Below, piece after piece: positions 1 to 64,000 of a stretch of 64,000 nucleotides of DNA (positions are counted from its first letter, which is position 1; every line of letters starts with the position of its first letter). Position numbers and translations under genes: made by a program. This DNA is from a virus (Duplodnaviria; Heunggongvirae; Uroviricota; Caudoviricetes): the IMG/VR virus record IMGVR_UViG_3300021400_000141, positions 64,001-128,000 of that record; one strand, 5' to 3'. The notes below the pieces were generated by a model. It made no database searches. It was not told the DNA's origin and was given only the letters and a program-made list of their open reading frames with translations.

Positions 1-654
1 CTCGGACTGAGCAAAAATCAGGTCGATGCAATCGGAAAGATAACCAATGCTTGCATGGAAAGCGTCATGGATGAAACCTCAGAACCCCGTTATGTTTCCC
101 ACCTATTTCAGGGCGAGGATGAGCGCAACGATATTGAGCGCATGATAGATGCTGACGGAAACATCGACAATGTGGTAGCCGAATACGGCTTCCTTTTGGA
201 CCCGAGCAACCCTGACAACGTCACGGAAGGAGTTCCATACATCTTGGACGGGTCCGACACCATTATCGGAACAAGCGGCCCGTACACCCTTGCATACAAC
301 GGAAAAATGGCGGGTTCATATCTGCTGTACAAGAAACTTGATGATGACAGTTCAACAACAAATGCTTGCATGGAAGGTGTAGGCGATGGCGTCGATACCC
401 AAGATATCGACCCTAATATGAACGAGCTAGATGAGCACACGGACACTCCTCCCGAAACAGTTGACGGCACAGAGGAGGATGAGGAGCATGAACTTACCAT
501 GGACGAAATGTACGACAAGCTCATTGAACAAGGCGTTTCAAAGCAGACTATCAACATAGTCACCGACATTATCGGATGGAATCCTGATTCAATGCTAAAA
601 ATTCTGGACGCTGCAACTGGATACAAATCATTTGACCAGCTGCCAGAGTTCTAA
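1..654 (+). CDS. Acidic hypothetical protein, 5'-truncated by window edge; carries the shared N-terminal leader motif
   Basis: Frame is open from base 1 (LGLSKNQVDAIGKITNACMES...); D/E-rich; followed by a terminator hairpin. Confidence 0.7.
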   Translation, partial: LGLSKNQVDAIGKITNACMESVMDETSEPRYVSHLFQGEDERNDIERMIDADGNIDNVVAEYGFLLDPSNPDNVTEGVPYILDGSDTIIGTSGPYTLAYNGKMAGSYLLYKKLDDDSSTTNACMEGVGDGVDTQDIDPNMNELDEHTDTPPETVDGTEEDEEHELTMDEMYDKLIEQGVSKQTINIVTDIIGWNPDSMLKILDAATGYKSFDQLPEF

Positions 655-673
655 CTCAATCATAACAGTGTGT

Positions 674-707
674 AAAAAAGGCTTCCAACATTTTGTTGGA
701 AGCTTTT
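674..707. terminator. Bidirectional intrinsic terminator
   Basis: GCTTCCAACA-ttt-TGTTGGAAGC stem (681-703) with an A-tract before and a T-tract after, between convergent genes. Confidence 0.85.
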
Positions 708-718
708 CCTTTTTGTGC

Positions 719-1078
719 TTAATCCTCTGGTTCATCTGGGAATGGCATCCAGTGCGTCACGCTGTCCGTCTGGATGAGGTTCTCCTTGTGGAACATCCAT
801 CCGTAGCGGGTGCTCCAATACCCGATTCCGATGCCGTATAGTTTGCTGTACAGGATGCACCATGTGTTGTCGCCGACATTGTCGAGACCAGATGCCTTCC
901 TCCATACTGGCAATCCCTTCTTGATATTCTCGTTTTCGATGCGGAGCCGTTTGACTTCCTCCTGCAGTGCAAAGATGTCCAAGAACGGCACACGCACGCC
1001 TTTCATCGGGGGAGGTGCAGGGGAAGCCTTCTTCGGCTTCTTCAATGGTTTACACTTGTTCGGTGCGTTTGTCGTCAT
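719..1078 (-). CDS. DUF551-like phage protein
   Basis: C-terminal VTHWMPFPDEP motif typical of DUF551; start at MTTNAP after GGAG. Confidence 0.65.
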   Translation of the reverse strand: MTTNAPNKCKPLKKPKKASPAPPPMKGVRVPFLDIFALQEEVKRLRIENENIKKGLPVWRKASGLDNVGDNTWCILYSKLYGIGIGYWSTRYGWMFHKENLIQTDSVTHWMPFPDEPED

Positions 1079-1079
1079 T

Positions 1080-1610
1080 TTAGTCTCCTTGCGGTACAGC
1101 ACCAACTTTATGTTCACGTACGCACTTTGCGACAAACTCGTCTAGCTGCTTGTAACTCGGGTTGTGAATTTCCTCGATGATTGCCTTTGAGGCATTACCG
1201 CCATGAATTGTCTTGACAAGTCTCGCCCCGACCACGTATTCGTAATGCTGATGATGGGGTGATGCCACTACGTCGGTGTTCATGACGATACGTATCCTGT
1301 AATCCTGTGCACCCCATGTAATGAAAACATCGGTGTCACGGGAAAGCAACCCGTACTTGTCAGCGATATCCTTCACCTCGGGAAGACGGAGTTCTTCCAC
1401 GATGACATAGCGGGGTTCATAGCCATTCTTGTCAGCGTCAAGGTTCAACTTATGCGATTTGCAGAACGACTCTGCTTCCTCCTTGGTCGGGAAGGCAATA
1501 GCCTTGCTTCCGTCACTGAACCATCCGAGACCCTCAGAATCCATACCCAAGCAGTAATGAGTGTCGCTACACAGTAAAGGCCCCGTGCAGCTTCTTTCGA
1601 TATAGAACAT
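1080..1610 (-). CDS. Hypothetical protein
   Basis: 176-aa ORF with AAGGAG RBS, in the minus-strand gene run. Confidence 0.7.
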   Translation of the reverse strand: MFYIERSCTGPLLCSDTHYCLGMDSEGLGWFSDGSKAIAFPTKEEAESFCKSHKLNLDADKNGYEPRYVIVEELRLPEVKDIADKYGLLSRDTDVFITWGAQDYRIRIVMNTDVVASPHHQHYEYVVGARLVKTIHGGNASKAIIEEIHNPSYKQLDEFVAKCVREHKVGAVPQGD

Positions 1611-1684
1611 TGTGATAATCTCCTTATGAATTATTTACATGGCCTGTTTCATAGCCTGTTTCATGGCCTACAGGCGACATTAAT

Positions 1685-1951
1685 CTAGCACCTGTGCATG
1701 CCGAGCTTGAATCGGAAATGTTCAACGATGTCGATTTCCTTGCCGTCCTTGTCGAAGAAATCGAAGTTGCACGAGTTGTATGCGTGCTCTTGGTCTCCTA
1801 CCAGGATTGTCTGGGTGTAACTTCCGTGGATAACCACGTAGTCAACCACGTATTCCTTACCGACGGTCAAGTCCTTGGGGTCGTCAGTCCTTCCCCAATG
1901 GTTGTACTCGTTGCTGGTGCAAACTGCCTTGATGGATTTTTCTCTCTCCAT
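1685..1951 (-). CDS. Hypothetical phage protein
   Basis: Start at MEREKSIKAV after a GGGG RBS; LTVGKEY motif common in small phage proteins. Confidence 0.65.
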   Translation of the reverse strand: MEREKSIKAVCTSNEYNHWGRTDDPKDLTVGKEYVVDYVVIHGSYTQTILVGDQEHAYNSCNFDFFDKDGKEIDIVEHFRFKLGMHRC

Positions 1952-1961
1952 AGTGACCCCC

Positions 1962-2432
1962 TTAGATTCCGAACCGAGTGTTGAGGGCTTCGATGCGCCT
2001 ACGTTCTTCCGCCAGTGCCACGGTAAAACGCTCGACATCCTTCTTCGCCTTGGCCAGACTCGTGGACAACTCTGATACCCATCTCCGGTGGCGCTTCCGT
2101 AGTTTCCTGGCGGCTTCCTTGTATGCGGCCTTTGTGCAACGGGTAATTGTATGACTGAACATACCGTCACAAGTGCATTCTCTGTCATTGAGGTCACCCT
2201 TGCACAGCCTGAGCGTATGAGTGTTGACAACACCTTCCGTATTGTTTACGTCGAGATAGTCCGTAAATGTAACCTTGATATATCCAGACGACTTTTCCCT
2301 GGTTACTCTCTTGACGACAGCAACCACGAGCCCAACTACTCCCCCAGCACGGTCCCTGGTCACCATCTTGACCGTCCATCCAGGCTGGAGGTCGCCGAAG
2401 TTCTCAATCGCAGTATTTTTCATTGTTGGCAT
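1962..2432 (-). CDS. Hypothetical protein with C-terminal coiled coil
   Basis: 156-aa ORF directly downstream of a sigma70-like promoter. Confidence 0.7.
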   Translation of the reverse strand: MPTMKNTAIENFGDLQPGWTVKMVTRDRAGGVVGLVVAVVKRVTREKSSGYIKVTFTDYLDVNNTEGVVNTHTLRLCKGDLNDRECTCDGMFSHTITRCTKAAYKEAARKLRKRHRRWVSELSTSLAKAKKDVERFTVALAEERRRIEALNTRFGI

Positions 2433-2461
2433 CCTTTGTATGTTTGTATGTTCCTGCTTAA

Positions 2462-2490
2462 AATATAGATAATAAAATTGTGTCTGTCAA
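2462..2490 (-). promoter_or_regulatory. Sigma70-like early promoter
   Basis: TTGACA-17 bp-TATATT on the minus strand. Confidence 0.8.
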
Positions 2491-2493
2491 GCC

Positions 2494-2772
2494 CTATTTG
2501 TAGCGAATCTTCAAAATTGTGAGGACTGCGGTCAGAATCGTGGCGATTCCGTAATTGAAATAGATTGGATACTGCCACAGCCCTGTCTTTATGTTCGTGT
2601 AGAATACGAACACTGCACTGAATATGTTCCCGCAGAAGGCGAAGACAAGGAACATGCGGCTGATGTCCTTGCACGACTTGGTTCGGTAGCACTTGACTAT
2701 CTGGGGGGCGAGGTTGATTGCGAAGAAGAAGGCCCCGAGGATACCCGAAAGCCAGCAAAGCGTCTCTATCAT
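2494..2772 (-). CDS. PQ-loop/SemiSWEET family small transporter
   Basis: 92 aa, three hydrophobic helices, LAPQIVKCYRTKSCKDIS PQ-loop motif. Confidence 0.8.
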   Translation of the reverse strand: MIETLCWLSGILGAFFFAINLAPQIVKCYRTKSCKDISRMFLVFAFCGNIFSAVFVFYTNIKTGLWQYPIYFNYGIATILTAVLTILKIRYK

Positions 2773-2797
2773 ATGGACTCGATTACGTTACCTTTTC

Positions 2798-2814
2798 AGT
2801 TTATAGTATAAACT
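2798..2814. promoter_or_regulatory. Back-to-back late-type promoters (TATAAACT on both strands)
   Basis: Perfect inverted repeat AGTTTATA-G-TATAAACT between divergent genes. Confidence 0.7.
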
Positions 2815-2846
2815 ACAATATAGCAATATCTAAGGAGAAATCAAAT

Positions 2847-3287
2847 ATGTCAGCCTTCCTTGATGAACTTTTGAAGAAAATGAAGACCGCACCCCATGTA
2901 GGCATCCCGTCCGTTACAAACCCTAGGCTTCCGACCAAGGTTGAAAGAGATACCGCCGAGTATGCTGCTAGACAAAAGGCAATGCCTAACTTCAAGTTCG
3001 GAAACGGCCACCCAAGTCCTATATATGCAGACCCGAAGTTCAGGAGGCCCGAACTGTTCATTCAGAACACTGTTCTCACCAAGGACGAACGAGAAAAGTT
3101 CGAAGACAAGTATCAAGCCTACGCAAAAAAGTTGAAAGCGGAAACTGCAAAAAAGAAAAAAGAAGCCGAACAGGATGAATTCGAGTCTCAATACCAAGCA
3201 TACGCCAAGAAATTGAGAGAAGAAAATGCTCAAATGAACCAAGATGTCAAAGCATCTACAGACGGTAAGAAACAGGCGGAAGTATAA
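2847..3287 (+). CDS. Hypothetical protein with internal duplicated helix (FEDKYQAYAKKL / FESQYQAYAKKL)
   Basis: AAGGAG RBS before ATG 2847; stop overlaps next start (TAATG). Confidence 0.75.
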   Translation: MSAFLDELLKKMKTAPHVGIPSVTNPRLPTKVERDTAEYAARQKAMPNFKFGNGHPSPIYADPKFRRPELFIQNTVLTKDEREKFEDKYQAYAKKLKAETAKKKKEAEQDEFESQYQAYAKKLREENAQMNQDVKASTDGKKQAEV

Positions 3288-3949
3288 TGAAAATTTATGT
3301 GGTTGGCAGCACAAAGAACAAGTTCCTGCCGCTTGACAAGATAAGGACAAAGTTCTTTATCGATAAACCTCATGTCGGTGACAACATCGACTTTCTTAAC
3401 CCATGGTATTGTGAACTTACTGGATTGTACCACCTGTGGAAACATGTGGAGGACGACATCGTAGGATTGGAACATTATCGTAGATATTTCGTTAACTCTC
3501 ATGACAAGATATTGTCGGAGGGAGAGATAAACGAAATGTTGAAAACATGTGACATTATCTGCACCAAGGCACATTACAGCAAGGAACGCCCAGTTATAAC
3601 ATGGCTCAACGAGCATGGCAAACGCAAGGACTTTGATAAATATCTGTACATCCTATGCAGATACTTTGATGATATCGGGGACAAGAAGTACCACGGTTTC
3701 GGAGAATGGTGCAAGAAGTATCTTTTTGGTGACCACCACTGTCTTGGTAACATGTTCGTGTGCAAACGGGCTCTGATTGAGGAGTATTGCCTATGGTTGT
3801 TCAACGTATTGAGCGTATACGACCAAGTCAACGGCCTATCAGACGCCAACAGAAGGATTGACGGATATCTGGCAGAGTTCCTGTTCGGAGCATGGCTGGA
3901 ATGGAACAAGAAGAAGATTAAATATCAACAAATCAGAATAGTAAGGTAG
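3287..3949 (+). CDS. DUF4422-family putative glycosyltransferase
   Basis: DNIDFLNPWYCELTGLYHLWK, VGLEHYRRYF, NMFVCK and RIDGYLAE motifs. Confidence 0.85.
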   Translation: MKIYVVGSTKNKFLPLDKIRTKFFIDKPHVGDNIDFLNPWYCELTGLYHLWKHVEDDIVGLEHYRRYFVNSHDKILSEGEINEMLKTCDIICTKAHYSKERPVITWLNEHGKRKDFDKYLYILCRYFDDIGDKKYHGFGEWCKKYLFGDHHCLGNMFVCKRALIEEYCLWLFNVLSVYDQVNGLSDANRRIDGYLAEFLFGAWLEWNKKKIKYQQIRIVR

Positions 3950-3953
3950 GAAG

Positions 3954-4754
3954 ATGGTTAAGGACAAAAATACACTAATAGTCAGCATGACTTCATGGCC
4001 GAAGCGAATCAAGTATTGTTCAAGGGTGTTCTTTTCCATCATGGAAAGTGATTGTCCGAAGGACAAGTATCATCTGGTTCTTGTCCTGTGTGAAAAGGAA
4101 TTTCCGAACAAGGAAGCAGACCTTCCAGAAGTCTTGCGGCTGATGATTGAAAATGGAGATATCGAACTGATATGGCACCCTACAAATATATTCAGCCACA
4201 AGAAACTGATGCCAGTATTGAAGAAATACCCAGATAACCCTATTTTGGTATGTGACGACGACATAATTCGTCCGAAACATTGGCTACCAGCCTTCTTGAA
4301 AGACCATGCTGAACACCCTGATGAAATCATCGTTGGCGGATGCGTGTTCGACATCAGTTTCGACGGAAATGTGTTGAACCCAGTTAAACGCTTCAGGTTT
4401 GACCCTCCTTCATGTGCAGGCAAAATTGTGAAAGGAGCTCGACCAGCAAACGGGTTCGGTGGCGTCCTTTATCCAGCACATACCTTCACCGACCCAAGGT
4501 TCTTCGACGAAAATCTGTTCATGGAACTTTCGGCATATTCGGATGAAAGCTGGCAGTATTGTTTCAGCATCATGTATAACAAGACGATGAGATGGCTGTC
4601 TGTATACATTCCGCACCAACATGGTCAACAAGATGGAACATACGAGTGTTCTATGTCAAAGCTAAGAAAACCCAAGGATTCTTATGTCAATATATACAAC
4701 AAGTTGTTGAACTATTTTCCTGAGTTCAAGGCTAATATGAAGAACTATGTTTAG
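3954..4754 (+). CDS. GT-A fold glycosyltransferase
   Basis: IVSMTSWPKRI, SHKKL, ILVCDDD (DxD) and GGVLYP motifs. Confidence 0.8.
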   Translation: MVKDKNTLIVSMTSWPKRIKYCSRVFFSIMESDCPKDKYHLVLVLCEKEFPNKEADLPEVLRLMIENGDIELIWHPTNIFSHKKLMPVLKKYPDNPILVCDDDIIRPKHWLPAFLKDHAEHPDEIIVGGCVFDISFDGNVLNPVKRFRFDPPSCAGKIVKGARPANGFGGVLYPAHTFTDPRFFDENLFMELSAYSDESWQYCFSIMYNKTMRWLSVYIPHQHGQQDGTYECSMSKLRKPKDSYVNIYNKLLNYFPEFKANMKNYV

Positions 4755-4766
4755 AGCGGAGGTAAT

Positions 4767-5612
4767 ATGACCTGGGAAGAGTATTGCATCTCACAACTAC
4801 CATTGGCAAAACGCATGTATCAACGATACATGAAGAAGACATGGGATTTTAAAAATCCTAAAACACTAAGTGAAAAACTATGGTGGCTTGCTATTTACGA
4901 CTCAACAATGCTAAAAAGCTTTTGCGCTGATAAAATTACCCTTCATGATTATTCAATAATGAAGCTTGGTAAAGACATTTGCATCCCTATAATTGCTGAA
5001 TACAATAAACCAGAAGATATTGACTTTGATACACTTCCAAATAAATTTGTAATCAAATGCAATCACGGGAGCGGATATAACATCATAATTAAAGATAAAC
5101 ATACAATAAATAAATCAGATATATATAGAAAACTACATGCATGGATGAATGAAGATTACAGTCTTAAACATTACTGTGAACTTCATTATAAGAACATCCC
5201 ACATAAAATTTTCATAGAAGAATATATGGAAAATAAAGGAAAAACAGCATTAACAGACTATAAAGTGCACTGTTTTAATGGTAATCCTAAATTTTGCCAA
5301 GTAATTACTGAAAGATTTACTAACACACTTCATTTCAACTATTACGATTTAGATTTCAAGCCAATGCTAACTGTGAGCAGGAATGACCACCCCGCAGATT
5401 ATTCTAAATTAGATAATCCCCCTTATAATTGGGAGCTGATGTTACAATACGCTACCAAACTATCCAAAGACTTTAAATATGTAAGAGTTGATTTCTACGA
5501 AATTGACGGTAAGATTTATCTAGGAGAATTGACGTTTACCCCAAATGGTGGAAACGTGCAATACAAAGATAAAAGTACCGATATGGAGTTTGGAAAATTA
5601 CTTAGAGTATAA
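4767..5612 (+). CDS. TupA-like ATP-grasp protein (polysaccharide-associated amidoligase)
   Basis: NPKTLSEKL, FVIKCNHGSG, DYKVHCFNG, VRVDFY and GELTFTP motifs; AT-rich. Confidence 0.88.
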   Translation: MTWEEYCISQLPLAKRMYQRYMKKTWDFKNPKTLSEKLWWLAIYDSTMLKSFCADKITLHDYSIMKLGKDICIPIIAEYNKPEDIDFDTLPNKFVIKCNHGSGYNIIIKDKHTINKSDIYRKLHAWMNEDYSLKHYCELHYKNIPHKIFIEEYMENKGKTALTDYKVHCFNGNPKFCQVITERFTNTLHFNYYDLDFKPMLTVSRNDHPADYSKLDNPPYNWELMLQYATKLSKDFKYVRVDFYEIDGKIYLGELTFTPNGGNVQYKDKSTDMEFGKLLRV

Positions 5613-5615
5613 TAT

Positions 5616-6206
5616 ATGGTAAATTTAATAGGAAATACTTGTATCGCATCTTGGATGACAACAAAATGTTACAATCAGGAACTTATAAATCCATTTACAT
5701 GGAGTATTTTAGATTTTGACAGTGCATATAATTTGGTCAAAAACTACGATAAAATAAATTTTAATTATTATGAGCTCAAAAAAGATAAAGATTGGAATTT
5801 TAGTATAACCATAGATGACCAAGTCACTGTGCAATATGTACATTACAAATTTAGAAAAGATGCAACAAAATTAACTAAAAATGGGGTGGATTTATATTGG
5901 AATAAGATATGGGAATATATAGTGAATCAATACAAAAAACATATTAAAAAAATGTTAACATATAATATCGAACCAATCTTTATTTTTGGAAGTGCTAACA
6001 AAGTCACAAGAGAACGATGCTTATTTAATGTGGAACAACAAGCAAAACTAGATGAATTAAACAGTAAATATACAATAGTTCTATCATTCAAAGAAATGAT
6101 AGAACCGCGACATGTTATTTGCATTAAGCAAGATGGCTCGTATAATTGCAATGGTGTAGGGGTATCTACTGAAATATATAATAAAATAAAAGATGTAATA
6201 AAATAG
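5616..6206 (+). CDS. Hypothetical protein, DUF1919/DUF1796-like N-terminus (EPS-locus associated)
   Basis: LIGNTC...INPFTW start and YVHY motif; very AT-rich. Confidence 0.5.
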   Translation: MVNLIGNTCIASWMTTKCYNQELINPFTWSILDFDSAYNLVKNYDKINFNYYELKKDKDWNFSITIDDQVTVQYVHYKFRKDATKLTKNGVDLYWNKIWEYIVNQYKKHIKKMLTYNIEPIFIFGSANKVTRERCLFNVEQQAKLDELNSKYTIVLSFKEMIEPRHVICIKQDGSYNCNGVGVSTEIYNKIKDVIK

Positions 6207-6215
6207 TATTAATTT

Positions 6216-6485
6216 CTAATGCAAACACTGTGTTTGCCACTTGTCGCCCTCTTTTACTGCTCTCAGGAACTGCAAGTCCATGACGGCACCCTTGTCAAGC
6301 ACGGTCTGCAGCGTGGTTTCGATAATGGCGTAGTCTCGGTCGTTCTCGGAATCATCAATGTGGTCGATGATTTTTGAGTTCGGGTCGTTTTCATAGCGAG
6401 CCCACAGGGCATTCCACTCATTGATAGAGAGTCTGCCGCACAGGTAATTGCCTTCGATATACAGTCTGATTGTCATGTCAGTCAT
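6216..6485 (-). CDS. Hypothetical protein
   Basis: GGAGG RBS before MTDMTIRL. Confidence 0.6.
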   Translation of the reverse strand: MTDMTIRLYIEGNYLCGRLSINEWNALWARYENDPNSKIIDHIDDSENDRDYAIIETTLQTVLDKGAVMDLQFLRAVKEGDKWQTQCLH

Positions 6486-6504
6486 CACAGCACCTCCATA
6501 GGTA

Positions 6505-6918
6505 TCAACTCGCAATACGACCGCTGTTTATCCCTTTTGCTATGCTATATAGCAGTTTGTCCGGCTCGCGAGGATATATCATAAGCTCATCGACAATCTT
6601 ACCATCAACTTTCGCTGGGCAACCGCCATGAATAATTTCATTTAGGAGGAAATCTGATGGTACTGCAACCATGTCGAAACGGTGTACATATTCTCTGACC
6701 TCGGCAACAGTACGCCAGCACTCGATGAACTCGTCTGTTCCCCTGTCAGATGTCCTCCACCTTTCAGCAGAGCTGTCTTCACACGCAGAATCCAACAGTA
6801 TGACGAAACGGGCTTTCGGCATGTATGCCCACTGGATGGTATTAAATTTCGGAACCATCACATGTACAAGAGCACGCAAGCTGTAATCGGGCTTAATCGC
6901 TTTCACTTCCATTTTCAC
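6505..6918 (-). CDS. Hypothetical protein
   Basis: 137-aa ORF coupled to the upstream gene. Confidence 0.6.
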   Translation of the reverse strand: MKMEVKAIKPDYSLRALVHVMVPKFNTIQWAYMPKARFVILLDSACEDSSAERWRTSDRGTDEFIECWRTVAEVREYVHRFDMVAVPSDFLLNEIIHGGCPAKVDGKIVDELMIYPREPDKLLYSIAKGINSGRIAS

Positions 6919-7259
6919 TCCTCCCTGGTTTTAATAAGTTCCTTTGGGAACGGCTTAATTATTCTGTAGTCGCAGTCGTATGGATGGCAGCTCAACCCTG
7001 TTTCGGTAAGTAGTCCTGTGTCGGTAAGGTCCAACCTAACTCCACTGGGATAGTTCCACACGGAATAGACTTCGAAGCCTGGGGGCACGATATAGAGGTT
7101 ATGATTCCATTCAGCGAGGGATGCCCCGTGCTTACGCAGGACGGCCTTGATTTCCTCGGCTATTGCCTTGCTCTGTTCTACGGCTTCGGCTATGGAGCGG
7201 AGCCTAAATTCCTCCAGGGCGAGTTTCCCCTGTATTTCACGTTCTGTCTGTTCGTTCAT
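6915..7259 (-). CDS. Hypothetical protein
   Basis: Start at MNEQTERE; tight packing with neighbours. Confidence 0.6.
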   Translation of the reverse strand: MNEQTEREIQGKLALEEFRLRSIAEAVEQSKAIAEEIKAVLRKHGASLAEWNHNLYIVPPGFEVYSVWNYPSGVRLDLTDTGLLTETGLSCHPYDCDYRIIKPFPKELIKTREE

Positions 7260-7281
7260 TATTCCGCCTACATGTATGCAT

Positions 7282-8172
7282 TTAAAGCATGTCCTTGACC
7301 TTGGCAAGCAACGACGGGTCAGCCTTCAACTTAGCCATGATGTCATCCAGAGAAGCATCCTCTTTCTTCTTCCTAGGTTTAACCACCCGATGTTTCTTCA
7401 CAATCGACTTCCTTTCGTCCATCAGCTTTGCGACCTCGTCGAACTTGCCCAGATGGGTCAGCCACCGCTTGATTACATAGAAAGTGTGCTCTTTCTCGTC
7501 CCGTGTTTTCCATGCCTTCTTCGCATCGTCCTTTCCAGTCAATTCGTAACCCTTCCTGTCCAAGGCGGCGACATACTCCTGGGCGAAGTTCTCGCCGATG
7601 CTCTTATGGGTACACCTAGCCCATTCCTGCAACGGGAATCCCTTTGGCATTCCATACCGTTTCTCGCCAACAGTCAGGTCCTCGAAAGTCAGCTTTCCGT
7701 GTACATGCGGGTCGTAATACACTTTATGAACGTTGTCAACCACTTTACCGTCTTTGTAACCTACTTCGATATACCAGTCAATCTTGAAGTGGTCTATTTC
7801 GAACTCTTTCGCAAAGGTAAAATCGACGTTCGGAACACGGTCTTCAACACGGATTCCATTGGCACTGTAATACACGTCATAGAACACGCGGTCACCAATG
7901 TCGAGATGTTCACCTAGCCCGTCAAGGATGTCGCCCTCAACCACGTCCGTTCCGTGTTCTTCACCAGCAAAGGAAAGGTTCTCCTCGGCCATTTCATCCC
8001 AGTAGGAGACACGCTTGTAATTGTCCCTGCAAACATAGGACACCTTCTGTCCTTCCTTCTCTATCATGAGGGTTCGCTGACGGATGGTGACTTCTTCGGT
8101 TTCACCTGATTTCGGGTCCGTGTAGATAACCCTGTCGCCAAGCCTGAACTTGAATTCTTGTTTAAAATGCAT
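7282..8172 (-). CDS. Hypothetical protein with SH3-like (GDRV) repeats
   Basis: KFRLGDRVIY and LDIGDRVFY segments; ~296 aa. Confidence 0.7.
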   Translation of the reverse strand: MHFKQEFKFRLGDRVIYTDPKSGETEEVTIRQRTLMIEKEGQKVSYVCRDNYKRVSYWDEMAEENLSFAGEEHGTDVVEGDILDGLGEHLDIGDRVFYDVYYSANGIRVEDRVPNVDFTFAKEFEIDHFKIDWYIEVGYKDGKVVDNVHKVYYDPHVHGKLTFEDLTVGEKRYGMPKGFPLQEWARCTHKSIGENFAQEYVAALDRKGYELTGKDDAKKAWKTRDEKEHTFYVIKRWLTHLGKFDEVAKLMDERKSIVKKHRVVKPRKKKEDASLDDIMAKLKADPSLLAKVKDML

Positions 8173-8180
8173 GTGTATAT

Positions 8181-8426
8181 TTAATCCCTGTTTGAACCGC
8201 ACCTGTCATAGATGAGGCCGTAAATCTTCGCCTGGTTCTCCAAGAGAACCTTAGTGTTGCTTTCAATGACTTCCCGTGTATAATCCAATCCCCATGAGGT
8301 TGGATTACTTTCCATATATGGATGGTATGGCAGCTTGCTGGAAATCCTGCGGGGATGATGCTCGGCGTTGCCAAGGAGGACGCACATCATAATACCTAAA
8401 GCGAATCCAATTAGCATGTTACGCAT
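8181..8426 (-). CDS. Small protein with N-terminal signal/TM helix
   Basis: MRNMLIGFALGIMMCVLLG; GAGG RBS. Confidence 0.6.
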   Translation of the reverse strand: MRNMLIGFALGIMMCVLLGNAEHHPRRISSKLPYHPYMESNPTSWGLDYTREVIESNTKVLLENQAKIYGLIYDRCGSNRD

Positions 8427-8468
8427 ATTTACCTCGTTTTTTTCATAATTAAGCCTTTGTATCAGATT

Positions 8469-8888
8469 TTACCACCACTTGAAAACGGCGTCTTCCTTCG
8501 GGGAATCCACCACAATCTGCATCATTTTCAGCATGTTCTCTACCTGTCCCCGTCGGTAGTCCCACTTGATTTCGTTAAGGTCTTTGCCCTTCATCGCTGC
8601 GAGGAAGTCCTTGCAGGCATCCTTGTTCATCTCGCCGTCGCAATCGCTCTTGTTGAAAAACTCGAAGAACCCTTCGCCAACACGTTCCTTCAATCGGGCA
8701 CAGCACTTGTCGTAACGGGTGTAGAAATCCGAGGGGAAATGCTCGCTGTAAGCTTCCTTGATAAGGTCTGCGAACTCCTTGTCGATGAACCCTGCAAGGA
8801 TTTGCCTGACTTCACCGAAGGATGAATACGACATGTTGACCCCGATTTTGTCAGGGTACGGAACACTCGGGAAGAACGAAACGCTCAT
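8469..8888 (-). CDS. Hypothetical phage protein
   Basis: 139-aa ORF; SDCDG motif; GGAG RBS. Confidence 0.65.
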   Translation of the reverse strand: MSVSFFPSVPYPDKIGVNMSYSSFGEVRQILAGFIDKEFADLIKEAYSEHFPSDFYTRYDKCCARLKERVGEGFFEFFNKSDCDGEMNKDACKDFLAAMKGKDLNEIKWDYRRGQVENMLKMMQIVVDSPKEDAVFKWW

Positions 8889-9030
8889 TTTCTTCTCCTT
8901 GTCTTGCGGTACTGTTTACCTGGGTTCAGAGAGTACGGAATAGGTTTCACACGGCACGGTGGAGGAGCCATCTTGCGTTTTCCTGCGGGGATGACAAGCG
9001 GCATTGAATACTGTTCTGCTTCTGCGTCGG

Positions 9031-9303
9031 TCATTTTGTCTCCTTTTGCCTGAGTAATGGGCAGCGGTTGGGAATGGCAAACTCCCACTCGTAATAGTCC
9101 TGTGTACGGCACACGTTCTTGCCGTGGGTGTTCTGTTCCACCTTGAAGCTGGCACGGTTGATGTTGAAGTTCCCGAGGCCGCAATACTGTCTCCAGCCAG
9201 GTTTCTTCTCCGTCCCTTGGGTTTCAACGAAGTGCTTGCAGTGTTCACACCCCGTTATGCCCTGTTCACGTCGTACACGGTCTTTTTCCTTTTCCAAGTC
9301 CAT
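9031..9303 (-). CDS. Cys-rich hypothetical protein (possible zinc binding)
   Basis: CEHCKH...YC...C...CPL. Confidence 0.55.
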   Translation of the reverse strand: MDLEKEKDRVRREQGITGCEHCKHFVETQGTEKKPGWRQYCGLGNFNINRASFKVEQNTHGKNVCRTQDYYEWEFAIPNRCPLLRQKETK

Positions 9304-9426
9304 CAAGCAACTCCCGACAAAACGGAATTTATAATTGCAGCAAGCACCGCAATGGCTATGCCAACAAACAACCCCCACCGCCATCCACGGTCAAACCATT
9401 CTGCCTTAATACGGTCAAGTTCCTTC

Positions 9427-9798
9427 TCAGTCATCTTTCTTATCCTTCTTCTTGAAACGGATTTTATGAAGGGCCCTGCCACATTCTGGGCAGTTGTGCA
9501 CGAAGATGGATTCCAGCGGGGTTATCTTCATGTCCTTATCGACCTCGGTTACCTCGATGCAGCCACGCCTGGGGTAGAAATAGCAGGCGATATTCTTCTT
9601 GTTTTCCCCGATAGGAACGCTGTCGAGAAGCGTGTTGAACAGGTTCCCCAACGGCTTCTCCTTCGAGTCAACATCGCCGCCAAGCAGCTTGATAATAACC
9701 TTTTCGTTACAGTATTCGCATCCACGCCAGTTACGGGCAGCAAAGCTCCACCACTTGTGACGAAGGATGTAGTAAATTCTAGGTAATCTGATTTTCAT
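9427..9798 (-). CDS. Zinc-ribbon hypothetical protein
   Basis: CEYC and CPECG pairs; GAGG RBS; follows a promoter. Confidence 0.65.
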   Translation of the reverse strand: MKIRLPRIYYILRHKWWSFAARNWRGCEYCNEKVIIKLLGGDVDSKEKPLGNLFNTLLDSVPIGENKKNIACYFYPRRGCIEVTEVDKDMKITPLESIFVHNCPECGRALHKIRFKKKDKKDD

Positions 9799-9813
9799 AT
9801 AAACCTCACCTGA

Positions 9814-9842
9814 AATATAGAATAAAATACCGTCCATGTCAA
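9814..9842 (-). promoter_or_regulatory. Sigma70-like early promoter
   Basis: TTGACA-17 bp-TATATT. Confidence 0.8.
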
Positions 9843-9927
9843 CCGACTTGGAGAAAATATACTTTAATAATGCTTCGGCCAGTCGGCAATTCAGTCTACT
9901 GGCAAAAATAAACACACGAGGTAAACC

Positions 9928-10704
9928 ATGAAAAACGACTTCATCAAGTGCAAGGACAACATTTTCGACCTTGCGAAATTCACCTACGTCCAGAACAAGG
10001 ATGGCATAGTACGTCTCTCTACAAGGGGTTACCAGCGGAAGGTTCTGACCCTGTTGCAGCTTCCCCCAATCTGCGGCAACAAGACGAACATGATACTGAA
10101 ACAGCCGAGACAGTCTGGCTCAACTGCGGAAGTGCTTCTGTTCCTCATGCACAGGTTCCTGTTCGAACCAGATTGCGTCATCGCCCTGGTAACGACGCGC
10201 AAGGAATGGGCAGGAGACATGATAGCCAAGCTCACCCTGTCCTTGACGAAACTGCCGCAAGAATGGTTCGATAATGGCCTTGACATCAAGTACAACAAGT
10301 ACGAAATCAGGAACAAAAGCAACCACGCGAGAATTATCGCCACATCATACAAGCACATAGGCGATATCAAGAGCCTCACGGTAAACTACCTGTACATGGA
10401 CGAATTCGCCTTCGTTCCGAAATCACTCCAACAAGAAGTATGCATGGAGTTTTTCCCGACAATGATGTCAGGGGCATCGAACCGCAAGATTATCATCTCG
10501 TCTACATCAAACGGGAAGGACAACGAGTTCTACCACCTGTGCGTTCAGGCAATGGGTGCAAAGTCCAGTTTCCTCCTTGTTGAAATCCCTTGGTGGGACG
10601 TGTATAATTTCAACGTGAAGGAAATGAAAAAACGGGCCGAACAAATCGGGGCCCGTGCATGGATGAGGGAGTACGGGTTGTTCTTCGACGACTACGAAGA
10701 GTGA
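9928..10704 (+). CDS. Stand-alone terminase large-subunit-like ATPase domain (no nuclease domain; degenerate Walker A)
   Basis: YQ adenine-binding motif, PRQSGST (Walker A with K>S), YLYMDEFAF (Walker B), IISSTSNG (motif III), EIPWW; only 258 aa. Confidence 0.8.
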   Translation: MKNDFIKCKDNIFDLAKFTYVQNKDGIVRLSTRGYQRKVLTLLQLPPICGNKTNMILKQPRQSGSTAEVLLFLMHRFLFEPDCVIALVTTRKEWAGDMIAKLTLSLTKLPQEWFDNGLDIKYNKYEIRNKSNHARIIATSYKHIGDIKSLTVNYLYMDEFAFVPKSLQQEVCMEFFPTMMSGASNRKIIISSTSNGKDNEFYHLCVQAMGAKSSFLLVEIPWWDVYNFNVKEMKKRAEQIGARAWMREYGLFFDDYEE

Positions 10705-10845
10705 TTTCCCAACCGTTCGATATCGTTAACGAAAAGCTGGACAAGTTTGTCCACGGTTCCTAACGGGACAAACCCGTTGTCGGATTTCAGGTTGAAGAGC
10801 ATATCTTTCAACTCGTCCGATACAAGGTCCGTCCAGACAAGTTTG

Positions 10846-11127
10846 TTAGGCTTTTCCATCGGTTCTCCTTCCATTGTGGTAATAGACGCCTTCCCAATCG
10901 GGGGGCGCCTGTTCGTCGATTTCGTCGCAGTAGCACCACAGCAGGCCGTCCCTCTTCGCTTTGCTGAGGTATGTATGACAAGCTAACTGCATGTGCCTCC
11001 CGTAGACAGCAGTGCGTGTCCACCAGTACAGGGGAGAAGCTGGGGTCTTGACAAGGATATCCCTTCCAGACTGCGGAGTTTCTTCCTCGAAGGTACGCCA
11101 GTGGAATGTAATCGTCTGGTCCTGCAT
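10846..11127 (-). CDS. Hypothetical protein (DUF551-like N-terminus)
   Basis: WRTFEEETPQSGRDILV. Confidence 0.5.
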   Translation of the reverse strand: MQDQTITFHWRTFEEETPQSGRDILVKTPASPLYWWTRTAVYGRHMQLACHTYLSKAKRDGLLWCYCDEIDEQAPPDWEGVYYHNGRRTDGKA

Positions 11128-11589
11128 CTATTCATCCCCTTTCTTCAAAGTGTCAATCTCCGCAGTAATCTTTTTCAGATAACTCCTCATCGACTTGGTC
11201 TTCTCTGCAATCTGAGCCTCAATCTCGGCCTTCTTCGCTTCCAGTGCGGCAAGTGCAGCTTCCCTGTTCTCTTTGGAGATTTCCTTGTCTGTCATGTTGA
11301 GGTACTTGACAGGAATCTTCACCGTACACTTTTTGAAGCATCCATACGAACGGTGTCCATAACTATGTTCGCAATAGATTGTTTCATGGCCTGAATTGTA
11401 TCTCCACTGGTGGCTGGAAACCTGTGTGGTTTCCTGTGCGACTACTTGTGCCGCTTCGGACGGAGTAACGTCAATCGCATTGAACTTGGCAAGGATTTCC
11501 AGAACATTCTTGATACGTGTAGTCAACGCCTTCTTTGCGGCAAGGTAGTTGTCAAAGAGTTCGCAACCATTGTTTTCATTCGTGCTCAT
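11128..11589 (-). CDS. Hypothetical coiled-coil protein
   Basis: AAGGAG RBS before MSTNENN. Confidence 0.65.
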   Translation of the reverse strand: MSTNENNGCELFDNYLAAKKALTTRIKNVLEILAKFNAIDVTPSEAAQVVAQETTQVSSHQWRYNSGHETIYCEHSYGHRSYGCFKKCTVKIPVKYLNMTDKEISKENREAALAALEAKKAEIEAQIAEKTKSMRSYLKKITAEIDTLKKGDE

Positions 11590-11932
11590 TGGGTTTCTCC
11601 TTGTACTTTTCCAAGTCACCACGCAAGTAGGCATTTACAAGGTCAACCATGTCATAGCCCTGTGCAAACCAGCATTCAATCTGGTTAGCACTGAACTCCT
11701 TGGTGATTTTTGCAAACGTTTCCGTTTCTTCCTTGATGAACTCGTTGTATTTTTCGTCACTAGCATCGTACGCCAAATCAAGCTTGTGCATTAGGTCGGA
11801 GTGACTGCTTGCGTAGTATTTGTCCAACAGACCCTTGTATCCCTCTGCAATCTCGATTGCCTCAAGAACCTCTTCCCTGTCGTTTAAAAGCTCGTTTCTC
11901 TTGGCTATGTACGCTTCCTTATCTTCAATCAT
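11576..11932 (-). CDS. Hypothetical protein
   Basis: 118-aa acidic ORF in the coupled gene run. Confidence 0.65.
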   Translation of the reverse strand: MIEDKEAYIAKRNELLNDREEVLEAIEIAEGYKGLLDKYYASSHSDLMHKLDLAYDASDEKYNEFIKEETETFAKITKEFSANQIECWFAQGYDMVDLVNAYLRGDLEKYKEKPNEHE

Positions 11933-12279
11933 AATTTCCCCCTTTCCTGTGCATAGGCACGGTCTACGTTAAACTTCTGCTCTTCAACCACAGTGACATC
12001 AGCCCTGACATGACATACGGAAAATCTGACATCATTTACATGGGCCTGTATCATTGGAACCTTACCATAGTGACGGAGATATCCATTCTCGTTACGGAGT
12101 TCTCTGGTGGCAACACCAAGCGTCGCATAGTGTTTTGACTTGGAGATGTCGTCAACCCATGCACCCTCAGACGGAGTGGACTTCCAGAACTTGATGAAGC
12201 CGTTATCACCATTCTTGATTGCCGCTATGACATAGAATGAAGTTTCGTCCCTGAAAATATCCTTGGCTTCTTCAATCAT
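11929..12279 (-). CDS. Hypothetical protein
   Basis: 116-aa ORF overlapping neighbours by 4 nt. Confidence 0.65.
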   Translation of the reverse strand: MIEEAKDIFRDETSFYVIAAIKNGDNGFIKFWKSTPSEGAWVDDISKSKHYATLGVATRELRNENGYLRHYGKVPMIQAHVNDVRFSVCHVRADVTVVEEQKFNVDRAYAQERGKL

Positions 12280-12701
12280 ATAATCCTCTTTTCCATTTTG
12301 AGCTTTTTGAGGTTATCCCAGACTAACCCAGAGTCCATGTCGCCGATGAAATCCTTCGGATGTCCACAGTTCAGTATGTGGAGGCTATCTGCATAGTCGG
12401 GGAACACAACTGCGTTCATCTCACCGTCGCATGCGTAAAGGTTCAATGTAACCTGTGAGTGTGTCGGCTGGAACACGAATTCCCTACCTGTTTCATCGGC
12501 TTTTGAAACAACTGGCTTCGGAGAAAACACGTTCGCCGTCATCAGCACGGCCAATAGGTCTGGAGACATTATAATCCAGTGTGCTGGACATTCCTGCACA
12601 TGCTGTGCGATGAACTCGACCAAGGCATCAACCTTGTCCTTGGGACATTTGTATTCCTTGTCAGGGTCGAACTTGAACTGTATCGTCGATTTTGCCTGCA
12701 T
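12276..12701 (-). CDS. Hypothetical protein
   Basis: 141-aa ORF with RBS. Confidence 0.65.
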   Translation of the reverse strand: MQAKSTIQFKFDPDKEYKCPKDKVDALVEFIAQHVQECPAHWIIMSPDLLAVLMTANVFSPKPVVSKADETGREFVFQPTHSQVTLNLYACDGEMNAVVFPDYADSLHILNCGHPKDFIGDMDSGLVWDNLKKLKMEKRII

Positions 12702-12712
12702 ATAATCATCCT

Positions 12713-13132
12713 TTATTTAGATTCAGTTTCATCTTTCTGCCAGCACATCGGCACATCGAATTTAACCAGTTCGTACAGCCGTTTTTCACGCTTACGCATC
12801 TCAGCAAACGCACGTCCAAAATCCAATAGGCCGAGACGCTTAATGTACTTGCGGTCGATGTATGGAATTACGAAGCCGCCATCTATCGCTGGAATAGTTC
12901 CGAACACCTGGTAATGAGCATCCGATGAAATCAGGTCGTATTCACCCGTTTCGTCGTTCTTGAAATAAGTGTCTCCTGTCAGACGGACCATCGCACGGTG
13001 GATGCAGTCAGCAGCCGTGTCGCCAGGTAGAGAAGGAGGGTACACACGGTCGAACCGCAACTTATCGTAATCAAGCACGGCATGTTCTACTGGTTCATCA
13101 CCCCAGATTTTTTCCTTCTGCTTCTCCGACAT
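12713..13132 (-). CDS. Hypothetical phage protein
   Basis: 139 aa; DCIHRAMVRLTG motif. Confidence 0.6.
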   Translation of the reverse strand: MSEKQKEKIWGDEPVEHAVLDYDKLRFDRVYPPSLPGDTAADCIHRAMVRLTGDTYFKNDETGEYDLISSDAHYQVFGTIPAIDGGFVIPYIDRKYIKRLGLLDFGRAFAEMRKREKRLYELVKFDVPMCWQKDETESK

Positions 13133-13319
13133 CCTGTTCTCCTTGCTTGAAACTGGTGATTTCCCCTGGAAGGCTCTCGTATGAAAGCTTGGTTATCCGT
13201 TTCAGCTCTTCCTTGTATTCCTTCATGATATCTGGGTACTTCGCTTCGATGAACTCCGCTAGCGTCTTTACTTCAACAGGAGGGACTTTAATAGTGAACG
13301 GATGGTTGAAATTGCTCAT
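13098..13319 (-). CDS. Hypothetical protein
   Basis: 73-aa ORF in the coupled run. Confidence 0.55.
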   Translation of the reverse strand: MSNFNHPFTIKVPPVEVKTLAEFIEAKYPDIMKEYKEELKRITKLSYESLPGEITSFKQGEQDVGEAEGKNLG

Positions 13320-13747
13320 CGGGATTTGCCTTTTGTTAAAATCTTCTCTGGAAACTTTTTGTAGTCACGTACAGCACCGTACACATCAGAATCGAATATA
13401 AGCGAAAGGAACTTCACCAGTTCCTTAATGTTTTTAAGATGCACTTTCGGCCAGTCGGGATAACCCGTCACAAAGCCCGAAACAAATGTTTCGCCAGTCT
13501 CCGTATTGAATTCCATGTCGAAGTCAACTGGAAGAAGCATTGGGTATGTAGACCAGATTGACGGGCATATTCCTGCCTCCACAAGGAGTCTGTATTTCTT
13601 CATCGGGGTGACATACTCCTGATAATGCTGTTTAAGTTCCCATTTCGCCTTGATTATACCAGATTCCTCGTCCAGCTTTATCATCGGGAAATACGCCATA
13701 ACAGCCGTTTGAAACTGCCTTGACAGACTGTTTTCCATGAAACCCAC
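13316..13747 (-). CDS. Hypothetical protein
   Basis: 143-aa ORF in the coupled run. Confidence 0.6.
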   Translation of the reverse strand: MGFMENSLSRQFQTAVMAYFPMIKLDEESGIIKAKWELKQHYQEYVTPMKKYRLLVEAGICPSIWSTYPMLLPVDFDMEFNTETGETFVSGFVTGYPDWPKVHLKNIKELVKFLSLIFDSDVYGAVRDYKKFPEKILTKGKSR

Positions 13748-13750
13748 CTT

Positions 13751-14068
13751 TTAGTAACTCAACTCGAAACCTTCGCCGTACTTGGCGTCGCACCTGAACT
13801 CGTTCCACATATCAGGCATGATTTTCTCGATTTCAGGATGCTTCTGGAATTCATTCCATACTTCCTTGGTCTCGTCAATGCTCAGCGGGCCGTACACGTG
13901 GTCGAAGAATTTCACGACACACGGGTTTGTCCCGTCTGGAAGCCCGAACTTATTGGGCCCCTTGCTTCCCTCGATTCGTTTGCCGCCGAATAGCTTGGCG
14001 ACACGGTCAATCTCTTGTCCAAAACGGATTCCGCCAGCGCTTCCGCCCCATTTGTAGTCTACACCCAT
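13751..14068 (-). CDS. Hypothetical protein
   Basis: GAGG RBS; directly after a promoter. Confidence 0.7.
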   Translation of the reverse strand: MGVDYKWGGSAGGIRFGQEIDRVAKLFGGKRIEGSKGPNKFGLPDGTNPCVVKFFDHVYGPLSIDETKEVWNEFQKHPEIEKIMPDMWNEFRCDAKYGEGFELSY

Positions 14069-14090
14069 GATTTACCTCTTTTTGTCATCA

Positions 14091-14119
14091 AATATAGACA
14101 ATTTTAATATAATTGTCAA
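14091..14119 (-). promoter_or_regulatory. Sigma70-like early promoter
   Basis: TTGACA-17 bp-TATATT. Confidence 0.8.
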
Positions 14120-14700
14120 TTACCTTTCAATGAAGAAATCATCCGCAGGGCGTACTTGGGATTGCGATGAGCCGCCTTAATCCAGTCCCACTCTTTCGGT
14201 GTGAACTGGTTTTCCTTCTCACGTAACTGACAGGCGACGATACTGAGGGAAAGGGTACGACGGAAGCGGTCAACTCCTTTCAGGAGGCGTTTCCGTAGAG
14301 GAGCAAGGTCTTTTACAGTAGGTCTATCAGAAAGTATTTTACCTATGCCTCCACCCCAGTAGAAATCAAGTATCTGCGTGGTGCATACGCCAACTTTACG
14401 AAGCTTGCCTGTTTCCCAGTCACGTTCAAACTGCGGCACAGCCCTGTTGAGGTGGGTGAGGATGTATGGAGATTTGGGATATCCCGAGTTCATCTTCATG
14501 AAGCTTGCGAGAGTAACTCCGTGACACACTACATCGACCCTGACGGCGTTATAGCAAGCGATTTGTCTCACTTCCTTTACTTCTATAGGGGCGTAGTCAA
14601 GGTTCAGCTCTCTCAGCCAACCTTCAAGAGTGCCAAAGTGGCGCATATTGTATGCAAGAATCCTTTTTGCCTCCGCTCTCATCTTTTCATAAATCTGCAT
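14116..14700 (-). CDS. Basic hypothetical protein
   Basis: 194-aa ORF; GAGG RBS. Confidence 0.7.
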   Translation of the reverse strand: MQIYEKMRAEAKRILAYNMRHFGTLEGWLRELNLDYAPIEVKEVRQIACYNAVRVDVVCHGVTLASFMKMNSGYPKSPYILTHLNRAVPQFERDWETGKLRKVGVCTTQILDFYWGGGIGKILSDRPTVKDLAPLRKRLLKGVDRFRRTLSLSIVACQLREKENQFTPKEWDWIKAAHRNPKYALRMISSLKGN

Positions 14701-14703
14701 AAG

Positions 14704-14868
14704 TTAATCCTCTCGGTTATTCATCTCATCCTGTTCTGTCCTAAGGACTTGCTTCCGACGATAACTGTCGAGAGCATGGTGGTAGTCACGCTTGTTAAGG
14801 ATGTAGCCCCAACTGCGTTTTCCTGTCTTAGCAAAATATAGAAACCCGTACCAGAAACGTTTAGGCAT
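14704..14868 (-). CDS. Small hypothetical protein (54 aa, below ORF-track cutoff)
   Basis: AGGAG RBS, MPKRFWYGFLYF...NNRED*; fills the gap exactly. Confidence 0.6.
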   Translation of the reverse strand: MPKRFWYGFLYFAKTGKRSWGYILNKRDYHHALDSYRRKQVLRTEQDEMNNRED

Positions 14869-14879
14869 AACTACTCCTA

Positions 14880-15572
14880 TTACCCGTATTCCTTATCATA
14901 TTCTTCACAGAGAAGCATCTGCGTCTTCATCACGTCGTCACTCAACTTAGGGTCTCGGGAGATGATGTACGGCCCGTCGTATTCCCATGCCTTGAATGTC
15001 TCGGGGTCGATGCTGTGATTACGGTAGCATGATTCGTTCCATGCGATTACCTTCGCCTCGTTCTTCGACCTTGCCTTGACAACGATGAACCTCTCGTCGT
15101 TTGCGATGTAGTCGAAATACTGAACCTGCCACAGGATGTACTCTGGGTCGTCAAAGAAGGAAAAGCTTATCTTTCCAGTTCCGTCATCGAACTTGCCTTC
15201 CTCGTACTTGACCTTGCCATCGACCTGAATGCAAATCATGCGGTTGCGGAACCGTTCCAACTTCAATGACATTCGGTCAATTACACCCAGTTCCACGATT
15301 CCGTCTTGGATGGTCTTCATTTCCAAGGTGTCACCGTGAATTTCGGCATCGAAGGATATGCCGCCGTCAATGACATACGGGGTATGCCATCTCAGTTTGA
15401 AATCCTTATGTGTCAACGCATATTCCTCGCTGAATATCCAGTGAGGGCAGTTCACCGTATCGGGTGCATCCTTCCACTTGCTCTTGTCGTAACCAGAGGG
15501 TTGAGAAAACTGGTACAACCCGTTGTTGCACTGCTTCTTCAATGCGAGGTATTCAGTATCGTTATCAATCAT
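14880..15572 (-). CDS. Hypothetical protein
   Basis: 230-aa ORF. Confidence 0.7.
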   Translation of the reverse strand: MIDNDTEYLALKKQCNNGLYQFSQPSGYDKSKWKDAPDTVNCPHWIFSEEYALTHKDFKLRWHTPYVIDGGISFDAEIHGDTLEMKTIQDGIVELGVIDRMSLKLERFRNRMICIQVDGKVKYEEGKFDDGTGKISFSFFDDPEYILWQVQYFDYIANDERFIVVKARSKNEAKVIAWNESCYRNHSIDPETFKAWEYDGPYIISRDPKLSDDVMKTQMLLCEEYDKEYG

Positions 15573-15574
15573 AG

Positions 15575-16042
15575 TTAAATCCCTAGATACTTGTAAATTT
15601 CTTCACGCTTGGTCGGAATGTCAACAGGATATTTATTCCCGTTTCCGTCACCACATGACATTCCAGGCAAGTTGGTCATTGTCTGATAACAGCTGCATAA
15701 ACCATTGTCGAAACAAGTATAAAATTCGATGTAGTGTTCATCATCTTTAAGCTTCACCTTGTCCCAGTTCTTGCCAACGAACTTGTGAGCGTGGACCCAG
15801 AGCTTAATTCCTACCTTGGACGTACGTTTACCTACAGTCACTTCCCTATACACATACCAACCAAAGTCACGGTTCATTGTGTCGGCGGCAATTTTCTCAT
15901 GCGGAAGGTCAGCAAGTTTTGGCATCAGTTTGCACACATATTCCCATGTTCCACGGTCGCTCACGTCGAAGAAATCCTCGGCCTCCTTCATGAGTTCAGG
16001 ATGACGCTGTTCAAGAAAGTCTTTGTACTTAGCATCGCACAT
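15575..16042 (-). CDS. Hypothetical protein
   Basis: 155-aa ORF in the run. Confidence 0.65.
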   Translation of the reverse strand: MCDAKYKDFLEQRHPELMKEAEDFFDVSDRGTWEYVCKLMPKLADLPHEKIAADTMNRDFGWYVYREVTVGKRTSKVGIKLWVHAHKFVGKNWDKVKLKDDEHYIEFYTCFDNGLCSCYQTMTNLPGMSCGDGNGNKYPVDIPTKREEIYKYLGI

Positions 16043-16045
16043 AAT

Positions 16046-16321
16046 CTACCCCGCGTCCCAGAACAGGACATCTTCATCGTCCTTGTCAACTCTGGGTTCT
16101 GTTTCCGTAAATTCAGCAAAGTTATGAGTGAACTTCGGTCTGAAATCACCGTCGCCATCGCAGTACATTCCACGGATTCGGCTGCACCCCAGTTTGCCAA
16201 GCCGTTCCATTTCGGTCAGGAGTGACAGGAACTCGTTTGCCCAACACTTCTTCATCTTGCAGTGGACATCGAATTCAACTTCCTCGTTCTGACCCAGTTC
16301 AACCCAGTTTTTAGGCCTCAT
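16046..16321 (-). CDS. Conserved-looking phage hypothetical protein
   Basis: LGKLGCSR...DGDGDFRPKF motif; AGGAGG RBS. Confidence 0.65.
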   Translation of the reverse strand: MRPKNWVELGQNEEVEFDVHCKMKKCWANEFLSLLTEMERLGKLGCSRIRGMYCDGDGDFRPKFTHNFAEFTETEPRVDKDDEDVLFWDAG

Positions 16322-16634
16322 GTTTCCTCCTTATGCCCTTCAGTTTTGGGAACGCCCTTTTGAGTATCGGCATTTCCACAGCCTTGTAGGGGTACTCTTC
16401 CTGCGGCGGGTCAGGAAGGTAGAACTCGCCGTTCTTCAATTTCAGGTAGAACTCATACAGTTCCTCCTCGCTGAACGAAAGAAGGTGTCGTGTGTACCAG
16501 GTGAACGTCGTTGGGCCGTCCATGTTGTAGCTCCATTCGCCAGCCATTTCGAGTTCTGGTGTATACCTGCCGTAAGCCAGCGGAACCGACTTAATCAGGT
16601 CGATAATTTCATTCTTACTCAACTGCACGTTCAT
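16311..16634 (-). CDS. Hypothetical protein
   Basis: 107 aa; AGGAG RBS. Confidence 0.6.
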   Translation of the reverse strand: MNVQLSKNEIIDLIKSVPLAYGRYTPELEMAGEWSYNMDGPTTFTWYTRHLLSFSEEELYEFYLKLKNGEFYLPDPPQEEYPYKAVEMPILKRAFPKLKGIRRKHEA

Positions 16635-16651
16635 ATCGGCTCCTTTCCAGT

Positions 16652-17038
16652 TCAGTCCAGTTTGACGGTCTCATAATTACTCCGAATCAGTTGAAGTTCA
16701 TACACAAATGCAATATCGAAATTCTTACCCATCTCTATGGCGGTGCGGATTGCCGCAATCCTGTCTCCGTCCTTTACCTCGGAGTCCATTATACGTCCAA
16801 ATACAAGCGGCTCACCGAATTTTTCCTTTCTGTAGAGTTCTGTCCTTAGATAAGTCTTGTTGTCGCCAGCATCCAAATCCTTGTAGAAACGGATGCTTAG
16901 ATAAATATCAACAAATGTTACAAGAAGACCAGAACAGTCATCGAAAGACACCGCGTTATTCGGCAAATAGTGCATGGCGAATGATAATTCCGACTGCTTC
17001 ATTTTTAGGTAACGAAGTTTACGCAACGACATGTTCAA
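16652..17038 (-). CDS. Hypothetical protein
   Basis: 128-aa ORF in the run. Confidence 0.6.
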   Translation of the reverse strand: MNMSLRKLRYLKMKQSELSFAMHYLPNNAVSFDDCSGLLVTFVDIYLSIRFYKDLDAGDNKTYLRTELYRKEKFGEPLVFGRIMDSEVKDGDRIAAIRTAIEMGKNFDIAFVYELQLIRSNYETVKLD

Positions 17039-17043
17039 CCCCT

Positions 17044-17481
17044 CTAATTTAATCCAATTACATTACGGGTAAGGAACTCCAGTGAACAGGAGCCTTCCTT
17101 GACAACGTATATCTGGAAACCTGCCGAGGCATTGCAATCCGCCGTTTCCTCAGTGTAATTCCATTCTGTATAAATCCTGCCTTCCCTAATCATTTGATTG
17201 GGATAGACAACGTGGCAACGGCGTCCTTCCTTGGCGTTAAGCCATTCGGACAGCTCCCTGTTGCTGACAAACATCTGCTTCGTGTATTCTTCGCACCGTT
17301 TCTTGCGTTCAAGCATCTCGGAAAGTTCGGACATGCTGAACATAGAAGCAAGCATATCGGTAGAAACCGATATGGAACTACCGTCAAGCTGCTTTCCGTT
17401 CAGGAGGACACCATTGATTGCTAGCTGGTATTCCTGACCCGATAGCGATTTAAGTATTTGAAATCTTATCTGCTGTGACAT
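17044..17481 (-). CDS. Hypothetical protein
   Basis: 145-aa ORF in the run. Confidence 0.6.
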   Translation of the reverse strand: MSQQIRFQILKSLSGQEYQLAINGVLLNGKQLDGSSISVSTDMLASMFSMSELSEMLERKKRCEEYTKQMFVSNRELSEWLNAKEGRRCHVVYPNQMIREGRIYTEWNYTEETADCNASAGFQIYVVKEGSCSLEFLTRNVIGLN

Positions 17482-18010
17482 TGATATTCTTCATGATTAT
17501 CTCAAAAATCTTGTCGTAACCATCAAGGTCGCCATTGAAGGTGTGATAGACTACGTTCTGGTCTTTGAGCATTTTCAAAATAGTTTCATCTATTCCTTTC
17601 GACTCTTCTTCGGTCTGGTTTCGACCGTTCGGGTTGTACGGCTTGACACGCTTCAAGAAGATATCGAGGGAATGGAAATTGTACTTGTCCGCCTCTTCTG
17701 CACAGGCCATACCGAGATGAGGAAGTCCGATACGGTCAGCATAGATTTTGCCGAGACGGATAGGGGAGTCGGTGACAATCACATCGACCTTGCCAAAGCA
17801 ACGGTGGATGCGGAAAGCCTGCTTTCCAGTGATGTAGAACTGGCAGTTGAAAACTTCCTTGTTTCCTTCCCAGACCTTGTCCTTTGCGAACTCGGTCACA
17901 TACTCGGCATCAACTCCAGCCATCTTCAACTTGGAGAAAATATAGGCAGCGCCGGTACTTTTACCGGTTCCTGGGCCGCCATACAGGTTAACGATAAGCG
18001 TATTTTTCAT
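17450..18010 (-). CDS. P-loop kinase/ATPase, AAA_28/NadR-kinase-like
   Basis: NLYGGPGTGKST Walker A, EYVTEFAK, IVTDSP, PNGRNQ. Confidence 0.75.
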   Translation of the reverse strand: MKNTLIVNLYGGPGTGKSTGAAYIFSKLKMAGVDAEYVTEFAKDKVWEGNKEVFNCQFYITGKQAFRIHRCFGKVDVIVTDSPIRLGKIYADRIGLPHLGMACAEEADKYNFHSLDIFLKRVKPYNPNGRNQTEEESKGIDETILKMLKDQNVVYHTFNGDLDGYDKIFEIIMKNINVTADKISNT

Positions 18011-18225
18011 CAGTCTACCGCATCAAGATTTCTTTCGTAAGGAGGCTGTTCCTTAGGCGGAGTATCAAGGCGTACAACCTTGACAGTGCCTTCGACCGCA
18101 TTGTTGGACTTGTCGCCGACGATGCCAGTGATTACGGTGTCCTTCATGGCATCATATTCCTCGTCAGATGCACCATCTGGAATTTCAAAAGTCCTGCGGA
18201 CTGTGTAGGTAAGTTCGAATTGCAT
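18010..18225 (-). CDS. Hypothetical protein
   Basis: 71 aa; AAGGAG RBS. Confidence 0.6.
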   Translation of the reverse strand: MQFELTYTVRRTFEIPDGASDEEYDAMKDTVITGIVGDKSNNAVEGTVKVVRLDTPPKEQPPYERNLDAVD

Positions 18226-18251
18226 AGGATGTTTCTCCTTTTATTTGACCA

Positions 18252-18623
18252 TTACAGAAACTGTCTTTTTTCTTTGAATTTTTTCTTTGCGTCAGCGAGC
18301 ATCTTCTTATCGGAAGGGTCTACGATGAGCCCCCTGAACTGAAGCATTTCGAAGGAAAGGTTTGCTACCATGGGCAGCCCCATGAGTGCTTTCCAAGCAT
18401 AAAGCACGGCGTCACCAGAATACCCTTCGACCTCGACTTTCATCCCTTTGATGCCATTGGATTCGTTTACCATGAGGCGGAACGGTTCGGCATCGTCTTT
18501 CGCAATATCGACTGTATCAGTCCCAAACTCATCCGAGATTTTACCGTGTAAGTACACCCCGCAAACGACGAGGTAATCATCGCTTGGTTCGTTGTCAGAT
18601 GACCTGAATTTCATAACTAGCAC
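18252..18623 (-). CDS. Hypothetical protein
   Basis: 123-aa ORF in the run. Confidence 0.6.
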   Translation of the reverse strand: MLVMKFRSSDNEPSDDYLVVCGVYLHGKISDEFGTDTVDIAKDDAEPFRLMVNESNGIKGMKVEVEGYSGDAVLYAWKALMGLPMVANLSFEMLQFRGLIVDPSDKKMLADAKKKFKEKRQFL

Positions 18624-19120
18624 TCCATTTCGACGCAGCTGAAATTCATGTTTTCGCCGCTCGCCATCTCGTACTTCTGCATTCTTTCAAGAATGTACTC
18701 TACCTTTGTATCAGAGGCAAAGCTTGCTACCAGCCACCAAACTGACTCGATAAAGTCTTCATCGGAAGAATACTGTTTGACAATGTCCTTCACCTTGTCT
18801 TCAAGACCATTGACTCGTTTTTTCATGTTTGAGATAAACAAATCCCAAAGTTCCTTACTCAACTTCTCAACAGTCTTCCTGTCAAGCTCAATATATTTGA
18901 GTTGACCATCTTTGCCATGGACAAACAGGCATCGTTCAATTTCATAACGAAGCCTCCACTCGTCTATCGGTGTCGTAATAGTCTTTGCACCCTGGCTCAA
19001 CTGGATATCAAGCAGAAGTTCGTTATTCTTCAGCTTTTCCATTTCGTAGTCTGAAAGCACAGTAACTACATGGCAGGAACTGGAATTGGTTTCAAAAACA
19101 GAGTTGCGAATCGTTTTCAT
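18617..19120 (-). CDS. Phage hypothetical protein with N-terminal IRxxxFETNSSS motif
   Basis: MKTIRNSVFETNSSSCH, a recurrent motif in large-phage hypothetical proteins. Confidence 0.7.
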   Translation of the reverse strand: MKTIRNSVFETNSSSCHVVTVLSDYEMEKLKNNELLLDIQLSQGAKTITTPIDEWRLRYEIERCLFVHGKDGQLKYIELDRKTVEKLSKELWDLFISNMKKRVNGLEDKVKDIVKQYSSDEDFIESVWWLVASFASDTKVEYILERMQKYEMASGENMNFSCVEMEC

Positions 19121-19135
19121 CTTGTTTCCTTTAAA

Positions 19136-19873
19136 TCATGCGTCCGTAAGGATTGGCTCACCAGTCTTTTCGGAGTAGTCCTTGGCATTGTTCCATTTGT
19201 CGAAATACTCACGAGCACTCATCCCAGGCCAGAACTCCCTGACTTCGGCACGTTCATTGTCACGCAGGTTATCGAAATGACGTTCAATTTCTGGCATGAT
19301 AGCGTCATACAGGTCAGGGCGAAGACGTTTCAGGCCGTACATCATACCGATAACGTCGTAAAACGAGAGCTTGGTTCCATCTTCATAATCCGCATAGAAT
19401 ACGGAGTCCTTGAACAGGTGGTTATTGTCCTTTATCCACTTGTATTCAAGCGTCTTGATACCCTTGACATCAACCCACATATCCCATCTCGGGTTACGCA
19501 GCTTGATGAAATCGGAAGGCGGACTGTCCTGCGTGTACTCGTCGGAGACAAGGTACTCGTCGCTCTCCTCGTCGTAGTAGTAAAGATGCTGCTCGTAGTC
19601 GGGGTCGTCGGAAACCATGTGGCATCCCTTCTTTCCCTTCCAGGTAATGCCGAAGATATCTGTGAACGTGCATGAATGCATTCCGAACTGGTCAGCGTCC
19701 TTCTCGATTGAGTCGAAGAACGGCAGCTTGTCCATGTTTTTGTACTTGACGGACTTTCGGGCACGGTAACGCATGTACAATTCGTTGTCCTTGCTCGGGT
19801 TCTCGATGCTCCATTCCCACTTGTTCGCATCATAGTAGGGATAGGCGCTCATGTACTCGTGGATATCGCTCAT
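19136..19873 (-). CDS. Hypothetical protein
   Basis: 245-aa aromatic/acidic ORF. Confidence 0.7.
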   Translation of the reverse strand: MSDIHEYMSAYPYYDANKWEWSIENPSKDNELYMRYRARKSVKYKNMDKLPFFDSIEKDADQFGMHSCTFTDIFGITWKGKKGCHMVSDDPDYEQHLYYYDEESDEYLVSDEYTQDSPPSDFIKLRNPRWDMWVDVKGIKTLEYKWIKDNNHLFKDSVFYADYEDGTKLSFYDVIGMMYGLKRLRPDLYDAIMPEIERHFDNLRDNERAEVREFWPGMSAREYFDKWNNAKDYSEKTGEPILTDA

Positions 19874-19888
19874 GGTTTCCCCCGATGG

Positions 19889-20173
19889 TTAAGCCTGAAT
19901 TCCGTAATACCTGAAAGTGTCTGGGAACAACTTGGCATCGAGAACATCCATGTACGGGCTCATTTCGGGAATGATGGTCATGGACTTGCGGTCAAAGAAG
20001 AAGCGAGTATCACGGTGCCACTTGTCTGGGTTGTTTTCAACCCTGCGACCAAAGAGGGTATAACGGATGTTGTCACGTTCGAGACGGTATGCCTGATAGT
20101 CAACGAGCTTTTGCGGCTGCGGCTTCAACATTCCACCGAAAACTTTGTCAAGATTAGGTTCGATACCGAACAT
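19889..20173 (-). CDS. Hypothetical protein
   Basis: AAGGAG RBS; follows a promoter. Confidence 0.65.
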   Translation of the reverse strand: MFGIEPNLDKVFGGMLKPQPQKLVDYQAYRLERDNIRYTLFGRRVENNPDKWHRDTRFFFDRKSMTIIPEMSPYMDVLDAKLFPDTFRYYGIQA

Positions 20174-20205
20174 AGGTTTCTCCTTGTAATGAAACTTTTT
20201 TGATA

Positions 20206-20234
20206 AATATACCCATTTTGAGGAGATTTGGCAA
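20206..20234 (-). promoter_or_regulatory. Sigma70-like early promoter
   Basis: TTGCCA-17 bp-TATATT. Confidence 0.7.
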
Positions 20235-20258
20235 GTGGTATCGAGAATATTTTCGATG

Positions 20259-20305
20259 AAAAAATGTGAAACATTTCATGGAATGTTTCAAAAAAATGTT
20301 TCACA
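20259..20305 (-). terminator. Terminator-like inverted repeat with an alternative pairing arm
   Basis: TGTGAAACATTT (20265-20276) complements AAATGTTTCACA (20294-20305) and AATGTTTCA (20282-20290); T-tract on the minus strand. Confidence 0.5.
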
Positions 20306-20316
20306 CAATATGCAGG

Positions 20317-21138
20317 TTACACGTCTAGGCTGCTTCTGCGGTTGGACTGGAACTGTTCCTTAACAGCCTTTCCGTAAGCATCTTCCAGAATCTTGTGGCA
20401 AATCATCTTGATTTCTTCAACGTCGTCAGTGTCGCTTGAAGCAATGTAGTCGCCGTCATACATGGTTCCGAGCTTCATGTAGAGTCTCGGGCCTCCATAT
20501 ACGCAGTAGTCAACACGGGACGAGTCTGGGTCCTTGACGACGATAAGGTGGATTCTCCATCCACCAATGACCATCTTGGCCATACCACCCATGTATTCAG
20601 GCATAGAGCTGGAAGCGATGTGTCCGCAAAGCCATCCAAGGTGGTCTTTCATGAACTTCTTGGTCTTCGGGTAATCGTCGAACATGTGCTTTTCGGGGTC
20701 GTCAATCTCTGGCCCGACGAGGTAGTTCATCTGGTAATCGCCGCTGAACGGAAGCCTGTAACGGCTCTTGCGGGTGAACTCGTGACGAATACGCTTAGAG
20801 AACTGATACAGAGGGTCATCAGCGTACTGTTCGTCGTCCTTTTCTTCCTGTGATTTAATCGGGATGTATCCGCCGATTGGCTTGTCGTGGGTAGGGCCGT
20901 CAATTTCCTTGACTTCAACCTTATTGTCATCCCGTCTCAACGGGGATTCCCACGCCTGCTTCAACGTGTCTATATCGCAAGCCATAGGGTCCTTGTAGAA
21001 CCCGTTCTCGTCAATGCACGGGTTCATTTTATCCTCGTCCTCGAAACACGTGTCGTGGAGCTTGGATACCATGTCCCGCATCGCCCATGGCAGGCCCGCC
21101 TTTGCGAGCTGTTCTTCAAAAAGTGCCTTCCTGTTCAT
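20317..21138 (-). CDS. Late-expressed hypothetical protein with shared N-terminal leader
   Basis: MNRKALFEEQLAKAGLPWAMRDMVSKLHDTCFE; TATAAACT 6 nt upstream of ATG. Confidence 0.75.
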   Translation of the reverse strand: MNRKALFEEQLAKAGLPWAMRDMVSKLHDTCFEDEDKMNPCIDENGFYKDPMACDIDTLKQAWESPLRRDDNKVEVKEIDGPTHDKPIGGYIPIKSQEEKDDEQYADDPLYQFSKRIRHEFTRKSRYRLPFSGDYQMNYLVGPEIDDPEKHMFDDYPKTKKFMKDHLGWLCGHIASSSMPEYMGGMAKMVIGGWRIHLIVVKDPDSSRVDYCVYGGPRLYMKLGTMYDGDYIASSDTDDVEEIKMICHKILEDAYGKAVKEQFQSNRRSSLDV

Positions 21139-21144
21139 ACGAAC

Positions 21145-21152
21145 AGTTTATA
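21145..21152 (-). promoter_or_regulatory. Late-type promoter TATAAACT (likely leaderless transcript)
   Basis: TATAAACT-gttcgt-ATG, no RBS. Confidence 0.6.
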
Positions 21153-21153
21153 A

Positions 21154-21360
21154 TCATGCGGCAACTGAGATACAAATCGAGACACAACAGGATATGACCG
21201 AAATGCCCAAAAATGCCGTGCTAACAGCATTCAAAACCTTCGCCGCTTTAACGTGCGTCAGGTAGAAGGCTTCTGCGAGGTGGTGAAACAGCACGCAGAC
21301 AAACATAGATATGACACACGTCCACAACGAGGTTATGAAAACATTACCCAAATCCATCAT
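21154..21360 (-). CDS. Small two-TM membrane protein
   Basis: 68 aa with two hydrophobic helices. Confidence 0.6.
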   Translation of the reverse strand: MMDLGNVFITSLWTCVISMFVCVLFHHLAEAFYLTHVKAAKVLNAVSTAFLGISVISCCVSICISVAA

Positions 21361-21809
21361 CTACTCCATTCGACCTCTGCATCAGGATGCTTTATGCAAA
21401 GGATGAGAATTTCTTCTACAAACGGGATTAGACCGAATCTCCTTCCGTATCTGTCGGTCTCCTCCAGACTTCCCCACTTGTACCATTTTTCAGGTGGAAG
21501 AGTCTTCATCACCATCTTACCGTTTACCATTTCAGGCTCCCGCTTGATGGTCGTCTCGTAGCGTTTCAACCTCTTTGCGTTATCGGACATGATACGCAAC
21601 CCGTGCATGAGGTCATCGATGAGTTCACCCGCTTTCCTCTTCTTATCGGCATGGTTCCATAGAACATCGTACAGGGTGATTGTACCTTCTCCCTGGATAT
21701 CGTGTAGAATCACATGCTGTGCAATCTTCCCCGCATTGTGCGTGATGTTGCGGCTGTCTGACTTACGCCCACGGCCCTTTCCCCAGTGTAGTATGATATC
21801 CAGCGACAT
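21357..21809 (-). CDS. Hypothetical phage protein
   Basis: MSLDI...NITHN...HPDA conserved-looking motifs. Confidence 0.65.
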   Translation of the reverse strand: MSLDIILHWGKGRGRKSDSRNITHNAGKIAQHVILHDIQGEGTITLYDVLWNHADKKRKAGELIDDLMHGLRIMSDNAKRLKRYETTIKREPEMVNGKMVMKTLPPEKWYKWGSLEETDRYGRRFGLIPFVEEILILCIKHPDAEVEWSR

Positions 21810-22222
21810 TAGTCATCCTCGTCCTTACCAATATGTTCAAGCCAGTCCTCGAAGTCGGAACAGGACCATCCCTCGATGGAACCGTCGGAACGCACGTTCA
21901 TGTCGATGTAGTCGCCATATCCCTCGTCCGCAGGGCACATGCAGTCTGGCACGTACTCGTTCTCAACCTTGGCGACAACATTGCCGTCAACCAAGACTTC
22001 TGCCGAGAAGCAGTCAACCACCTTGTAATGCAGGCGAGCCTCGACACCAATTTGCCAGTTGGTGATGACACCAGTGTCGGGATTGATTTCTGGACACCAG
22101 CAGGAACCTTTCAGGCAAGGCATCTTCCTATCTTTGTCCTCTTCGAACACTCCAGTTTCTGGATTGAGGATGTCTGCATCCTCGGTGTAACGTGCATCGG
22201 CACAAACTTTCAAAATTCTCAT
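21809..22222 (-). CDS. Hypothetical phage protein
   Basis: YVPDCMCP...GYGDYI motif; AGGAG RBS. Confidence 0.65.
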   Translation of the reverse strand: MRILKVCADARYTEDADILNPETGVFEEDKDRKMPCLKGSCWCPEINPDTGVITNWQIGVEARLHYKVVDCFSAEVLVDGNVVAKVENEYVPDCMCPADEGYGDYIDMNVRSDGSIEGWSCSDFEDWLEHIGKDEDD

Positions 22223-22253
22223 GGTGGGAACTCCTATAAAACTACTCCATGGA

Positions 22254-22282
22254 AATATACATAAATGTAAGCTGGGTGGCAA
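22254..22282 (-). promoter_or_regulatory. Sigma70-like early promoter
   Basis: TTGCCA-17 bp-TATATT. Confidence 0.7.
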
Positions 22283-22323
22283 CCCATGTCAAAAATATAT
22301 TTTAATCTTGTTGAGGATACGAT

Positions 22324-22482
22324 ATGAACATTGAGTTGAACCCAGTTGACACCCACCTGATGCTAACTAACAGTGACCCTAATGCGTTCACTCGCCTTCT
22401 TCTCGATACCGAGTGCAAAATGTGGGAGTCGTGCCTGCCCCATAAAGAAAAAAACCGCATCGAAGTGATGCGGATTTGTTAA
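22324..22482 (+). CDS. Small plus-strand ORF (52 aa)
   Basis: GAGGA RBS, MNIELNPVDTHL...VMRIC*; below ORF-track cutoff. Confidence 0.4.
   Translation: MNIELNPVDTHLMLTNSDPNAFTRLLLDTECKMWESCLPHKEKNRIEVMRIC
22448..22473 (-). terminator. Intrinsic terminator
   Basis: CCGCATC-gaagt-GATGCGG with T-tract on the minus strand. Confidence 0.7.
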
Positions 22483-22490
22483 ATGTTTTA

Positions 22491-22700
22491 TTACACCTTC
22501 TTTGCGTTAAGGAAAGCGGCTTTGAGCACATCAACGAGTTCCTTCTCGTATTTTCCAGACAGCCCTAGCGACAACCCTTCCTCGCTGTGAGACTTGCAGA
22601 TTTCATTGATATCTCCGCAGATACGCATGAACGAGTCTTGGAACTTGTCGAAATCGAAGTGTTCCTCGAATTCCTTTGGAAGTTCTATCCATAACTGCAT
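22491..22700 (-). CDS. Hypothetical protein
   Basis: 69 aa; GGAGG RBS. Confidence 0.6.
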   Translation of the reverse strand: MQLWIELPKEFEEHFDFDKFQDSFMRICGDINEICKSHSEEGLSLGLSGKYEKELVDVLKAAFLNAKKV

Positions 22701-23333
22701 TTAGCCCTCCGCTGTTTCTGCAAGTTCCTTACGGACACGCATGAGAATCTTTCCGAGGTGGTTTTCGCCAACCCCGTTGCAGACACCCCAGAACTTGTCT
22801 CCCCAGTAGTTTCCCTCGATTAGTTCAAGGTTTCCCGTATTGAGGAGCTTTACCCGCAGTTCGGGATTGCGGCTGAACTTGTCCTTCACGATTTGATACA
22901 TTACGTCAACTTTGACTTCGTTCCAGTCGGGTCTCAACGTGAGTTTCTGACCAGCGTATTTAGCCTTGGAGCCGTTCATCGTAGTGAACGCGATACGGAG
23001 CGATACATCGGTCGTTTTAGCGGCCTGGTATGCAGCCTCTGAGCAGGAATAGGTCATTCCGTCGTACACGACCGTACAGGGTTCGAAATTGCTAAGGAAC
23101 CGATACTTTGCGAAGAACGAGTCGATTACACCATCATGCGGCCCGACGGTGTATACCCTTTCGGTGCTCTTGTAGAGGTGCATGATTCGGTCGAACATGT
23201 TTTCAGCAAATTCGTCGGGATTCTCGACACCAGCCTTGACAACAACCTGTTTGAACTCCTCGAACAGCTTCACTGCACGGAGCTCAAGTTGCGGGTCGCC
23301 AAACGATTTGATATTGTTAAGCCAATCACTCAT
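22701..23333 (-). CDS. NADAR family protein (YbiA/DUF1768) with N-terminal extension
   Basis: FLSNF, SEAAYQAAK, RPDWNEVK, KFSRNPEL, LIEGNYWGDKFWG and GENHLGKILMRVR motifs. Confidence 0.92.
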   Translation of the reverse strand: MSDWLNNIKSFGDPQLELRAVKLFEEFKQVVVKAGVENPDEFAENMFDRIMHLYKSTERVYTVGPHDGVIDSFFAKYRFLSNFEPCTVVYDGMTYSCSEAAYQAAKTTDVSLRIAFTTMNGSKAKYAGQKLTLRPDWNEVKVDVMYQIVKDKFSRNPELRVKLLNTGNLELIEGNYWGDKFWGVCNGVGENHLGKILMRVRKELAETAEG

Positions 23334-23336
23334 TGT

Positions 23337-23603
23337 CTACCTTCCGAACGGATTGTTCACTTTCTTGGCTATTTCAAGAACTTCTTTAAGGTCTTTCTTG
23401 GTTTTCTGTGGAAGCGCCTTTTCTGCAGCAGCCTTCTTTGCATCCCTTGCCTTCATTTCGAGGATGATTTTGTCACCCATCTCCCTGGAAACAATGTGTT
23501 TTTCACCAGAAGCCATGTGGAGTTCGTAATTCAATTCGTCTATGGGAAACACGGATTCGACAAATTCCGTGTTCAGATAGAAACCTCTAATCTTTCTTAG
23601 CAT
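23337..23603 (-). CDS. Hypothetical protein
   Basis: 88-aa ORF in the run. Confidence 0.55.
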   Translation of the reverse strand: MLRKIRGFYLNTEFVESVFPIDELNYELHMASGEKHIVSREMGDKIILEMKARDAKKAAAEKALPQKTKKDLKEVLEIAKKVNNPFGR

Positions 23604-23847
23604 CTTTCGTTCCTTGGATAGATTTCATATAACATTCGGTGAAGTCTTTCAGCAGCACCTTGAAGGTATTCAGGTCTACTTGGTTATACATCCAACAGTG
23701 TCTCAGGTTCGTGTCTGCGACGCTCGCCGTGACATCGAACCCGAGCACTGTGTAAGTGCCGAATTCCATGTCACCGAACATTACCTTTCCATCTCTAAGG
23801 GTGCATCCAGCCTTTTCACAGGCCTTTATGAACTCGTTTCTGGTCAT
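23587..23847 (-). CDS. Hypothetical protein
   Basis: 86-aa ORF in the run. Confidence 0.55.
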   Translation of the reverse strand: MTRNEFIKACEKAGCTLRDGKVMFGDMEFGTYTVLGFDVTASVADTNLRHCWMYNQVDLNTFKVLLKDFTECYMKSIQGTKDAKKD

Positions 23848-23851
23848 CGGA

Positions 23852-24328
23852 TTAACCCTTGATGATTGGGCTTTCTGCCTGAGGAGCTGCCTGCTGTGCC
23901 TGTGCCTTCATTGCCTGGAACGGGTCCTGCAAGTCGGTCTTTTCGATATCAGTGAGGAGGCCACCGACGTTACGGGCACGGCAGATAGTCTTTCCGTCCT
24001 GGTCACGGATGTAGCGGATGCCAGCATCCCATTCCTGACGCTTGAAGCTGTAAGTGCTTTCGTTGAGCATCATGATGAACGGGTCGTTGAGGTCAACGTG
24101 CTTGTCCTTCTTCAAGACTTCCATAGCCTCTTCGTGCTTCTTCATAATCATTTCCATCTGCTTCTTGGCCATGTCGGCCTGCTGCTGCATGAAATTGATT
24201 ACCTTGTCGATGAGCACCTTGGCTTCGTCCTTCTTGTCCGCATCAATAAGGTTTTTTGCCTGAGTGAGGTCACCTGCGATTGCGGTGGGAATTGCGATTG
24301 CCTGTTCGAGTTGACTGATATTGTTCAT
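23852..24328 (-). CDS. Hypothetical protein (coiled coil)
   Basis: 158 aa; GGAG RBS; strong codon bias. Confidence 0.7.
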   Translation of the reverse strand: MNNISQLEQAIAIPTAIAGDLTQAKNLIDADKKDEAKVLIDKVINFMQQQADMAKKQMEMIMKKHEEAMEVLKKDKHVDLNDPFIMMLNESTYSFKRQEWDAGIRYIRDQDGKTICRARNVGGLLTDIEKTDLQDPFQAMKAQAQQAAPQAESPIIKG

Positions 24329-24349
24329 GGTTTCTCCATTGTGTTGATG

Positions 24350-24547
24350 TTAAAGTTTGATTGAACCTTGTGGTTCACGAACGGTGTTCAGAATTTTGCC
24401 CATCGCTTCGATATACTCAGCCTCAGTGATTTCCTTTCGGTTGAACTGTTCCTTCAACTTGAGTAAATCCTTGTATTCCGAGGTCTGCTTCATTTCCTTT
24501 CGGACTCTGGCGATATTCGCCCTTTCCTTCTTGTTGAAAATCGACAT
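24350..24547 (-). CDS. Small basic protein
   Basis: 65 aa; AGGAG RBS. Confidence 0.55.
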   Translation of the reverse strand: MSIFNKKERANIARVRKEMKQTSEYKDLLKLKEQFNRKEITEAEYIEAMGKILNTVREPQGSIKL

Positions 24548-24556
24548 GGCTCGCTC

Positions 24557-25051
24557 CTAGAATAGGATAAGACCGTCAGGTGTCGCCTTGGGAGGGTCCA
24601 TCGGGATGATTTCCGTAATTGATTCTGGATTCCACGGGAACAGGTAGATGTGCTTGTACTTGCTCTGTGCGTACTCTATCGTGTCGTACGTTCCGCCGAC
24701 AGGGTTTCCATCCCAGACTGCAAGCACGATGTCGCAGTTGTCCACCATCCACTTGTCACGGGTGATGTAGCAGCTGGGCTGGTACTTCTGGAATGCGATA
24801 TAGTTCACTTCCGCATAGTCGTGATACTTCTGCTCCACAGGATGAAGCTTGCGCTTATAAGGCCAAGCACAAATAAGAGGAATGTTCTTTTCATAAGCGA
24901 CCTCGGCAAAAATCTGGTCTGCTCCCCGAGCCATGCCCGAGATGCAATCACTGGGCTTCAGTTCCTCAACCTGCTTCGTCAGCCAGTCCTTGATTTCCTG
25001 TTCCCTTCCCGTTATTCTCTCCGGCCTGTGGCCCGTTACCATTATCTTCAT
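24557..25051 (-). CDS. SLOG superfamily protein (YspA/DUF1273-like)
   Basis: VTGHRP, SGMARGADQ and RDKWMVDNCDIVLAVWDG..GGT motifs. Confidence 0.85.
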   Translation of the reverse strand: MKIMVTGHRPERITGREQEIKDWLTKQVEELKPSDCISGMARGADQIFAEVAYEKNIPLICAWPYKRKLHPVEQKYHDYAEVNYIAFQKYQPSCYITRDKWMVDNCDIVLAVWDGNPVGGTYDTIEYAQSKYKHIYLFPWNPESITEIIPMDPPKATPDGLILF

Positions 25052-25403
25052 CGGTAGGTTTCCTCGTGTTTCTCGGCACAACGGCAAGCCCCCGTGCCTT
25101 GGTATCGTCGTAAATTCTGTTTGCACTCCTGATTGCACTGATGACATTGTTGTAGTACGCAGGGGTGCGAGTTATCTGCTGCGTAACACCCGTCTTACGG
25201 TTACTTGCGAAAAGACTGACGTACTTGCGGTCATCAGCTTCTTCGGAATACGTAATGAGCATGAATACGTCCTCAGTCACGTTGAGGACGGCACAGTACA
25301 ATCCCATAGCATCATCGGATGATTTCTCGACTTCAAGACGGTACTTTTCACATACCGACTTGAATGTGTCGAGCGATATTTCTCCTACGTAGATGCCACT
25401 CAT
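24966..25403 (-). CDS. Hypothetical protein
   Basis: 145-aa ORF coupled to nadE; tail overlaps the SLOG gene. Confidence 0.55.
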   Translation of the reverse strand: MSGIYVGEISLDTFKSVCEKYRLEVEKSSDDAMGLYCAVLNVTEDVFMLITYSEEADDRKYVSLFASNRKTGVTQQITRTPAYYNNVISAIRSANRIYDDTKARGLAVVPRNTRKPTDEDNGNGPQAGENNGKGTGNQGLADEAG

Positions 25404-26233
25404 ACTCTACCTGTAACAGTTACATAAGGCATTTCAAATATGTTCGGCAACTCAGGCTTGTAATGGTCAATGTTGACAATCTTGTTCTTGTATTTGCCGA
25501 TTCTGTAACCGTGAATGAGACGCTGAATATCGCACTTGCTGAACGAGTTCGGACAGCCACGGATGAACTTGTCGAACTCTTCGTAAGTGAAATTCTTGAC
25601 TCCAGACAGTTCGGAAATACGGGCTTCATCAGACTTTCCGCACATGCCGTCATTCGGAGTCTTCCAAACCAAGTCGTGAGGGAGTCCAAGGTATTCACCA
25701 ATCATGCGGACTTCGGTCTTGGTGAATCCCTGCAAGCATGCGTAAGAACCTGCGTTGTCGCCGAACAGCGTGGAGAAGTTACCCCAAGCACAGTCTTCGG
25801 AAAGGTTGCATGTGTTTATGACGGCAGCGCCGACAAGTGCAGACAGACCGAAAAGCATGGACATACGGAGACGGGCAGGGCTATTGCTCTTGTATGCGTC
25901 ATTTAGGTCGAACCCCGCTTTTGTAAACTGGGTGTTCATAGCGCTGAACATTTCGCCGATGTTCAACGTAAGTTCATTACAGTCGCAAATTTCGATGACT
26001 TTGTTAGCATCGCAAATGTCGGCCTGCGTGCCATTCGGCATACGGACACCGAATACGTTGCTTGGCCCAAGTACATCACAAGCCAGTTTGCAGCAAACTG
26101 TAGAGTCAGCACCACCAGAAACTCCGACAATAGCCTTCTTGAAGCCCTTGGAGCTGAACCATTCGAACATGTGCGCTTTCAACTTGTCGCATTCATCTTC
26201 GACTTTGAATAACGGGGTGTAATTAGCATTCAT
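25400..26233 (-). CDS. nadE: NH3-dependent NAD+ synthetase
   Basis: GVSGGADST (SGGxDS) PP-loop, PARLRM, TLFGD, KTEV; no glutaminase domain. Confidence 0.92.
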   Translation of the reverse strand: MNANYTPLFKVEDECDKLKAHMFEWFSSKGFKKAIVGVSGGADSTVCCKLACDVLGPSNVFGVRMPNGTQADICDANKVIEICDCNELTLNIGEMFSAMNTQFTKAGFDLNDAYKSNSPARLRMSMLFGLSALVGAAVINTCNLSEDCAWGNFSTLFGDNAGSYACLQGFTKTEVRMIGEYLGLPHDLVWKTPNDGMCGKSDEARISELSGVKNFTYEEFDKFIRGCPNSFSKCDIQRLIHGYRIGKYKNKIVNIDHYKPELPNIFEMPYVTVTGRV

Positions 26234-26254
26234 ACGGATAATCCTTTTTGATAG

Positions 26255-26824
26255 TTAAGTATCGAAAATTTCAACCTTCGGCTGTTCAAACGGAGGTTTT
26301 TCAAAAAGCTTGAGTTCAATCATATTATTGTATAATTTGTCTTTGAAGACGCTGTTGATAATCGCCGTGACGATTTCAAACTTTCCGCCACCCTTTACGC
26401 AACCAATCTTTGCGGGCATCCAGATTTTGATAGGACGGCAACGCTTTTCATACAAGCGTTCAACGATAACGTCTCTAACATGAAGCAATCCGTCATGCAG
26501 AGCGTCATAACTGGTAAACCTGCCATCAGGATATAGCGAAGTGTTTTCAGAACAACTGTTCTGTGCAAACACATCGACAAACTTGACGACATTATCCCCA
26601 ATTCGGACATTGGTTTCAAACACCTGTCCAAGCAGGTTGTTTTCACCGTTAAAACGCCTTTGTGCAAGGAATTCAAGGTATTCCACATACACCTTAGGGA
26701 ACTTTTCCTTGATTGCCTTGGCAACGCCGCCACCCATCCTGCCTTCGCAGTTGGTCTGGTGGATGATGATATCGGGGATATCGATGCTGAAATCGAGCAT
26801 GTCTGCTGTGACGTATTTAATCAT
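26255..26824 (-). CDS. Macrodomain protein (ADP-ribose binding/hydrolase)
   Basis: IIHQTNCEGRMGGGVAKAIKEKFP and MPAKIGCVKGGG motifs. Confidence 0.88.
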   Translation of the reverse strand: MIKYVTADMLDFSIDIPDIIIHQTNCEGRMGGGVAKAIKEKFPKVYVEYLEFLAQRRFNGENNLLGQVFETNVRIGDNVVKFVDVFAQNSCSENTSLYPDGRFTSYDALHDGLLHVRDVIVERLYEKRCRPIKIWMPAKIGCVKGGGKFEIVTAIINSVFKDKLYNNMIELKLFEKPPFEQPKVEIFDT

Positions 26825-26844
26825 AATTTGGCCCTTTCTTCTGA

Positions 26845-26873
26845 AATATAGTAAACTTAAACCCTCATGGCAA
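26845..26873 (-). promoter_or_regulatory. Sigma70-like early promoter for macro-nadE
   Basis: TTGCCA-17 bp-TATATT. Confidence 0.7.
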
Positions 26874-27195
26874 GGTCTATGAGCTTTTTTCCGATATTTT
26901 CACTGTTCGGCGTAATGGGGACAAACCCAACTCCGTTATAGACAGAATAGGTCTTCCCGACCATGGACTTGTCGATTACGGTATATCTGTTCCAGTTTTC
27001 CGCCTGCTTGTTGGTTTCGGCGTAGTAGTTATCATTGTTGTCGAACGGTTCTGCGACAACTTCGAGCATACCAACATCGCAACCGTCGTCAACATCTACT
27101 ATTTTGAGACGCTTGTCTGAACCAGCAATACGTACGCACACAAGGTCATCCTTGATATGCTGTTTTAATAATTCTGTCAACTGAGCGTTAATCAT
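26857..27195 (-). CDS. Hypothetical protein
   Basis: 112 aa; GGAGG RBS. Confidence 0.6.
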   Translation of the reverse strand: MINAQLTELLKQHIKDDLVCVRIAGSDKRLKIVDVDDGCDVGMLEVVAEPFDNNDNYYAETNKQAENWNRYTVIDKSMVGKTYSVYNGVGFVPITPNSENIGKKLIDLAMRV

Positions 27196-27242
27196 AAGGA
27201 TATGTCCTCCAAAATTGTTGGTGTGCTTATTTTTCGTTCGCC

Positions 27243-27533
27243 CTAATCACGGTATGCCAAGAACGATGGGCGATACTTGTCATTGATGTATGAGCCAAGT
27301 TGTTCAAGCTGAGTTTTAGACAGCTTTTCAAACGTCGGTGTCATACGGAGAAAGTGAGTCGCATTTGAGAAGTAACACACAGGGATTGCACCTTCGGGAA
27401 CAGGTTCATGATAAAAAATTTCTCCTGTTTGGTAGTTTTTGCTGCAACTGACGGAAATCACTTCTTTTTCGTAGAGTTTGCACAGACGTTCTACTTCTTC
27501 TTTTCCCAGTTTCATAAGTTCTTTATATGCCAT
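27243..27533 (-). CDS. Hypothetical protein
   Basis: 96 aa; AGGAGG RBS. Confidence 0.65.
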   Translation of the reverse strand: MAYKELMKLGKEEVERLCKLYEKEVISVSCSKNYQTGEIFYHEPVPEGAIPVCYFSNATHFLRMTPTFEKLSKTQLEQLGSYINDKYRPSFLAYRD

Positions 27534-27544
27534 GTTTTAACCTC

Positions 27545-27721
27545 CTAGCAATAAAAGATTACCATTTTCTTCTCGTCATAAAGCCACTTCATAAAATCGT
27601 CTGGACTCATCGAATCGTACACCTTCTTGTACTTTCGCACGATGGTTGATGGCGGAAAAGTTCTGCCATCTGCATCCATGAACTTGAAATGGCAAAGCAT
27701 CGAAGGAAAGTATTTACTCAT
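27545..27721 (-). CDS. Small hypothetical protein (58 aa)
   Basis: AGGAG RBS, MSKYFPSMLCHF...VIFYC*; below ORF-track cutoff. Confidence 0.6.
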   Translation of the reverse strand: MSKYFPSMLCHFKFMDADGRTFPPSTIVRKYKKVYDSMSPDDFMKWLYDEKKMVIFYC

Positions 27722-27735
27722 GTTAGACTCCTATG

Positions 27736-27765
27736 AAAAAAGTGACGGAAAACTATCCGTCACTT
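27736..27765 (-). terminator. Intrinsic terminator after pncB, overlapped by a promoter start
   Basis: AAGTGACGGA-loop-TCCGTCACTT with T-tract on the minus strand. Confidence 0.8.
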
Positions 27766-27794
27766 AATATAGATAATTAAACCAGCTCTGTCAA
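27766..27794 (-). promoter_or_regulatory. Sigma70-like early promoter
   Basis: TTGACA-17 bp-TATATT. Confidence 0.8.
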
Positions 27795-27814
27795 GGGGTT
27801 TTTAATTATTTTTA

Positions 27815-29065
27815 TTACCCGTGGGTGAGGCGCCAGTCAAGTTCGCACTTCAAGCGGTCTACATACGCGGCATCACGGCACATGAGCTTTCCTTCGGTGT
27901 CGGAAATCTTTGCAACAGGGCGACCGTTGCATTCGATGAGCTTCATGACCTGATTCAACGGTTCCAGACCGCAGTCGTTGGACAGGTAGGTTCCGATACC
28001 GAAGCCGACTTTCGCACGTTCATGGAAGTAGTCGTACAGCTTCGTTGCACGTTCGAAATCGAGGGAGTCGGAGAAGAGCAGGGTCTTCTGCAGCGGGTCG
28101 CCACCACGTTCCTTGATTGCGTCAATCATCTTGTCGCCCCACACATACGGGTCGCCAGAGTCGTGACGGAAACCGTCCCAGACACGGACATCGTTGCGGG
28201 TGAGGTCTTTCAGGAAGACATCGGTACGAACGCAGTCGGTAAGGTAGATACCGTTGCGGCCCTGATACTGCCTCTGCCAAGCATCCATCATGAGACGGTT
28301 GGAGTAGGCAGGGTTGTACATCGGGTTGCCCTGACCGATTGCTTCGATGGCTTCGTGGGCGATGGTTCCGATGAGCTTGACACCGTACTTCAAAGCGAGG
28401 TACACATTGGATGTGCCGAGGAAGACAGAATCACCGAAGACACCACTCTTCTGTGCGGTTGCCAATGCACGGATGAGGTAATCCTGAACCTTGCGGGAGA
28501 AACGACGGCGGAGACCGAATTCGGAGAATGCACCGAGACGATACTTGCCGCTTGCAATCATGTCAACCTTCTGGTCGATACGACGCATTGCTTCGGCTTC
28601 GAGTTCAGCGTGGTTCGGATTGTGGTTGTAGAAGTAGACTTCGTTCACGATGGCGAGGACGTAGATTTCGTAGAACGTATTCACCATAAGAGGGTCGAAA
28701 TCACCACCCGCTTCAATAATCATGTGGGACGGGTCGTTTTCGACGTAAGACACACGAACCTGGCTACGGTCGAGACGGAGCAGCGACAGGAAATACCTGT
28801 AAGCAGGGGTGAGCCAAGTGGCTTCCTTCATGATAGCGTCAATTTCTTCACGGGTCAGCGTGAGGCTGCAGAGGTGGTCGAGCTGACGGTTGATTTCCGC
28901 CACATCTTCCTTCGTGAACTGCACGATGCTTCCATCCTTGCGTTTGCGGCACTTGTAGGCCCACTTGGCGGTGTAGTCGCTGTACTGGGTGAAGTAGAGG
29001 TTGTCCATGTTGAACTTGTAGAGGTCTGTCTCAAGCAGACTTTCTATGCACCAATGGTCGAGCAT
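27815..29065 (-). CDS. pncB: Nicotinate phosphoribosyltransferase (E. coli PncB type)
   Basis: LETDLYKFNM, EFGLRRRFS, GTSNV, GTIAHE (phospho-His), RHDSGDP, FSDSL, FGIGT and AKISD motifs. Confidence 0.93.
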   Translation of the reverse strand: MLDHWCIESLLETDLYKFNMDNLYFTQYSDYTAKWAYKCRKRKDGSIVQFTKEDVAEINRQLDHLCSLTLTREEIDAIMKEATWLTPAYRYFLSLLRLDRSQVRVSYVENDPSHMIIEAGGDFDPLMVNTFYEIYVLAIVNEVYFYNHNPNHAELEAEAMRRIDQKVDMIASGKYRLGAFSEFGLRRRFSRKVQDYLIRALATAQKSGVFGDSVFLGTSNVYLALKYGVKLIGTIAHEAIEAIGQGNPMYNPAYSNRLMMDAWQRQYQGRNGIYLTDCVRTDVFLKDLTRNDVRVWDGFRHDSGDPYVWGDKMIDAIKERGGDPLQKTLLFSDSLDFERATKLYDYFHERAKVGFGIGTYLSNDCGLEPLNQVMKLIECNGRPVAKISDTEGKLMCRDAAYVDRLKCELDWRLTHG

Positions 29066-29080
29066 ATTGTTACCTTCCTT

Positions 29081-30139
29081 TTAGAATCTCGGTTCAAGTC
29101 CGAGCATATTTAAGATGATTTTCTTGTGGTCTGCGTGGAACAGATTTTCGGCAGAGCTGCACACCTCGCTCAATTTGAGCCAAGTTGCACTTGCCGCATC
29201 ATCCTGACCGACGACCTTGGGGAGTCTCGGGTACTGAACGCCGTCAGTTCCGAGCACATACTTCGGGTTGATACGGTACAGGAACGCCGTAGTTTCCGCA
29301 TTGACACGGTCGCTAGAACGGGGGTCACGGAACGGAGCGTCGAAATTCTTCGATGCTGCTGGTGTCCAGTCGGACGAATCCAATCCAGTTTCCTCCATCA
29401 GTTCACGCTCGGCTGCCTTCTGTGCAGAAAGGTCGGTCGGGTCCTGGAAACCGCCAGGGAGGGCGTACTTGCCGTTATCCTTGCGGACAACGAACAGGAT
29501 GTGACCAGCGCAAAGAACAATGTTGTCCACGGTCTTGTACACAGAAGAATACTTCGGGTTCAAATCCTTGATATACTTCTGCTGCAGATTGTAGGTACTT
29601 ACAATTTCATCCTTGATTTTGGCAAACAATTCCTCGTTGGCAAAAATACCTGCGGGAAGGTTCGCTTTCAGGAACTCGGTATCATTTTCCGCAAAAGCCC
29701 GACGGATGTCTGTCGCATGGACATGGACATTTTCCGTTGCCTGCCAGAACGGTGTACCGACAAGGTTTGCGTAATCCTTGATGTATTCCATTCCGCAGAG
29801 GATGTTGTTTTCCATGTTGGCAGAATAGGAACTCAGGGAAGCCTGAAGCCATTTGCCGAACATCGTCCAGTTGTACGGGGAATCTCGGAGGGTTTCGATA
29901 AAGATGTGAGTGCGGACACCAGCCTTGTTGACAACTTCGTCGTTATCAAGGACGTTCTGAATCATGTCGTAACGGCTTGCCGAGTCAATCGGGTTTCTTG
30001 GGCTGCCAGAACCCGTGGAGCCGAGAACGAGGATGATACGGTCATACGTTTTGTCCATCTTGTCGATAATCTGATGGAGAACGTCGAGGTGTCCATTGTG
30101 GAACGGCTGGAACCTGCCGATGTAGACCCAATTCTTCAT
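29081..30139 (-). CDS. nadM: Bifunctional NMN/NaMN adenylyltransferase - Nudix ADP-ribose pyrophosphatase (NadM-Nudix)
   Basis: IGRFQPFHNGH (HxGH), ATDIR, ALPGGF...RELMEETGL Nudix box, RDPR, DDA, HADH. Confidence 0.9.
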   Translation of the reverse strand: MKNWVYIGRFQPFHNGHLDVLHQIIDKMDKTYDRIILVLGSTGSGSPRNPIDSASRYDMIQNVLDNDEVVNKAGVRTHIFIETLRDSPYNWTMFGKWLQASLSSYSANMENNILCGMEYIKDYANLVGTPFWQATENVHVHATDIRRAFAENDTEFLKANLPAGIFANEELFAKIKDEIVSTYNLQQKYIKDLNPKYSSVYKTVDNIVLCAGHILFVVRKDNGKYALPGGFQDPTDLSAQKAAERELMEETGLDSSDWTPAASKNFDAPFRDPRSSDRVNAETTAFLYRINPKYVLGTDGVQYPRLPKVVGQDDAASATWLKLSEVCSSAENLFHADHKKIILNMLGLEPRF

Positions 30140-30594
30140 TACTTGCCTGCCTTTGCTAGCAACGCCTTGATGACAAGCTGGCTTGCAGCCTTGCCGTCGA
30201 AACGACCCTTGATTATGGGGGTAAGGATTTTCATGACCTTGCCCATATCCTTCTGTTCGCAAGCGCCAGTTGCGTCGATAGCCTTTGCGATTTCGGCAAC
30301 AACTTCGTCTTCGGACATCTGTGCGGGCATGTACTGCTTGTAGAGTTCGAGCGTCTTCTTCTCTTCGTCGGCACGGTCGGTCTTTCCAGCCTTGACATAG
30401 CCTTCGATGGTTTCATTCTTCTGCTTGATAGCCTTGTCGAGAACGGCAATACACATGGCGTCGTCAACAGGTTTCTGTGCCGAGATTGCGGCATTCTTGA
30501 TGTCGGAAACGAGCGTACGGAGGGCAGTCAGAGCCACCGTGTCGTGGGCCTTCATCAGTTCGGTGATTTTTGTGTTTAGTGTATCTAGCAGCAT
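30139..30594 (-). CDS. GatB/YqeY domain protein
   Basis: MKAHD...LRTL...IKN, YMPAQMSEDE and DMGKVM...GRFDGK motifs. Confidence 0.9.
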   Translation of the reverse strand: MLLDTLNTKITELMKAHDTVALTALRTLVSDIKNAAISAQKPVDDAMCIAVLDKAIKQKNETIEGYVKAGKTDRADEEKKTLELYKQYMPAQMSEDEVVAEIAKAIDATGACEQKDMGKVMKILTPIIKGRFDGKAASQLVIKALLAKAGK

Positions 30595-30606
30595 AATGCT
30601 TCCTTG

Positions 30607-31152
30607 TTAGATGATTTTAATTTGCTTTGCTTCCATTGCGAGGAGGGCTGCACGGTGATGCTGTTCGTCAAGGTCGAGGCAGCAATCCCTGTACACGCCG
30701 ACGAGGGCTTCTGGGAATGCGGTCTTGACACCGTTGGCATTGCTGTCAACGCAGATGCTCGTCACGGTTCCTGCGAGGTAGACTTCGGTAGGCGGAACTT
30801 CGATACCAGCATAGGTTTCGTGGTCGCCCAAAATTGCCGCCCAGTACGGGAAGCCAAAAGTGTTCTTGTCGATTACGTTGTTTTCGGTAACGTAGTCACG
30901 GAGTTCGGGGATAATTTCCCAACCAGGAGTTCCCTTGATGCAGTGCGGAACAGGCAAGTTCTTGCCTTCCTGCGTTTCAAGATAGTTTGCGGAATGCGTG
31001 TCACGGGTGAACCAGATTTTGCCGTCAAATTCCTTGATGAGCTTGAGAATGTTCTGGATGACATTCTTGGCCCAGTCCTTGTTCGGGTTTGCGAGGGCGC
31101 CTGTAATGAAATCGACCTGCATATCGACGATGATTAGGTTCTTATTTTTCAT
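30607..31152 (-). CDS. pncA: Nicotinamidase (isochorismatase-family cysteine hydrolase)
   Basis: IIVDMQVDF, TRDTH, PHCIKGTPGW, DKNTFG, SICV (D-K-C triad); position next to pncB. Confidence 0.85.
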   Translation of the reverse strand: MKNKNLIIVDMQVDFITGALANPNKDWAKNVIQNILKLIKEFDGKIWFTRDTHSANYLETQEGKNLPVPHCIKGTPGWEIIPELRDYVTENNVIDKNTFGFPYWAAILGDHETYAGIEVPPTEVYLAGTVTSICVDSNANGVKTAFPEALVGVYRDCCLDLDEQHHRAALLAMEAKQIKII

Positions 31153-31185
31153 AAAGAAATCTCCTGTATTGGTTGTACAGGAGAA

Positions 31186-31214
31186 AATATAGAACATTAA
31201 ACCAAAGCTGTCAA
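31186..31214 (-). promoter_or_regulatory. Sigma70-like early promoter of the pncA-yqeY-nadM-pncB operon
   Basis: TTGACA-17 bp-TATATT, followed by a hairpin (31160-31184) containing the AGGAG RBS. Confidence 0.8.
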
Positions 31215-31375
31215 GACCGATTTTTCCATTTTTTGAAATTAGATACCATCCAAGAGAAAAATCTGCAAACTAATTTAAATAAGCAGTTCAATCCAGCAGT
31301 ACACAAAAGTACGATAATAGCACCGATAACACCAAGAACAATGGAAAAAATCAAGCCGCTAACTGAAACTACCAT
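31211..31375 (-). CDS. Small membrane protein (54 aa)
   Basis: MVVSVSGLIFSIVLGVIGAIIVLLC...KKWKNRS*; below ORF-track cutoff. Confidence 0.5.
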   Translation of the reverse strand: MVVSVSGLIFSIVLGVIGAIIVLLCTAGLNCLFKLVCRFFSWMVSNFKKWKNRS

Positions 31376-31925
31376 CCAAATTACCCTCCATTTCCTTCAA
31401 CTGGATTTCGTGAAGAACCACCTTCCCCTCGACAATACTCTTCGGAACGTCGATAATACGCTGATTGGACGAACCCCTGAATGTCAGGCTCAAATCCCGC
31501 AAATCCTTCAAATACGGGCCGTCAATCAAGATGTCGGTGTAGGTCAACAACTCCTTCATCGCAGGATGGGCAAACTTGGACATCAGCATTTCGTAACGGT
31601 AGCCAGTGAAGACCACGAGGTGCAGTCTACGCATTTTGACACCAAGTACGAAAGGCAGAAGCTGAACCGCCTGTTCCATCGGGTCGCCGCCACTGAGGGT
31701 GACTCCGCTCAACAGAGGGTTCGCATCGACCATTTTCAACAGGCTGTCTGCAGTCTCGACTTGCCCCTTCCCAAAAGCATGCGTCTCGGGATTTTGACAT
31801 TCGGGACAATGATGGCTGCAACCCTGAGTGAAGACAACGAAGCGGATACCAGGACCGTCAACGAACGATTCCTGCTCGATTCCAGCTATTCTCAAATTTT
31901 CGTCTTCACTCATGTACATAATCAA
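31359..31925 (-). CDS. nrdG: Anaerobic ribonucleotide reductase activating enzyme (radical SAM)
   Basis: SFVDGPGIR, GCSHHCPEC (CxxxCxxC), SGGDP, DGPY and RGSSNQR motifs. Confidence 0.95.
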   Translation of the reverse strand: MIMYMSEDENLRIAGIEQESFVDGPGIRFVVFTQGCSHHCPECQNPETHAFGKGQVETADSLLKMVDANPLLSGVTLSGGDPMEQAVQLLPFVLGVKMRRLHLVVFTGYRYEMLMSKFAHPAMKELLTYTDILIDGPYLKDLRDLSLTFRGSSNQRIIDVPKSIVEGKVVLHEIQLKEMEGNLDGSFS

Positions 31926-31931
31926 TAACCA

Positions 31932-32330
31932 TTACATTGGGTTGAAACGCTGCAAAAGTTTCGCCACATACCCTTCCCAGTTTATCGGTTCAAAGATGAC
32001 GCTTTTATCGTCGATGTAGTGGTCGGCACTGATTTTCCTGCCATAAAGGGTTCCTTCCTCGCCATCCTGCTCCCCGATGTTCTTGTTTACAGCGTCAAAG
32101 TTCAGTCCGTACTTTTCGCAGAACTTGACCGCATCAATGAGGTACGGGCCGTCCTCATAGTGCTTTCCACCGTAGTTTTCACGGCAAGTCCAAAGGACTA
32201 TCTGGTGGCCCATGCTCTGCAAATGGTTGAGGGCACGGATTAGAACCGTGTTTGGGGTGGCGTTGTTAACGTCTGGGAAGCTGTCTCCAAGGGCCAGCGT
32301 TCCGTCAAAGTCTACTGCTATTATTGCCAT
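31932..32330 (-). CDS. HAD-family phosphatase (BT0820-like)
   Basis: AVDFDGTL, LWTCR, RKISADHYIDDK. Confidence 0.85.
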   Translation of the reverse strand: MAIIAVDFDGTLALGDSFPDVNNATPNTVLIRALNHLQSMGHQIVLWTCRENYGGKHYEDGPYLIDAVKFCEKYGLNFDAVNKNIGEQDGEEGTLYGRKISADHYIDDKSVIFEPINWEGYVAKLLQRFNPM

Positions 32331-32333
32331 AAG

Positions 32334-32362
32334 AAAAACCTTCGGTTGAAGTACCGAAGGTT
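32334..32362 (-). terminator. Terminator-like hairpin overlapped by a promoter start
   Basis: AACCTTCGGT-loop-ACCGAAGGTT plus T-tract immediately before the HAD ATG. Confidence 0.7.
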
Positions 32363-32391
32363 AATATAGATAAATTTCGGTGAATCGTCAA
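32363..32391 (-). promoter_or_regulatory. Sigma70-like early promoter
   Basis: TTGACG-17 bp-TATATT. Confidence 0.75.
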
Positions 32392-32675
32392 GCGAGATTA
32401 ATCCAGCCTGAACCAGCATCGAACGACACCATATCCTCTGGTTTGCTGCCTTCCTTCAATGCGTCAACAAGGACGCTGACGACACCCAACAGGGGTTGTT
32501 CAGGTGGAGTGGCCTTGTGTTTTTCCACTCGCCATCCACCTTCGGTGAATGTCACAGCGGCGTCTGGGCCGTATATGTGCATACGTCCAGCAAGGTCGGT
32601 AAACAGGTCGATTAGACGGTATTTTGCAGGTCCACCTGCGATAGCTCCCTTATCGGTATTCATAATTTCCTCCAA
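32388..32675 (-). CDS. Hypothetical protein
   Basis: 95-aa ORF. Confidence 0.55.
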   Translation of the reverse strand: MEEIMNTDKGAIAGGPAKYRLIDLFTDLAGRMHIYGPDAAVTFTEGGWRVEKHKATPPEQPLLGVVSVLVDALKEGSKPEDMVSFDAGSGWINLA

Positions 32676-32685
32676 CTGAATTCAG

Positions 32686-32976
32686 TTAATCATCACACTT
32701 AACAACTTTATATATGGCGTCGCCGTGGTTCAACAAATAATCCTTGCGGCCTGGATGATGAAATGCATCGTCGAACAGGTTATCCAACGCACATTCGATA
32801 CTGACCTTGATTTTTTCATCCATCAAAGCAATATCGGCGTCCGTAGGCTCTTCATTTACCTGGTCTACCAGTTTATTAGAGTTATCTCTAATGTTGTGCA
32901 GAAGTTCTGGCTGATAATCTATGCTGACAAGCAGTTTGATTTTTCTCTTTTCCATATACGCTTCCGTTGTCTCCAA
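32686..32976 (-). CDS. Hypothetical protein
   Basis: ~90-aa ORF; GATAAACT late-like motif upstream. Confidence 0.55.
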   Translation of the reverse strand: METTEAYMEKRKIKLLVSIDYQPELLHNIRDNSNKLVDQVNEEPTDADIALMDEKIKVSIECALDNLFDDAFHHPGRKDYLLNHGDAIYKVVKCDD

Positions 32977-32994
32977 TTACATCAAGTTTATCCA

Positions 32995-33870
32995 CTACGT
33001 GTGGCAATCACAACGCCATACATAGCAGTCGTCAGGGATGGATTTCCAGACTTCCATCCAAGTCTTGTTGAAATCCTTGTCTTCATCCCAGGTTACCGCC
33101 CACCATCCCATGTGGCCATGTTCAATCCATTGGCCGGACGGAATAACCAACGCCCAGAACGGTGCAGCTTCACGAAGGTTCCCATCAACGAACTCCTGTT
33201 CGGTCATAGCAGAAATATCGTCCACCTTGACACTCCATCTAAGATTGAACAGCTCGTCTGAGGAGATTGCCGCCTCCATGTCCTTGATGCTCTGCTGTCC
33301 ATTGTAGATTTCCCTTGCTTTCTTGATGTCCCCGTCAACGCTGTCTCGTGCCTGTTGCCAGCTGATAAAATCAGGCTTGAAGAACGGTTTCAGCCTTTTG
33401 TAGACACCAGTGAAGTAATTTTTCTTGCCATTCATGAAAGCGTCGAGGTCAATTTGAGATTTTTTAACAACCTTCACATCAGTGTCGCCAACATCCTCGG
33501 TAAGGAACGGGCAGTTTTTCCAAGAATACGGGGTATAGTAATCCCATTTATGATTAGGATTGGTAAACTGATAACTCTGTACGATATGTCCATCCTTTAC
33601 TACGGCATATGATTCGGTCGGCCTTACCTTTGGTTCCTCGGAATAGATATACTCGGGATGAAGACCGTACCAATCTGCCAAGAATTGTTCTGGAGAATCA
33701 TAGTCCGATAGGTTCTCGTTATATTCCTTGATTGACTCTTCCAACCTGTCAACATAGACACAGTAATCGGTACGCCCCGTGCATTCGTATTCGTGATACG
33801 GAAGCATCAGCCTATCGAGTTCTTCCTTTTGGTCGGTCTTTGTAATCACATAGGTGGTAAAGTGGCTCAT
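32995..33870 (-). CDS. Conserved-looking phage hypothetical protein
   Basis: MSHF start, NPNHKWDYY, GQWIEHGHMGWW and DCH end motifs. Confidence 0.75.
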   Translation of the reverse strand: MSHFTTYVITKTDQKEELDRLMLPYHEYECTGRTDYCVYVDRLEESIKEYNENLSDYDSPEQFLADWYGLHPEYIYSEEPKVRPTESYAVVKDGHIVQSYQFTNPNHKWDYYTPYSWKNCPFLTEDVGDTDVKVVKKSQIDLDAFMNGKKNYFTGVYKRLKPFFKPDFISWQQARDSVDGDIKKAREIYNGQQSIKDMEAAISSDELFNLRWSVKVDDISAMTEQEFVDGNLREAAPFWALVIPSGQWIEHGHMGWWAVTWDEDKDFNKTWMEVWKSIPDDCYVWRCDCHT

Positions 33871-33906
33871 ATTAGTCCTTTTGTTGAAGTGTTGGGTTTA
33901 ATTCCG

Positions 33907-34296
33907 TTATGCAATCATTTCAGGTATCTTCCATACCACGAGGAACGTGAAGATAATTTGGGACAGGTGCAGCAGCTGGTCCTCGACGAGGCCGATAGCC
34001 AGTCGGTTGCATTTCAGGTCATCCACGAAGAAGTGTACGGCACAGTTGAACAGGAACAATGCGACCACGATGGCAACTGGAGCATCCATGAAGAGCACGC
34101 ACGGGAGCATGACCATAATGGTCCAGCTGATTACGTGGGCGACAAGTGCTGGAATCCAGTCATACTTGTACTTTGGGTCTGGTGCGTTCTTTGCCCACCA
34201 GGACTTCTGTTTCAGGTTCGCAAGACACCCCTGGAGATGAAAATCGTCCAGTATATGAAGGAACAGCATCATGAGCAGAACGTAAATCGGATTCAT
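33907..34296 (-). CDS. DUF3307-like membrane protein
   Basis: HILDDFHLQG, HFFVDDLK and EDQLLH His/Asp motifs in TM helices. Confidence 0.8.
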   Translation of the reverse strand: MNPIYVLLMMLFLHILDDFHLQGCLANLKQKSWWAKNAPDPKYKYDWIPALVAHVISWTIMVMLPCVLFMDAPVAIVVALFLFNCAVHFFVDDLKCNRLAIGLVEDQLLHLSQIIFTFLVVWKIPEMIA

Positions 34297-34916
34297 TTTG
34301 ACCCCATATTCATCATCGTCATTGCGTACATGTCTTGCTTTGTAGGTTTGTACGGGTCAAGTACAGACATAGTACCAATCGTCCGTTCGAGATAACTTTT
34401 CTTTACAAAGGTGCAATACAGCGTGTCGTAGTCATCGTTTGAATCTGGCCCGAGGACAGGACATGCAAACCTGACATCATGCACATCGGTCCCGACCTGC
34501 ATCCATTCCGTCGTCCAGCACTCGGCAGGGAACTTTACCGTCCCTTCAACCTTAGCACATACGATGGTAAGGTACAGCTTGTCAGCATAAGGCATCGCCG
34601 CACGGTACGCAGAGGCGCCACCGATTACGAAAAGCTCGGTTTCGCCAGCATTTTCTGCAATCCTGATTGCTTCCTCGATGGATGCAACCGTGGTGCAACC
34701 TTCCGCCTTGAAATCAGGGTCACGTGTAAGTATGATGTTCGTGCGGTTCGGCAACGGCCTGCCGATATCCTCGTAGTTCACCCTGCCCATAACGACATGG
34801 TGACCAGAGGTAATATGTTTAAACCTAATCAAATCAGATTTGATGTGCCACGGGAGATGGCCTTCCTTCCCTATTATCATGTCGGGAGTCATTGCGACAA
34901 TCATTGAAACAATCAT
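34293..34916 (-). CDS. folA: Dihydrofolate reductase with C-terminal extension
   Basis: [37 protein letters not shown]. Confidence 0.93.
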
Positions 34917-35725
34917 ACTGCTATCGGTGCCTTGATTGACGGATACGGGTCATAATTTTCAAGTTCGAAGTCTTCGTAGCGGAAGCCGAAGATATCATTG
35001 ACATCTGGGTTAATCTTCATCGTCGGCAACGCTCTCGGGGTTCTGGAAAGCTGTTCCTTCACCTGCTCGAAATGGTTGTGGTAGATGTGGGTGTCACCCA
35101 AGGTATGAACGAATTCGGAAGCCTCGTAGCCGCAGACCTGTGCCAGCATCATCGTCAACAGGGCGTAGGAAGCGATGTTGAACGGGACACCAAGGAACGT
35201 ATCAGCGCTTCTCTGGTAGAGTTGGCAACTGAGTTTCCGCTTACCAGAGTCGCCGATACCGCCTACATAAAACTGGAAAAGACAGTGGCAAGGAGGCAGG
35301 GCCATCTTGTCAACTTCGGCAACGTTCCACGCACAAACTACGTGACGGCGTGAATCGGGGTTGTTCTTGAGGCTATCGACAAGGTTCTTAATCTGGTCGA
35401 TGTGGCCACCATCTGGGGTGGGCCATGAACGCCACTGGTGTCCATAAACGGGCCCCAAATCCCCGTTTTCGTCAGCCCATTCGTCCCAGATGGTAACCTT
35501 GTTGTCTCGGAGGTACTTGATATTCGTGTCTCCCTTCAGGAACCACAGAAGTTCATGGATGATTGAACGGAGATGAAGCTTCTTGGTTGTCAAGCAGGGG
35601 AACCCCTTGGTGAGGTCATAACGGCACTGGCGTCCGAATACGGAGCGTGTTCCTGTGCCAGTTCTGTCGGAACGGTCAACGCCGTTCTCCATAATGTCTT
35701 TGAGTAAATATAAATATTGCTGCAT
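34913..35725 (-). CDS. thyA: Thymidylate synthase
   Basis: [36 protein letters not shown] and PFNIASY motifs. Confidence 0.97.
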
Positions 35726-35731
35726 GCCACC

Positions 35732-35760
35732 AATATAAGTAATTCGAACCCGTTTGGCAA
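35732..35760 (-). promoter_or_regulatory. Sigma70-like promoter of thyA (leaderless spacing)
   Basis: TTGCCA-17 bp-TATATT, then 6 nt, then ATG. Confidence 0.7.
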
Positions 35761-35808
35761 GAGTTGCGACCCAAAAATGTATTTTAATTGCGATAAAAGG
35801 AGCAAAAA

Positions 35809-37296
35809 ATGCCAAAAGCGATAGCAGTCCTTACAGTAACTGAAACTGATTTGAGCACATGTCGAAAGACAATCAACTCGATATTGAACAAGAACCCAGA
35901 AATTGACGTACTATTGTGCATACAGACCGAAACGGAAGGGTTTACCCCTCCTGAGATGGACAGGGTTGAAACCCATGTCATGAAGCCGACGCACGACCCG
36001 TTGAAACCTATTTCAATTGCAATGAAGAGGTACGACACGCTGCCAATCATTTCTGTCCAGCCGAACATCAACTATGATTCAAATTGCCTTGAAGAACTGT
36101 ACAGGATGCACGAACAGTTCCCAAACAGCATCTGCACGGCAGCGTTCAACATCATCAAGGTGTCACGAAAGGATGACAAGGTTGTCGCAACGCTTTCCAG
36201 CCTTGCCGAAAGAAGGAAGGACACCAACTTGGCTAACAAGTATTACGAACTCGTATGCGCACAGGAGACAATCTATCCAGCAGCAAACTCTGGTTCAGGA
36301 TTTACGTTCATGTACGACTGCGAACTCCGTGATGACCCTCTCGAACTTCGTGAGTTCCATCTTGATGAAAACAACGCCCACATCTTCATGTCGATTCTCT
36401 GTCAGGACAATGGGATTGCAATCAGGCATCTTTCGCCAGCGTTGGAACTTCCTGCTCCCCCGTACATCGAACAGCTCACGAAGGATGTGGAGGATTTCTA
36501 CGACAATCTTATCCCGCCAGTTTCTCACGCATTGCCGTTAAAGGAAGACCGCGTTACTGACGACGAAATGGAGATAGCCGTGGTGACTTCCACCAAGAAC
36601 CGTGTCTTGACAATGCAGGAGAAGGAGATTTCCCGAAAGTTCTTCTTCGTTGACGAGGAACACGACAAGCCGAACATCGACAAGTTCAATCCTTGGTTCT
36701 GCGAACTTACCGCACTATACTACATGCACAAGCACAGCAAGGCAAAGTATATCGGCCTGGAACACTACCGTCGATGCTTCGTAATGCAGGAAAACGGAAG
36801 TTACGACCCGAATGCGTACAACATTCTCAACAGGTACGATGCAAGGGACATCCTTGACGAATACGACGCAATCGTCGCATTCCACCAGCACACCCCAGGA
36901 AGGACTGCTTACAGCTACCTTGAAATTTCCAAACAGGCGAATATGTTCAACGACTGGCTGGACGTAGTTGAAACGGGAACACCAGGGTTCAAACAGTTCT
37001 GTCTCGACAGGTTGCAACACGAGGCACTCATCTGCTGCAACATGTTCATCGCTAAAAAGGAGTTAATAGACAAGTATTGCGAATGGCTGTTTGCAAACAC
37101 GAGGGCATACATGCGCAAGTACCCGCTGTCAGACAGAGTGCTTCGCCATATCGGATACTTCGGGGAATTTACCTTCGGTTCATGGCTCCTGTTTAACAAG
37201 TACAGATTGAAACTTCAACCGCATATCCGTTTCAACAGGGAGTTGACCGAGATTGACGAGGCTGAAAGAACGACAATCTGCTCGGAGGAACTCTAA
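35809..37296 (+). CDS. Fusion of a degenerate GT-A-like domain and a DUF4422 glycosyltransferase
   Basis: C-half has [30 protein letters not shown] and GYFGE; N-half resembles the 3954 GT but lacks DDD. Confidence 0.75.
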
Positions 37297-37976
37297 TGCT
37301 TATACTTATTTGTGGAACTGACATCAAAGCAGTTCAAATCAATGTTGGCCGTCCTCGTGCATTCTATGATTTGAAGAACTGTTATCTTGACCATCGTTAC
37401 TTCTGTGAGTTGGGCGGATTGTACAAGTTATGGAAACAGGTTAATACCGACATCGTAGGACTGGAGCATTACCGTCGTTTCTTCACCGATAACGACGCAG
37501 TACCTGGAACAATCCTAACCGAAGACAAAATCAAAAACATTCTGTCATCTCACGACATAATCATGTCGCTTAACCACCTGTCATCCCCAAACGTTCTTAC
37601 TTGGATGGCACAGGAGAAGCACAACCCGACAGCGAGTACGAACACCATCGTAAAGGAAATGCTATTCAAGTGGCTAATGTACTTGAGAGACTACTATTCA
37701 ACTGAATTTGTAGACTATACGATGAACCGCATGTTGACAGAGCGTAGCTACTACGGATGCAACATGTTCATTGGCAACAAGAGGGTTGTAGACGATTACG
37801 CCCGTTTCCTTTTCCCGACGCTGGAACGGTTCACAATTGATGTGATGCGACGTAAGAGAGAACCACGTCTTTACGGTTATCTTTCTGAATACATTATGGG
37901 TTATTGGATGGGATGGCGAGGATACGATATCTATTCGTGTTCGAAAGTCACATATCCTCCTCCAACACCGCTTTAG
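37296..37976 (+). CDS. DUF4422-family putative glycosyltransferase
   Basis: FCELGGLYKLWK, VGLEHYRRFF, CNMFI and RLYGYLSE motifs. Confidence 0.82.
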   Translation: MLILICGTDIKAVQINVGRPRAFYDLKNCYLDHRYFCELGGLYKLWKQVNTDIVGLEHYRRFFTDNDAVPGTILTEDKIKNILSSHDIIMSLNHLSSPNVLTWMAQEKHNPTASTNTIVKEMLFKWLMYLRDYYSTEFVDYTMNRMLTERSYYGCNMFIGNKRVVDDYARFLFPTLERFTIDVMRRKREPRLYGYLSEYIMGYWMGWRGYDIYSCSKVTYPPPTPL

Positions 37977-38836
37977 TTTTTGATGAACTTCACCACTTCG
38001 TCACCGATGAGGTTGAACTCGTCGTCCCAGATACCGATGACCTCGTCTTTAATCGACAGGTCATCCATTTTGTATTTCTTCTTGACCTTCGGTGAAACCT
38101 CGTAGACATTTTCCTTACCGAGATTTGCCTGTGCTTCGAACAGGTCGCTCTTGCCAGCACGTGCAACCCAGTTGTCAAGGATGTACTCGCCCCATTGGAG
38201 CAAGTTCCTGTTTCCCTTGGTGTCATCGTTCGGTGTGTCCATTCCAGTGTTGAAGGAAAGTATCTTCACGTCCTTCCACTTCGGGCAATCACGTTTGAGA
38301 CCAGATTCGAGAACCATGATTGGCGAGTTAGACCACATGCCACCGTCGCAATAGTAGTTTCCGTCCTTGGAGAGAACATCGAAATAGGTGGGAGCGGCAG
38401 TCGAAGACAGTACGGCAAACCACTTGTCCTGGTCGTCCTTCCTGTCCCATACCTTTTCCACGGATTCACCGTTCATGAAGGTTGTCGTGATGTAGGTGGG
38501 TTTAGTCCAGTCCTTGCACTTACCTTTCAACTTCTCTTTCAGGAGCTTCTTCAAGTTGCTATTGTCGTAGGTCGGGCAGCTCGGTTGAAGCCTCTTGTAC
38601 CAAGGGTACTTTGTGAAAATCTTTGAAAGGTTCTTATCGTACAGGTCGAACAAGTCGTACGCCTTGATGCCCTCAGAGAGGCAGGCGGCGATGATAGCAC
38701 CCGTTGACGTACCCGCATAGGCAACTGCAAGTTTGGGCAGTGGTTTTCCGAGCTCTTCCTCAAGCCTACGCATGAAATGCAGGGGACCGATACCTAGTGC
38801 GCCTCCCCCGTTGACGCTAATAGCGAATTTAGACAT
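37973..38836 (-). CDS. Patatin-like phospholipase
   Basis: NGGGALG oxyanion loop, GTSTG nucleophile, SSTAAPTYF, DGG; GAGGAG RBS. Confidence 0.9.
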   Translation of the reverse strand: MSKFAISVNGGGALGIGPLHFMRRLEEELGKPLPKLAVAYAGTSTGAIIAACLSEGIKAYDLFDLYDKNLSKIFTKYPWYKRLQPSCPTYDNSNLKKLLKEKLKGKCKDWTKPTYITTTFMNGESVEKVWDRKDDQDKWFAVLSSTAAPTYFDVLSKDGNYYCDGGMWSNSPIMVLESGLKRDCPKWKDVKILSFNTGMDTPNDDTKGNRNLLQWGEYILDNWVARAGKSDLFEAQANLGKENVYEVSPKVKKKYKMDDLSIKDEVIGIWDDEFNLIGDEVVKFIKN

Positions 38837-38858
38837 ATTTTCTCCTCGTTTTACCAAT

Positions 38859-38886
38859 AGTTTATGCCTACACACGCCTATAAACT
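38859..38886. promoter_or_regulatory. Divergent late-type promoters
   Basis: CATAAACT (minus, 38859-38866) toward patatin and TATAAACT (plus, 38879-38886) toward SprT. Confidence 0.6.
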
Positions 38887-38911
38887 TTAATAGAACGCAA
38901 TGGGGTAAAGT

Positions 38912-39736
38912 ATGAAGAATGAAAGGGTGATGTTTACGCCGACCATCGACTGGATGGGGAAGGCATATGACAAGTTTAACGCCATGTTCTTTAAGGGGAA
39001 GCTGCCCGACGACATTGAGTTCGGTTTTGTAAACGCCAAGACGTTCGGTGGAGACGCAAGGTACTGGAAGAACAAACGCCGCACCAGGGAATGCACGATG
39101 AAGAACCATGATTGGTACGTCGGTACGTTCAGGATAAGAATGTCCACCTTCTACAACAACATTACGAAACACGAGGCCGAACTGATACTCCTTCACGAGA
39201 TGATTCACATCTACCAGTTCTCGCAGGTGAAGTTCAGTGAGTGGAACGGAAGCGGAATACGTGGTTGCCACGGATACACTTTCACCGAATGGATTGACCG
39301 AATTAAGAAAATGAGCAATGGAAAGTACGTAGTCAACATCTATTGCAACGAGGGTGGATTCCCTACACACAAGTTTACCGATGAGGACTACATCAAGGCT
39401 CTTAAATACCACAGGGGAGAATTCGCACTGGTCATCATGCCGAAAGAACCAGACCCGACCGACAAGTACCTTGTTTGGTACAAGATATTCAAGAACAAGG
39501 ATTTGTGTGGAAAATCCATCCTTCGTGTGATGAAGAACTACGAAAACTCAAAGGTTTTATCTATATTTAAGCCAGGTCCAAACATCAAGGAGTACACCAC
39601 ATCGTTCTGGGAAGACCCGAGACACTCTGGTGTGGACTCTGGAGAATGGCAGGTAGGCGATTACAGCAAGCTGCTCAAGATGAGCAACAAGGGGGTTATA
39701 ACCATGAAAGGTTTCCCAAAGGAGAATAAAAAATGA
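38912..39736 (+). CDS. SprT-like zinc metalloprotease
   Basis: YDKFNAMFFKGKLP, LLHEMIH (HExxH), HGYTF. Confidence 0.85.
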   Translation: MKNERVMFTPTIDWMGKAYDKFNAMFFKGKLPDDIEFGFVNAKTFGGDARYWKNKRRTRECTMKNHDWYVGTFRIRMSTFYNNITKHEAELILLHEMIHIYQFSQVKFSEWNGSGIRGCHGYTFTEWIDRIKKMSNGKYVVNIYCNEGGFPTHKFTDEDYIKALKYHRGEFALVIMPKEPDPTDKYLVWYKIFKNKDLCGKSILRVMKNYENSKVLSIFKPGPNIKEYTTSFWEDPRHSGVDSGEWQVGDYSKLLKMSNKGVITMKGFPKENKK

Positions 39737-39999
39737 AACGCAATTTTTTGGAAGCAGTTCAGAACTCTCCAGAACTAGACGACCTAGACAAAGAGGCAAT
39801 AAGCGACCTGTACAACACTGTCTTCGGTGACAATACCCCAGATGCCAAACTTGTTGACACCGCTACGGAAGAACCACCCACTCTTGCCGAGTTCGAAAAC
39901 CTAGGTGAACACCAAGGCGACGACATCAGTGTAACAGAACAGGGTCTGAAATTAACCCAGACCCTTCCTGATGGAACAGATGTAACTACAATTAAGTGA
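39733..39999 (+). CDS. Small acidic protein with shared N-terminal leader
   Basis: MKRNFLEAVQNSPELDDLDKEAISDLYNTVF. Confidence 0.65.
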   Translation: MKRNFLEAVQNSPELDDLDKEAISDLYNTVFGDNTPDAKLVDTATEEPPTLAEFENLGEHQGDDISVTEQGLKLTQTLPDGTDVTTIK

Positions 40000-40000
40000 C

Positions 40001-40921
40001 CTATCTAGCCAATGTGATTCTTTCTACATTTCCCTTGTCACGGATGAACGGGTCCTTTCCGACCTCATCGTGAATCATGGCACGAGCTTCTTCTGGAAGT
40101 TCCTCTTCTTCTCCGTCATCTGCTGGAGCCTCATCGACAACGCCGACTGCGGCACCAGTTTGTGGATAGAATTCTTCCTCGCCAGGTTCAGGCGTAATCG
40201 GAATATCTTCATCGCCGTCACCAGGTTCACTCTCTCCATAGCACATCTCGTATTCCGAAATAGAGTCAAGGATTTCCTCGTCGGTCGGAGGAACATCCTT
40301 CAACTCTTCCTTAACATTGTCTGGGAATTTTTCCTCTTCTCCAGGAAGAGCTTGCTGCATTATGGATGCCCACTCGGCAATAAGAGGTGCTAGTTCAGGG
40401 ATTGCGTCACATTCGTTGCAGGTTCCCTTTCCGCTTGCGAGGTCGCTCAGGTAGTCGATTGGCGTGCGTCCAGTGATATCGGGGATGTCCCATACGCTGG
40501 CCTGACACATCTCGTCGTCCTCGCTCGTCTTGTACTCGAACACAAGCGGGTTTTCAAGCAACTTCTTCAAAAAGTCGAAATTTATTTGCTCGGTAGTCTT
40601 TCCAATAGCGTACTCGACCATGTTCATAAGAACGGTATCGCCGACAGAGTTCTTCGCACCGAGGTAAATCGGATTGATGTTGAGCAAGTCCTCAACCCCG
40701 TTGTCAGCCCATTCGTGGAGCTGCGTCGTCCAACGTCCGTCTGGAAGAACCTTCTTCATCATGAACTGTGCTGGGTTCTGGTAGAGGGCAAGGAGGTTCT
40801 CCCGTGAAATCGAAGGAACGTCACGGTTGAACGCACGCTGAATACCCTCGATTAGTACCAACTTGTCGGGATATACGTCTTTGAGCTTGTTCAGCTCATA
40901 GTTAAATCCTCTCTTATCCAT
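40001..40921 (-). CDS. Acidic protein with ankyrin-like motifs
   Basis: TQLHEWA, NSVGDTVLM and DITGRTPIDY resemble ankyrin repeats; E-rich tail. Confidence 0.6.
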   Translation of the reverse strand: MDKRGFNYELNKLKDVYPDKLVLIEGIQRAFNRDVPSISRENLLALYQNPAQFMMKKVLPDGRWTTQLHEWADNGVEDLLNINPIYLGAKNSVGDTVLMNMVEYAIGKTTEQINFDFLKKLLENPLVFEYKTSEDDEMCQASVWDIPDITGRTPIDYLSDLASGKGTCNECDAIPELAPLIAEWASIMQQALPGEEEKFPDNVKEELKDVPPTDEEILDSISEYEMCYGESEPGDGDEDIPITPEPGEEEFYPQTGAAVGVVDEAPADDGEEEELPEEARAMIHDEVGKDPFIRDKGNVERITLAR

Positions 40922-40932
40922 CTTAGAGCCCC

Positions 40933-41259
40933 TTACTTGCTGAAAAACATATTCGCAGCATCCATGTATTCGGGAACGGTAAGGCCATTCTTGTCGGCTT
41001 CCGCCTGGATATCAGTGTTCTCCTCGCCAACTGCTTCGGTAAGACCATTGTCGCACTCGCAGATACCGTCCTTGCATTCGCAGTTTCCACCTTCGCAGTT
41101 TCCACCTTCGCAGCCATCGTCGTCTTCAACATCAACTTCGGCGTCCATCTGGGACTCGAAATAGAGCTTGTGCAGCTTGTTGATAGCCTCGAACTGTGCC
41201 TGGGAAGGGCAAATCGTGTGCAGGTAGCTCTCGAACAAATCATTAGCTTTCATCTTCAT
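40933..41259 (-). CDS. Small acidic Cys-rich protein with shared N-terminal leader
   Basis: LFESYL...AQFEAINKLHKLYFES, then GCEGGNCEGGNCECKDGICEC. Confidence 0.7.
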   Translation of the reverse strand: MKMKANDLFESYLHTICPSQAQFEAINKLHKLYFESQMDAEVDVEDDDGCEGGNCEGGNCECKDGICECDNGLTEAVGEENTDIQAEADKNGLTVPEYMDAANMFFSK

Positions 41260-41289
41260 GTTGTTATCCTATGGATTCCAATTAAATAT

Positions 41290-41297
41290 AGTTTATA
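41290..41297 (-). promoter_or_regulatory. Late-type promoter TATAAACT
   Basis: Exact motif upstream of the 41259 start. Confidence 0.65.
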
Positions 41298-41323
41298 CAT
41301 CAGAAGGACATCATGGAACAGAA

Positions 41324-42004
41324 ATGCTAAAAATAATGGGAATAGACCAGTCGATAAATTCAAGCGGCAAGGTGATAATGACCCTCGACGAGGAAAAGAA
41401 CCTTGACATCGTGGATGTTAAATTCTATGGCTACCACCAGACCAAGAAACGCTGTTTAGAAACCGACAATATACATATCAGGCACCTGCCGAAGGACTGG
41501 ACAAAGATTGGCCTTATCCACCGAATCTCGTGGATTACTAGCTACCTCATGGAGGACACCGAAGGAGTCAAGTACATGTCGATGGAAGACTTAGCCTACG
41601 GTAAGTTGAAGCAGAAGAAAGTCGATACAAACTCGATTCTCCAGCTTGCTCAGGTGGCAGGCTCGCTCAAAGTGGCCGCATTCGACCGTGGCATGGGTGT
41701 AATCGCCTACAACATCGACCAGAACAAGAATTTTGCCACAGGAGACGGAAAGGCTGGCAAACCTGCCATGTGTCAGGCTTGGGAGGAAATGTTCCCGCAA
41801 TGGTTCCCAGAAGAGTTCAAGGGCAACTACCAATCGCCAGTGAACGATATTGCCGATGCATTCTGGCTTTGCGAAGTCCTCAGGTGCCACATCATGTACG
41901 ACCGTGGGTACGAACTGGACGCTACAACCAAGGGCCTCCTCGAATTTTCCACCAGCAACAAGTATGGAAGCCTTGTGGAAACCCGTATGGAAATCAAGGG
42001 ATAA
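41324..42004 (+). CDS. RuvC-like Holliday junction resolvase
   Basis: IMGIDQSINSSG, SMED, KNFATGDGKAGK and NDIADA RNase H-fold motifs. Confidence 0.8.
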   Translation: MLKIMGIDQSINSSGKVIMTLDEEKNLDIVDVKFYGYHQTKKRCLETDNIHIRHLPKDWTKIGLIHRISWITSYLMEDTEGVKYMSMEDLAYGKLKQKKVDTNSILQLAQVAGSLKVAAFDRGMGVIAYNIDQNKNFATGDGKAGKPAMCQAWEEMFPQWFPEEFKGNYQSPVNDIADAFWLCEVLRCHIMYDRGYELDATTKGLLEFSTSNKYGSLVETRMEIKG

Positions 42005-42022
42005 AGTTACAAAACAATATAC

Positions 42023-42058
42023 AAAAAGCCGTTTGAACTTAATTTCAAACGGCTTTCT
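42023..42058. terminator. Bidirectional intrinsic terminator
   Basis: AAAGCCGTTTGAA-cttaat-TTCAAACGGCTTT between convergent genes. Confidence 0.85.
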
Positions 42059-42080
42059 TGATATCTAAGAGCGAATTAGA

Positions 42081-44840
42081 TTAGATATTCACTCGGTCGC
42101 CCCATTCCTTAATCTTGCCTGGGTTCCAGTTCAATTCAAGACGTTTCCTCGGGCTGCCAGTAAGGTATCCAGTAATTCTACGGACACGCAGGATGTACTT
42201 GTCGAGGGCGTTACCGCACTTCGGGCACTTTCCGTTGATGACACCGTGGAAACCGCAGAAGGTTCCATCAGGTTTCGGAGCAATGCACGTATCGGAATCC
42301 ATAGTCACCGTGAAGTAACCCATGCCGCCTTCATACATTGCGTTCATTGCCTGTTCGACACCTTCAAGGTTCTTGCTGAGGTCGCCATCCATCTTGTGAT
42401 AGAAGATGTGGCCGGCGTTTGTAATCTCGTGGAACGGAGCTTCCCACTTGATTTTGTTTGCAAGGGTAGTCTTCATTCCGAACGGGAGCATGTGAGAGTT
42501 AGTCAGGTAGCCCTTACCCCACATGTGGTAGCCGAAGTCAGTCCAATACTTGATACCGAGCTTCTGCTTGCCGACAGAGTCGATTACAGCCCACTTTCCG
42601 TTATGGAAATACTCGTAGCTGTTAATGTACTTGCCCTTGTTTTCGAGCAGTTCAGCATACGGCAATGTCACCTGGTTTTCAGTAGCGATATTCCTTACGG
42701 TTATTTCTTCCAGCCCTTCAACATCGACGCTATCCTTTGTGAACAGCTCGGGTTCGAGGGCAGGGTTCTTCATAAACTGACGCATGTCGATGTTGCAGAA
42801 CCTTCCGCAAACAGCCTCGGCAGGAGTAGCGAAGCAAGACCAGTTCATGTGGGTTTCCTTCTGTGTCTTGTCGCAGAAGTCACGGATACGCTTTACCATG
42901 CCGTAGCCAAGGTCGAACACTTCTTCGTCCTTACCCCAAGTCTTACCAGTAAGGGCGAGAACGGCTTCGTAGACACCGATGTAACCAATGGAGAGGGTTC
43001 CCTGACGGAGAACTTCGGCGATGGTGTCGTGGATGTCATGAACCTTGTCGTCGGAAGTGAGATACAGACCCTGTTGCATCGTGAACGGGAAGTTCTCGTA
43101 GGTCTTCTTGGCGATGACATCGAAACGGTCTTCGAGGGACTTACGGGCGAGAACCAGCATACGGTCGAGCTTTTCGTTGAAGAGCTTGATGCGGTCTGCC
43201 TCGGTAGTAGCCTCAAGACGGGCCTCGACAGCGAGTTTCGAGAGGTTCAAGGTATGGAATGCAAGGTTGCCACGGCCAACTGTCTGCTGCGGGCCATTGA
43301 CGTTGCCGATAACCCTTGTACGGCATCCCATCGTAGAGACAGTGCTTTCAGGAATGATGCGTTGGAGACGGCCCTTACAAATCTGCCAATACTGACCATC
43401 AACACGAACTTCCCAACGAGGATAGATGTCGTTTTCGGAAGCGACTTCACCGTACTTTGCAACACGGTCGCCACCAATCTTCTTGACGAGGGTGTCATCA
43501 GTCAGCTTGAAATCGTCCTTGTAATCGTAGCGGATATACGGGGCATTAAACTTGTTGTCAACCGCAACAGCATTCGGGTAGAAGCGGCGTGCGAGACATG
43601 CGATACCATCCTTCTTCAAGTCATAGTTCGGGTCTTCGGGGAGGTATGAAACGCCCTTCATGTACTTGAGGATAAGAATCGGGAAGATTGCGGTAAGACC
43701 ATCACCGAGGCCAGCCATCTGTGCTGCGATAAGGTTTTTGGAAACGAGACGACCGCAACGAGAGGTGTCAAGGCCGAAGTTCAGAGAACTGAACGGAACC
43801 TGGTTTCCAGAGCGGGACTGCAACGAGTTGAGGTTGTGTACGAGACCTTCCATTGCCTGATAGGTGTCGTCCTTTGTCTTGATGTAAGCCTGAACGACAG
43901 CCTTCCTGTCGTACTTCTCGGTGATTTCCTTGAAAGGTTGGTTGAGGCTAAGGCCATCCTTTGCCATCTGGCTGCGGATAGCGTGGGCTTCCTTCTTGAT
44001 AGCCTTTTCGACATCATCCTTGTCGATGTCATCGAAGGATTCGTAGCTACAACTCCTTTCAGCCAACACCTTCTCGGAAGCAATAATCCAAGCAAGGTTC
44101 TTCTTGAAGGACATGTCAACATACGGAGCCAATTCAAAGTCAAGGTTTGCTGAAGCGATACCACCGAACTGCTGGTTAGATTGGAGCTGCAAGATAACGG
44201 CGGTGATAGATGCGGCAGACTGGATTGACTTTGGTGAACGGATGAAACCCGTACCAGAGTCGAACCCACTCTTCAAAAGTTTTCCGATAGGAGCAAAGAG
44301 GCAGTTGAAAGTAAGGTCATACAGGTTCAGGTCATGGATGTGCATGTAGCCCTTGGCATGAAGCTCTGCAATAGTCCTGTCAACAACGTTAAGAAGGTTG
44401 TAAGTCTTGTTGGTTTCTGATGCGATTTTTCCGTATGCACCTGCGGGTGTTGTACCAGATTCGTTTGCGTTGTCACGCAGGATGTTGGAACTTTTAAGGT
44501 CTGCGGCCTTAATTTCCCTGATGGTACTGATAATCTGGCTTCTCGATTCACGCTTGCGGGTTCTTTCCCCACGATAAAGAATGTATGCCTTGGCAACTTC
44601 CTTGTACTTGTCCTTGGACATGAGTACATCTTCAACAATGTCCTGAATAGTTTCGACGCTTACCGTCTGCTTGTCTGTCGATGCGTCTATTCTGTCACAA
44701 ACCTTGTCAGTAAGAGTATCTAGCTCTTTGCTACCGACTTGCATTTCCTTGTCAAGGAAGGCACTCGTAATCGCGTTGGAAATTTTAGTTGGATTGAATT
44801 TGGCTCGTCTGCCATCTCTTTTAATTACGTACTTAATCAT
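42081..44840 (-). CDS. nrdD: Class III anaerobic ribonucleoside-triphosphate reductase with ATP cone and two insertions
   Basis: VIKRDGR ATP cone, HIHDL, QVPFSSLNFG, IFPI, MGCRT, ATPAE, TNSH, CPKCG, RRITGYL. Confidence 0.95.
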   Translation of the reverse strand: MIKYVIKRDGRRAKFNPTKISNAITSAFLDKEMQVGSKELDTLTDKVCDRIDASTDKQTVSVETIQDIVEDVLMSKDKYKEVAKAYILYRGERTRKRESRSQIISTIREIKAADLKSSNILRDNANESGTTPAGAYGKIASETNKTYNLLNVVDRTIAELHAKGYMHIHDLNLYDLTFNCLFAPIGKLLKSGFDSGTGFIRSPKSIQSAASITAVILQLQSNQQFGGIASANLDFELAPYVDMSFKKNLAWIIASEKVLAERSCSYESFDDIDKDDVEKAIKKEAHAIRSQMAKDGLSLNQPFKEITEKYDRKAVVQAYIKTKDDTYQAMEGLVHNLNSLQSRSGNQVPFSSLNFGLDTSRCGRLVSKNLIAAQMAGLGDGLTAIFPILILKYMKGVSYLPEDPNYDLKKDGIACLARRFYPNAVAVDNKFNAPYIRYDYKDDFKLTDDTLVKKIGGDRVAKYGEVASENDIYPRWEVRVDGQYWQICKGRLQRIIPESTVSTMGCRTRVIGNVNGPQQTVGRGNLAFHTLNLSKLAVEARLEATTEADRIKLFNEKLDRMLVLARKSLEDRFDVIAKKTYENFPFTMQQGLYLTSDDKVHDIHDTIAEVLRQGTLSIGYIGVYEAVLALTGKTWGKDEEVFDLGYGMVKRIRDFCDKTQKETHMNWSCFATPAEAVCGRFCNIDMRQFMKNPALEPELFTKDSVDVEGLEEITVRNIATENQVTLPYAELLENKGKYINSYEYFHNGKWAVIDSVGKQKLGIKYWTDFGYHMWGKGYLTNSHMLPFGMKTTLANKIKWEAPFHEITNAGHIFYHKMDGDLSKNLEGVEQAMNAMYEGGMGYFTVTMDSDTCIAPKPDGTFCGFHGVINGKCPKCGNALDKYILRVRRITGYLTGSPRKRLELNWNPGKIKEWGDRVNI

Positions 44841-44864
44841 ATCTATTCCTTAATGTGTGCATGT

Positions 44865-44872
44865 AGTTTATA
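44865..44872 (-). promoter_or_regulatory. Late-type promoter TATAAACT upstream of nrdD
   Basis: Exact motif 25 nt upstream of the ATG. Confidence 0.55.
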
Positions 44873-44955
44873 GTAATTATAGACCTACCAGCTACATGTT
44901 TTTGGTGCATTTTCAAACTTGTCAAATTTGCCAATTTTTTGACAAATCACACAGT

Positions 44956-44983
44956 AAAAACCTAGTTAAATCTAACTAGGTTT
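44956..44983 (-). terminator. Intrinsic terminator
   Basis: AACCTAGTTA-aatc-TAACTAGGTT with T-tract on the minus strand. Confidence 0.75.
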
Positions 44984-44998
44984 CAAAGCGTGATACGC

Positions 44999-46591
44999 CT
45001 ACTCATCGTTCAAACACCCCTTGTCAAAGTATCCGTTCTTGGTCTTCATATTGGCATACTTGATTGACATTATGCGGTCCTTAATTCGAGAAGCGAGTTC
45101 GTCAATAAGTGCCTCACCTTCAGTATCGGACAGGTAGATGATGTCGTCGATGATACCAGCGATGTGAGCGTGCGTGAAGTTTGCCTTTATGCACTCATTC
45201 ATGCACGCGACAAATTTTTCATTGTTCATATTGAACTCGGACGGCATGGGTCGGTCTGCCCTGACATACCTCATGCTAATCACGTCGTAAACGATAGCAA
45301 CGCTGTCTGGGTTCTTGATGTAGATAATCTTGTCAATGCGGCCGGGCCTAGACTTGATTGATGAATGCACTCGTGTAGGCTCGTTGACGGTCATGATGAC
45401 AATTCCGTTGTACGCAAGGTTGTCATCCTTGCAGTCCATACATTCGATGAACGCAGTGGTCTTGTCCGACTTGGCCGTGAGGTCCAAAGCATCAACGTCG
45501 TCAAACACGCAGATGGACTTCGGGAAGTAGTGCAGGGTCTTGAACACCTCGTGGATAGCCGTGTAGGAACTAAGCGACGAACTGTCAACCCAGAACACAG
45601 GAAGGTCAGTGAACTGTTCCAACAGCTTCTGTATGGACTCGGTCTTACCAGTTCCAGGGTCGCCCATGAAGAGGTATCCACGGCGTCTTCCGTGTTTGAG
45701 ACACTTCTTCATTTCGGTAATAATCGACTCCTTGTCGAAGTTGTTGATGTTGAAAGGAACGATGCGTCTTGTCGTGGCCCTGAGGTCACCATACGGGTCG
45801 AGCTTCACGAAGTTGCTGCATACATCCAAACTATTGACATAATTCTGCAATGCAACCATGAGCATTGAACGGTAGATGTCAAAGCATCCGTCACCGTTGT
45901 TTTCAAGCTTGTCGATATACGGGCTGTTGTCACCGTTCATGTTCATCGCCACAAGGAAAGTGCCCTTGGACGGAAGGTTCAGCGTCTTTCCAGACGTATC
46001 GGTGGTGTTGAAGTAGGAGCAGTGGACAAAGATTTCCATGCCTACGCCACATTCCACATCTCCCGTGTATTCGAGAAGGTAGTTTACGGACACGTCATGA
46101 CCGCCGCTCTTGGACTTTGGCTCGTACTCCATCTTCTTGATTTTGAACGCACCGCTTTCGGATATCTTCTTGATATTCTCTGCGAAAGTCCTGATAATAT
46201 CGGAGTTGATGCTGGCATCGTTGATGAACAGTTCGTCAACACTCGGGGCATGCACCCACTTTAGGATATAGTCGTACTGGTTGCTTGCGATACGGGTTTC
46301 CTTCGTCAGGACTTCTTCCACACTCGACAGGAACTTGTTCGATGACATCGTTATTTGTCCGAGGTCAACCAGTTTCCTGTATATGGTTCCCCTAGAGGAC
46401 GCCGCATGCAGGACGGACAACAGGTCGGTCAGGTTGTCGTTAATCATCCCCTTGATGTTCCCGACATTGTCGTGGAATACGTGCCTGACCCATTTTAGCT
46501 TGTCACGCCACCCGAACTTCTTCCATTCGTCCAGCGTCTTGAAATCTACTTTAATTATCGGTGTTGGTCTTTCGTTATTATTAGTCGCCAT
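44999..46591 (-). CDS. AAA+ ATPase with large N-terminal domain
   Basis: RRGYLFMGDPGTGKT, VFDDVD, MTVN and RPGRID (SRH) motifs. Confidence 0.85.
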   Translation of the reverse strand: MATNNNERPTPIIKVDFKTLDEWKKFGWRDKLKWVRHVFHDNVGNIKGMINDNLTDLLSVLHAASSRGTIYRKLVDLGQITMSSNKFLSSVEEVLTKETRIASNQYDYILKWVHAPSVDELFINDASINSDIIRTFAENIKKISESGAFKIKKMEYEPKSKSGGHDVSVNYLLEYTGDVECGVGMEIFVHCSYFNTTDTSGKTLNLPSKGTFLVAMNMNGDNSPYIDKLENNGDGCFDIYRSMLMVALQNYVNSLDVCSNFVKLDPYGDLRATTRRIVPFNINNFDKESIITEMKKCLKHGRRRGYLFMGDPGTGKTESIQKLLEQFTDLPVFWVDSSSLSSYTAIHEVFKTLHYFPKSICVFDDVDALDLTAKSDKTTAFIECMDCKDDNLAYNGIVIMTVNEPTRVHSSIKSRPGRIDKIIYIKNPDSVAIVYDVISMRYVRADRPMPSEFNMNNEKFVACMNECIKANFTHAHIAGIIDDIIYLSDTEGEALIDELASRIKDRIMSIKYANMKTKNGYFDKGCLNDE

Positions 46592-46883
46592 ACTCGTCAC
46601 CCAGTTCTCCGTCCATTTCAGGGTCGTCTAACGACCCGTATTCGCCATATTCACCATTTTCCTCATCGTCGTCAACCCGACGCTGGATTTCCTTGACATA
46701 CCCGTTCTTGAATACCCTGTAGGACATGTAGGCCGTCCTGCCAATTATATAGGCAATCAGCCCTCCCATGAGAACTCGGTAGATTTTCGTAAGCTTTTCT
46801 TCATCGTCAAAAAAGTCCTTCAATATGCCTATCAACCCAATTAACTTGACTAGGCGATGCAAATTCGTACTGAATTTTCTCAT
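46581..46883 (-). CDS. Small membrane protein with acidic tail
   Basis: Hydrophobic helix VLMGGLIAYIIG; coupled to the AAA gene. Confidence 0.6.
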   Translation of the reverse strand: MRKFSTNLHRLVKLIGLIGILKDFFDDEEKLTKIYRVLMGGLIAYIIGRTAYMSYRVFKNGYVKEIQRRVDDDEENGEYGEYGSLDDPEMDGELGDEYGD

Positions 46884-46974
46884 AATGAACCCATAGTTTT
46901 ACCCTTAAGATACATTTTTTAGCCCCAACTCGGCAAGGGTCAATTCCCAGAATTTTTCAAAATTATGGCCACTC

Positions 46975-46982
46975 AATAAACT
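46975..46982 (+). promoter_or_regulatory. Late-type promoter variant AATAAACT
   Basis: Upstream of the tail sheath start. Confidence 0.55.
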
Positions 46983-47014
46983 TTATGATGAGTAATGACC
47001 AATATGAGGGTATT

Positions 47015-50000
47015 ATGGCTAGAAAAGGTAGTCCAGGTGTTGCCATCAAGATTGAAGACCGTTCAGGTTATTCTTTCATTGAGAACCCCGCTCTAATCGG
47101 CGGTGTCGTTGGCTACTCCCCTAAGGGCGAATTCAACAAAATCCTGAAAATTACCAATACGGCAAATCAGGATTCTATCCTTGGCCTCGGGTTCAACCAG
47201 GCCAAGTGGAACATGGGTATGTATGCTACCCGTGCCGTACTCAATAACGGCGGTCACGTCCACTTTGTGCGTCCTTACGGCGAACAGGTGGAAAAGACGG
47301 ACGTTCGTAAGTCTGACTTGAAGTCCGATGCATTTGTCGTGTCTTTCGACCGCAATGCGTCCAAGGTTGACTACTACGACAAGTCCCGTACTGCCGAAGA
47401 GAACGAAACCGACGTGGTGCATACTTCTTTCGACATCCGCCACTTTGCGGCTACCCGCTACATTGCGGACGGCTTTGCAGGCTTCGGCGGTAAGCGTAAG
47501 ATTAACACCATTCAGGAAACTATCGCGGAAAACTCCAACGTGGACTTCCAGTTGACCGCTGGAGAAGAGTTCAACGACGAAGGTAAGCCGTCTGACGTGC
47601 GTTCCGACACCAACGTGGTGCTGTTCGCTATCGTCAACAGCGACCCGACCGCCGCAAAGCGTGCTGCCGACCGTTACACGGCAACGGTACGCAAGAACAG
47701 CGACTCTGGCAACAAGAGGCTGGTGACGCTCGTTTGCGACTCTGTCCCCGCATTCAACGTAGGCGACGTTATCTACTTCCCTGCTTCCAACTTCGTTGAG
47801 AGCGAGAAGGGTGTGTACGCTACTGTCAACAAGATTTTGGACACTCAGGTTGTCGCCGAGTACGAAACCGAGATGGACAACGTCCCGACGATGGTGACCA
47901 AGAACGCAACGTTCTTCTGCAACAACGACGATGCCACGACTGGCGTTGACTACCTCGAAGTCAAGACCGCAGTTGCAAACCGTGCTGTCAAGAAGTACGG
48001 CGAGATTAACTACGTCAAGACGAACGGAAAGGTGGACTTCTCCAAGGTCAGAATGGGCGACGCCATCCTGTTGAGAGAACCTGATAGCAATGCGAAGATT
48101 ACACGTATTCTCGGTCTCACAACGGATGAAGAAGTCACTCCTGAAAATTTCGATGCTGCTAGGAAGAATTTCACGTTCAGTCCGAAAAAGGCTGTTCTCG
48201 AAGCTGGCGACAGTGTTACGTTCTACTACGACGTGAAGACTGTTGTTGACGAAGAAGAGGTGACAACCACAAAGAGCATCAAGGGTACAGTTGAGTCCGT
48301 TACAGTTGACAACGTAGTAACGGTAGTGCTTGATAATGCTCTTGAAAGTGCAGCAACGTTGCCGTTCAAGTATTATGAACTGACTTCCGTAGGAAAGGAA
48401 AGTTGCGATGCATCTGCAAAGATTGTAACGCTTAACGTAAATTCCAACCGCCCGAATGTGTTGAACCCAGTTGACACAACCGACCTTAAATTGGACGAGA
48501 CAAATCAAGCCAAGCTTGTTGCCGAGTTCGAAGATAAGGAAGGTGCCACTCCGACGGCAAAGGATAAGGCCAAAGCGCTCATGGATTCAATCAATGGTGA
48601 AGACTCCGTTGTAGCAACATTCAGCTCTGACGGAACATTTACCGTTGAGTCGTATGACCCAGGTGATGAGGACGAAGGTACGCCTGCAACTGCAACAGGT
48701 ACATTGACGTTCGATAAAAAGCTGAGCGACAATGCAATCATCAAATGTGATAAGGGTGAACTGACGAAGGGTTCTGATGGAAGGTGGACATTGACTTACA
48801 CCGATAAGCCAGAAACTGACCCTGTCGAAGGTGACACTGAAAGTGTAACTGGTACAGACACGGAAGAATACCTTGCTGTCAACGTCTCTGGCCCGACCAA
48901 GGTCACTAAGGATGTTCCGACAGAGAAGACTGCCGAAGCCGTAAAATTTACGGTTGAAAGTTATAACTCTGAAACCTTCACTGCAAAAGGAACTGTCAAT
49001 GTTCCTGATGATTTCCCAAAAGCTTCCTATACAGTTGTTGTTGATGAGGTTAGCCTGACGTTGGCTCCATCCACCACAGAAGAAGGCAAGTGGACCTTGG
49101 CCTATCCTGAGGAACCGTCAACGGAACCGACACCTGAAGAAGAAATCGCTTGTGGGGATATCGATTACACGGCTAATGTCCCGACGGACTACTACGTGGT
49201 TTCTCTCGTGTTCCCTGAAAAGCTTCCTTACATGCCATCTGAGCTCAACACTCGTGGTATGGTTGATGTCGGTACTGTATCGGCAGGCGACATTATCAAG
49301 CTTGACACAGCGGGCGAAAAGGAATACTACGTTACCAATGTGACTGGTTCTGGTGCAGTAACCATCACTGAAAAGAATGGTGATGAAGTAGATGGAAACA
49401 CTTCTCTTGGCAGCAAGGTTATCAACCTCACTGCTACGACAAAGAACATCCTCGCTGCGTTCAACCGTGAAGGTTTCGCAATCAACACCTATCTTGGAAA
49501 CAATGTAACTCAGATTACCGACCCGTCCGACAAGACGAAGTACAACACGACGACCACAATCGGCGTGCAAGTGCCTTTCGGAACTGCCACTCAGTACGGA
49601 GTTGGTGACCTTGTTGCATTCGTCCCACAGAAGACGAACAAGAAGGATGACAGCGAAATCATCTTCGGTAAGAACGATATCTACGTTGTCAAGAACATCA
49701 ACACGTTCAAGGACATCGTGATACTCAGCCACACTGGTGACATCGTGTTCGATAAGGAAACTGGAAAGGCTGACAAGTTCGGTGACTACAGCACATGGAA
49801 GCTGGTTGACCTTACCGCATCCAACGCCAACATCTGGACGGCTGGAAAGGACGGTCTGACGTTCTACATGCTCGGTGCTTACGACCTGACTGTTCCATCG
49901 AATGTTCAGGAAGAAGACTTCCTCGTTGTTGGTGAAAAGGAAGGTGAATATGACCTGCTCAAATTCGCCTACACGACATACAACGGTGGTGTAGTCCAGC

Positions 50001-51403
50001 GTACCGACAAGCTCCTTGTGAGCGACGACGTTGGTGCTTCGTTCAACGCAATGGGTCTTGCCTCTGTGAAGTACGAAGATGTGAACTTCAATGGCGTTGC
50101 AAAGCAGGTGTACGTGCTTTCTTCGGAAGGCGAGGCCATCGCAAGGATGTACCTCTACATCACCTACCACTTCAACGGCAAGTCTTACGATATGGAAGGA
50201 ACCATTGTTCCTTACGTCCACGACGATGGAAACCTCTTCATTGGTGACATGGCCGACTCTGTTCTCACGGACAGCGGTGCAAGGCTTCTCATCAACGACA
50301 GCGGCATCCTCGACAACTTCTTGACGAACAACGCTTACGACATGTCTCAGAGCGTTGAAAACGGACACCTCGACTCTGTTTCCACGATGCTCTCGTACGA
50401 TGAACGCGACCCCGCAATCATCAACGACGCTATCTGGGAATACACGCCGGCCAACAACAGCGACACGGCAACTCTGGCCAACGCTTGGAACCTCTTCCTC
50501 GACAAGGACGGTACTGACGTGTCTATGCTCATCGGTGCTGGTACGGGTATCAACAACCTGTTCAAGAAGAACCGTGAAACTCTCGACGGAACGGTTATTT
50601 CCGCTATCCTTAACGTCTGCGAACTCCGTAAGGACTGCTTTGCCATCCTTGACGGCGTAGGCGAAGCCAACATCGAAACGACCCTCAGGAAGATGATTGG
50701 CTCTCAGGGATTTGGTGTTAAGGGCCGCTGGGGTGCCATCTACGATGGTCGCGGTATCTTCTTCGACAGCTACTACACTCTCATGAACGTAGAAGTCGTG
50801 AAGTCCGTACAGTTGGCATCCATCATCACGGCTAACGCTGCCAACGGAATTTGGTGGTTGCCGCCTGCTGGTGAAATCAACGCTGTAATTCCGACGGAAT
50901 GGGGCGTAACCGAAAAGTATCCGAGAACCTTCAAGTATCCTGAAGACACGGATTCCAACATTGCACGTCTTACTGAAATCAGGGTCAACCCGACTCGTTT
51001 CAACAGCCGTGGAATGTTCATCTGGGGTGACTTCACGATGCAGAAGGAAAGTTCTGCGTTCGACCAGATTCATGTGGCTATGCTCTTGGCTGGTATTCAC
51101 AAGATGTTCTATCACTACCTCGATAGAAAGGTCTTCCAGTTGAATACGACCAACCTGCGTACCAACATTCAGTCGGACTTGCAGGCTCAACTTGATGCAA
51201 TCATGAACGCTAACCCGGCTGGTTTGTACTCAGGTACGGCAATCTGCGATGACACGAACAACACGCCTGACGTAATCGACAGGAACGAGCTGCACGTTGA
51301 CCTTCGCTTGAAGCCGACCAAGACCTCTCGCTGGATTACATTGAGGACTATTGTTGAATCCAATGGTTCTAGCAACACTCAGACCACTTCACTTTATGTG
51401 TAA
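47015..51403 (+). CDS. Contractile tail sheath protein (T4 gp18-like) with large inserted domains
   Basis: SPGVAIKIEDRS N-terminus, RKDCFAILD, WWLPPAG, VNP, WGDFT, FDQIHV, CDDTNNTPDVIDRNEL...LKP C-terminus. Confidence 0.93.
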   Translation: MARKGSPGVAIKIEDRSGYSFIENPALIGGVVGYSPKGEFNKILKITNTANQDSILGLGFNQAKWNMGMYATRAVLNNGGHVHFVRPYGEQVEKTDVRKSDLKSDAFVVSFDRNASKVDYYDKSRTAEENETDVVHTSFDIRHFAATRYIADGFAGFGGKRKINTIQETIAENSNVDFQLTAGEEFNDEGKPSDVRSDTNVVLFAIVNSDPTAAKRAADRYTATVRKNSDSGNKRLVTLVCDSVPAFNVGDVIYFPASNFVESEKGVYATVNKILDTQVVAEYETEMDNVPTMVTKNATFFCNNDDATTGVDYLEVKTAVANRAVKKYGEINYVKTNGKVDFSKVRMGDAILLREPDSNAKITRILGLTTDEEVTPENFDAARKNFTFSPKKAVLEAGDSVTFYYDVKTVVDEEEVTTTKSIKGTVESVTVDNVVTVVLDNALESAATLPFKYYELTSVGKESCDASAKIVTLNVNSNRPNVLNPVDTTDLKLDETNQAKLVAEFEDKEGATPTAKDKAKALMDSINGEDSVVATFSSDGTFTVESYDPGDEDEGTPATATGTLTFDKKLSDNAIIKCDKGELTKGSDGRWTLTYTDKPETDPVEGDTESVTGTDTEEYLAVNVSGPTKVTKDVPTEKTAEAVKFTVESYNSETFTAKGTVNVPDDFPKASYTVVVDEVSLTLAPSTTEEGKWTLAYPEEPSTEPTPEEEIACGDIDYTANVPTDYYVVSLVFPEKLPYMPSELNTRGMVDVGTVSAGDIIKLDTAGEKEYYVTNVTGSGAVTITEKNGDEVDGNTSLGSKVINLTATTKNILAAFNREGFAINTYLGNNVTQITDPSDKTKYNTTTTIGVQVPFGTATQYGVGDLVAFVPQKTNKKDDSEIIFGKNDIYVVKNINTFKDIVILSHTGDIVFDKETGKADKFGDYSTWKLVDLTASNANIWTAGKDGLTFYMLGAYDLTVPSNVQEEDFLVVGEKEGEYDLLKFAYTTYNGGVVQRTDKLLVSDDVGASFNAMGLASVKYEDVNFNGVAKQVYVLSSEGEAIARMYLYITYHFNGKSYDMEGTIVPYVHDDGNLFIGDMADSVLTDSGARLLINDSGILDNFLTNNAYDMSQSVENGHLDSVSTMLSYDERDPAIINDAIWEYTPANNSDTATLANAWNLFLDKDGTDVSMLIGAGTGINNLFKKNRETLDGTVISAILNVCELRKDCFAILDGVGEANIETTLRKMIGSQGFGVKGRWGAIYDGRGIFFDSYYTLMNVEVVKSVQLASIITANAANGIWWLPPAGEINAVIPTEWGVTEKYPRTFKYPEDTDSNIARLTEIRVNPTRFNSRGMFIWGDFTMQKESSAFDQIHVAMLLAGIHKMFYHYLDRKVFQLNTTNLRTNIQSDLQAQLDAIMNANPAGLYSGTAICDDTNNTPDVIDRNELHVDLRLKPTKTSRWITLRTIVESNGSSNTQTTSLYV

Positions 51404-51416
51404 TGGGAGGTAAAAT

Positions 51417-52142
51417 ATGGGTATCAATACAACCATTAGCGAAGAAATGAAAAGAAAGGTGTTCTTTGGCGCTGCCATTGACACCTTGGCTGACCCGTAT
51501 AGAACCAGCCGTTGGAGGATGCTGATTTCCGCAGACATCTTCCACGCTTTCGGTATGGGTCTTCAAAACCACGACCAGTTCGACATTCAGGATGGCGAAG
51601 CTTCCTTCGCCCTGTACGTTCAAACGCCTCCTACCATCCCGTCTGTAAAGATTGAGGATAAGGCGTTTCAGTACATGGGCTTCAATAAGTGGTATCCTAC
51701 TGGACAGACACAACTCGATGGTGAATTCAACATCGGCGGTGTCTGTACGGAAGACATGGCCCCGTACGAAGCAATGATGGAATGGCGTAACCTCATCTAC
51801 AACACTGGTGAGCTTACCATGTCGAACCGTTCTGATGCCAACTGGCAGACGAACCGTATCGCACAGGATTCCGCCAACCACATTCACCTCGGTCTCGGCC
51901 AACAGGCCAACTGGCCCAACCCGACGGTTCAGTTGCTCCGTAACCAGACCGTGACGCTCGAATACTACGACTGGATGTATGGTGACTGCATCTTCTCCAT
52001 CACGTATATCAACGCATGGCCGAAGCAAGTCAAACTCCCCAAGCAGGGAACCTACGGTGTGGCCGACCTCGGTACATGGGAAGCCACGTTCAGGTACGAC
52101 AGGTTCACAATCTGGATTCCGCCTGGATACAAGTACGTCTAA
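51417..52142 (+). CDS. Tail tube protein (T4 gp19-like)
   Basis: Directly after sheath; DPYRTSRW, EWRNLIYN, NAWPKQV, ATFRYD. Confidence 0.8.
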   Translation: MGINTTISEEMKRKVFFGAAIDTLADPYRTSRWRMLISADIFHAFGMGLQNHDQFDIQDGEASFALYVQTPPTIPSVKIEDKAFQYMGFNKWYPTGQTQLDGEFNIGGVCTEDMAPYEAMMEWRNLIYNTGELTMSNRSDANWQTNRIAQDSANHIHLGLGQQANWPNPTVQLLRNQTVTLEYYDWMYGDCIFSITYINAWPKQVKLPKQGTYGVADLGTWEATFRYDRFTIWIPPGYKYV

Positions 52143-52158
52143 TCGACGTGAAAACATT

Positions 52159-52192
52159 AAAGGGCAAGCATCTCGCTTGCCCTTTTCTTTTA
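52159..52192. terminator. Intrinsic terminator after tail tube
   Basis: AAAGGGCAAGC-loop-GCTTGCCCTTT followed by a T-tract. Confidence 0.85.
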
Positions 52193-52205
52193 TATGGAGT
52201 TTTGA

Positions 52206-52757
52206 TTAAACGCCTCGCTTCCAATGGAGATAATCCATCGTATCCTCAGGAATTACGGGGCCGTTTTTCGGCTCGTGTTCAAGCTTACCTTCTGGCGTGA
52301 CTTTGATAAGCTCGTCGCCAACAAGAGCCATGCATCCCTCGACATGTTTGTCACTAATCTGTTTAAGCGTGGCAAGATAAGCCTCACGGTTGCGGGCGAC
52401 ACCAATCAGCTTGATACTTCCCTTTAACGGGTAATAGAAACTGACAGGGTCCATAACCTTGTTTTCGACCACAACAGGAACCCCGCTGAATTCATCCTTG
52501 AGGCTATCGATAAGTTCGCTAACAGGGTTGCTTTCGAGATACATCATGCCATCCACGATGAGCCTCTCCAGCTGCTCAACTATACCATAGTCTTCATAAA
52601 GCACACGACGAATTTTATGGTACTTGTCTTCAAAAGTACCCTGCCATTCAACAGCATCTTTCAGGTTACGACTGATGAACTTTAGCCTGTCGATTGTACT
52701 CTGATATTGATAAAGTGCGGTTGATACCAACTGTATTTCATCTTCGTCCAACAACAT
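52206..52757 (-). CDS. Hypothetical protein
   Basis: AAGGAG RBS before MLLDEDEI. Confidence 0.65.
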   Translation of the reverse strand: MLLDEDEIQLVSTALYQYQSTIDRLKFISRNLKDAVEWQGTFEDKYHKIRRVLYEDYGIVEQLERLIVDGMMYLESNPVSELIDSLKDEFSGVPVVVENKVMDPVSFYYPLKGSIKLIGVARNREAYLATLKQISDKHVEGCMALVGDELIKVTPEGKLEHEPKNGPVIPEDTMDYLHWKRGV

Positions 52758-52770
52758 AGTCGTTCTCCTT

Positions 52771-53259
52771 TTATTCTGCTCCGCCCCAGTTAATCGGGAA
52801 CCATTTTTCAACTTCATCCTTCTTGCAAAGGTAGTCGTCAGCGGTTTCGTCGTCCCAGCACTCCTCGTGCTTGTTCCAGACAGCAAATCGGCATCCTTTG
52901 TATTCGGGCCAGATGGCAACAGGTTCATCATTGTCAGGTACTTCATCTTCGGTGACATGCCATCCGCTACCGAGACAACCTGGCTTGCAGTTCTTCGGGA
53001 GCATGTTGTTGTTCATGTATGCGAAGTGAGTGACGTTGCTATCCTTGAGCATAAGGATGCCACCCATTTGACCCAATATACGGAAGCTACCTTGGATGTA
53101 GTATCCGCTATAAATAAGGTCTGGTTCCTTGTCCGTAACCATGAACAGGAGAATTCCTTCACGAGGAGTTTCCTTGCCCACCTCGTACCAGTTCATCTCG
53201 ACTTGACATCTTAATTCCATATAGGTCTCCTTGTTTAAGCTTGCTTGAATTTTGGCCAC
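52771..53259 (-). CDS. Tandem DUF551-like protein
   Basis: Two W...E.P units ending VTHFAY and VEKWFPI. Confidence 0.6.
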   Translation of the reverse strand: MAKIQASLNKETYMELRCQVEMNWYEVGKETPREGILLFMVTDKEPDLIYSGYYIQGSFRILGQMGGILMLKDSNVTHFAYMNNNMLPKNCKPGCLGSGWHVTEDEVPDNDEPVAIWPEYKGCRFAVWNKHEECWDDETADDYLCKKDEVEKWFPINWGGAE

Positions 53260-53489
53260 GCACTCAGTTCCAACGGAGTTGCATCAGTGGCCACATCATC
53301 ACCATACATTTTACGGAGTGCCTCTCTTGCATTTACCAACAGGGTATGCGGCTCAGTGAACTTGAAGAACACAGTAACCTTATCAGCCGTTGGCTTGAGC
53401 TTGAATGTTGCACACCATATATTACTCACGTTCCGTTCCCCTATAATAAAGGAATACATCGTCGTTAGAATGAACAATCTGGACAACAT
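53235..53489 (-). CDS. Hypothetical protein
   Basis: Short ORF in the run. Confidence 0.45.
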   Translation of the reverse strand: MLSRLFILTTMYSFIIGERNVSNIWCATFKLKPTADKVTVFFKFTEPHTLLVNAREALRKMYGDDVATDATPLELSAWPKFKQA

Positions 53490-53585
53490 CTATTCCCTTA
53501 TTGTCATTGACAAAGTCGCAGCATGCGTTAGCCGTTACCATAATAGCTTCGGCTGTTCCATAAAATCGTTTAACATGAAGTTCTT

Positions 53586-53990
53586 TCATATTTTCTCCAA
53601 AGTGTCAAAGAGTTTAAGTGTTTTCGTAAGCTTTCCTTCATCGTATGGGAAACTTTCCGTGGCGTTGCTGCATTTCAAATCATACGGCCTGTCTGGATAG
53701 ACATAGTACTGGCTGTAGCTGTTTACGCACGATGCGCAAATTTCCAGCTTTTCATCCTTATACTTGAAATCACAAAGCATCCGCTTATCAGGCTTGCGCC
53801 TGTTACAAAGCACCGCCCGATAGGTCACAGATATTGTGTCCATTTTGATTACGGATTGAAGTTCATACCCTGTGGGTATGGACTTCTTTACAAGTGTACG
53901 GACAACGGATTTCAGCTTAGGTTCGGTGTACACTAACCGCTTGGCTAGATGGCAAAAATACTCTGGGCTGTTAGGCGTAGTCATAATCAA
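53586..53990 (-). CDS. Hypothetical protein
   Basis: 134-aa ORF after the MTase. Confidence 0.55.
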   Translation of the reverse strand: MIMTTPNSPEYFCHLAKRLVYTEPKLKSVVRTLVKKSIPTGYELQSVIKMDTISVTYRAVLCNRRKPDKRMLCDFKYKDEKLEICASCVNSYSQYYVYPDRPYDLKCSNATESFPYDEGKLTKTLKLFDTLEKI

Positions 53991-53994
53991 TTAC

Positions 53995-55482
53995 TTATCC
54001 AATGTATATGATTTTCGGGTCCTTAATCAGGCTAAGTCTGTAGTTGAGATAGCATTCAAGGTCATGGGAACTGAATGAGTAGTAGCCACCACTCTTGTAG
54101 TTCTTCAACAATGCAACATAGTCGGTAAACCGCCTCTCGGTCAGCAATGCTGTCAGAACAGTGATGTCAACTCGGCAGTCGTTACCCATGATGTACAAAC
54201 CAGAGTAGACACCCTTTCCAGCCTCGGCATAGTTCACCTTGACCGTGTCATTTCCCTTAACGACAGTGTTCACTGCAAGCTTGTTCTTGTAGACATCGTT
54301 GATTGCCTGGGTTCTACCGAAGTGGCACCAGTCCAAATCTGGTTTGTCCTTTCTGCCCTTCAAGAGTTCCTTCTTGTGGTGGATAAGGAAGGCTTCGACA
54401 GAGTCATCCATCGAATCGCCAAAGCGGTGCGGCTTCAACAGGTCTTCCTTCGGAATTGGATGGCCACCGACATCATACGGATAAAAACAGGTTCCCCACT
54501 TTCCAGTAGATGCCTTCAGGACAGGAATACAGTACATTCTCGGGAGGTCATCAGCGTCGATGAACACACTGTCGGCAAGGGTTGCAAAACCGTTTTTGAC
54601 AACAACCTTTTTCGGGTAATTGCCTGACTTGATTTCGCGGAGTTCTTTCAATTCGCTCCAACTTCCGATATAGAACTTTCCTTCGATAGTCATGTCGGAT
54701 AGAGGCAACCAGTTGCATGTATTGTCCAGAAGCTGGTCCAACTCGTTGATGTTGGCAACCTTGACATAGGAATCATGCTGGTTCTTGTCTATGCAGGTAA
54801 TCATAGAGTAAGTCGTGATGCCCTTGAACACCTGCTTGTGCCCGAAGTCGATAAGGCACGAAAGGTTTCCGTTTTCCAGCAAATACTTTCTGAAATTCGC
54901 ACCAGATGTAGAGTGCATCCAAGACGACGGGGTGATATACGAGAGGATGCCCTTGTCATTAAGCATCCTGATACCCAGCTCGAAGAAGGCTAGATACAGG
55001 TCGCACATTCCTTGGTCGGCAAACTTGTAGTTCTTGACAACATCGTACAGCTTTCCGAGATTGTGAACACGGACGTAAGGCGGGTTGCCAACAACATAGT
55101 CCATCTTTCCGTCATAATCCTTGATTGAAAGGGCGTTGCCAAGACGGATATCCCATTTCACGTCGTTTACGCCGTACATTGCCGCTGTATCGTCAAGTCT
55201 TTTCTTCAACTGACGGAAGTTCGACTTGTTCAGTTCGATTGCGTGGATGTAGGTTTCAAGCGCTTCCTTCAATCCCTTCTTGCCCTTCTTGACACGGATG
55301 TATTCAACGCAATATCTGGAAATGGCGGCAACGACGATGTTTCCGTCGCCCGCACTGTTGTCCATAAAGTGGTGTTCAAGGATACGTTCGGCCCCGACAT
55401 ATTTGGCAACATCGAGAAGGACATTTACGATATTCAACGGGGTAAAAATCTTACCTTCTTCTTTCAATGCATTTTTAATCAT
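53995..55482 (-). CDS. N6-adenine DNA methyltransferase (gamma class, Eco57I/TaqI-like), no cognate endonuclease seen
   Basis: IFTP, FMDNSAGDGN (motif I), VGNPPY (motif IV), DLYLAFFE, YITP. Confidence 0.88.
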   Translation of the reverse strand: MIKNALKEEGKIFTPLNIVNVLLDVAKYVGAERILEHHFMDNSAGDGNIVVAAISRYCVEYIRVKKGKKGLKEALETYIHAIELNKSNFRQLKKRLDDTAAMYGVNDVKWDIRLGNALSIKDYDGKMDYVVGNPPYVRVHNLGKLYDVVKNYKFADQGMCDLYLAFFELGIRMLNDKGILSYITPSSWMHSTSGANFRKYLLENGNLSCLIDFGHKQVFKGITTYSMITCIDKNQHDSYVKVANINELDQLLDNTCNWLPLSDMTIEGKFYIGSWSELKELREIKSGNYPKKVVVKNGFATLADSVFIDADDLPRMYCIPVLKASTGKWGTCFYPYDVGGHPIPKEDLLKPHRFGDSMDDSVEAFLIHHKKELLKGRKDKPDLDWCHFGRTQAINDVYKNKLAVNTVVKGNDTVKVNYAEAGKGVYSGLYIMGNDCRVDITVLTALLTERRFTDYVALLKNYKSGGYYSFSSHDLECYLNYRLSLIKDPKIIYIG

Positions 55483-55835
55483 AGTTTCATTCCCGCCTGT
55501 TCAAGCACTATCGCCTTTGCAGAATTGTAATCCATACCAAATTCTTTCATGTATGCGGCAATTTCCGCTTTGAGTTCAGCAACACGCTTTCCTCTTGTAG
55601 GATTGTACTGCATGTTCAAACGCATTCCCTGCAAGCAGTCAAACGCATGAGCCTGTTGCTTCTTCGTAAGACGGAAGAAACTCTGGGTATTTGTCTGGAG
55701 CAGGATGTCATCCACCTTCGGGTCACGTTCGAGAGCGACCTGCACAAGAAACGGCTCAAACCCTTCCTCTTCATCGACAGAAACAGGAACACCAGCCATG
55801 CGGTTTCTAAGAAATTGCGAAACACTGAATTTCAT
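55479..55835 (-). CDS. Putative clamp loader small subunit (T4 gp62 position)
   Basis: 118 aa directly downstream of the gp44-like gene; FEPFLVQVAL resembles the gp62 core. Confidence 0.5.
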   Translation of the reverse strand: MKFSVSQFLRNRMAGVPVSVDEEEGFEPFLVQVALERDPKVDDILLQTNTQSFFRLTKKQQAHAFDCLQGMRLNMQYNPTRGKRVAELKAEIAAYMKEFGMDYNSAKAIVLEQAGMKL

Positions 55836-55836
55836 A

Positions 55837-56886
55837 CTAACCCGCCGTAGGTTGACCCATCTTCAGTATTCCGTACTTGTACAACAATAGGATAACCTTG
55901 GATATGTAAGCATTGACGACCGTGTAAGGGTTCACCTGGAACTCGCTCATCTGTTCGTACTGGCCAGTAATGACACTGAATTCAAGCCTTGCCATCGGAG
56001 GAAGGATATTCTTCTCAATGATGATATCAGCGAATTTGTGGAACAGGCTATCAAAGTCAACATAGTTGTCAAGGACAAACTTACGGGCTCCCATGTCGTC
56101 ACCAGCCAGCACGAAGTCTACCAACTTGTTCGTGTACTCGGTGGTGACAACCTTGATTTGCCCCTTGATTGAGCAACGGTTTTCAAGGAAGTTGTTGAAC
56201 ATCGTTGATGTCATCAGTCGCATGTCTGGGTAGCACTTGTCAACGATTTCAGCCACCGTGTTCTTGTCAACAGTACCATTGTAAGGAGCAGTCTCTTCCT
56301 GTGCGATTTCCATCATCTTCAGGTACATCGCATTTTTCACGTCCCTGTCGTCCTTTGGGTAGTCAAACGATACAGAGAAACACCGTGAAGCGATTGCGTC
56401 TGGCAGGCGATGGAAAGCGTTGCACGTCAAAATGAAACGGATTGTGCTCTGGGTATCTTCGATAAGGCCTTGCAGCTTTCTGTAAAATTCCTCGGGTCTG
56501 TTCGGATGGTCAGCCTCATCGAGAACAACGAATCTCGGTAGACCATTCGGGCATGCCAGAGCAGCATAGCTTTCAATGTCAGTGAAGATGTCGGACTGCT
56601 CACGTGCAGAGAAGAACTTAAACGACGTTCCGAGAGTCCTAGGAATTGCTTTCGATAGTGTAGTCTTACCAGTTCCAGATGCAGTCGAGTAGAACACATA
56701 ATGTCCAAACGCATTGAGCTGCAACGCAGTCTCGACCTTATTCCTGATGCTTGCTGGAAGAACCATTTTGTCAACGGTAAGCGGCTGATGTTTAACCACC
56801 CACATTTCGTATCCACCCTTGGCTACGGGGATACTTCTTTTTTCCTCTTCTGGAATGTCTCCTGTAAGCAAATCGAGTTCGTCCAT
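55837..56886 (-). CDS. Clamp loader large subunit (T4 gp44/RFC-like)
   Basis: WVVKHQP, GTGKTT, VLDEAD, FILTCN, SRC and YPDMR motifs. Confidence 0.92.
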   Translation of the reverse strand: MDELDLLTGDIPEEEKRSIPVAKGGYEMWVVKHQPLTVDKMVLPASIRNKVETALQLNAFGHYVFYSTASGTGKTTLSKAIPRTLGTSFKFFSAREQSDIFTDIESYAALACPNGLPRFVVLDEADHPNRPEEFYRKLQGLIEDTQSTIRFILTCNAFHRLPDAIASRCFSVSFDYPKDDRDVKNAMYLKMMEIAQEETAPYNGTVDKNTVAEIVDKCYPDMRLMTSTMFNNFLENRCSIKGQIKVVTTEYTNKLVDFVLAGDDMGARKFVLDNYVDFDSLFHKFADIIIEKNILPPMARLEFSVITGQYEQMSEFQVNPYTVVNAYISKVILLLYKYGILKMGQPTAG

Positions 56887-56887
56887 T

Positions 56888-57148
56888 TTACTTTCTCCCT
56901 TCCTTTTCGGGGGTTGATGGTTCCTCTATCGTAATTTCTTGTATATGGATTGCAGGGATTAAGGACATCTTGTTGCAGTCTTCTCCATGCTTTTTAATAA
57001 CGCCAGACACTTCGATGAAACGACGACCAGCCGCCAAATCCCGCTTCATTCCCTCGTAAGCGTCAATGCTCACGTTTCTAAATTCAAGCGGCGCCTTTCC
57101 GATTCGTTCAATCTTCAGGATTAGCCCTTTGTCACACTTTTCGCTCAT
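56888..57148 (-). CDS. Hypothetical protein
   Basis: Start MSEKCDKG, coupled to neighbours. Confidence 0.55.
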   Translation of the reverse strand: MSEKCDKGLILKIERIGKAPLEFRNVSIDAYEGMKRDLAAGRRFIEVSGVIKKHGEDCNKMSLIPAIHIQEITIEEPSTPEKEGRK

Positions 57149-57831
57149 AGCTTCTCTTTCGCAATGAACTCCGACAGGCTGGTTGGAACAACCTTGTCGC
57201 AATCCGTGATGAAATCTGCACCATCCAACGCATACAGGCAACCCTTCGCATACATCATCCCGTGGTTCCCGTTCCCGAAATGAACGAGCCTTGCCGATGA
57301 ACGGAGGTACACGTCAAGAACATGAAACGAATGGTTCGTCGAGACAACGACAGGAATGCCCTGTGCATCAAGTGCGTCCTTTATCCTGGAAATATAGGTC
57401 TTTTCTCCGATATTGGCAAGTAGTATTTTTCCGCCAATTTTGCACAAAGTCTCGATATACTGGCCAGCCTGCTCGGATGTTCTAACCTTTCCATAAGAAA
57501 CGGTCTGGTCTACCTTAGGGAACAACCTGTGGTAATCCCCGTTAACCGGGTATGTTAAGTAAGTTTTACCTTCACCGAACTCGATTGTTCGATAAGTCGA
57601 TGGAATATCGTATTCAGCATCGGAATCGTACTTGATGACAACACGGCGGTATGAACGGGCCATTGAAGTGAGAGAACACTGGATTCCGCCCTCGCAAAAC
57701 CCATAGAGACGGCCAGCAAAGTTGTCCTCGTGGAACCTAACGTCATGCCGTATCGATGCGACCGATACGGCAAGATGGTTGTGGGCAGACTGTTCGCCTC
57801 CCGCCAGATTCTCCTGAAATTGGTTAGTCAT
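57145..57831 (-). CDS. Hypothetical protein
   Basis: 228-aa ORF coupled to the GT gene. Confidence 0.7.
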   Translation of the reverse strand: MTNQFQENLAGGEQSAHNHLAVSVASIRHDVRFHEDNFAGRLYGFCEGGIQCSLTSMARSYRRVVIKYDSDAEYDIPSTYRTIEFGEGKTYLTYPVNGDYHRLFPKVDQTVSYGKVRTSEQAGQYIETLCKIGGKILLANIGEKTYISRIKDALDAQGIPVVVSTNHSFHVLDVYLRSSARLVHFGNGNHGMMYAKGCLYALDGADFITDCDKVVPTSLSEFIAKEKL

Positions 57832-58846
57832 TCGTGATACCGTTCTTTGCGTAGAATTCCTCGACCTCTTTCAGGACTTCTGGGTAGGCATATTCCTTTG
57901 TGATGTAGCTGTTCACGAAACTCTTCACCATTTCGGGGCCGTCCTCGTACAATACCTCAGTCAGGAATTCCGTCACACTCGGTGTCATTGTCTGCACGTA
58001 GTAAATCGACGTTGTTACATTCAGTCGAAGCCTAGGGCCAACGATAAGGGTAGCATCTCCTTCGATGCCTCCTCGTTCGACAAAGCTCTTGTAAATCTCA
58101 TCAAGGGTAAGTTCCTTGTTGAGATACTTCGTGAATTCTTCGTCAGTCATACGACGCATCAGAGAGCAATACGCCCTATTTTTCTTGTATCGCAGACCAT
58201 CAAGATAAGAACGGTCGTTTATCTTCTTGTGCCACAGGTGGAGAACAGCGCCTCCCTTGCAACGCAATTCCCTCTTGCCAGTAACCCTACGGATTTTGAA
58301 CACAAAGGCGTCATCCTCTGCTCCCCAACCAATGAACTCCTCGTCGAACCCACAAACTTTCTCATACGTTTCCTTGCTAAAACAGTTGATAAGGCCAGTC
58401 TGGCGAGTTATTGGAATGTTGGAGTTATAACGAATGGGGATGTCAACGACATCGTGACGGCATTTCCTGCGGGTCTGTGCCTCGGTCAGGTATACGCATG
58501 TCTCGTAAGGGAATACAAGAGGTGCGTCATCGCAGTGATTTTTGATGTTGTCAACAACTCCTGCATCTATCCAAGAGTCAGCGTCAATCATGACATAATG
58601 AGTGTAGTCAGGATGGTTCTTTACCGCATAGTTCAACAGTCCAGTCTTATGGAAGTTCGTATCGTCGAATTCAACCTTGTGATGGAAAGTCACCCCAGGA
58701 AGTCCTTCGGTCAATCCATCCTGTTCAACAATGCAGATATCAGCTTCGGGGTCAACAGTTTTGAGCTGTTCGATGGAAGCCTTGAAATTACGGAGGCGGC
58801 ACGGGTCCGTCGAATAGAAAGTATAGATGTAGAGAAACTTGTTCAT
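57824..58846 (-). CDS. GT2/GT7-type glycosyltransferase
   Basis: IVEQD, FHKTGLLN, IDAD (DxD), GFDEEFIGWGAEDD, HLWH. Confidence 0.88.
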   Translation of the reverse strand: MNKFLYIYTFYSTDPCRLRNFKASIEQLKTVDPEADICIVEQDGLTEGLPGVTFHHKVEFDDTNFHKTGLLNYAVKNHPDYTHYVMIDADSWIDAGVVDNIKNHCDDAPLVFPYETCVYLTEAQTRRKCRHDVVDIPIRYNSNIPITRQTGLINCFSKETYEKVCGFDEEFIGWGAEDDAFVFKIRRVTGKRELRCKGGAVLHLWHKKINDRSYLDGLRYKKNRAYCSLMRRMTDEEFTKYLNKELTLDEIYKSFVERGGIEGDATLIVGPRLRLNVTTSIYYVQTMTPSVTEFLTEVLYEDGPEMVKSFVNSYITKEYAYPEVLKEVEEFYAKNGITND

Positions 58847-58850
58847 ATAA

Positions 58851-59660
58851 TTATTTCATCAGACGTTTGATATCCGTTTCACTAATGCTTGCGTACATTA
58901 GTTCGTTCCTGAATGACTGAACGATGTTCATAATACGGTCCTTCATGCCAGGGTGGGTTCCATACTGCAAGTTTTTATCCTTCTTGTCATACATAAAATA
59001 CAATGTAAGAAGCATGAATATGGACCCATCCACAAACGAGCTGCCGAAACCAGTTCCCTGCAAGATAGAACAGGCAAATAGGTCTGCCGAGCGTTCGTTG
59101 TTTCTGGAAACATTGTTGCTGGTCTCGTTCGTGCGGTCGCAGTGGCACAGCATGATGTGGCCGATTTCATGGCAAAGCACAAAGGTAATCATCTTGCGGG
59201 CAAGTTCCATGTATTGAGGATAGTTTTCCTTGACAAGATACTCGGGGAACCTCTGGTAGAACTCGTCAATCTTGGCCGGGTCGATAGCATCCCATTCTTC
59301 CCCATACGCTTCAATCTCTGTAAAGACATTCCCGAAAAGCCATTTCACTGCACGCTTGGCTTGACTAACCTTGTGCGTCCTCATGTACAGGCTAAAAATA
59401 GCAGCACATGTACACATCAACAGACTTAATCCAGCGAACGTATATACGCCAAACGAGTTCCCACCATTGCGTGCGGCAAATGAATTTGCAATCGGTTCAG
59501 GGGTGTAGATGAACTTTACCCTTGACATCTTCTCCAGATACGCCCTGTTTCTAGCAAGGTAGCTCGATGCCTGTATCATGTTGATAGCATCATCTACCAT
59601 ATCCTGAATTGGATATTTAGGGGCTTTTACTTTTCTATGCTTGACGCTTACATAATTCAT
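58851..59660 (-). CDS. Zinc metallopeptidase (M48/ImmA-IrrE-like)
   Basis: NSFA, LCHEIGH (HExxH), ERSAD and THP...DRI motifs. Confidence 0.78.
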   Translation of the reverse strand: MNYVSVKHRKVKAPKYPIQDMVDDAINMIQASSYLARNRAYLEKMSRVKFIYTPEPIANSFAARNGGNSFGVYTFAGLSLLMCTCAAIFSLYMRTHKVSQAKRAVKWLFGNVFTEIEAYGEEWDAIDPAKIDEFYQRFPEYLVKENYPQYMELARKMITFVLCHEIGHIMLCHCDRTNETSNNVSRNNERSADLFACSILQGTGFGSSFVDGSIFMLLTLYFMYDKKDKNLQYGTHPGMKDRIMNIVQSFRNELMYASISETDIKRLMK

Positions 59661-60420
59661 GGGTTCCTCCTGTTGTTAAATGCTTGGCGCTCCATTCAAG
59701 TCTTATTTTCCTACGCATGCGGGTTAGTAAAAGAATCGCCCTTTCCTTGCTGCAGTTATGAGCTTCCGCATAGATGTCGGTGGCATGTTTGGGCGATTCT
59801 GTCGTGACAAGGTAGCCATACATGTCCTGCATCTCTGGAGTAAGGGTCTCATACATCTTTGATGCGAATTGAAGTTTCCCCTGAGAGTCTGCGTCGAACG
59901 GTTCTATCGAATGCAGGTATTCAATCACTTCGCCGTCCTTCCCAGTCTTCGTGGTTTCGACGTACGATAGCGTCACCTTCTTGGATGGGTTGACATACAC
60001 CAGTGCGTCCTCTGATATGAACTTCTTGATGTATCCGTGAAGGCACAGCACCATGTACGAGTTGAAAGATGCACCACCCTCGGGGTTGAAATTAGACACC
60101 AACGTACCGAAGTGCACATACGGGAGATGCACAAGGTCGTTGGCGTCCAGTGAATATTGCTTAGCGTAATTGTTGTATAGTCTGATAAGATAAAGCGAGT
60201 AATTGCCGATTACGATGTCTCGATATGTGTTGTACAGGCGCCTGCTGTTTGGGTCTTCGCTACTCAGTAGCTTCTTGCACAGACCGACTATGGAATTGAT
60301 TAGGTCGCCAGTATTCTCCACATTCATTTTTGTTTTTAACACGCTTATGTATGTTTGTGATTTGTTATATGAGTCGGATAATACTTTTTTATCTACATAC
60401 ACCACTTCCTTCTTTATCAT
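59635..60420 (-). CDS. Divergent sigma70-family RNA polymerase sigma factor-like protein
   Basis: RDIVIGNY...DLVH...FNPEGGASFNSYMVLCLHGYI resembles region 2; C-terminal helix pair resembles region 4. Confidence 0.6.
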   Translation of the reverse strand: MIKKEVVYVDKKVLSDSYNKSQTYISVLKTKMNVENTGDLINSIVGLCKKLLSSEDPNSRRLYNTYRDIVIGNYSLYLIRLYNNYAKQYSLDANDLVHLPYVHFGTLVSNFNPEGGASFNSYMVLCLHGYIKKFISEDALVYVNPSKKVTLSYVETTKTGKDGEVIEYLHSIEPFDADSQGKLQFASKMYETLTPEMQDMYGYLVTTESPKHATDIYAEAHNCSKERAILLLTRMRRKIRLEWSAKHLTTGGTHELCKRQA

Positions 60421-60505
60421 AGTTCCTCATGGCAGGAAAGGCAGCTAGTCTATTTATCCAGAATTTTTGCATATATGTGTACCCTTCCTTTCTTGTTTGT
60501 AAGGA

Positions 60506-60534
60506 AATATAATACATTTCAGATACACTTGCAA
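60506..60534 (-). promoter_or_regulatory. Sigma70-like promoter
   Basis: TTGCAA-17 bp-TATATT upstream of the sigma-like operon. Confidence 0.55.
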
Positions 60535-60712
60535 GAGTTTTGTACACAAAAAATTAAAGTCGGGAATTTCCCGACTTCTCTTGTATTTCTTCTTTGTTTC
60601 GACCACTCGGCATCGCAGTTTCCGACCGTTCTCGGTCTCTGCTATCCGCAGCTTCCTGGCATAGGGTGTCTCCTTAGCTTCGTTTATTTTTAGGTATATT
60701 GGTTTCATGGTT

Positions 60713-61105
60713 TTATCCTTGTAGGATGCAGTCTTTAAGTAGACTCATTGCCTGTGCCACGTCAGCATCCATCGGTTCTGACGGGGCTGTTGAAACGGAC
60801 GTGTTTGTGCCGCTAGGAGTGCTTACGCTACTCTTCGTGATAGTTCCTGCAGGAGTAGATACGCTGGTAGTATCAATTTCCTTGTAATCCTGTTCAGTCA
60901 GCGGCTGGAACTCGTAGCTGTGATTCTGCTTGAACTTTTCTATCGTAGCAAGGATGTCGTTGTAGCCATAGCCAGGAGCGTTGATTGCACGACGGTTGAA
61001 CTCCCCTATAACATCACGTTCCTTATAGAGGTTTTCGTTGTGGTCGCTGTAACCGATTACGTTACCACCGACTATCATGCTCGGCAATGCGCTCTCAACT
61101 CCCAT
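60713..61105 (-). CDS. Hypothetical protein with S/T-rich repeat linker
   Basis: TSVSTPAGT / SSVSTPSGT / TSVSTAPS repeats; TATAAACT upstream. Confidence 0.7.
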   Translation of the reverse strand: MGVESALPSMIVGGNVIGYSDHNENLYKERDVIGEFNRRAINAPGYGYNDILATIEKFKQNHSYEFQPLTEQDYKEIDTTSVSTPAGTITKSSVSTPSGTNTSVSTAPSEPMDADVAQAMSLLKDCILQG

Positions 61106-61153
61106 AATATCATCCTACATGTCGGTTCCCATAAACCCACCTTAATCAAATCT

Positions 61154-61161
61154 AGTTTATA
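61154..61161 (-). promoter_or_regulatory. Late-type promoter TATAAACT
   Basis: Exact motif upstream of the 61105 start. Confidence 0.6.
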
Positions 61162-61612
61162 CTGTCTCCCATGAATCAGTGGCTTCAATGGCATCGTCAA
61201 CGAAGTTGCCAGCCTTCTTCATGTCGTAGATGTCCCTGCGTACCTTGTCCTCAAACTGCTTGAATGTCTGGTCGAGGATTTTGCTCATGCCAGCACCATC
61301 AACATTGTTCAGAGTGTATTCAGCGGAAATCGGCTTCCCATTATAGGTATTCGCAGTTGAGATAAAAACCTTCGTCTCGCTCATGAAAGGAACAACATCG
61401 GACGCATCAGCGATAAGCTCGTCCATGTTTCCGTGGAGAGTTGTTCTGATTTCCGTGTTCCAACCCATGTACGGCATAAGAAACCTTACCATAACGGCGG
61501 TCTCATTAAGTTCCTTCATCATGAGTTGACCTTGTGTGGGCTCAGTCCAAAAAAGGAATGTGAAAAATTCCTTCAACTTGGACACGAGGGTTGCTTTTGT
61601 CTCGCTTGTCAT
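61157..61612 (-). CDS. Hypothetical protein
   Basis: Start MTSETKATL with AAGGAAGG RBS. Confidence 0.65.
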   Translation of the reverse strand: MTSETKATLVSKLKEFFTFLFWTEPTQGQLMMKELNETAVMVRFLMPYMGWNTEIRTTLHGNMDELIADASDVVPFMSETKVFISTANTYNGKPISAEYTLNNVDGAGMSKILDQTFKQFEDKVRRDIYDMKKAGNFVDDAIEATDSWETV

Positions 61613-61623
61613 AAAACCTTCCT

Positions 61624-61863
61624 TTACAAGAACTGCCTCAGATACGGATTGGCACAAATGACCGCAACGGAAAGCTTCTTGTTGTGGAGCTTAACCGTCT
61701 GGCGGTGCCTGACACGTTTCTTTTTCACGGAAGGTGTGGCCTGCTGCTCCTTGCCATCAGTCACCACCTGCTTGGGAGGTTCTGGAATGACAGGGGCTTC
61801 CTTTACGATTGGCCTATCTTCCTGAACGGAAACGGGTTCCGTATTTCTATGTCTTCTTGTCAT
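61624..61863 (-). CDS. Small basic hypothetical protein
   Basis: AGGAGG RBS; 79 aa. Confidence 0.55.
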   Translation of the reverse strand: MTRRHRNTEPVSVQEDRPIVKEAPVIPEPPKQVVTDGKEQQATPSVKKKRVRHRQTVKLHNKKLSVAVICANPYLRQFL

Positions 61864-61906
61864 GTCGTCCTCCTAATTTAGATAAAAAACTCACGACCGT
61901 CAAGTT

Positions 61907-62707
61907 TTAGTTAGATAAGTCAGTCATCATGAACGGCCTTGCTGCCTCGTTCTTGATTTCTTCGAGCTTCTTATCGTTGATTTCTTTCCAAGTGGTATAG
62001 ATTGTCTGTCCGTTCACAGTACCACCACCAGGAAGAGTGACCGTGTCCTTCATGAGAATGATGCCGAGCTGCATACCAGCCCTAGACACCACGAAGTCCC
62101 TGAACAGCGGGTTGGCAAACACTTCTGCCTGCTTAGCCTTCAAGTAAACCCTAGCGATTGCATTCCTATCCGTTTTCGGAGTAGGATAGACACGCATGCG
62201 GTGTTCAACGGGGTGCAGCTTGACGCTGTACTGCGTACCAACAATCTTCTTAACGTCTTGTAGATATCTCAGTGCGCCCGTATACGTGATAAGGTCGAAC
62301 TGCCCCAGTCCGCCAAGACCAGCACCGCCAACACCCATCAGGGATTCGCCAGGGCCCACATCCCATGCCATCATCGGGCTAAACGTGTTTCCGTAGCTCG
62401 GGTTCAGGTCAACCAACTGATACACATTGTCGGGAACCTTGTATTCGATAATTCCCTGCTTCAGATGGATAATCATGTAGTCGCTGTAAGTCGCTTCGGA
62501 CTGCATGTAGCGGTAGAAGTAGTCGAGCGAGTCCTGAATGGCCATGGCGATATGACCAAGACCGTTTCTGTTCTCGACTTCCATCTCGATTTCTGTGGCC
62601 GGATAGCCCAGCCTAGCCTTGATGTACTCGGTGACATCATCACGAGTCATCAGCATTGTTGGCAGCGGGTCTGGCGGCAAGTTGAAAATTTCAGGGTTCC
62701 TACGCAT
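61907..62707 (-). CDS. Neck/head-completion protein (T4 gp13-like)
   Basis: YIKARLGYP, IQDSLDYF and TLPGGGTVNGQTIY motifs typical of gp13. Confidence 0.82.
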   Translation of the reverse strand: MRRNPEIFNLPPDPLPTMLMTRDDVTEYIKARLGYPATEIEMEVENRNGLGHIAMAIQDSLDYFYRYMQSEATYSDYMIIHLKQGIIEYKVPDNVYQLVDLNPSYGNTFSPMMAWDVGPGESLMGVGGAGLGGLGQFDLITYTGALRYLQDVKKIVGTQYSVKLHPVEHRMRVYPTPKTDRNAIARVYLKAKQAEVFANPLFRDFVVSRAGMQLGIILMKDTVTLPGGGTVNGQTIYTTWKEINDKKLEEIKNEAARPFMMTDLSN

Positions 62708-63231
62708 TATGCAATCTTCCTCTCTGGGAACCTAGAATAGATTTCCTGGTCACCCGTCTTCAATGTGATGTTGAACAGTGGCTTACCCGTTCTGTTGGAA
62801 GTAACGTTTATTCGGCCCTTCATTCCACCGTCGGGAGTATGAGATATTCCAATGCTGAAATCCTTGGTCGAATTGATTTGTTCAGAGGTGATGCCAAACT
62901 GCGGCGTGTAGTACATATCAAGGTTAGCCAAGATAAATTCCTTCAACGCCTGCTTGGACTCGAACTTCTGTAGCCTTCCGTTCATCAACTCCTGGTGCAA
63001 CCAATATGTGTATCGGTTGACTAGATGCGGAGTGCGGTTATAGATGTCCTCAATTCCCCTGAACGTGAAAAACATCTGCGGGTGCTCTGGACTGTAGTAG
63101 ATAAAGTTAGCCTCTGGGTGCTTGAAACATTCCTCGAACAATGCAGACACAACGGCTGATTGGGCTTCGGTCAGCCCAAGCTTGTCGATGTTCTCATAGA
63201 ACAATGCCGCTTTGTCAAGACTATCAGTCAT
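62707..63231 (-). CDS. Hypothetical protein with shared N-terminal leader
   Basis: LFYENIDKLGLTEAQSAVVSALFEECF. Confidence 0.7.
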   Translation of the reverse strand: MTDSLDKAALFYENIDKLGLTEAQSAVVSALFEECFKHPEANFIYYSPEHPQMFFTFRGIEDIYNRTPHLVNRYTYWLHQELMNGRLQKFESKQALKEFILANLDMYYTPQFGITSEQINSTKDFSIGISHTPDGGMKGRINVTSNRTGKPLFNITLKTGDQEIYSRFPERKIA

Positions 63232-63244
63232 AGTTACCCGTAAA

Positions 63245-63937
63245 TTAAACGTCATTGTTTTCAAAGAAACGGATGAGGTGATACTTAATTCCAGTCAACT
63301 CGTCGATGAAACCGTCGAGCGTACCGTTAAGTCCGAATGTCTCGAAATGTTCAAGCTGAGAACGGAACTCAGAAATCTTATCGAGGTCTTCATCGACCGA
63401 TGCGAGGAACGCACCCTTGTCGGTCAGGTTAGGAATCTTTCCAGACCATACCTTGAAATCGATGTTCTCGTTATAAGTAGCCTGCAATGTTTCGGCCACC
63501 TTGTCCTTGGTTTCCTGGTAGAGTTCGTAGCATTCCTGTGCCTTCTCGTGCAGGGACTTGCTTTCAGCGTTCCAGTGGTATTGCTGGTATGCGTTCTGCT
63601 TGGCGTTCATGAGCGTCAAGAGGTTGTACATTATAGCCTTTGCACCTTCGTCGGCATTCGGTTCATTGGCGGCTTCGGACGGGGTTTCCTCAGGTTCAAG
63701 ATTCTCGGGAACTTCTTCCTCGGGTGCATTGAGCTCTTCTTCGCCAGCATCAACGCCGTCATCACCTTCGTCCTTTTCTTCCTTCTCGTCCGACTCCTCT
63801 TTATTATCGTCATCGTCATCCGAGTCGTTTTCGGCTGCCTCGTAGATGGCGTTGTGGATAGCAGCCACCGCATCAATAGTGTCTGGGTCAATGCCAGCTT
63901 GCTGCATTGATTCCACGAAAATTTTGTACGGATTCAT
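63245..63937 (-). CDS. Ferritin/Dps-like four-helix protein with shared leader and acidic linker
   Basis: YHWNAESKSLHEKAQECYE...DKVAE resembles the Dps ferroxidase motif; GAGGAG RBS. Confidence 0.65.
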   Translation of the reverse strand: MNPYKIFVESMQQAGIDPDTIDAVAAIHNAIYEAAENDSDDDDDNKEESDEKEEKDEGDDGVDAGEEELNAPEEEVPENLEPEETPSEAANEPNADEGAKAIMYNLLTLMNAKQNAYQQYHWNAESKSLHEKAQECYELYQETKDKVAETLQATYNENIDFKVWSGKIPNLTDKGAFLASVDEDLDKISEFRSQLEHFETFGLNGTLDGFIDELTGIKYHLIRFFENNDV

Positions 63938-63964
63938 ATTACTCCTCAGTAATGAACTATCAAT

Positions 63965-63972
63965 AGTTTATA
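63965..63972 (-). promoter_or_regulatory. Late-type promoter TATAAACT
   Basis: Exact motif upstream of the Dps-like/neck operon. Confidence 0.65.
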
Positions 63973-64000
63973 CCTTGGAGAACCTAAAAAGAAAGCCTAC

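Follow-up and report, generated by a model that had tools for sequence, protein, structure and literature searches.

A 33-residue leader on unrelated, putatively late proteins of an uncultured T4-type jumbo phage as a probable capsid-targeting propeptide

Known head-targeting propeptides and the phage of this study

In phage T4, the internal proteins IPI, IPII, and IPIII and the protein Alt carry a capsid-targeting sequence (CTS) that is removed by gp21 (PMC9026906, PMC5694885, PMC3012670, PMC9958956), and the precedent as described there combines targeting by the CTS with cleavage at L/I-X-E (PMC9026906, PMC5694885). According to one of these accounts, gp21 acts only inside the prohead, and how proteins come to be chosen for the T4 scaffold core is unresolved (PMC9958956). 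In the phiKZ-like phage SPN3US, gp47, gp53, and gp54 are described as having long propeptides that are cut by gp245 at A-X-E (PMC5694885).

The phage analyzed here is an uncultured, T4-type gut jumbo phage with a genome of 419 kb, for which we found no cultured relative and whose family of uncultured jumbo phages originates from ruminant gut. The window, which is the whole stretch of DNA that was analyzed, comprises 64,000 nucleotides. The genome has the gp20, gp21, gp22, and gp23 genes of a T4-type prohead; the gp23 capsid gene, the gp21 protease gene (genome 259668-260396), and the portal gene were each identified as T4-type, and the gene following gp21 matched T4-type gp22 (hhalign 71%, E 4e-5). 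A ClpX with 52-57% identity, mostly to Bacteroidota among the matches listed, is also encoded, and a Fib_succ_major match in the genome remained below the cut-off.

The principle is already known from T4, and the leader described below is probably a variant of the T4 CTS. As in T4, a shared N-terminal tag is found on unrelated, variable, putatively late proteins of a phage with gp20/21/22/23; the leader, too, ends in a hydrophobic-x-Glu site, and its first ten residues resemble those of IPII and IPIII in a Phe near position 7 and a Glu at positions 8-10. It differs from the T4 CTS as described in having 33 residues with two predicted helices and two Glu sites rather than 10-20 residues, in having 24 carriers rather than the four named there, in a cargo that includes peptidoglycan enzymes and proteins of up to 1346 aa, and in occurring internally as well. 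The leader profile gave less than 0 bits for IPI and IPII and nothing for IPIII; as a peptide of 10-20 residues with an IPII/IPIII-like sequence, the leader does not qualify. With SPN3US, the phage would share a longer propeptide, multiple cut sites, and many inner-head proteins; both genomes are jumbo-sized, and the hydrophobic segment right behind the gp47 propeptide has counterparts in the carriers g221 and g249 (PMC5694885). In the account cited, however, the SPN3US propeptides mostly exceed 100 residues and are common to paralogs only, and the head is one without a confirmed gp22 (PMC5694885), whereas here a single short module is shared by non-homologous bodies, and the head is T4-type.

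Detection of the leader and its carriers

A first-pass annotation of the window had described a leader of about 30 residues on up to seven unrelated late proteins. This observation was confirmed in part: all seven ORFs were found at their coordinates, the leader proved genuine and larger than described, and six of the seven copies passed the profile tests. The seventh, regarded as a weak copy at 40001-40921, scored -4.1 bits, which 1767 of 2885 shuffled N-termini reached, and contained no domain of the later 63-row profile. Of the 577 other N-termini, the profile built from the six window copies gave 16 a score of at least 10 bits, a significant excess over shuffled N-termini (mean 0.03, maximum 1 in 100 shuffled sets). 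Left out in turn, the six copies scored 28.2, 33.8, 5.5, 9.2, 16.6, and 17.4 bits, values reached by 0, 0, 4, 0, 0, and 0 of 2885 shuffled N-termini. A self-trained model gave 26.5-58.6 bits for 23 N-terminal carriers and 6.5 bits for the next ORF. One of the 16, the 48-aa ORF g511 (genome position 381655), is too short for this scoring and was dropped, its score in the iterated model being 6.1 bits; the diverged candidates g241, g242, g360, and g310 (at most 2.5 bits) were left out of the carrier count. Genome-wide, this makes 24 carriers, 23 with an N-terminal leader and one (g106) with an internal leader.

Could the amphipathic N-termini be alike by chance, or simply be paralogous? The consensus is indeed loose, with a mean column identity of 31%, and one of the seven copies first proposed was a chance likeness. 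Because the leader passed the held-out and the leave-one-out tests, this explanation is refuted for practical purposes, and it is also opposed by the unrelatedness of the carrier bodies (0 BLAST pairs among the 24) and by the profile matches in two relatives, 25 in G001 and 15 in G002. Proteins that are unrelated in other respects have this N-terminal peptide in common, and its alignment of 63 rows represents at least 63 diverse versions.

The copy at 1-654 had been listed among the N-termini; the motif is present, but not at a gene start. Positions 1..654 (plus strand) are the 3' part of g106 (ORF at genome 63194-64654), in which the leader begins at residue 256 of 486. Positions 1..60 (plus strand) encode the second part of this internal leader (residues 15-34); its ATG, 42 nt ahead of the window's first position on the plus strand, is within the 486-aa ORF and behind an in-frame GATAAACT. 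We regard g106 as a fusion of an upstream gene and a leader-bearing gene, in which the leader appears to sit behind a promoter-like site that is read through.

The other five window copies are N-terminal. On the minus strand, the 273-aa carrier g152 (20317..21138), whose body belongs to no known family in Pfam or PHROG, has a Glu-ended leader (residues 1-33; 21040..21138) and the late-promoter-like motif TATAAACT at 21145..21152, 6 nt 5' of its start. On the plus strand, the 88-aa carrier g184 (39733-39999), with a diverged leader lacking the terminal Glu (39733..39828), shares a unit with an SprT-like gene (38912-39736), and the motif heads this unit at 38879..38886. The remaining three are again on the minus strand: the 108-aa g186 (40933-41259; leader 41155..41259; motif 41290..41297), the 174-aa g210 (62707-63231; leader 63124..63231), and the 230-aa g211 (63245-63937; leader 63839..63937). 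g211, g210, and a head-tail adaptor gene (61907-62707, minus strand), which g210 directly precedes, form a unit headed by the motif at 63965..63972 (minus strand).

The body of g186 is acidic and, as can be seen from its sequence, Cys-rich, a trait that the annotation had named among the cargo. In g211, the leader is followed by an acidic linker and four long helices with a weak ferritin/Dps likeness; the proposed Dps fold has sub-threshold Dps matches and a model of low confidence (pLDDT 52), and we did not adopt it. A homolog search with this body returned only close relatives. For an ankyrin-like cargo, there was no Pfam or PHROG match. The acidic character ascribed to most bodies is true of the window (four of the five N-terminal copies, three of them strongly) but not of the genome, where net acidity exceeds 0.05 per residue in 7/23 bodies and 8/23 are net basic. 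The association with the late motif holds genome-wide, as TATAAACT units contain 22 of these 23 carriers with an N-terminal leader, compared with 83/560 other genes (P about 1e-16). The motif, located 3-60 nt 5' of a called start at 53 of 60 sites, is promoter-like by this position, RNA-library contigs showing presence only.

Predicted fold, glutamate sites, and relation to head proteins

A helical hairpin is predicted for the leader (pLDDT 85), with a conserved Phe7 and an Ala/Val/Leu face on helix 2. Not more than 2/63 leader members were matched by any one Pfam family at E 0.1 or by any one PHROG family at E 1, 0 PDB sequences matched, and Foldseek with the leader model gave no match at E 0.001 (best VIA Z 4.8). 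The terminal Glu is present in 19/23 leaders; 4/23 lack it and 3/23 lack the first Glu, which we counted against our best explanation. As hand-written site patterns had been composed with the leaders in view, we relied on a weight matrix. Ranked against 8178 Glu sites of the background, the last Glu stood at a median percentile of 96 and reached at least the 90th percentile in 14/19 leaders, on a matrix built only from the gp23, gp21, and gp67-like protein sites, which are themselves predicted, and with amphipathic helices favoring hydrophobic residues before Glu in any case. At the level of sequence, the Glu sites at both leader ends resemble head-protein sites, the terminal one being similar to the conserved Glu sites of the phage's own head proteins, and the leader ends in a putative prohead-protease Glu site. 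Predicted cuts would follow E33 in g152 and g211, E35 in g186, and E51 in gp23. With composition kept, cut sites were not significantly depleted in the cargo bodies (P 0.11 and 0.32).

These data support the view of the leader as a modular tag on putatively late proteins, with a predicted helical hairpin and a putative gp21-type Glu end, encoded alongside a T4-type head module; the interpretation offered by the first-pass annotation is borne out in these elements, apart from the one false and the one internal copy. Likely, the leader loads cargo into the forming head and is then cut by the head protease. Docking outside the particle, on the capsid surface, tail, or baseplate, or in the tail, by a hairpin that stays uncut would also be compatible with late expression, which suits any virion site, and with the position of g210 next to the head-tail adaptor gene. 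Tails are often the site of peptidoglycan enzymes and binding domains, which we counted in favor of such docking. Nevertheless, we consider it quite unlikely in view of the head-protein-like Glu sites at both leader ends, the described restriction of gp21 activity to the prohead interior (PMC9958956), and the lack of a leader in the tail and baseplate-region genes scored with the profile. The leader was absent from the shell, tail, and core proteins tested: with the 63-row profile, sheath, portal, adaptor, gp21, and the gp22-like protein gave less than 0 bits, and the gp67-like protein gave 3.0 bits.

T4-type gp22 motifs and the gp23 propeptide resemble the leader as helix-turn-helix stretches bounded by Glu sites, but the likeness is not significant against controls. 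Neither the gp23 propeptide (E 0.17-0.4) nor the N-terminal gp22 motif found support as a source of the leader. Another T4-type gp22 motif, which is conserved, matched weakly (score 18.7, E 0.004, 18 columns aligned). This match would suit a hairpin that is a core-assembly module, with most carriers being scaffold fillers like gp67/gp68 that undergo degradation or stay behind in the head and are not ejected, and so would the internal and double leader copies and the small carriers of 65, 88, 108, and 237 aa, which are little more than a leader with an acidic or Gln/Pro-rich tail. We judge it unlikely: the best of 33 control families reached 17.85, the phage's own gp22 family did not match the leader (E 0.15), and in at least four bodies an enzyme or binding domain of Pfam exceeds the cut-off (Amidase_2, SLT, PG_binding_1, and NUDIX), with SPOR in addition at the cut-off.

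Cargo, cassette mobility, and proposed role of the leader

Among the cargo are an amidase, a lytic transglycosylase, several proteins that bind peptidoglycan, and a Nudix enzyme, along with hydrophobic-hairpin proteins and weakly ferritin-like ones. At 1346 aa, the largest carrier is large for ejection, an observation that we counted against a role as head cargo. Paralogs with and without the leader exist for the amidases (g222/g353) and the Nudix proteins (g284/g288). Among cultured phages, two of three cargo bodies had 0 homologs and the third had two weak, unannotated matches, none of them annotated as virion proteins. The cell-wall enzymes, the ClpX gene, and the signal-peptide-like segment behind the leader in a few carriers would fit a function in the infected cell, where the leader could be an inhibitory prodomain, a timer, a degron or chaperone handle (e.g., for ClpX), or an export signal of lysis proteins. 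This is very unlikely in our view, since the leader, lacking a positive n-region and a hydrophobic h-region, is no Sec signal peptide (its net charge is 0 to -5 and its best hydropathy over 11 residues 0.3-1.72, with 31 non-carriers reaching 2.5), the phage has for lysis an amidase that lacks the leader and is preceded by a late promoter, and the ClpX gene lacks TATAAACT. Hydrophobic segments behind the leader are not generally enriched (12/161 vs. 28/288 and 57/385).

The block of promoter, start codon, and leader has moved between genes. Phages whose capsid proteins are 96-100% identical have the same leader on two non-homologous bodies at the position just upstream of gp23. In 17/22 best-hit pairs with G001, the leader was more conserved than the next 40 residues (0.70 vs. 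0.50), a comparison that favors the leader because the pairing itself included it. Of 146 database matches, 144 passed rescoring, the other two, P0103 (LRR) and P0142 (LTXXQ), looking false; the leader was N-terminal in 118/144 and internal or C-terminal in 26/144, an 88-aa G002 ORF being an example of a non-N-terminal position. As a pure N-terminal propeptide predicts no internal or C-terminal copies, we counted these against it. Five records with about 70% capsid identity had 1, 2, 0, 4, and 1 matches, the leader being weak or undetected; we also counted this scarcity against our best explanation.

Taken together, the leader is probably a long, folded capsid-targeting propeptide that is removed by gp21 and has spread as a promoter-plus-leader cassette. 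It would dock cargo on the gp22/gp67-like scaffold core during prohead assembly, and activated gp21 would cut after the first and last Glu, setting the cargo free inside the head for ejection along with the DNA. Thereafter, the host envelope would be the target of the amidase, the transglycosylase, and the peptidoglycan-binding and hydrophobic-hairpin proteins, and the cytoplasm would be the site of action of the Nudix and ferritin-like proteins. More speculatively, and with a low probability, the leader might be a portable folded prodomain that packages about 24 proteins and hides a bacterial signal peptide in some of them, so that head-protease cleavage would expose the signal and a cell-wall enzyme would be exported to the periplasm only after injection into the next host; the promoter-start-leader block would then be a cassette for gene capture, through which any ORF downstream of it would become virion cargo.

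As a 33-residue tag with a predicted fold and at least 63 versions, the leader provides a conserved surface for a receptor search, which a 10-residue CTS does not. If our explanation is correct, it would name from sequence alone what a family of uncultured jumbo phages of the ruminant gut injects, would suggest that head-packaged cell-wall enzymes aid entry, and would provide a new protein-packaging tag.

A leader shared by unrelated proteins

The first-pass annotation had described seven similar N-termini in the window, and the ORFs and motifs on which it relied were all present where it had placed them. Of the 577 other N-termini, 16 reached at least 10 bits with a model built only from six of these copies, compared with a mean of 0.03 for shuffled N-termini (100 sets). 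Six copies also held in leave-one-out analysis, where 0–4 of 2885 shuffles reached their scores, whereas the copy at 40001-40921 did not (1767 of 2885). In the whole genome (G000; 583 genes by our own gene caller, which provides the g numbers), 23 proteins carry the leader at or near the N-terminus, as counted with a 63-row alignment that includes relatives, and one further copy is internal. With a self-trained model, the N-terminal carriers scored 26.5–58.6 bits and the next ORF 6.5 bits. When 20 non-carriers were scored, including the sheath, portal, adaptor, gp21, gp22-like, and gp67-like proteins, 15 reached at most 3.0 bits and five gave no domain.

The consensus is [LI]-F-x-E-S-I-x-K-L-G-L-S-x-x-Q-x-E-A-V-x-x-L-x-x-x-C-F-E-[ASG], and AlphaFold modeled two helices (2-12 and 18-31; mean pLDDT 85). 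Searches of Pfam, PHROG, and PDB gave no matching family, and no description of the leader or of the phage family was found in a literature search covering few subscription journals. The leader is real and reproducible and matched no described sequence family.

Relatives G001 and G002, with 95% and 88% capsid identity, gave 25 and 15 leader matches, respectively; two records at 68–69% yielded one match and two matches, and none came from two short fragments at 61–62%. Five records near 70%, searched with the 63-row alignment, gave 1, 2, 0, 4, and 1. These diverged forms appear related to the leader, because a model from five N-termini of record G004, hand-picked from weak matches, recovered in its first round 11 leaders of G000 and G001 that outscored all 20361 shuffles. 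A search of 1.84 billion database representatives yielded 146 matches, of which 144 were rescored and 118 were N-terminal; together with the G000 carriers they form 63 body clusters. In relatives with about 69% capsid identity, a single protein has both an N-terminal and an internal copy (L131:8372-9820, L128:5944-7290).

Late motif, mobility, and cargo

An own TATAAACT motif precedes 15 of the 23 carriers compared with 40 of 560 other genes, and 22 of 23 carriers compared with 83 of 560 belong to a TATAAACT unit; 53 of 60 sites lie just upstream of a called start. As the motif resembles the T4 late promoter and structural genes also stand behind it, the carriers are probably expressed late. 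The motif often occurs as back-to-back divergent pairs, some overlapping (G000 139006/138953, 148126/148101, 160174/160147, 169847/169813, 294891/294894, and 317310/317276). It also precedes an SprT-like gene (window 38912-39736, +) with an 88-aa leader-bearing gene directly 3', a gene that looks SprT-like by eye (G000 296465-297244, -) with a 65-aa leader-bearing gene directly 3', and a leaderless 1267-aa Gln/Ser/Ala-rich repeat protein (G000 39887-43690). The unit of carriers g211 and g210 (window 63245-63937 and 62707-63231) is covered by RNA-library contigs of gut metagenomes, some labeled sheep, which shows presence only.

In 17 of 22 G000–G001 pairs, the leader was more conserved than the 40 residues that follow it, although best-hit pairing biases toward the leader. 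In the slot upstream of gp23, near-identical phages have two non-homologous bodies with the same leader. The internal copy in g106, whose 3' part is window 1-654, sits behind an in-frame promoter (a perfect TATAAACT in G001, GATAAACT in G000), which persists as the peptide [YD]-K-L-[LI]-G-E in 19 representatives after upstream parts of many lengths. These arrangements suggest that promoter, start, and leader travel as one cassette, and the copy at 1-654 may still form an N-terminus via an internal start.

BLAST found no pairs among 24 carrier bodies. Among 19 carriers scanned with Pfam, g222 matched an amidase, g249 a lytic transglycosylase, and g284 NUDIX; PG_binding_1 scored above the cut-off in g252 and below it in g380, SPOR in g90 stood at the cut-off, and the others scanned had no family. 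The g211 body is weakly ferritin/Dps-like, and g89 and g221 contain membrane-like hydrophobic segments. The earlier view that most bodies are acidic did not extend to the genome, where just 7 of 23 clearly are. The amidase and the Nudix enzyme have leaderless paralogs. It is unlikely that the carriers are core filler, and a leader that docks proteins to the outer surface or tail receives a similarly low probability; an intracellular role of the leader is very improbable.

By eye and hydropathy, the g249 family and the database representatives P0120, P0125, and P0132 have a basic, Gly/Ala/Leu-rich, signal-peptide-like segment after the leader, with no overall enrichment (12 of 161). These segments are a lead, and nothing more, for a signal peptide that the leader would mask and head-protease cleavage would expose.

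Head genes and predicted cut sites

The G000 record is complete (419,423 bases with terminal repeats; the window is 64001-128000) and encodes T4-type capsid protein, prohead protease, portal, and large terminase, with capsid identity to cultured phages of just 28–31% among the best 30 listed. Profile comparison shows that the protease gene is followed by a homolog of T4-type gp22 (71%, E 4e-5), and a 59-aa gene before the protease gene is called gp67-like from its position. A distance of 60 kb separates the capsid and portal genes (G000 199256) from the gp67-like, gp21, and gp22-like genes (259474-261352), whereas T4 has a single head operon. Separate from the gp21–gp22 unit, a 499-aa acidic protein with repeated Glu-Ser sites at its C-terminus (G000 232876-234375; L019) resembles a second scaffold or core protein. 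The 1472-aa tail sheath protein (window 46985-51403, +) has no family match in its N-terminal 870 residues, where relatives' RNA-library contigs show insertions and skips. Elsewhere, G000 encodes a ClpX (341320-342567; 52–57% identity, mostly to Bacteroidota proteins among the matches listed), a Cas3 gene (HD and helicase) that, together with the next three genes, which have no Pfam match, may form a compact type I Cas set (335951-340825; L248:2951-7825), with no CRISPR array found across G000 by a simple repeat scan, and a cluster of 36 of its 38 tRNA genes that includes a TROVE-domain gene (300239-310163).

Hydrophobic-x-Glu-Ser/Ala sites are kept family-wide in capsid propeptides, protease C-termini, and gp67-like proteins. 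With a site matrix derived from these head proteins alone, leaders left out, the leader's last Glu had a median at the 96th percentile of 8178 background sites as a predicted site (90th or higher in 14 of 19), and the first Glu was at the 80th (8 of 20). The last Glu is missing in four leaders, and depletion of cut sites in cargo bodies was not significant. T4 gp21 cleaves after L/I-X-E (PMC9026906).

A probable long capsid-targeting propeptide

We consider it probable that the leader acts as a long propeptide for capsid targeting. Among candidate partners of the leader, the gp23 propeptide gave a negative comparison and T4-type gp22 a borderline one. Carriers would be synthesized late; by extension from T4, the leader would dock them on the core, gp21 would cleave it off, and the cargo would be ejected. 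The literature basis is PMC3012670, PMC5694885, PMC9958956, and PMC9026906, the last of which describes a 10-residue T4 capsid-targeting sequence as enough to package foreign proteins. The leader differs from that sequence in length and in sequence and falls outside its membership on both, but most plausibly works alike.
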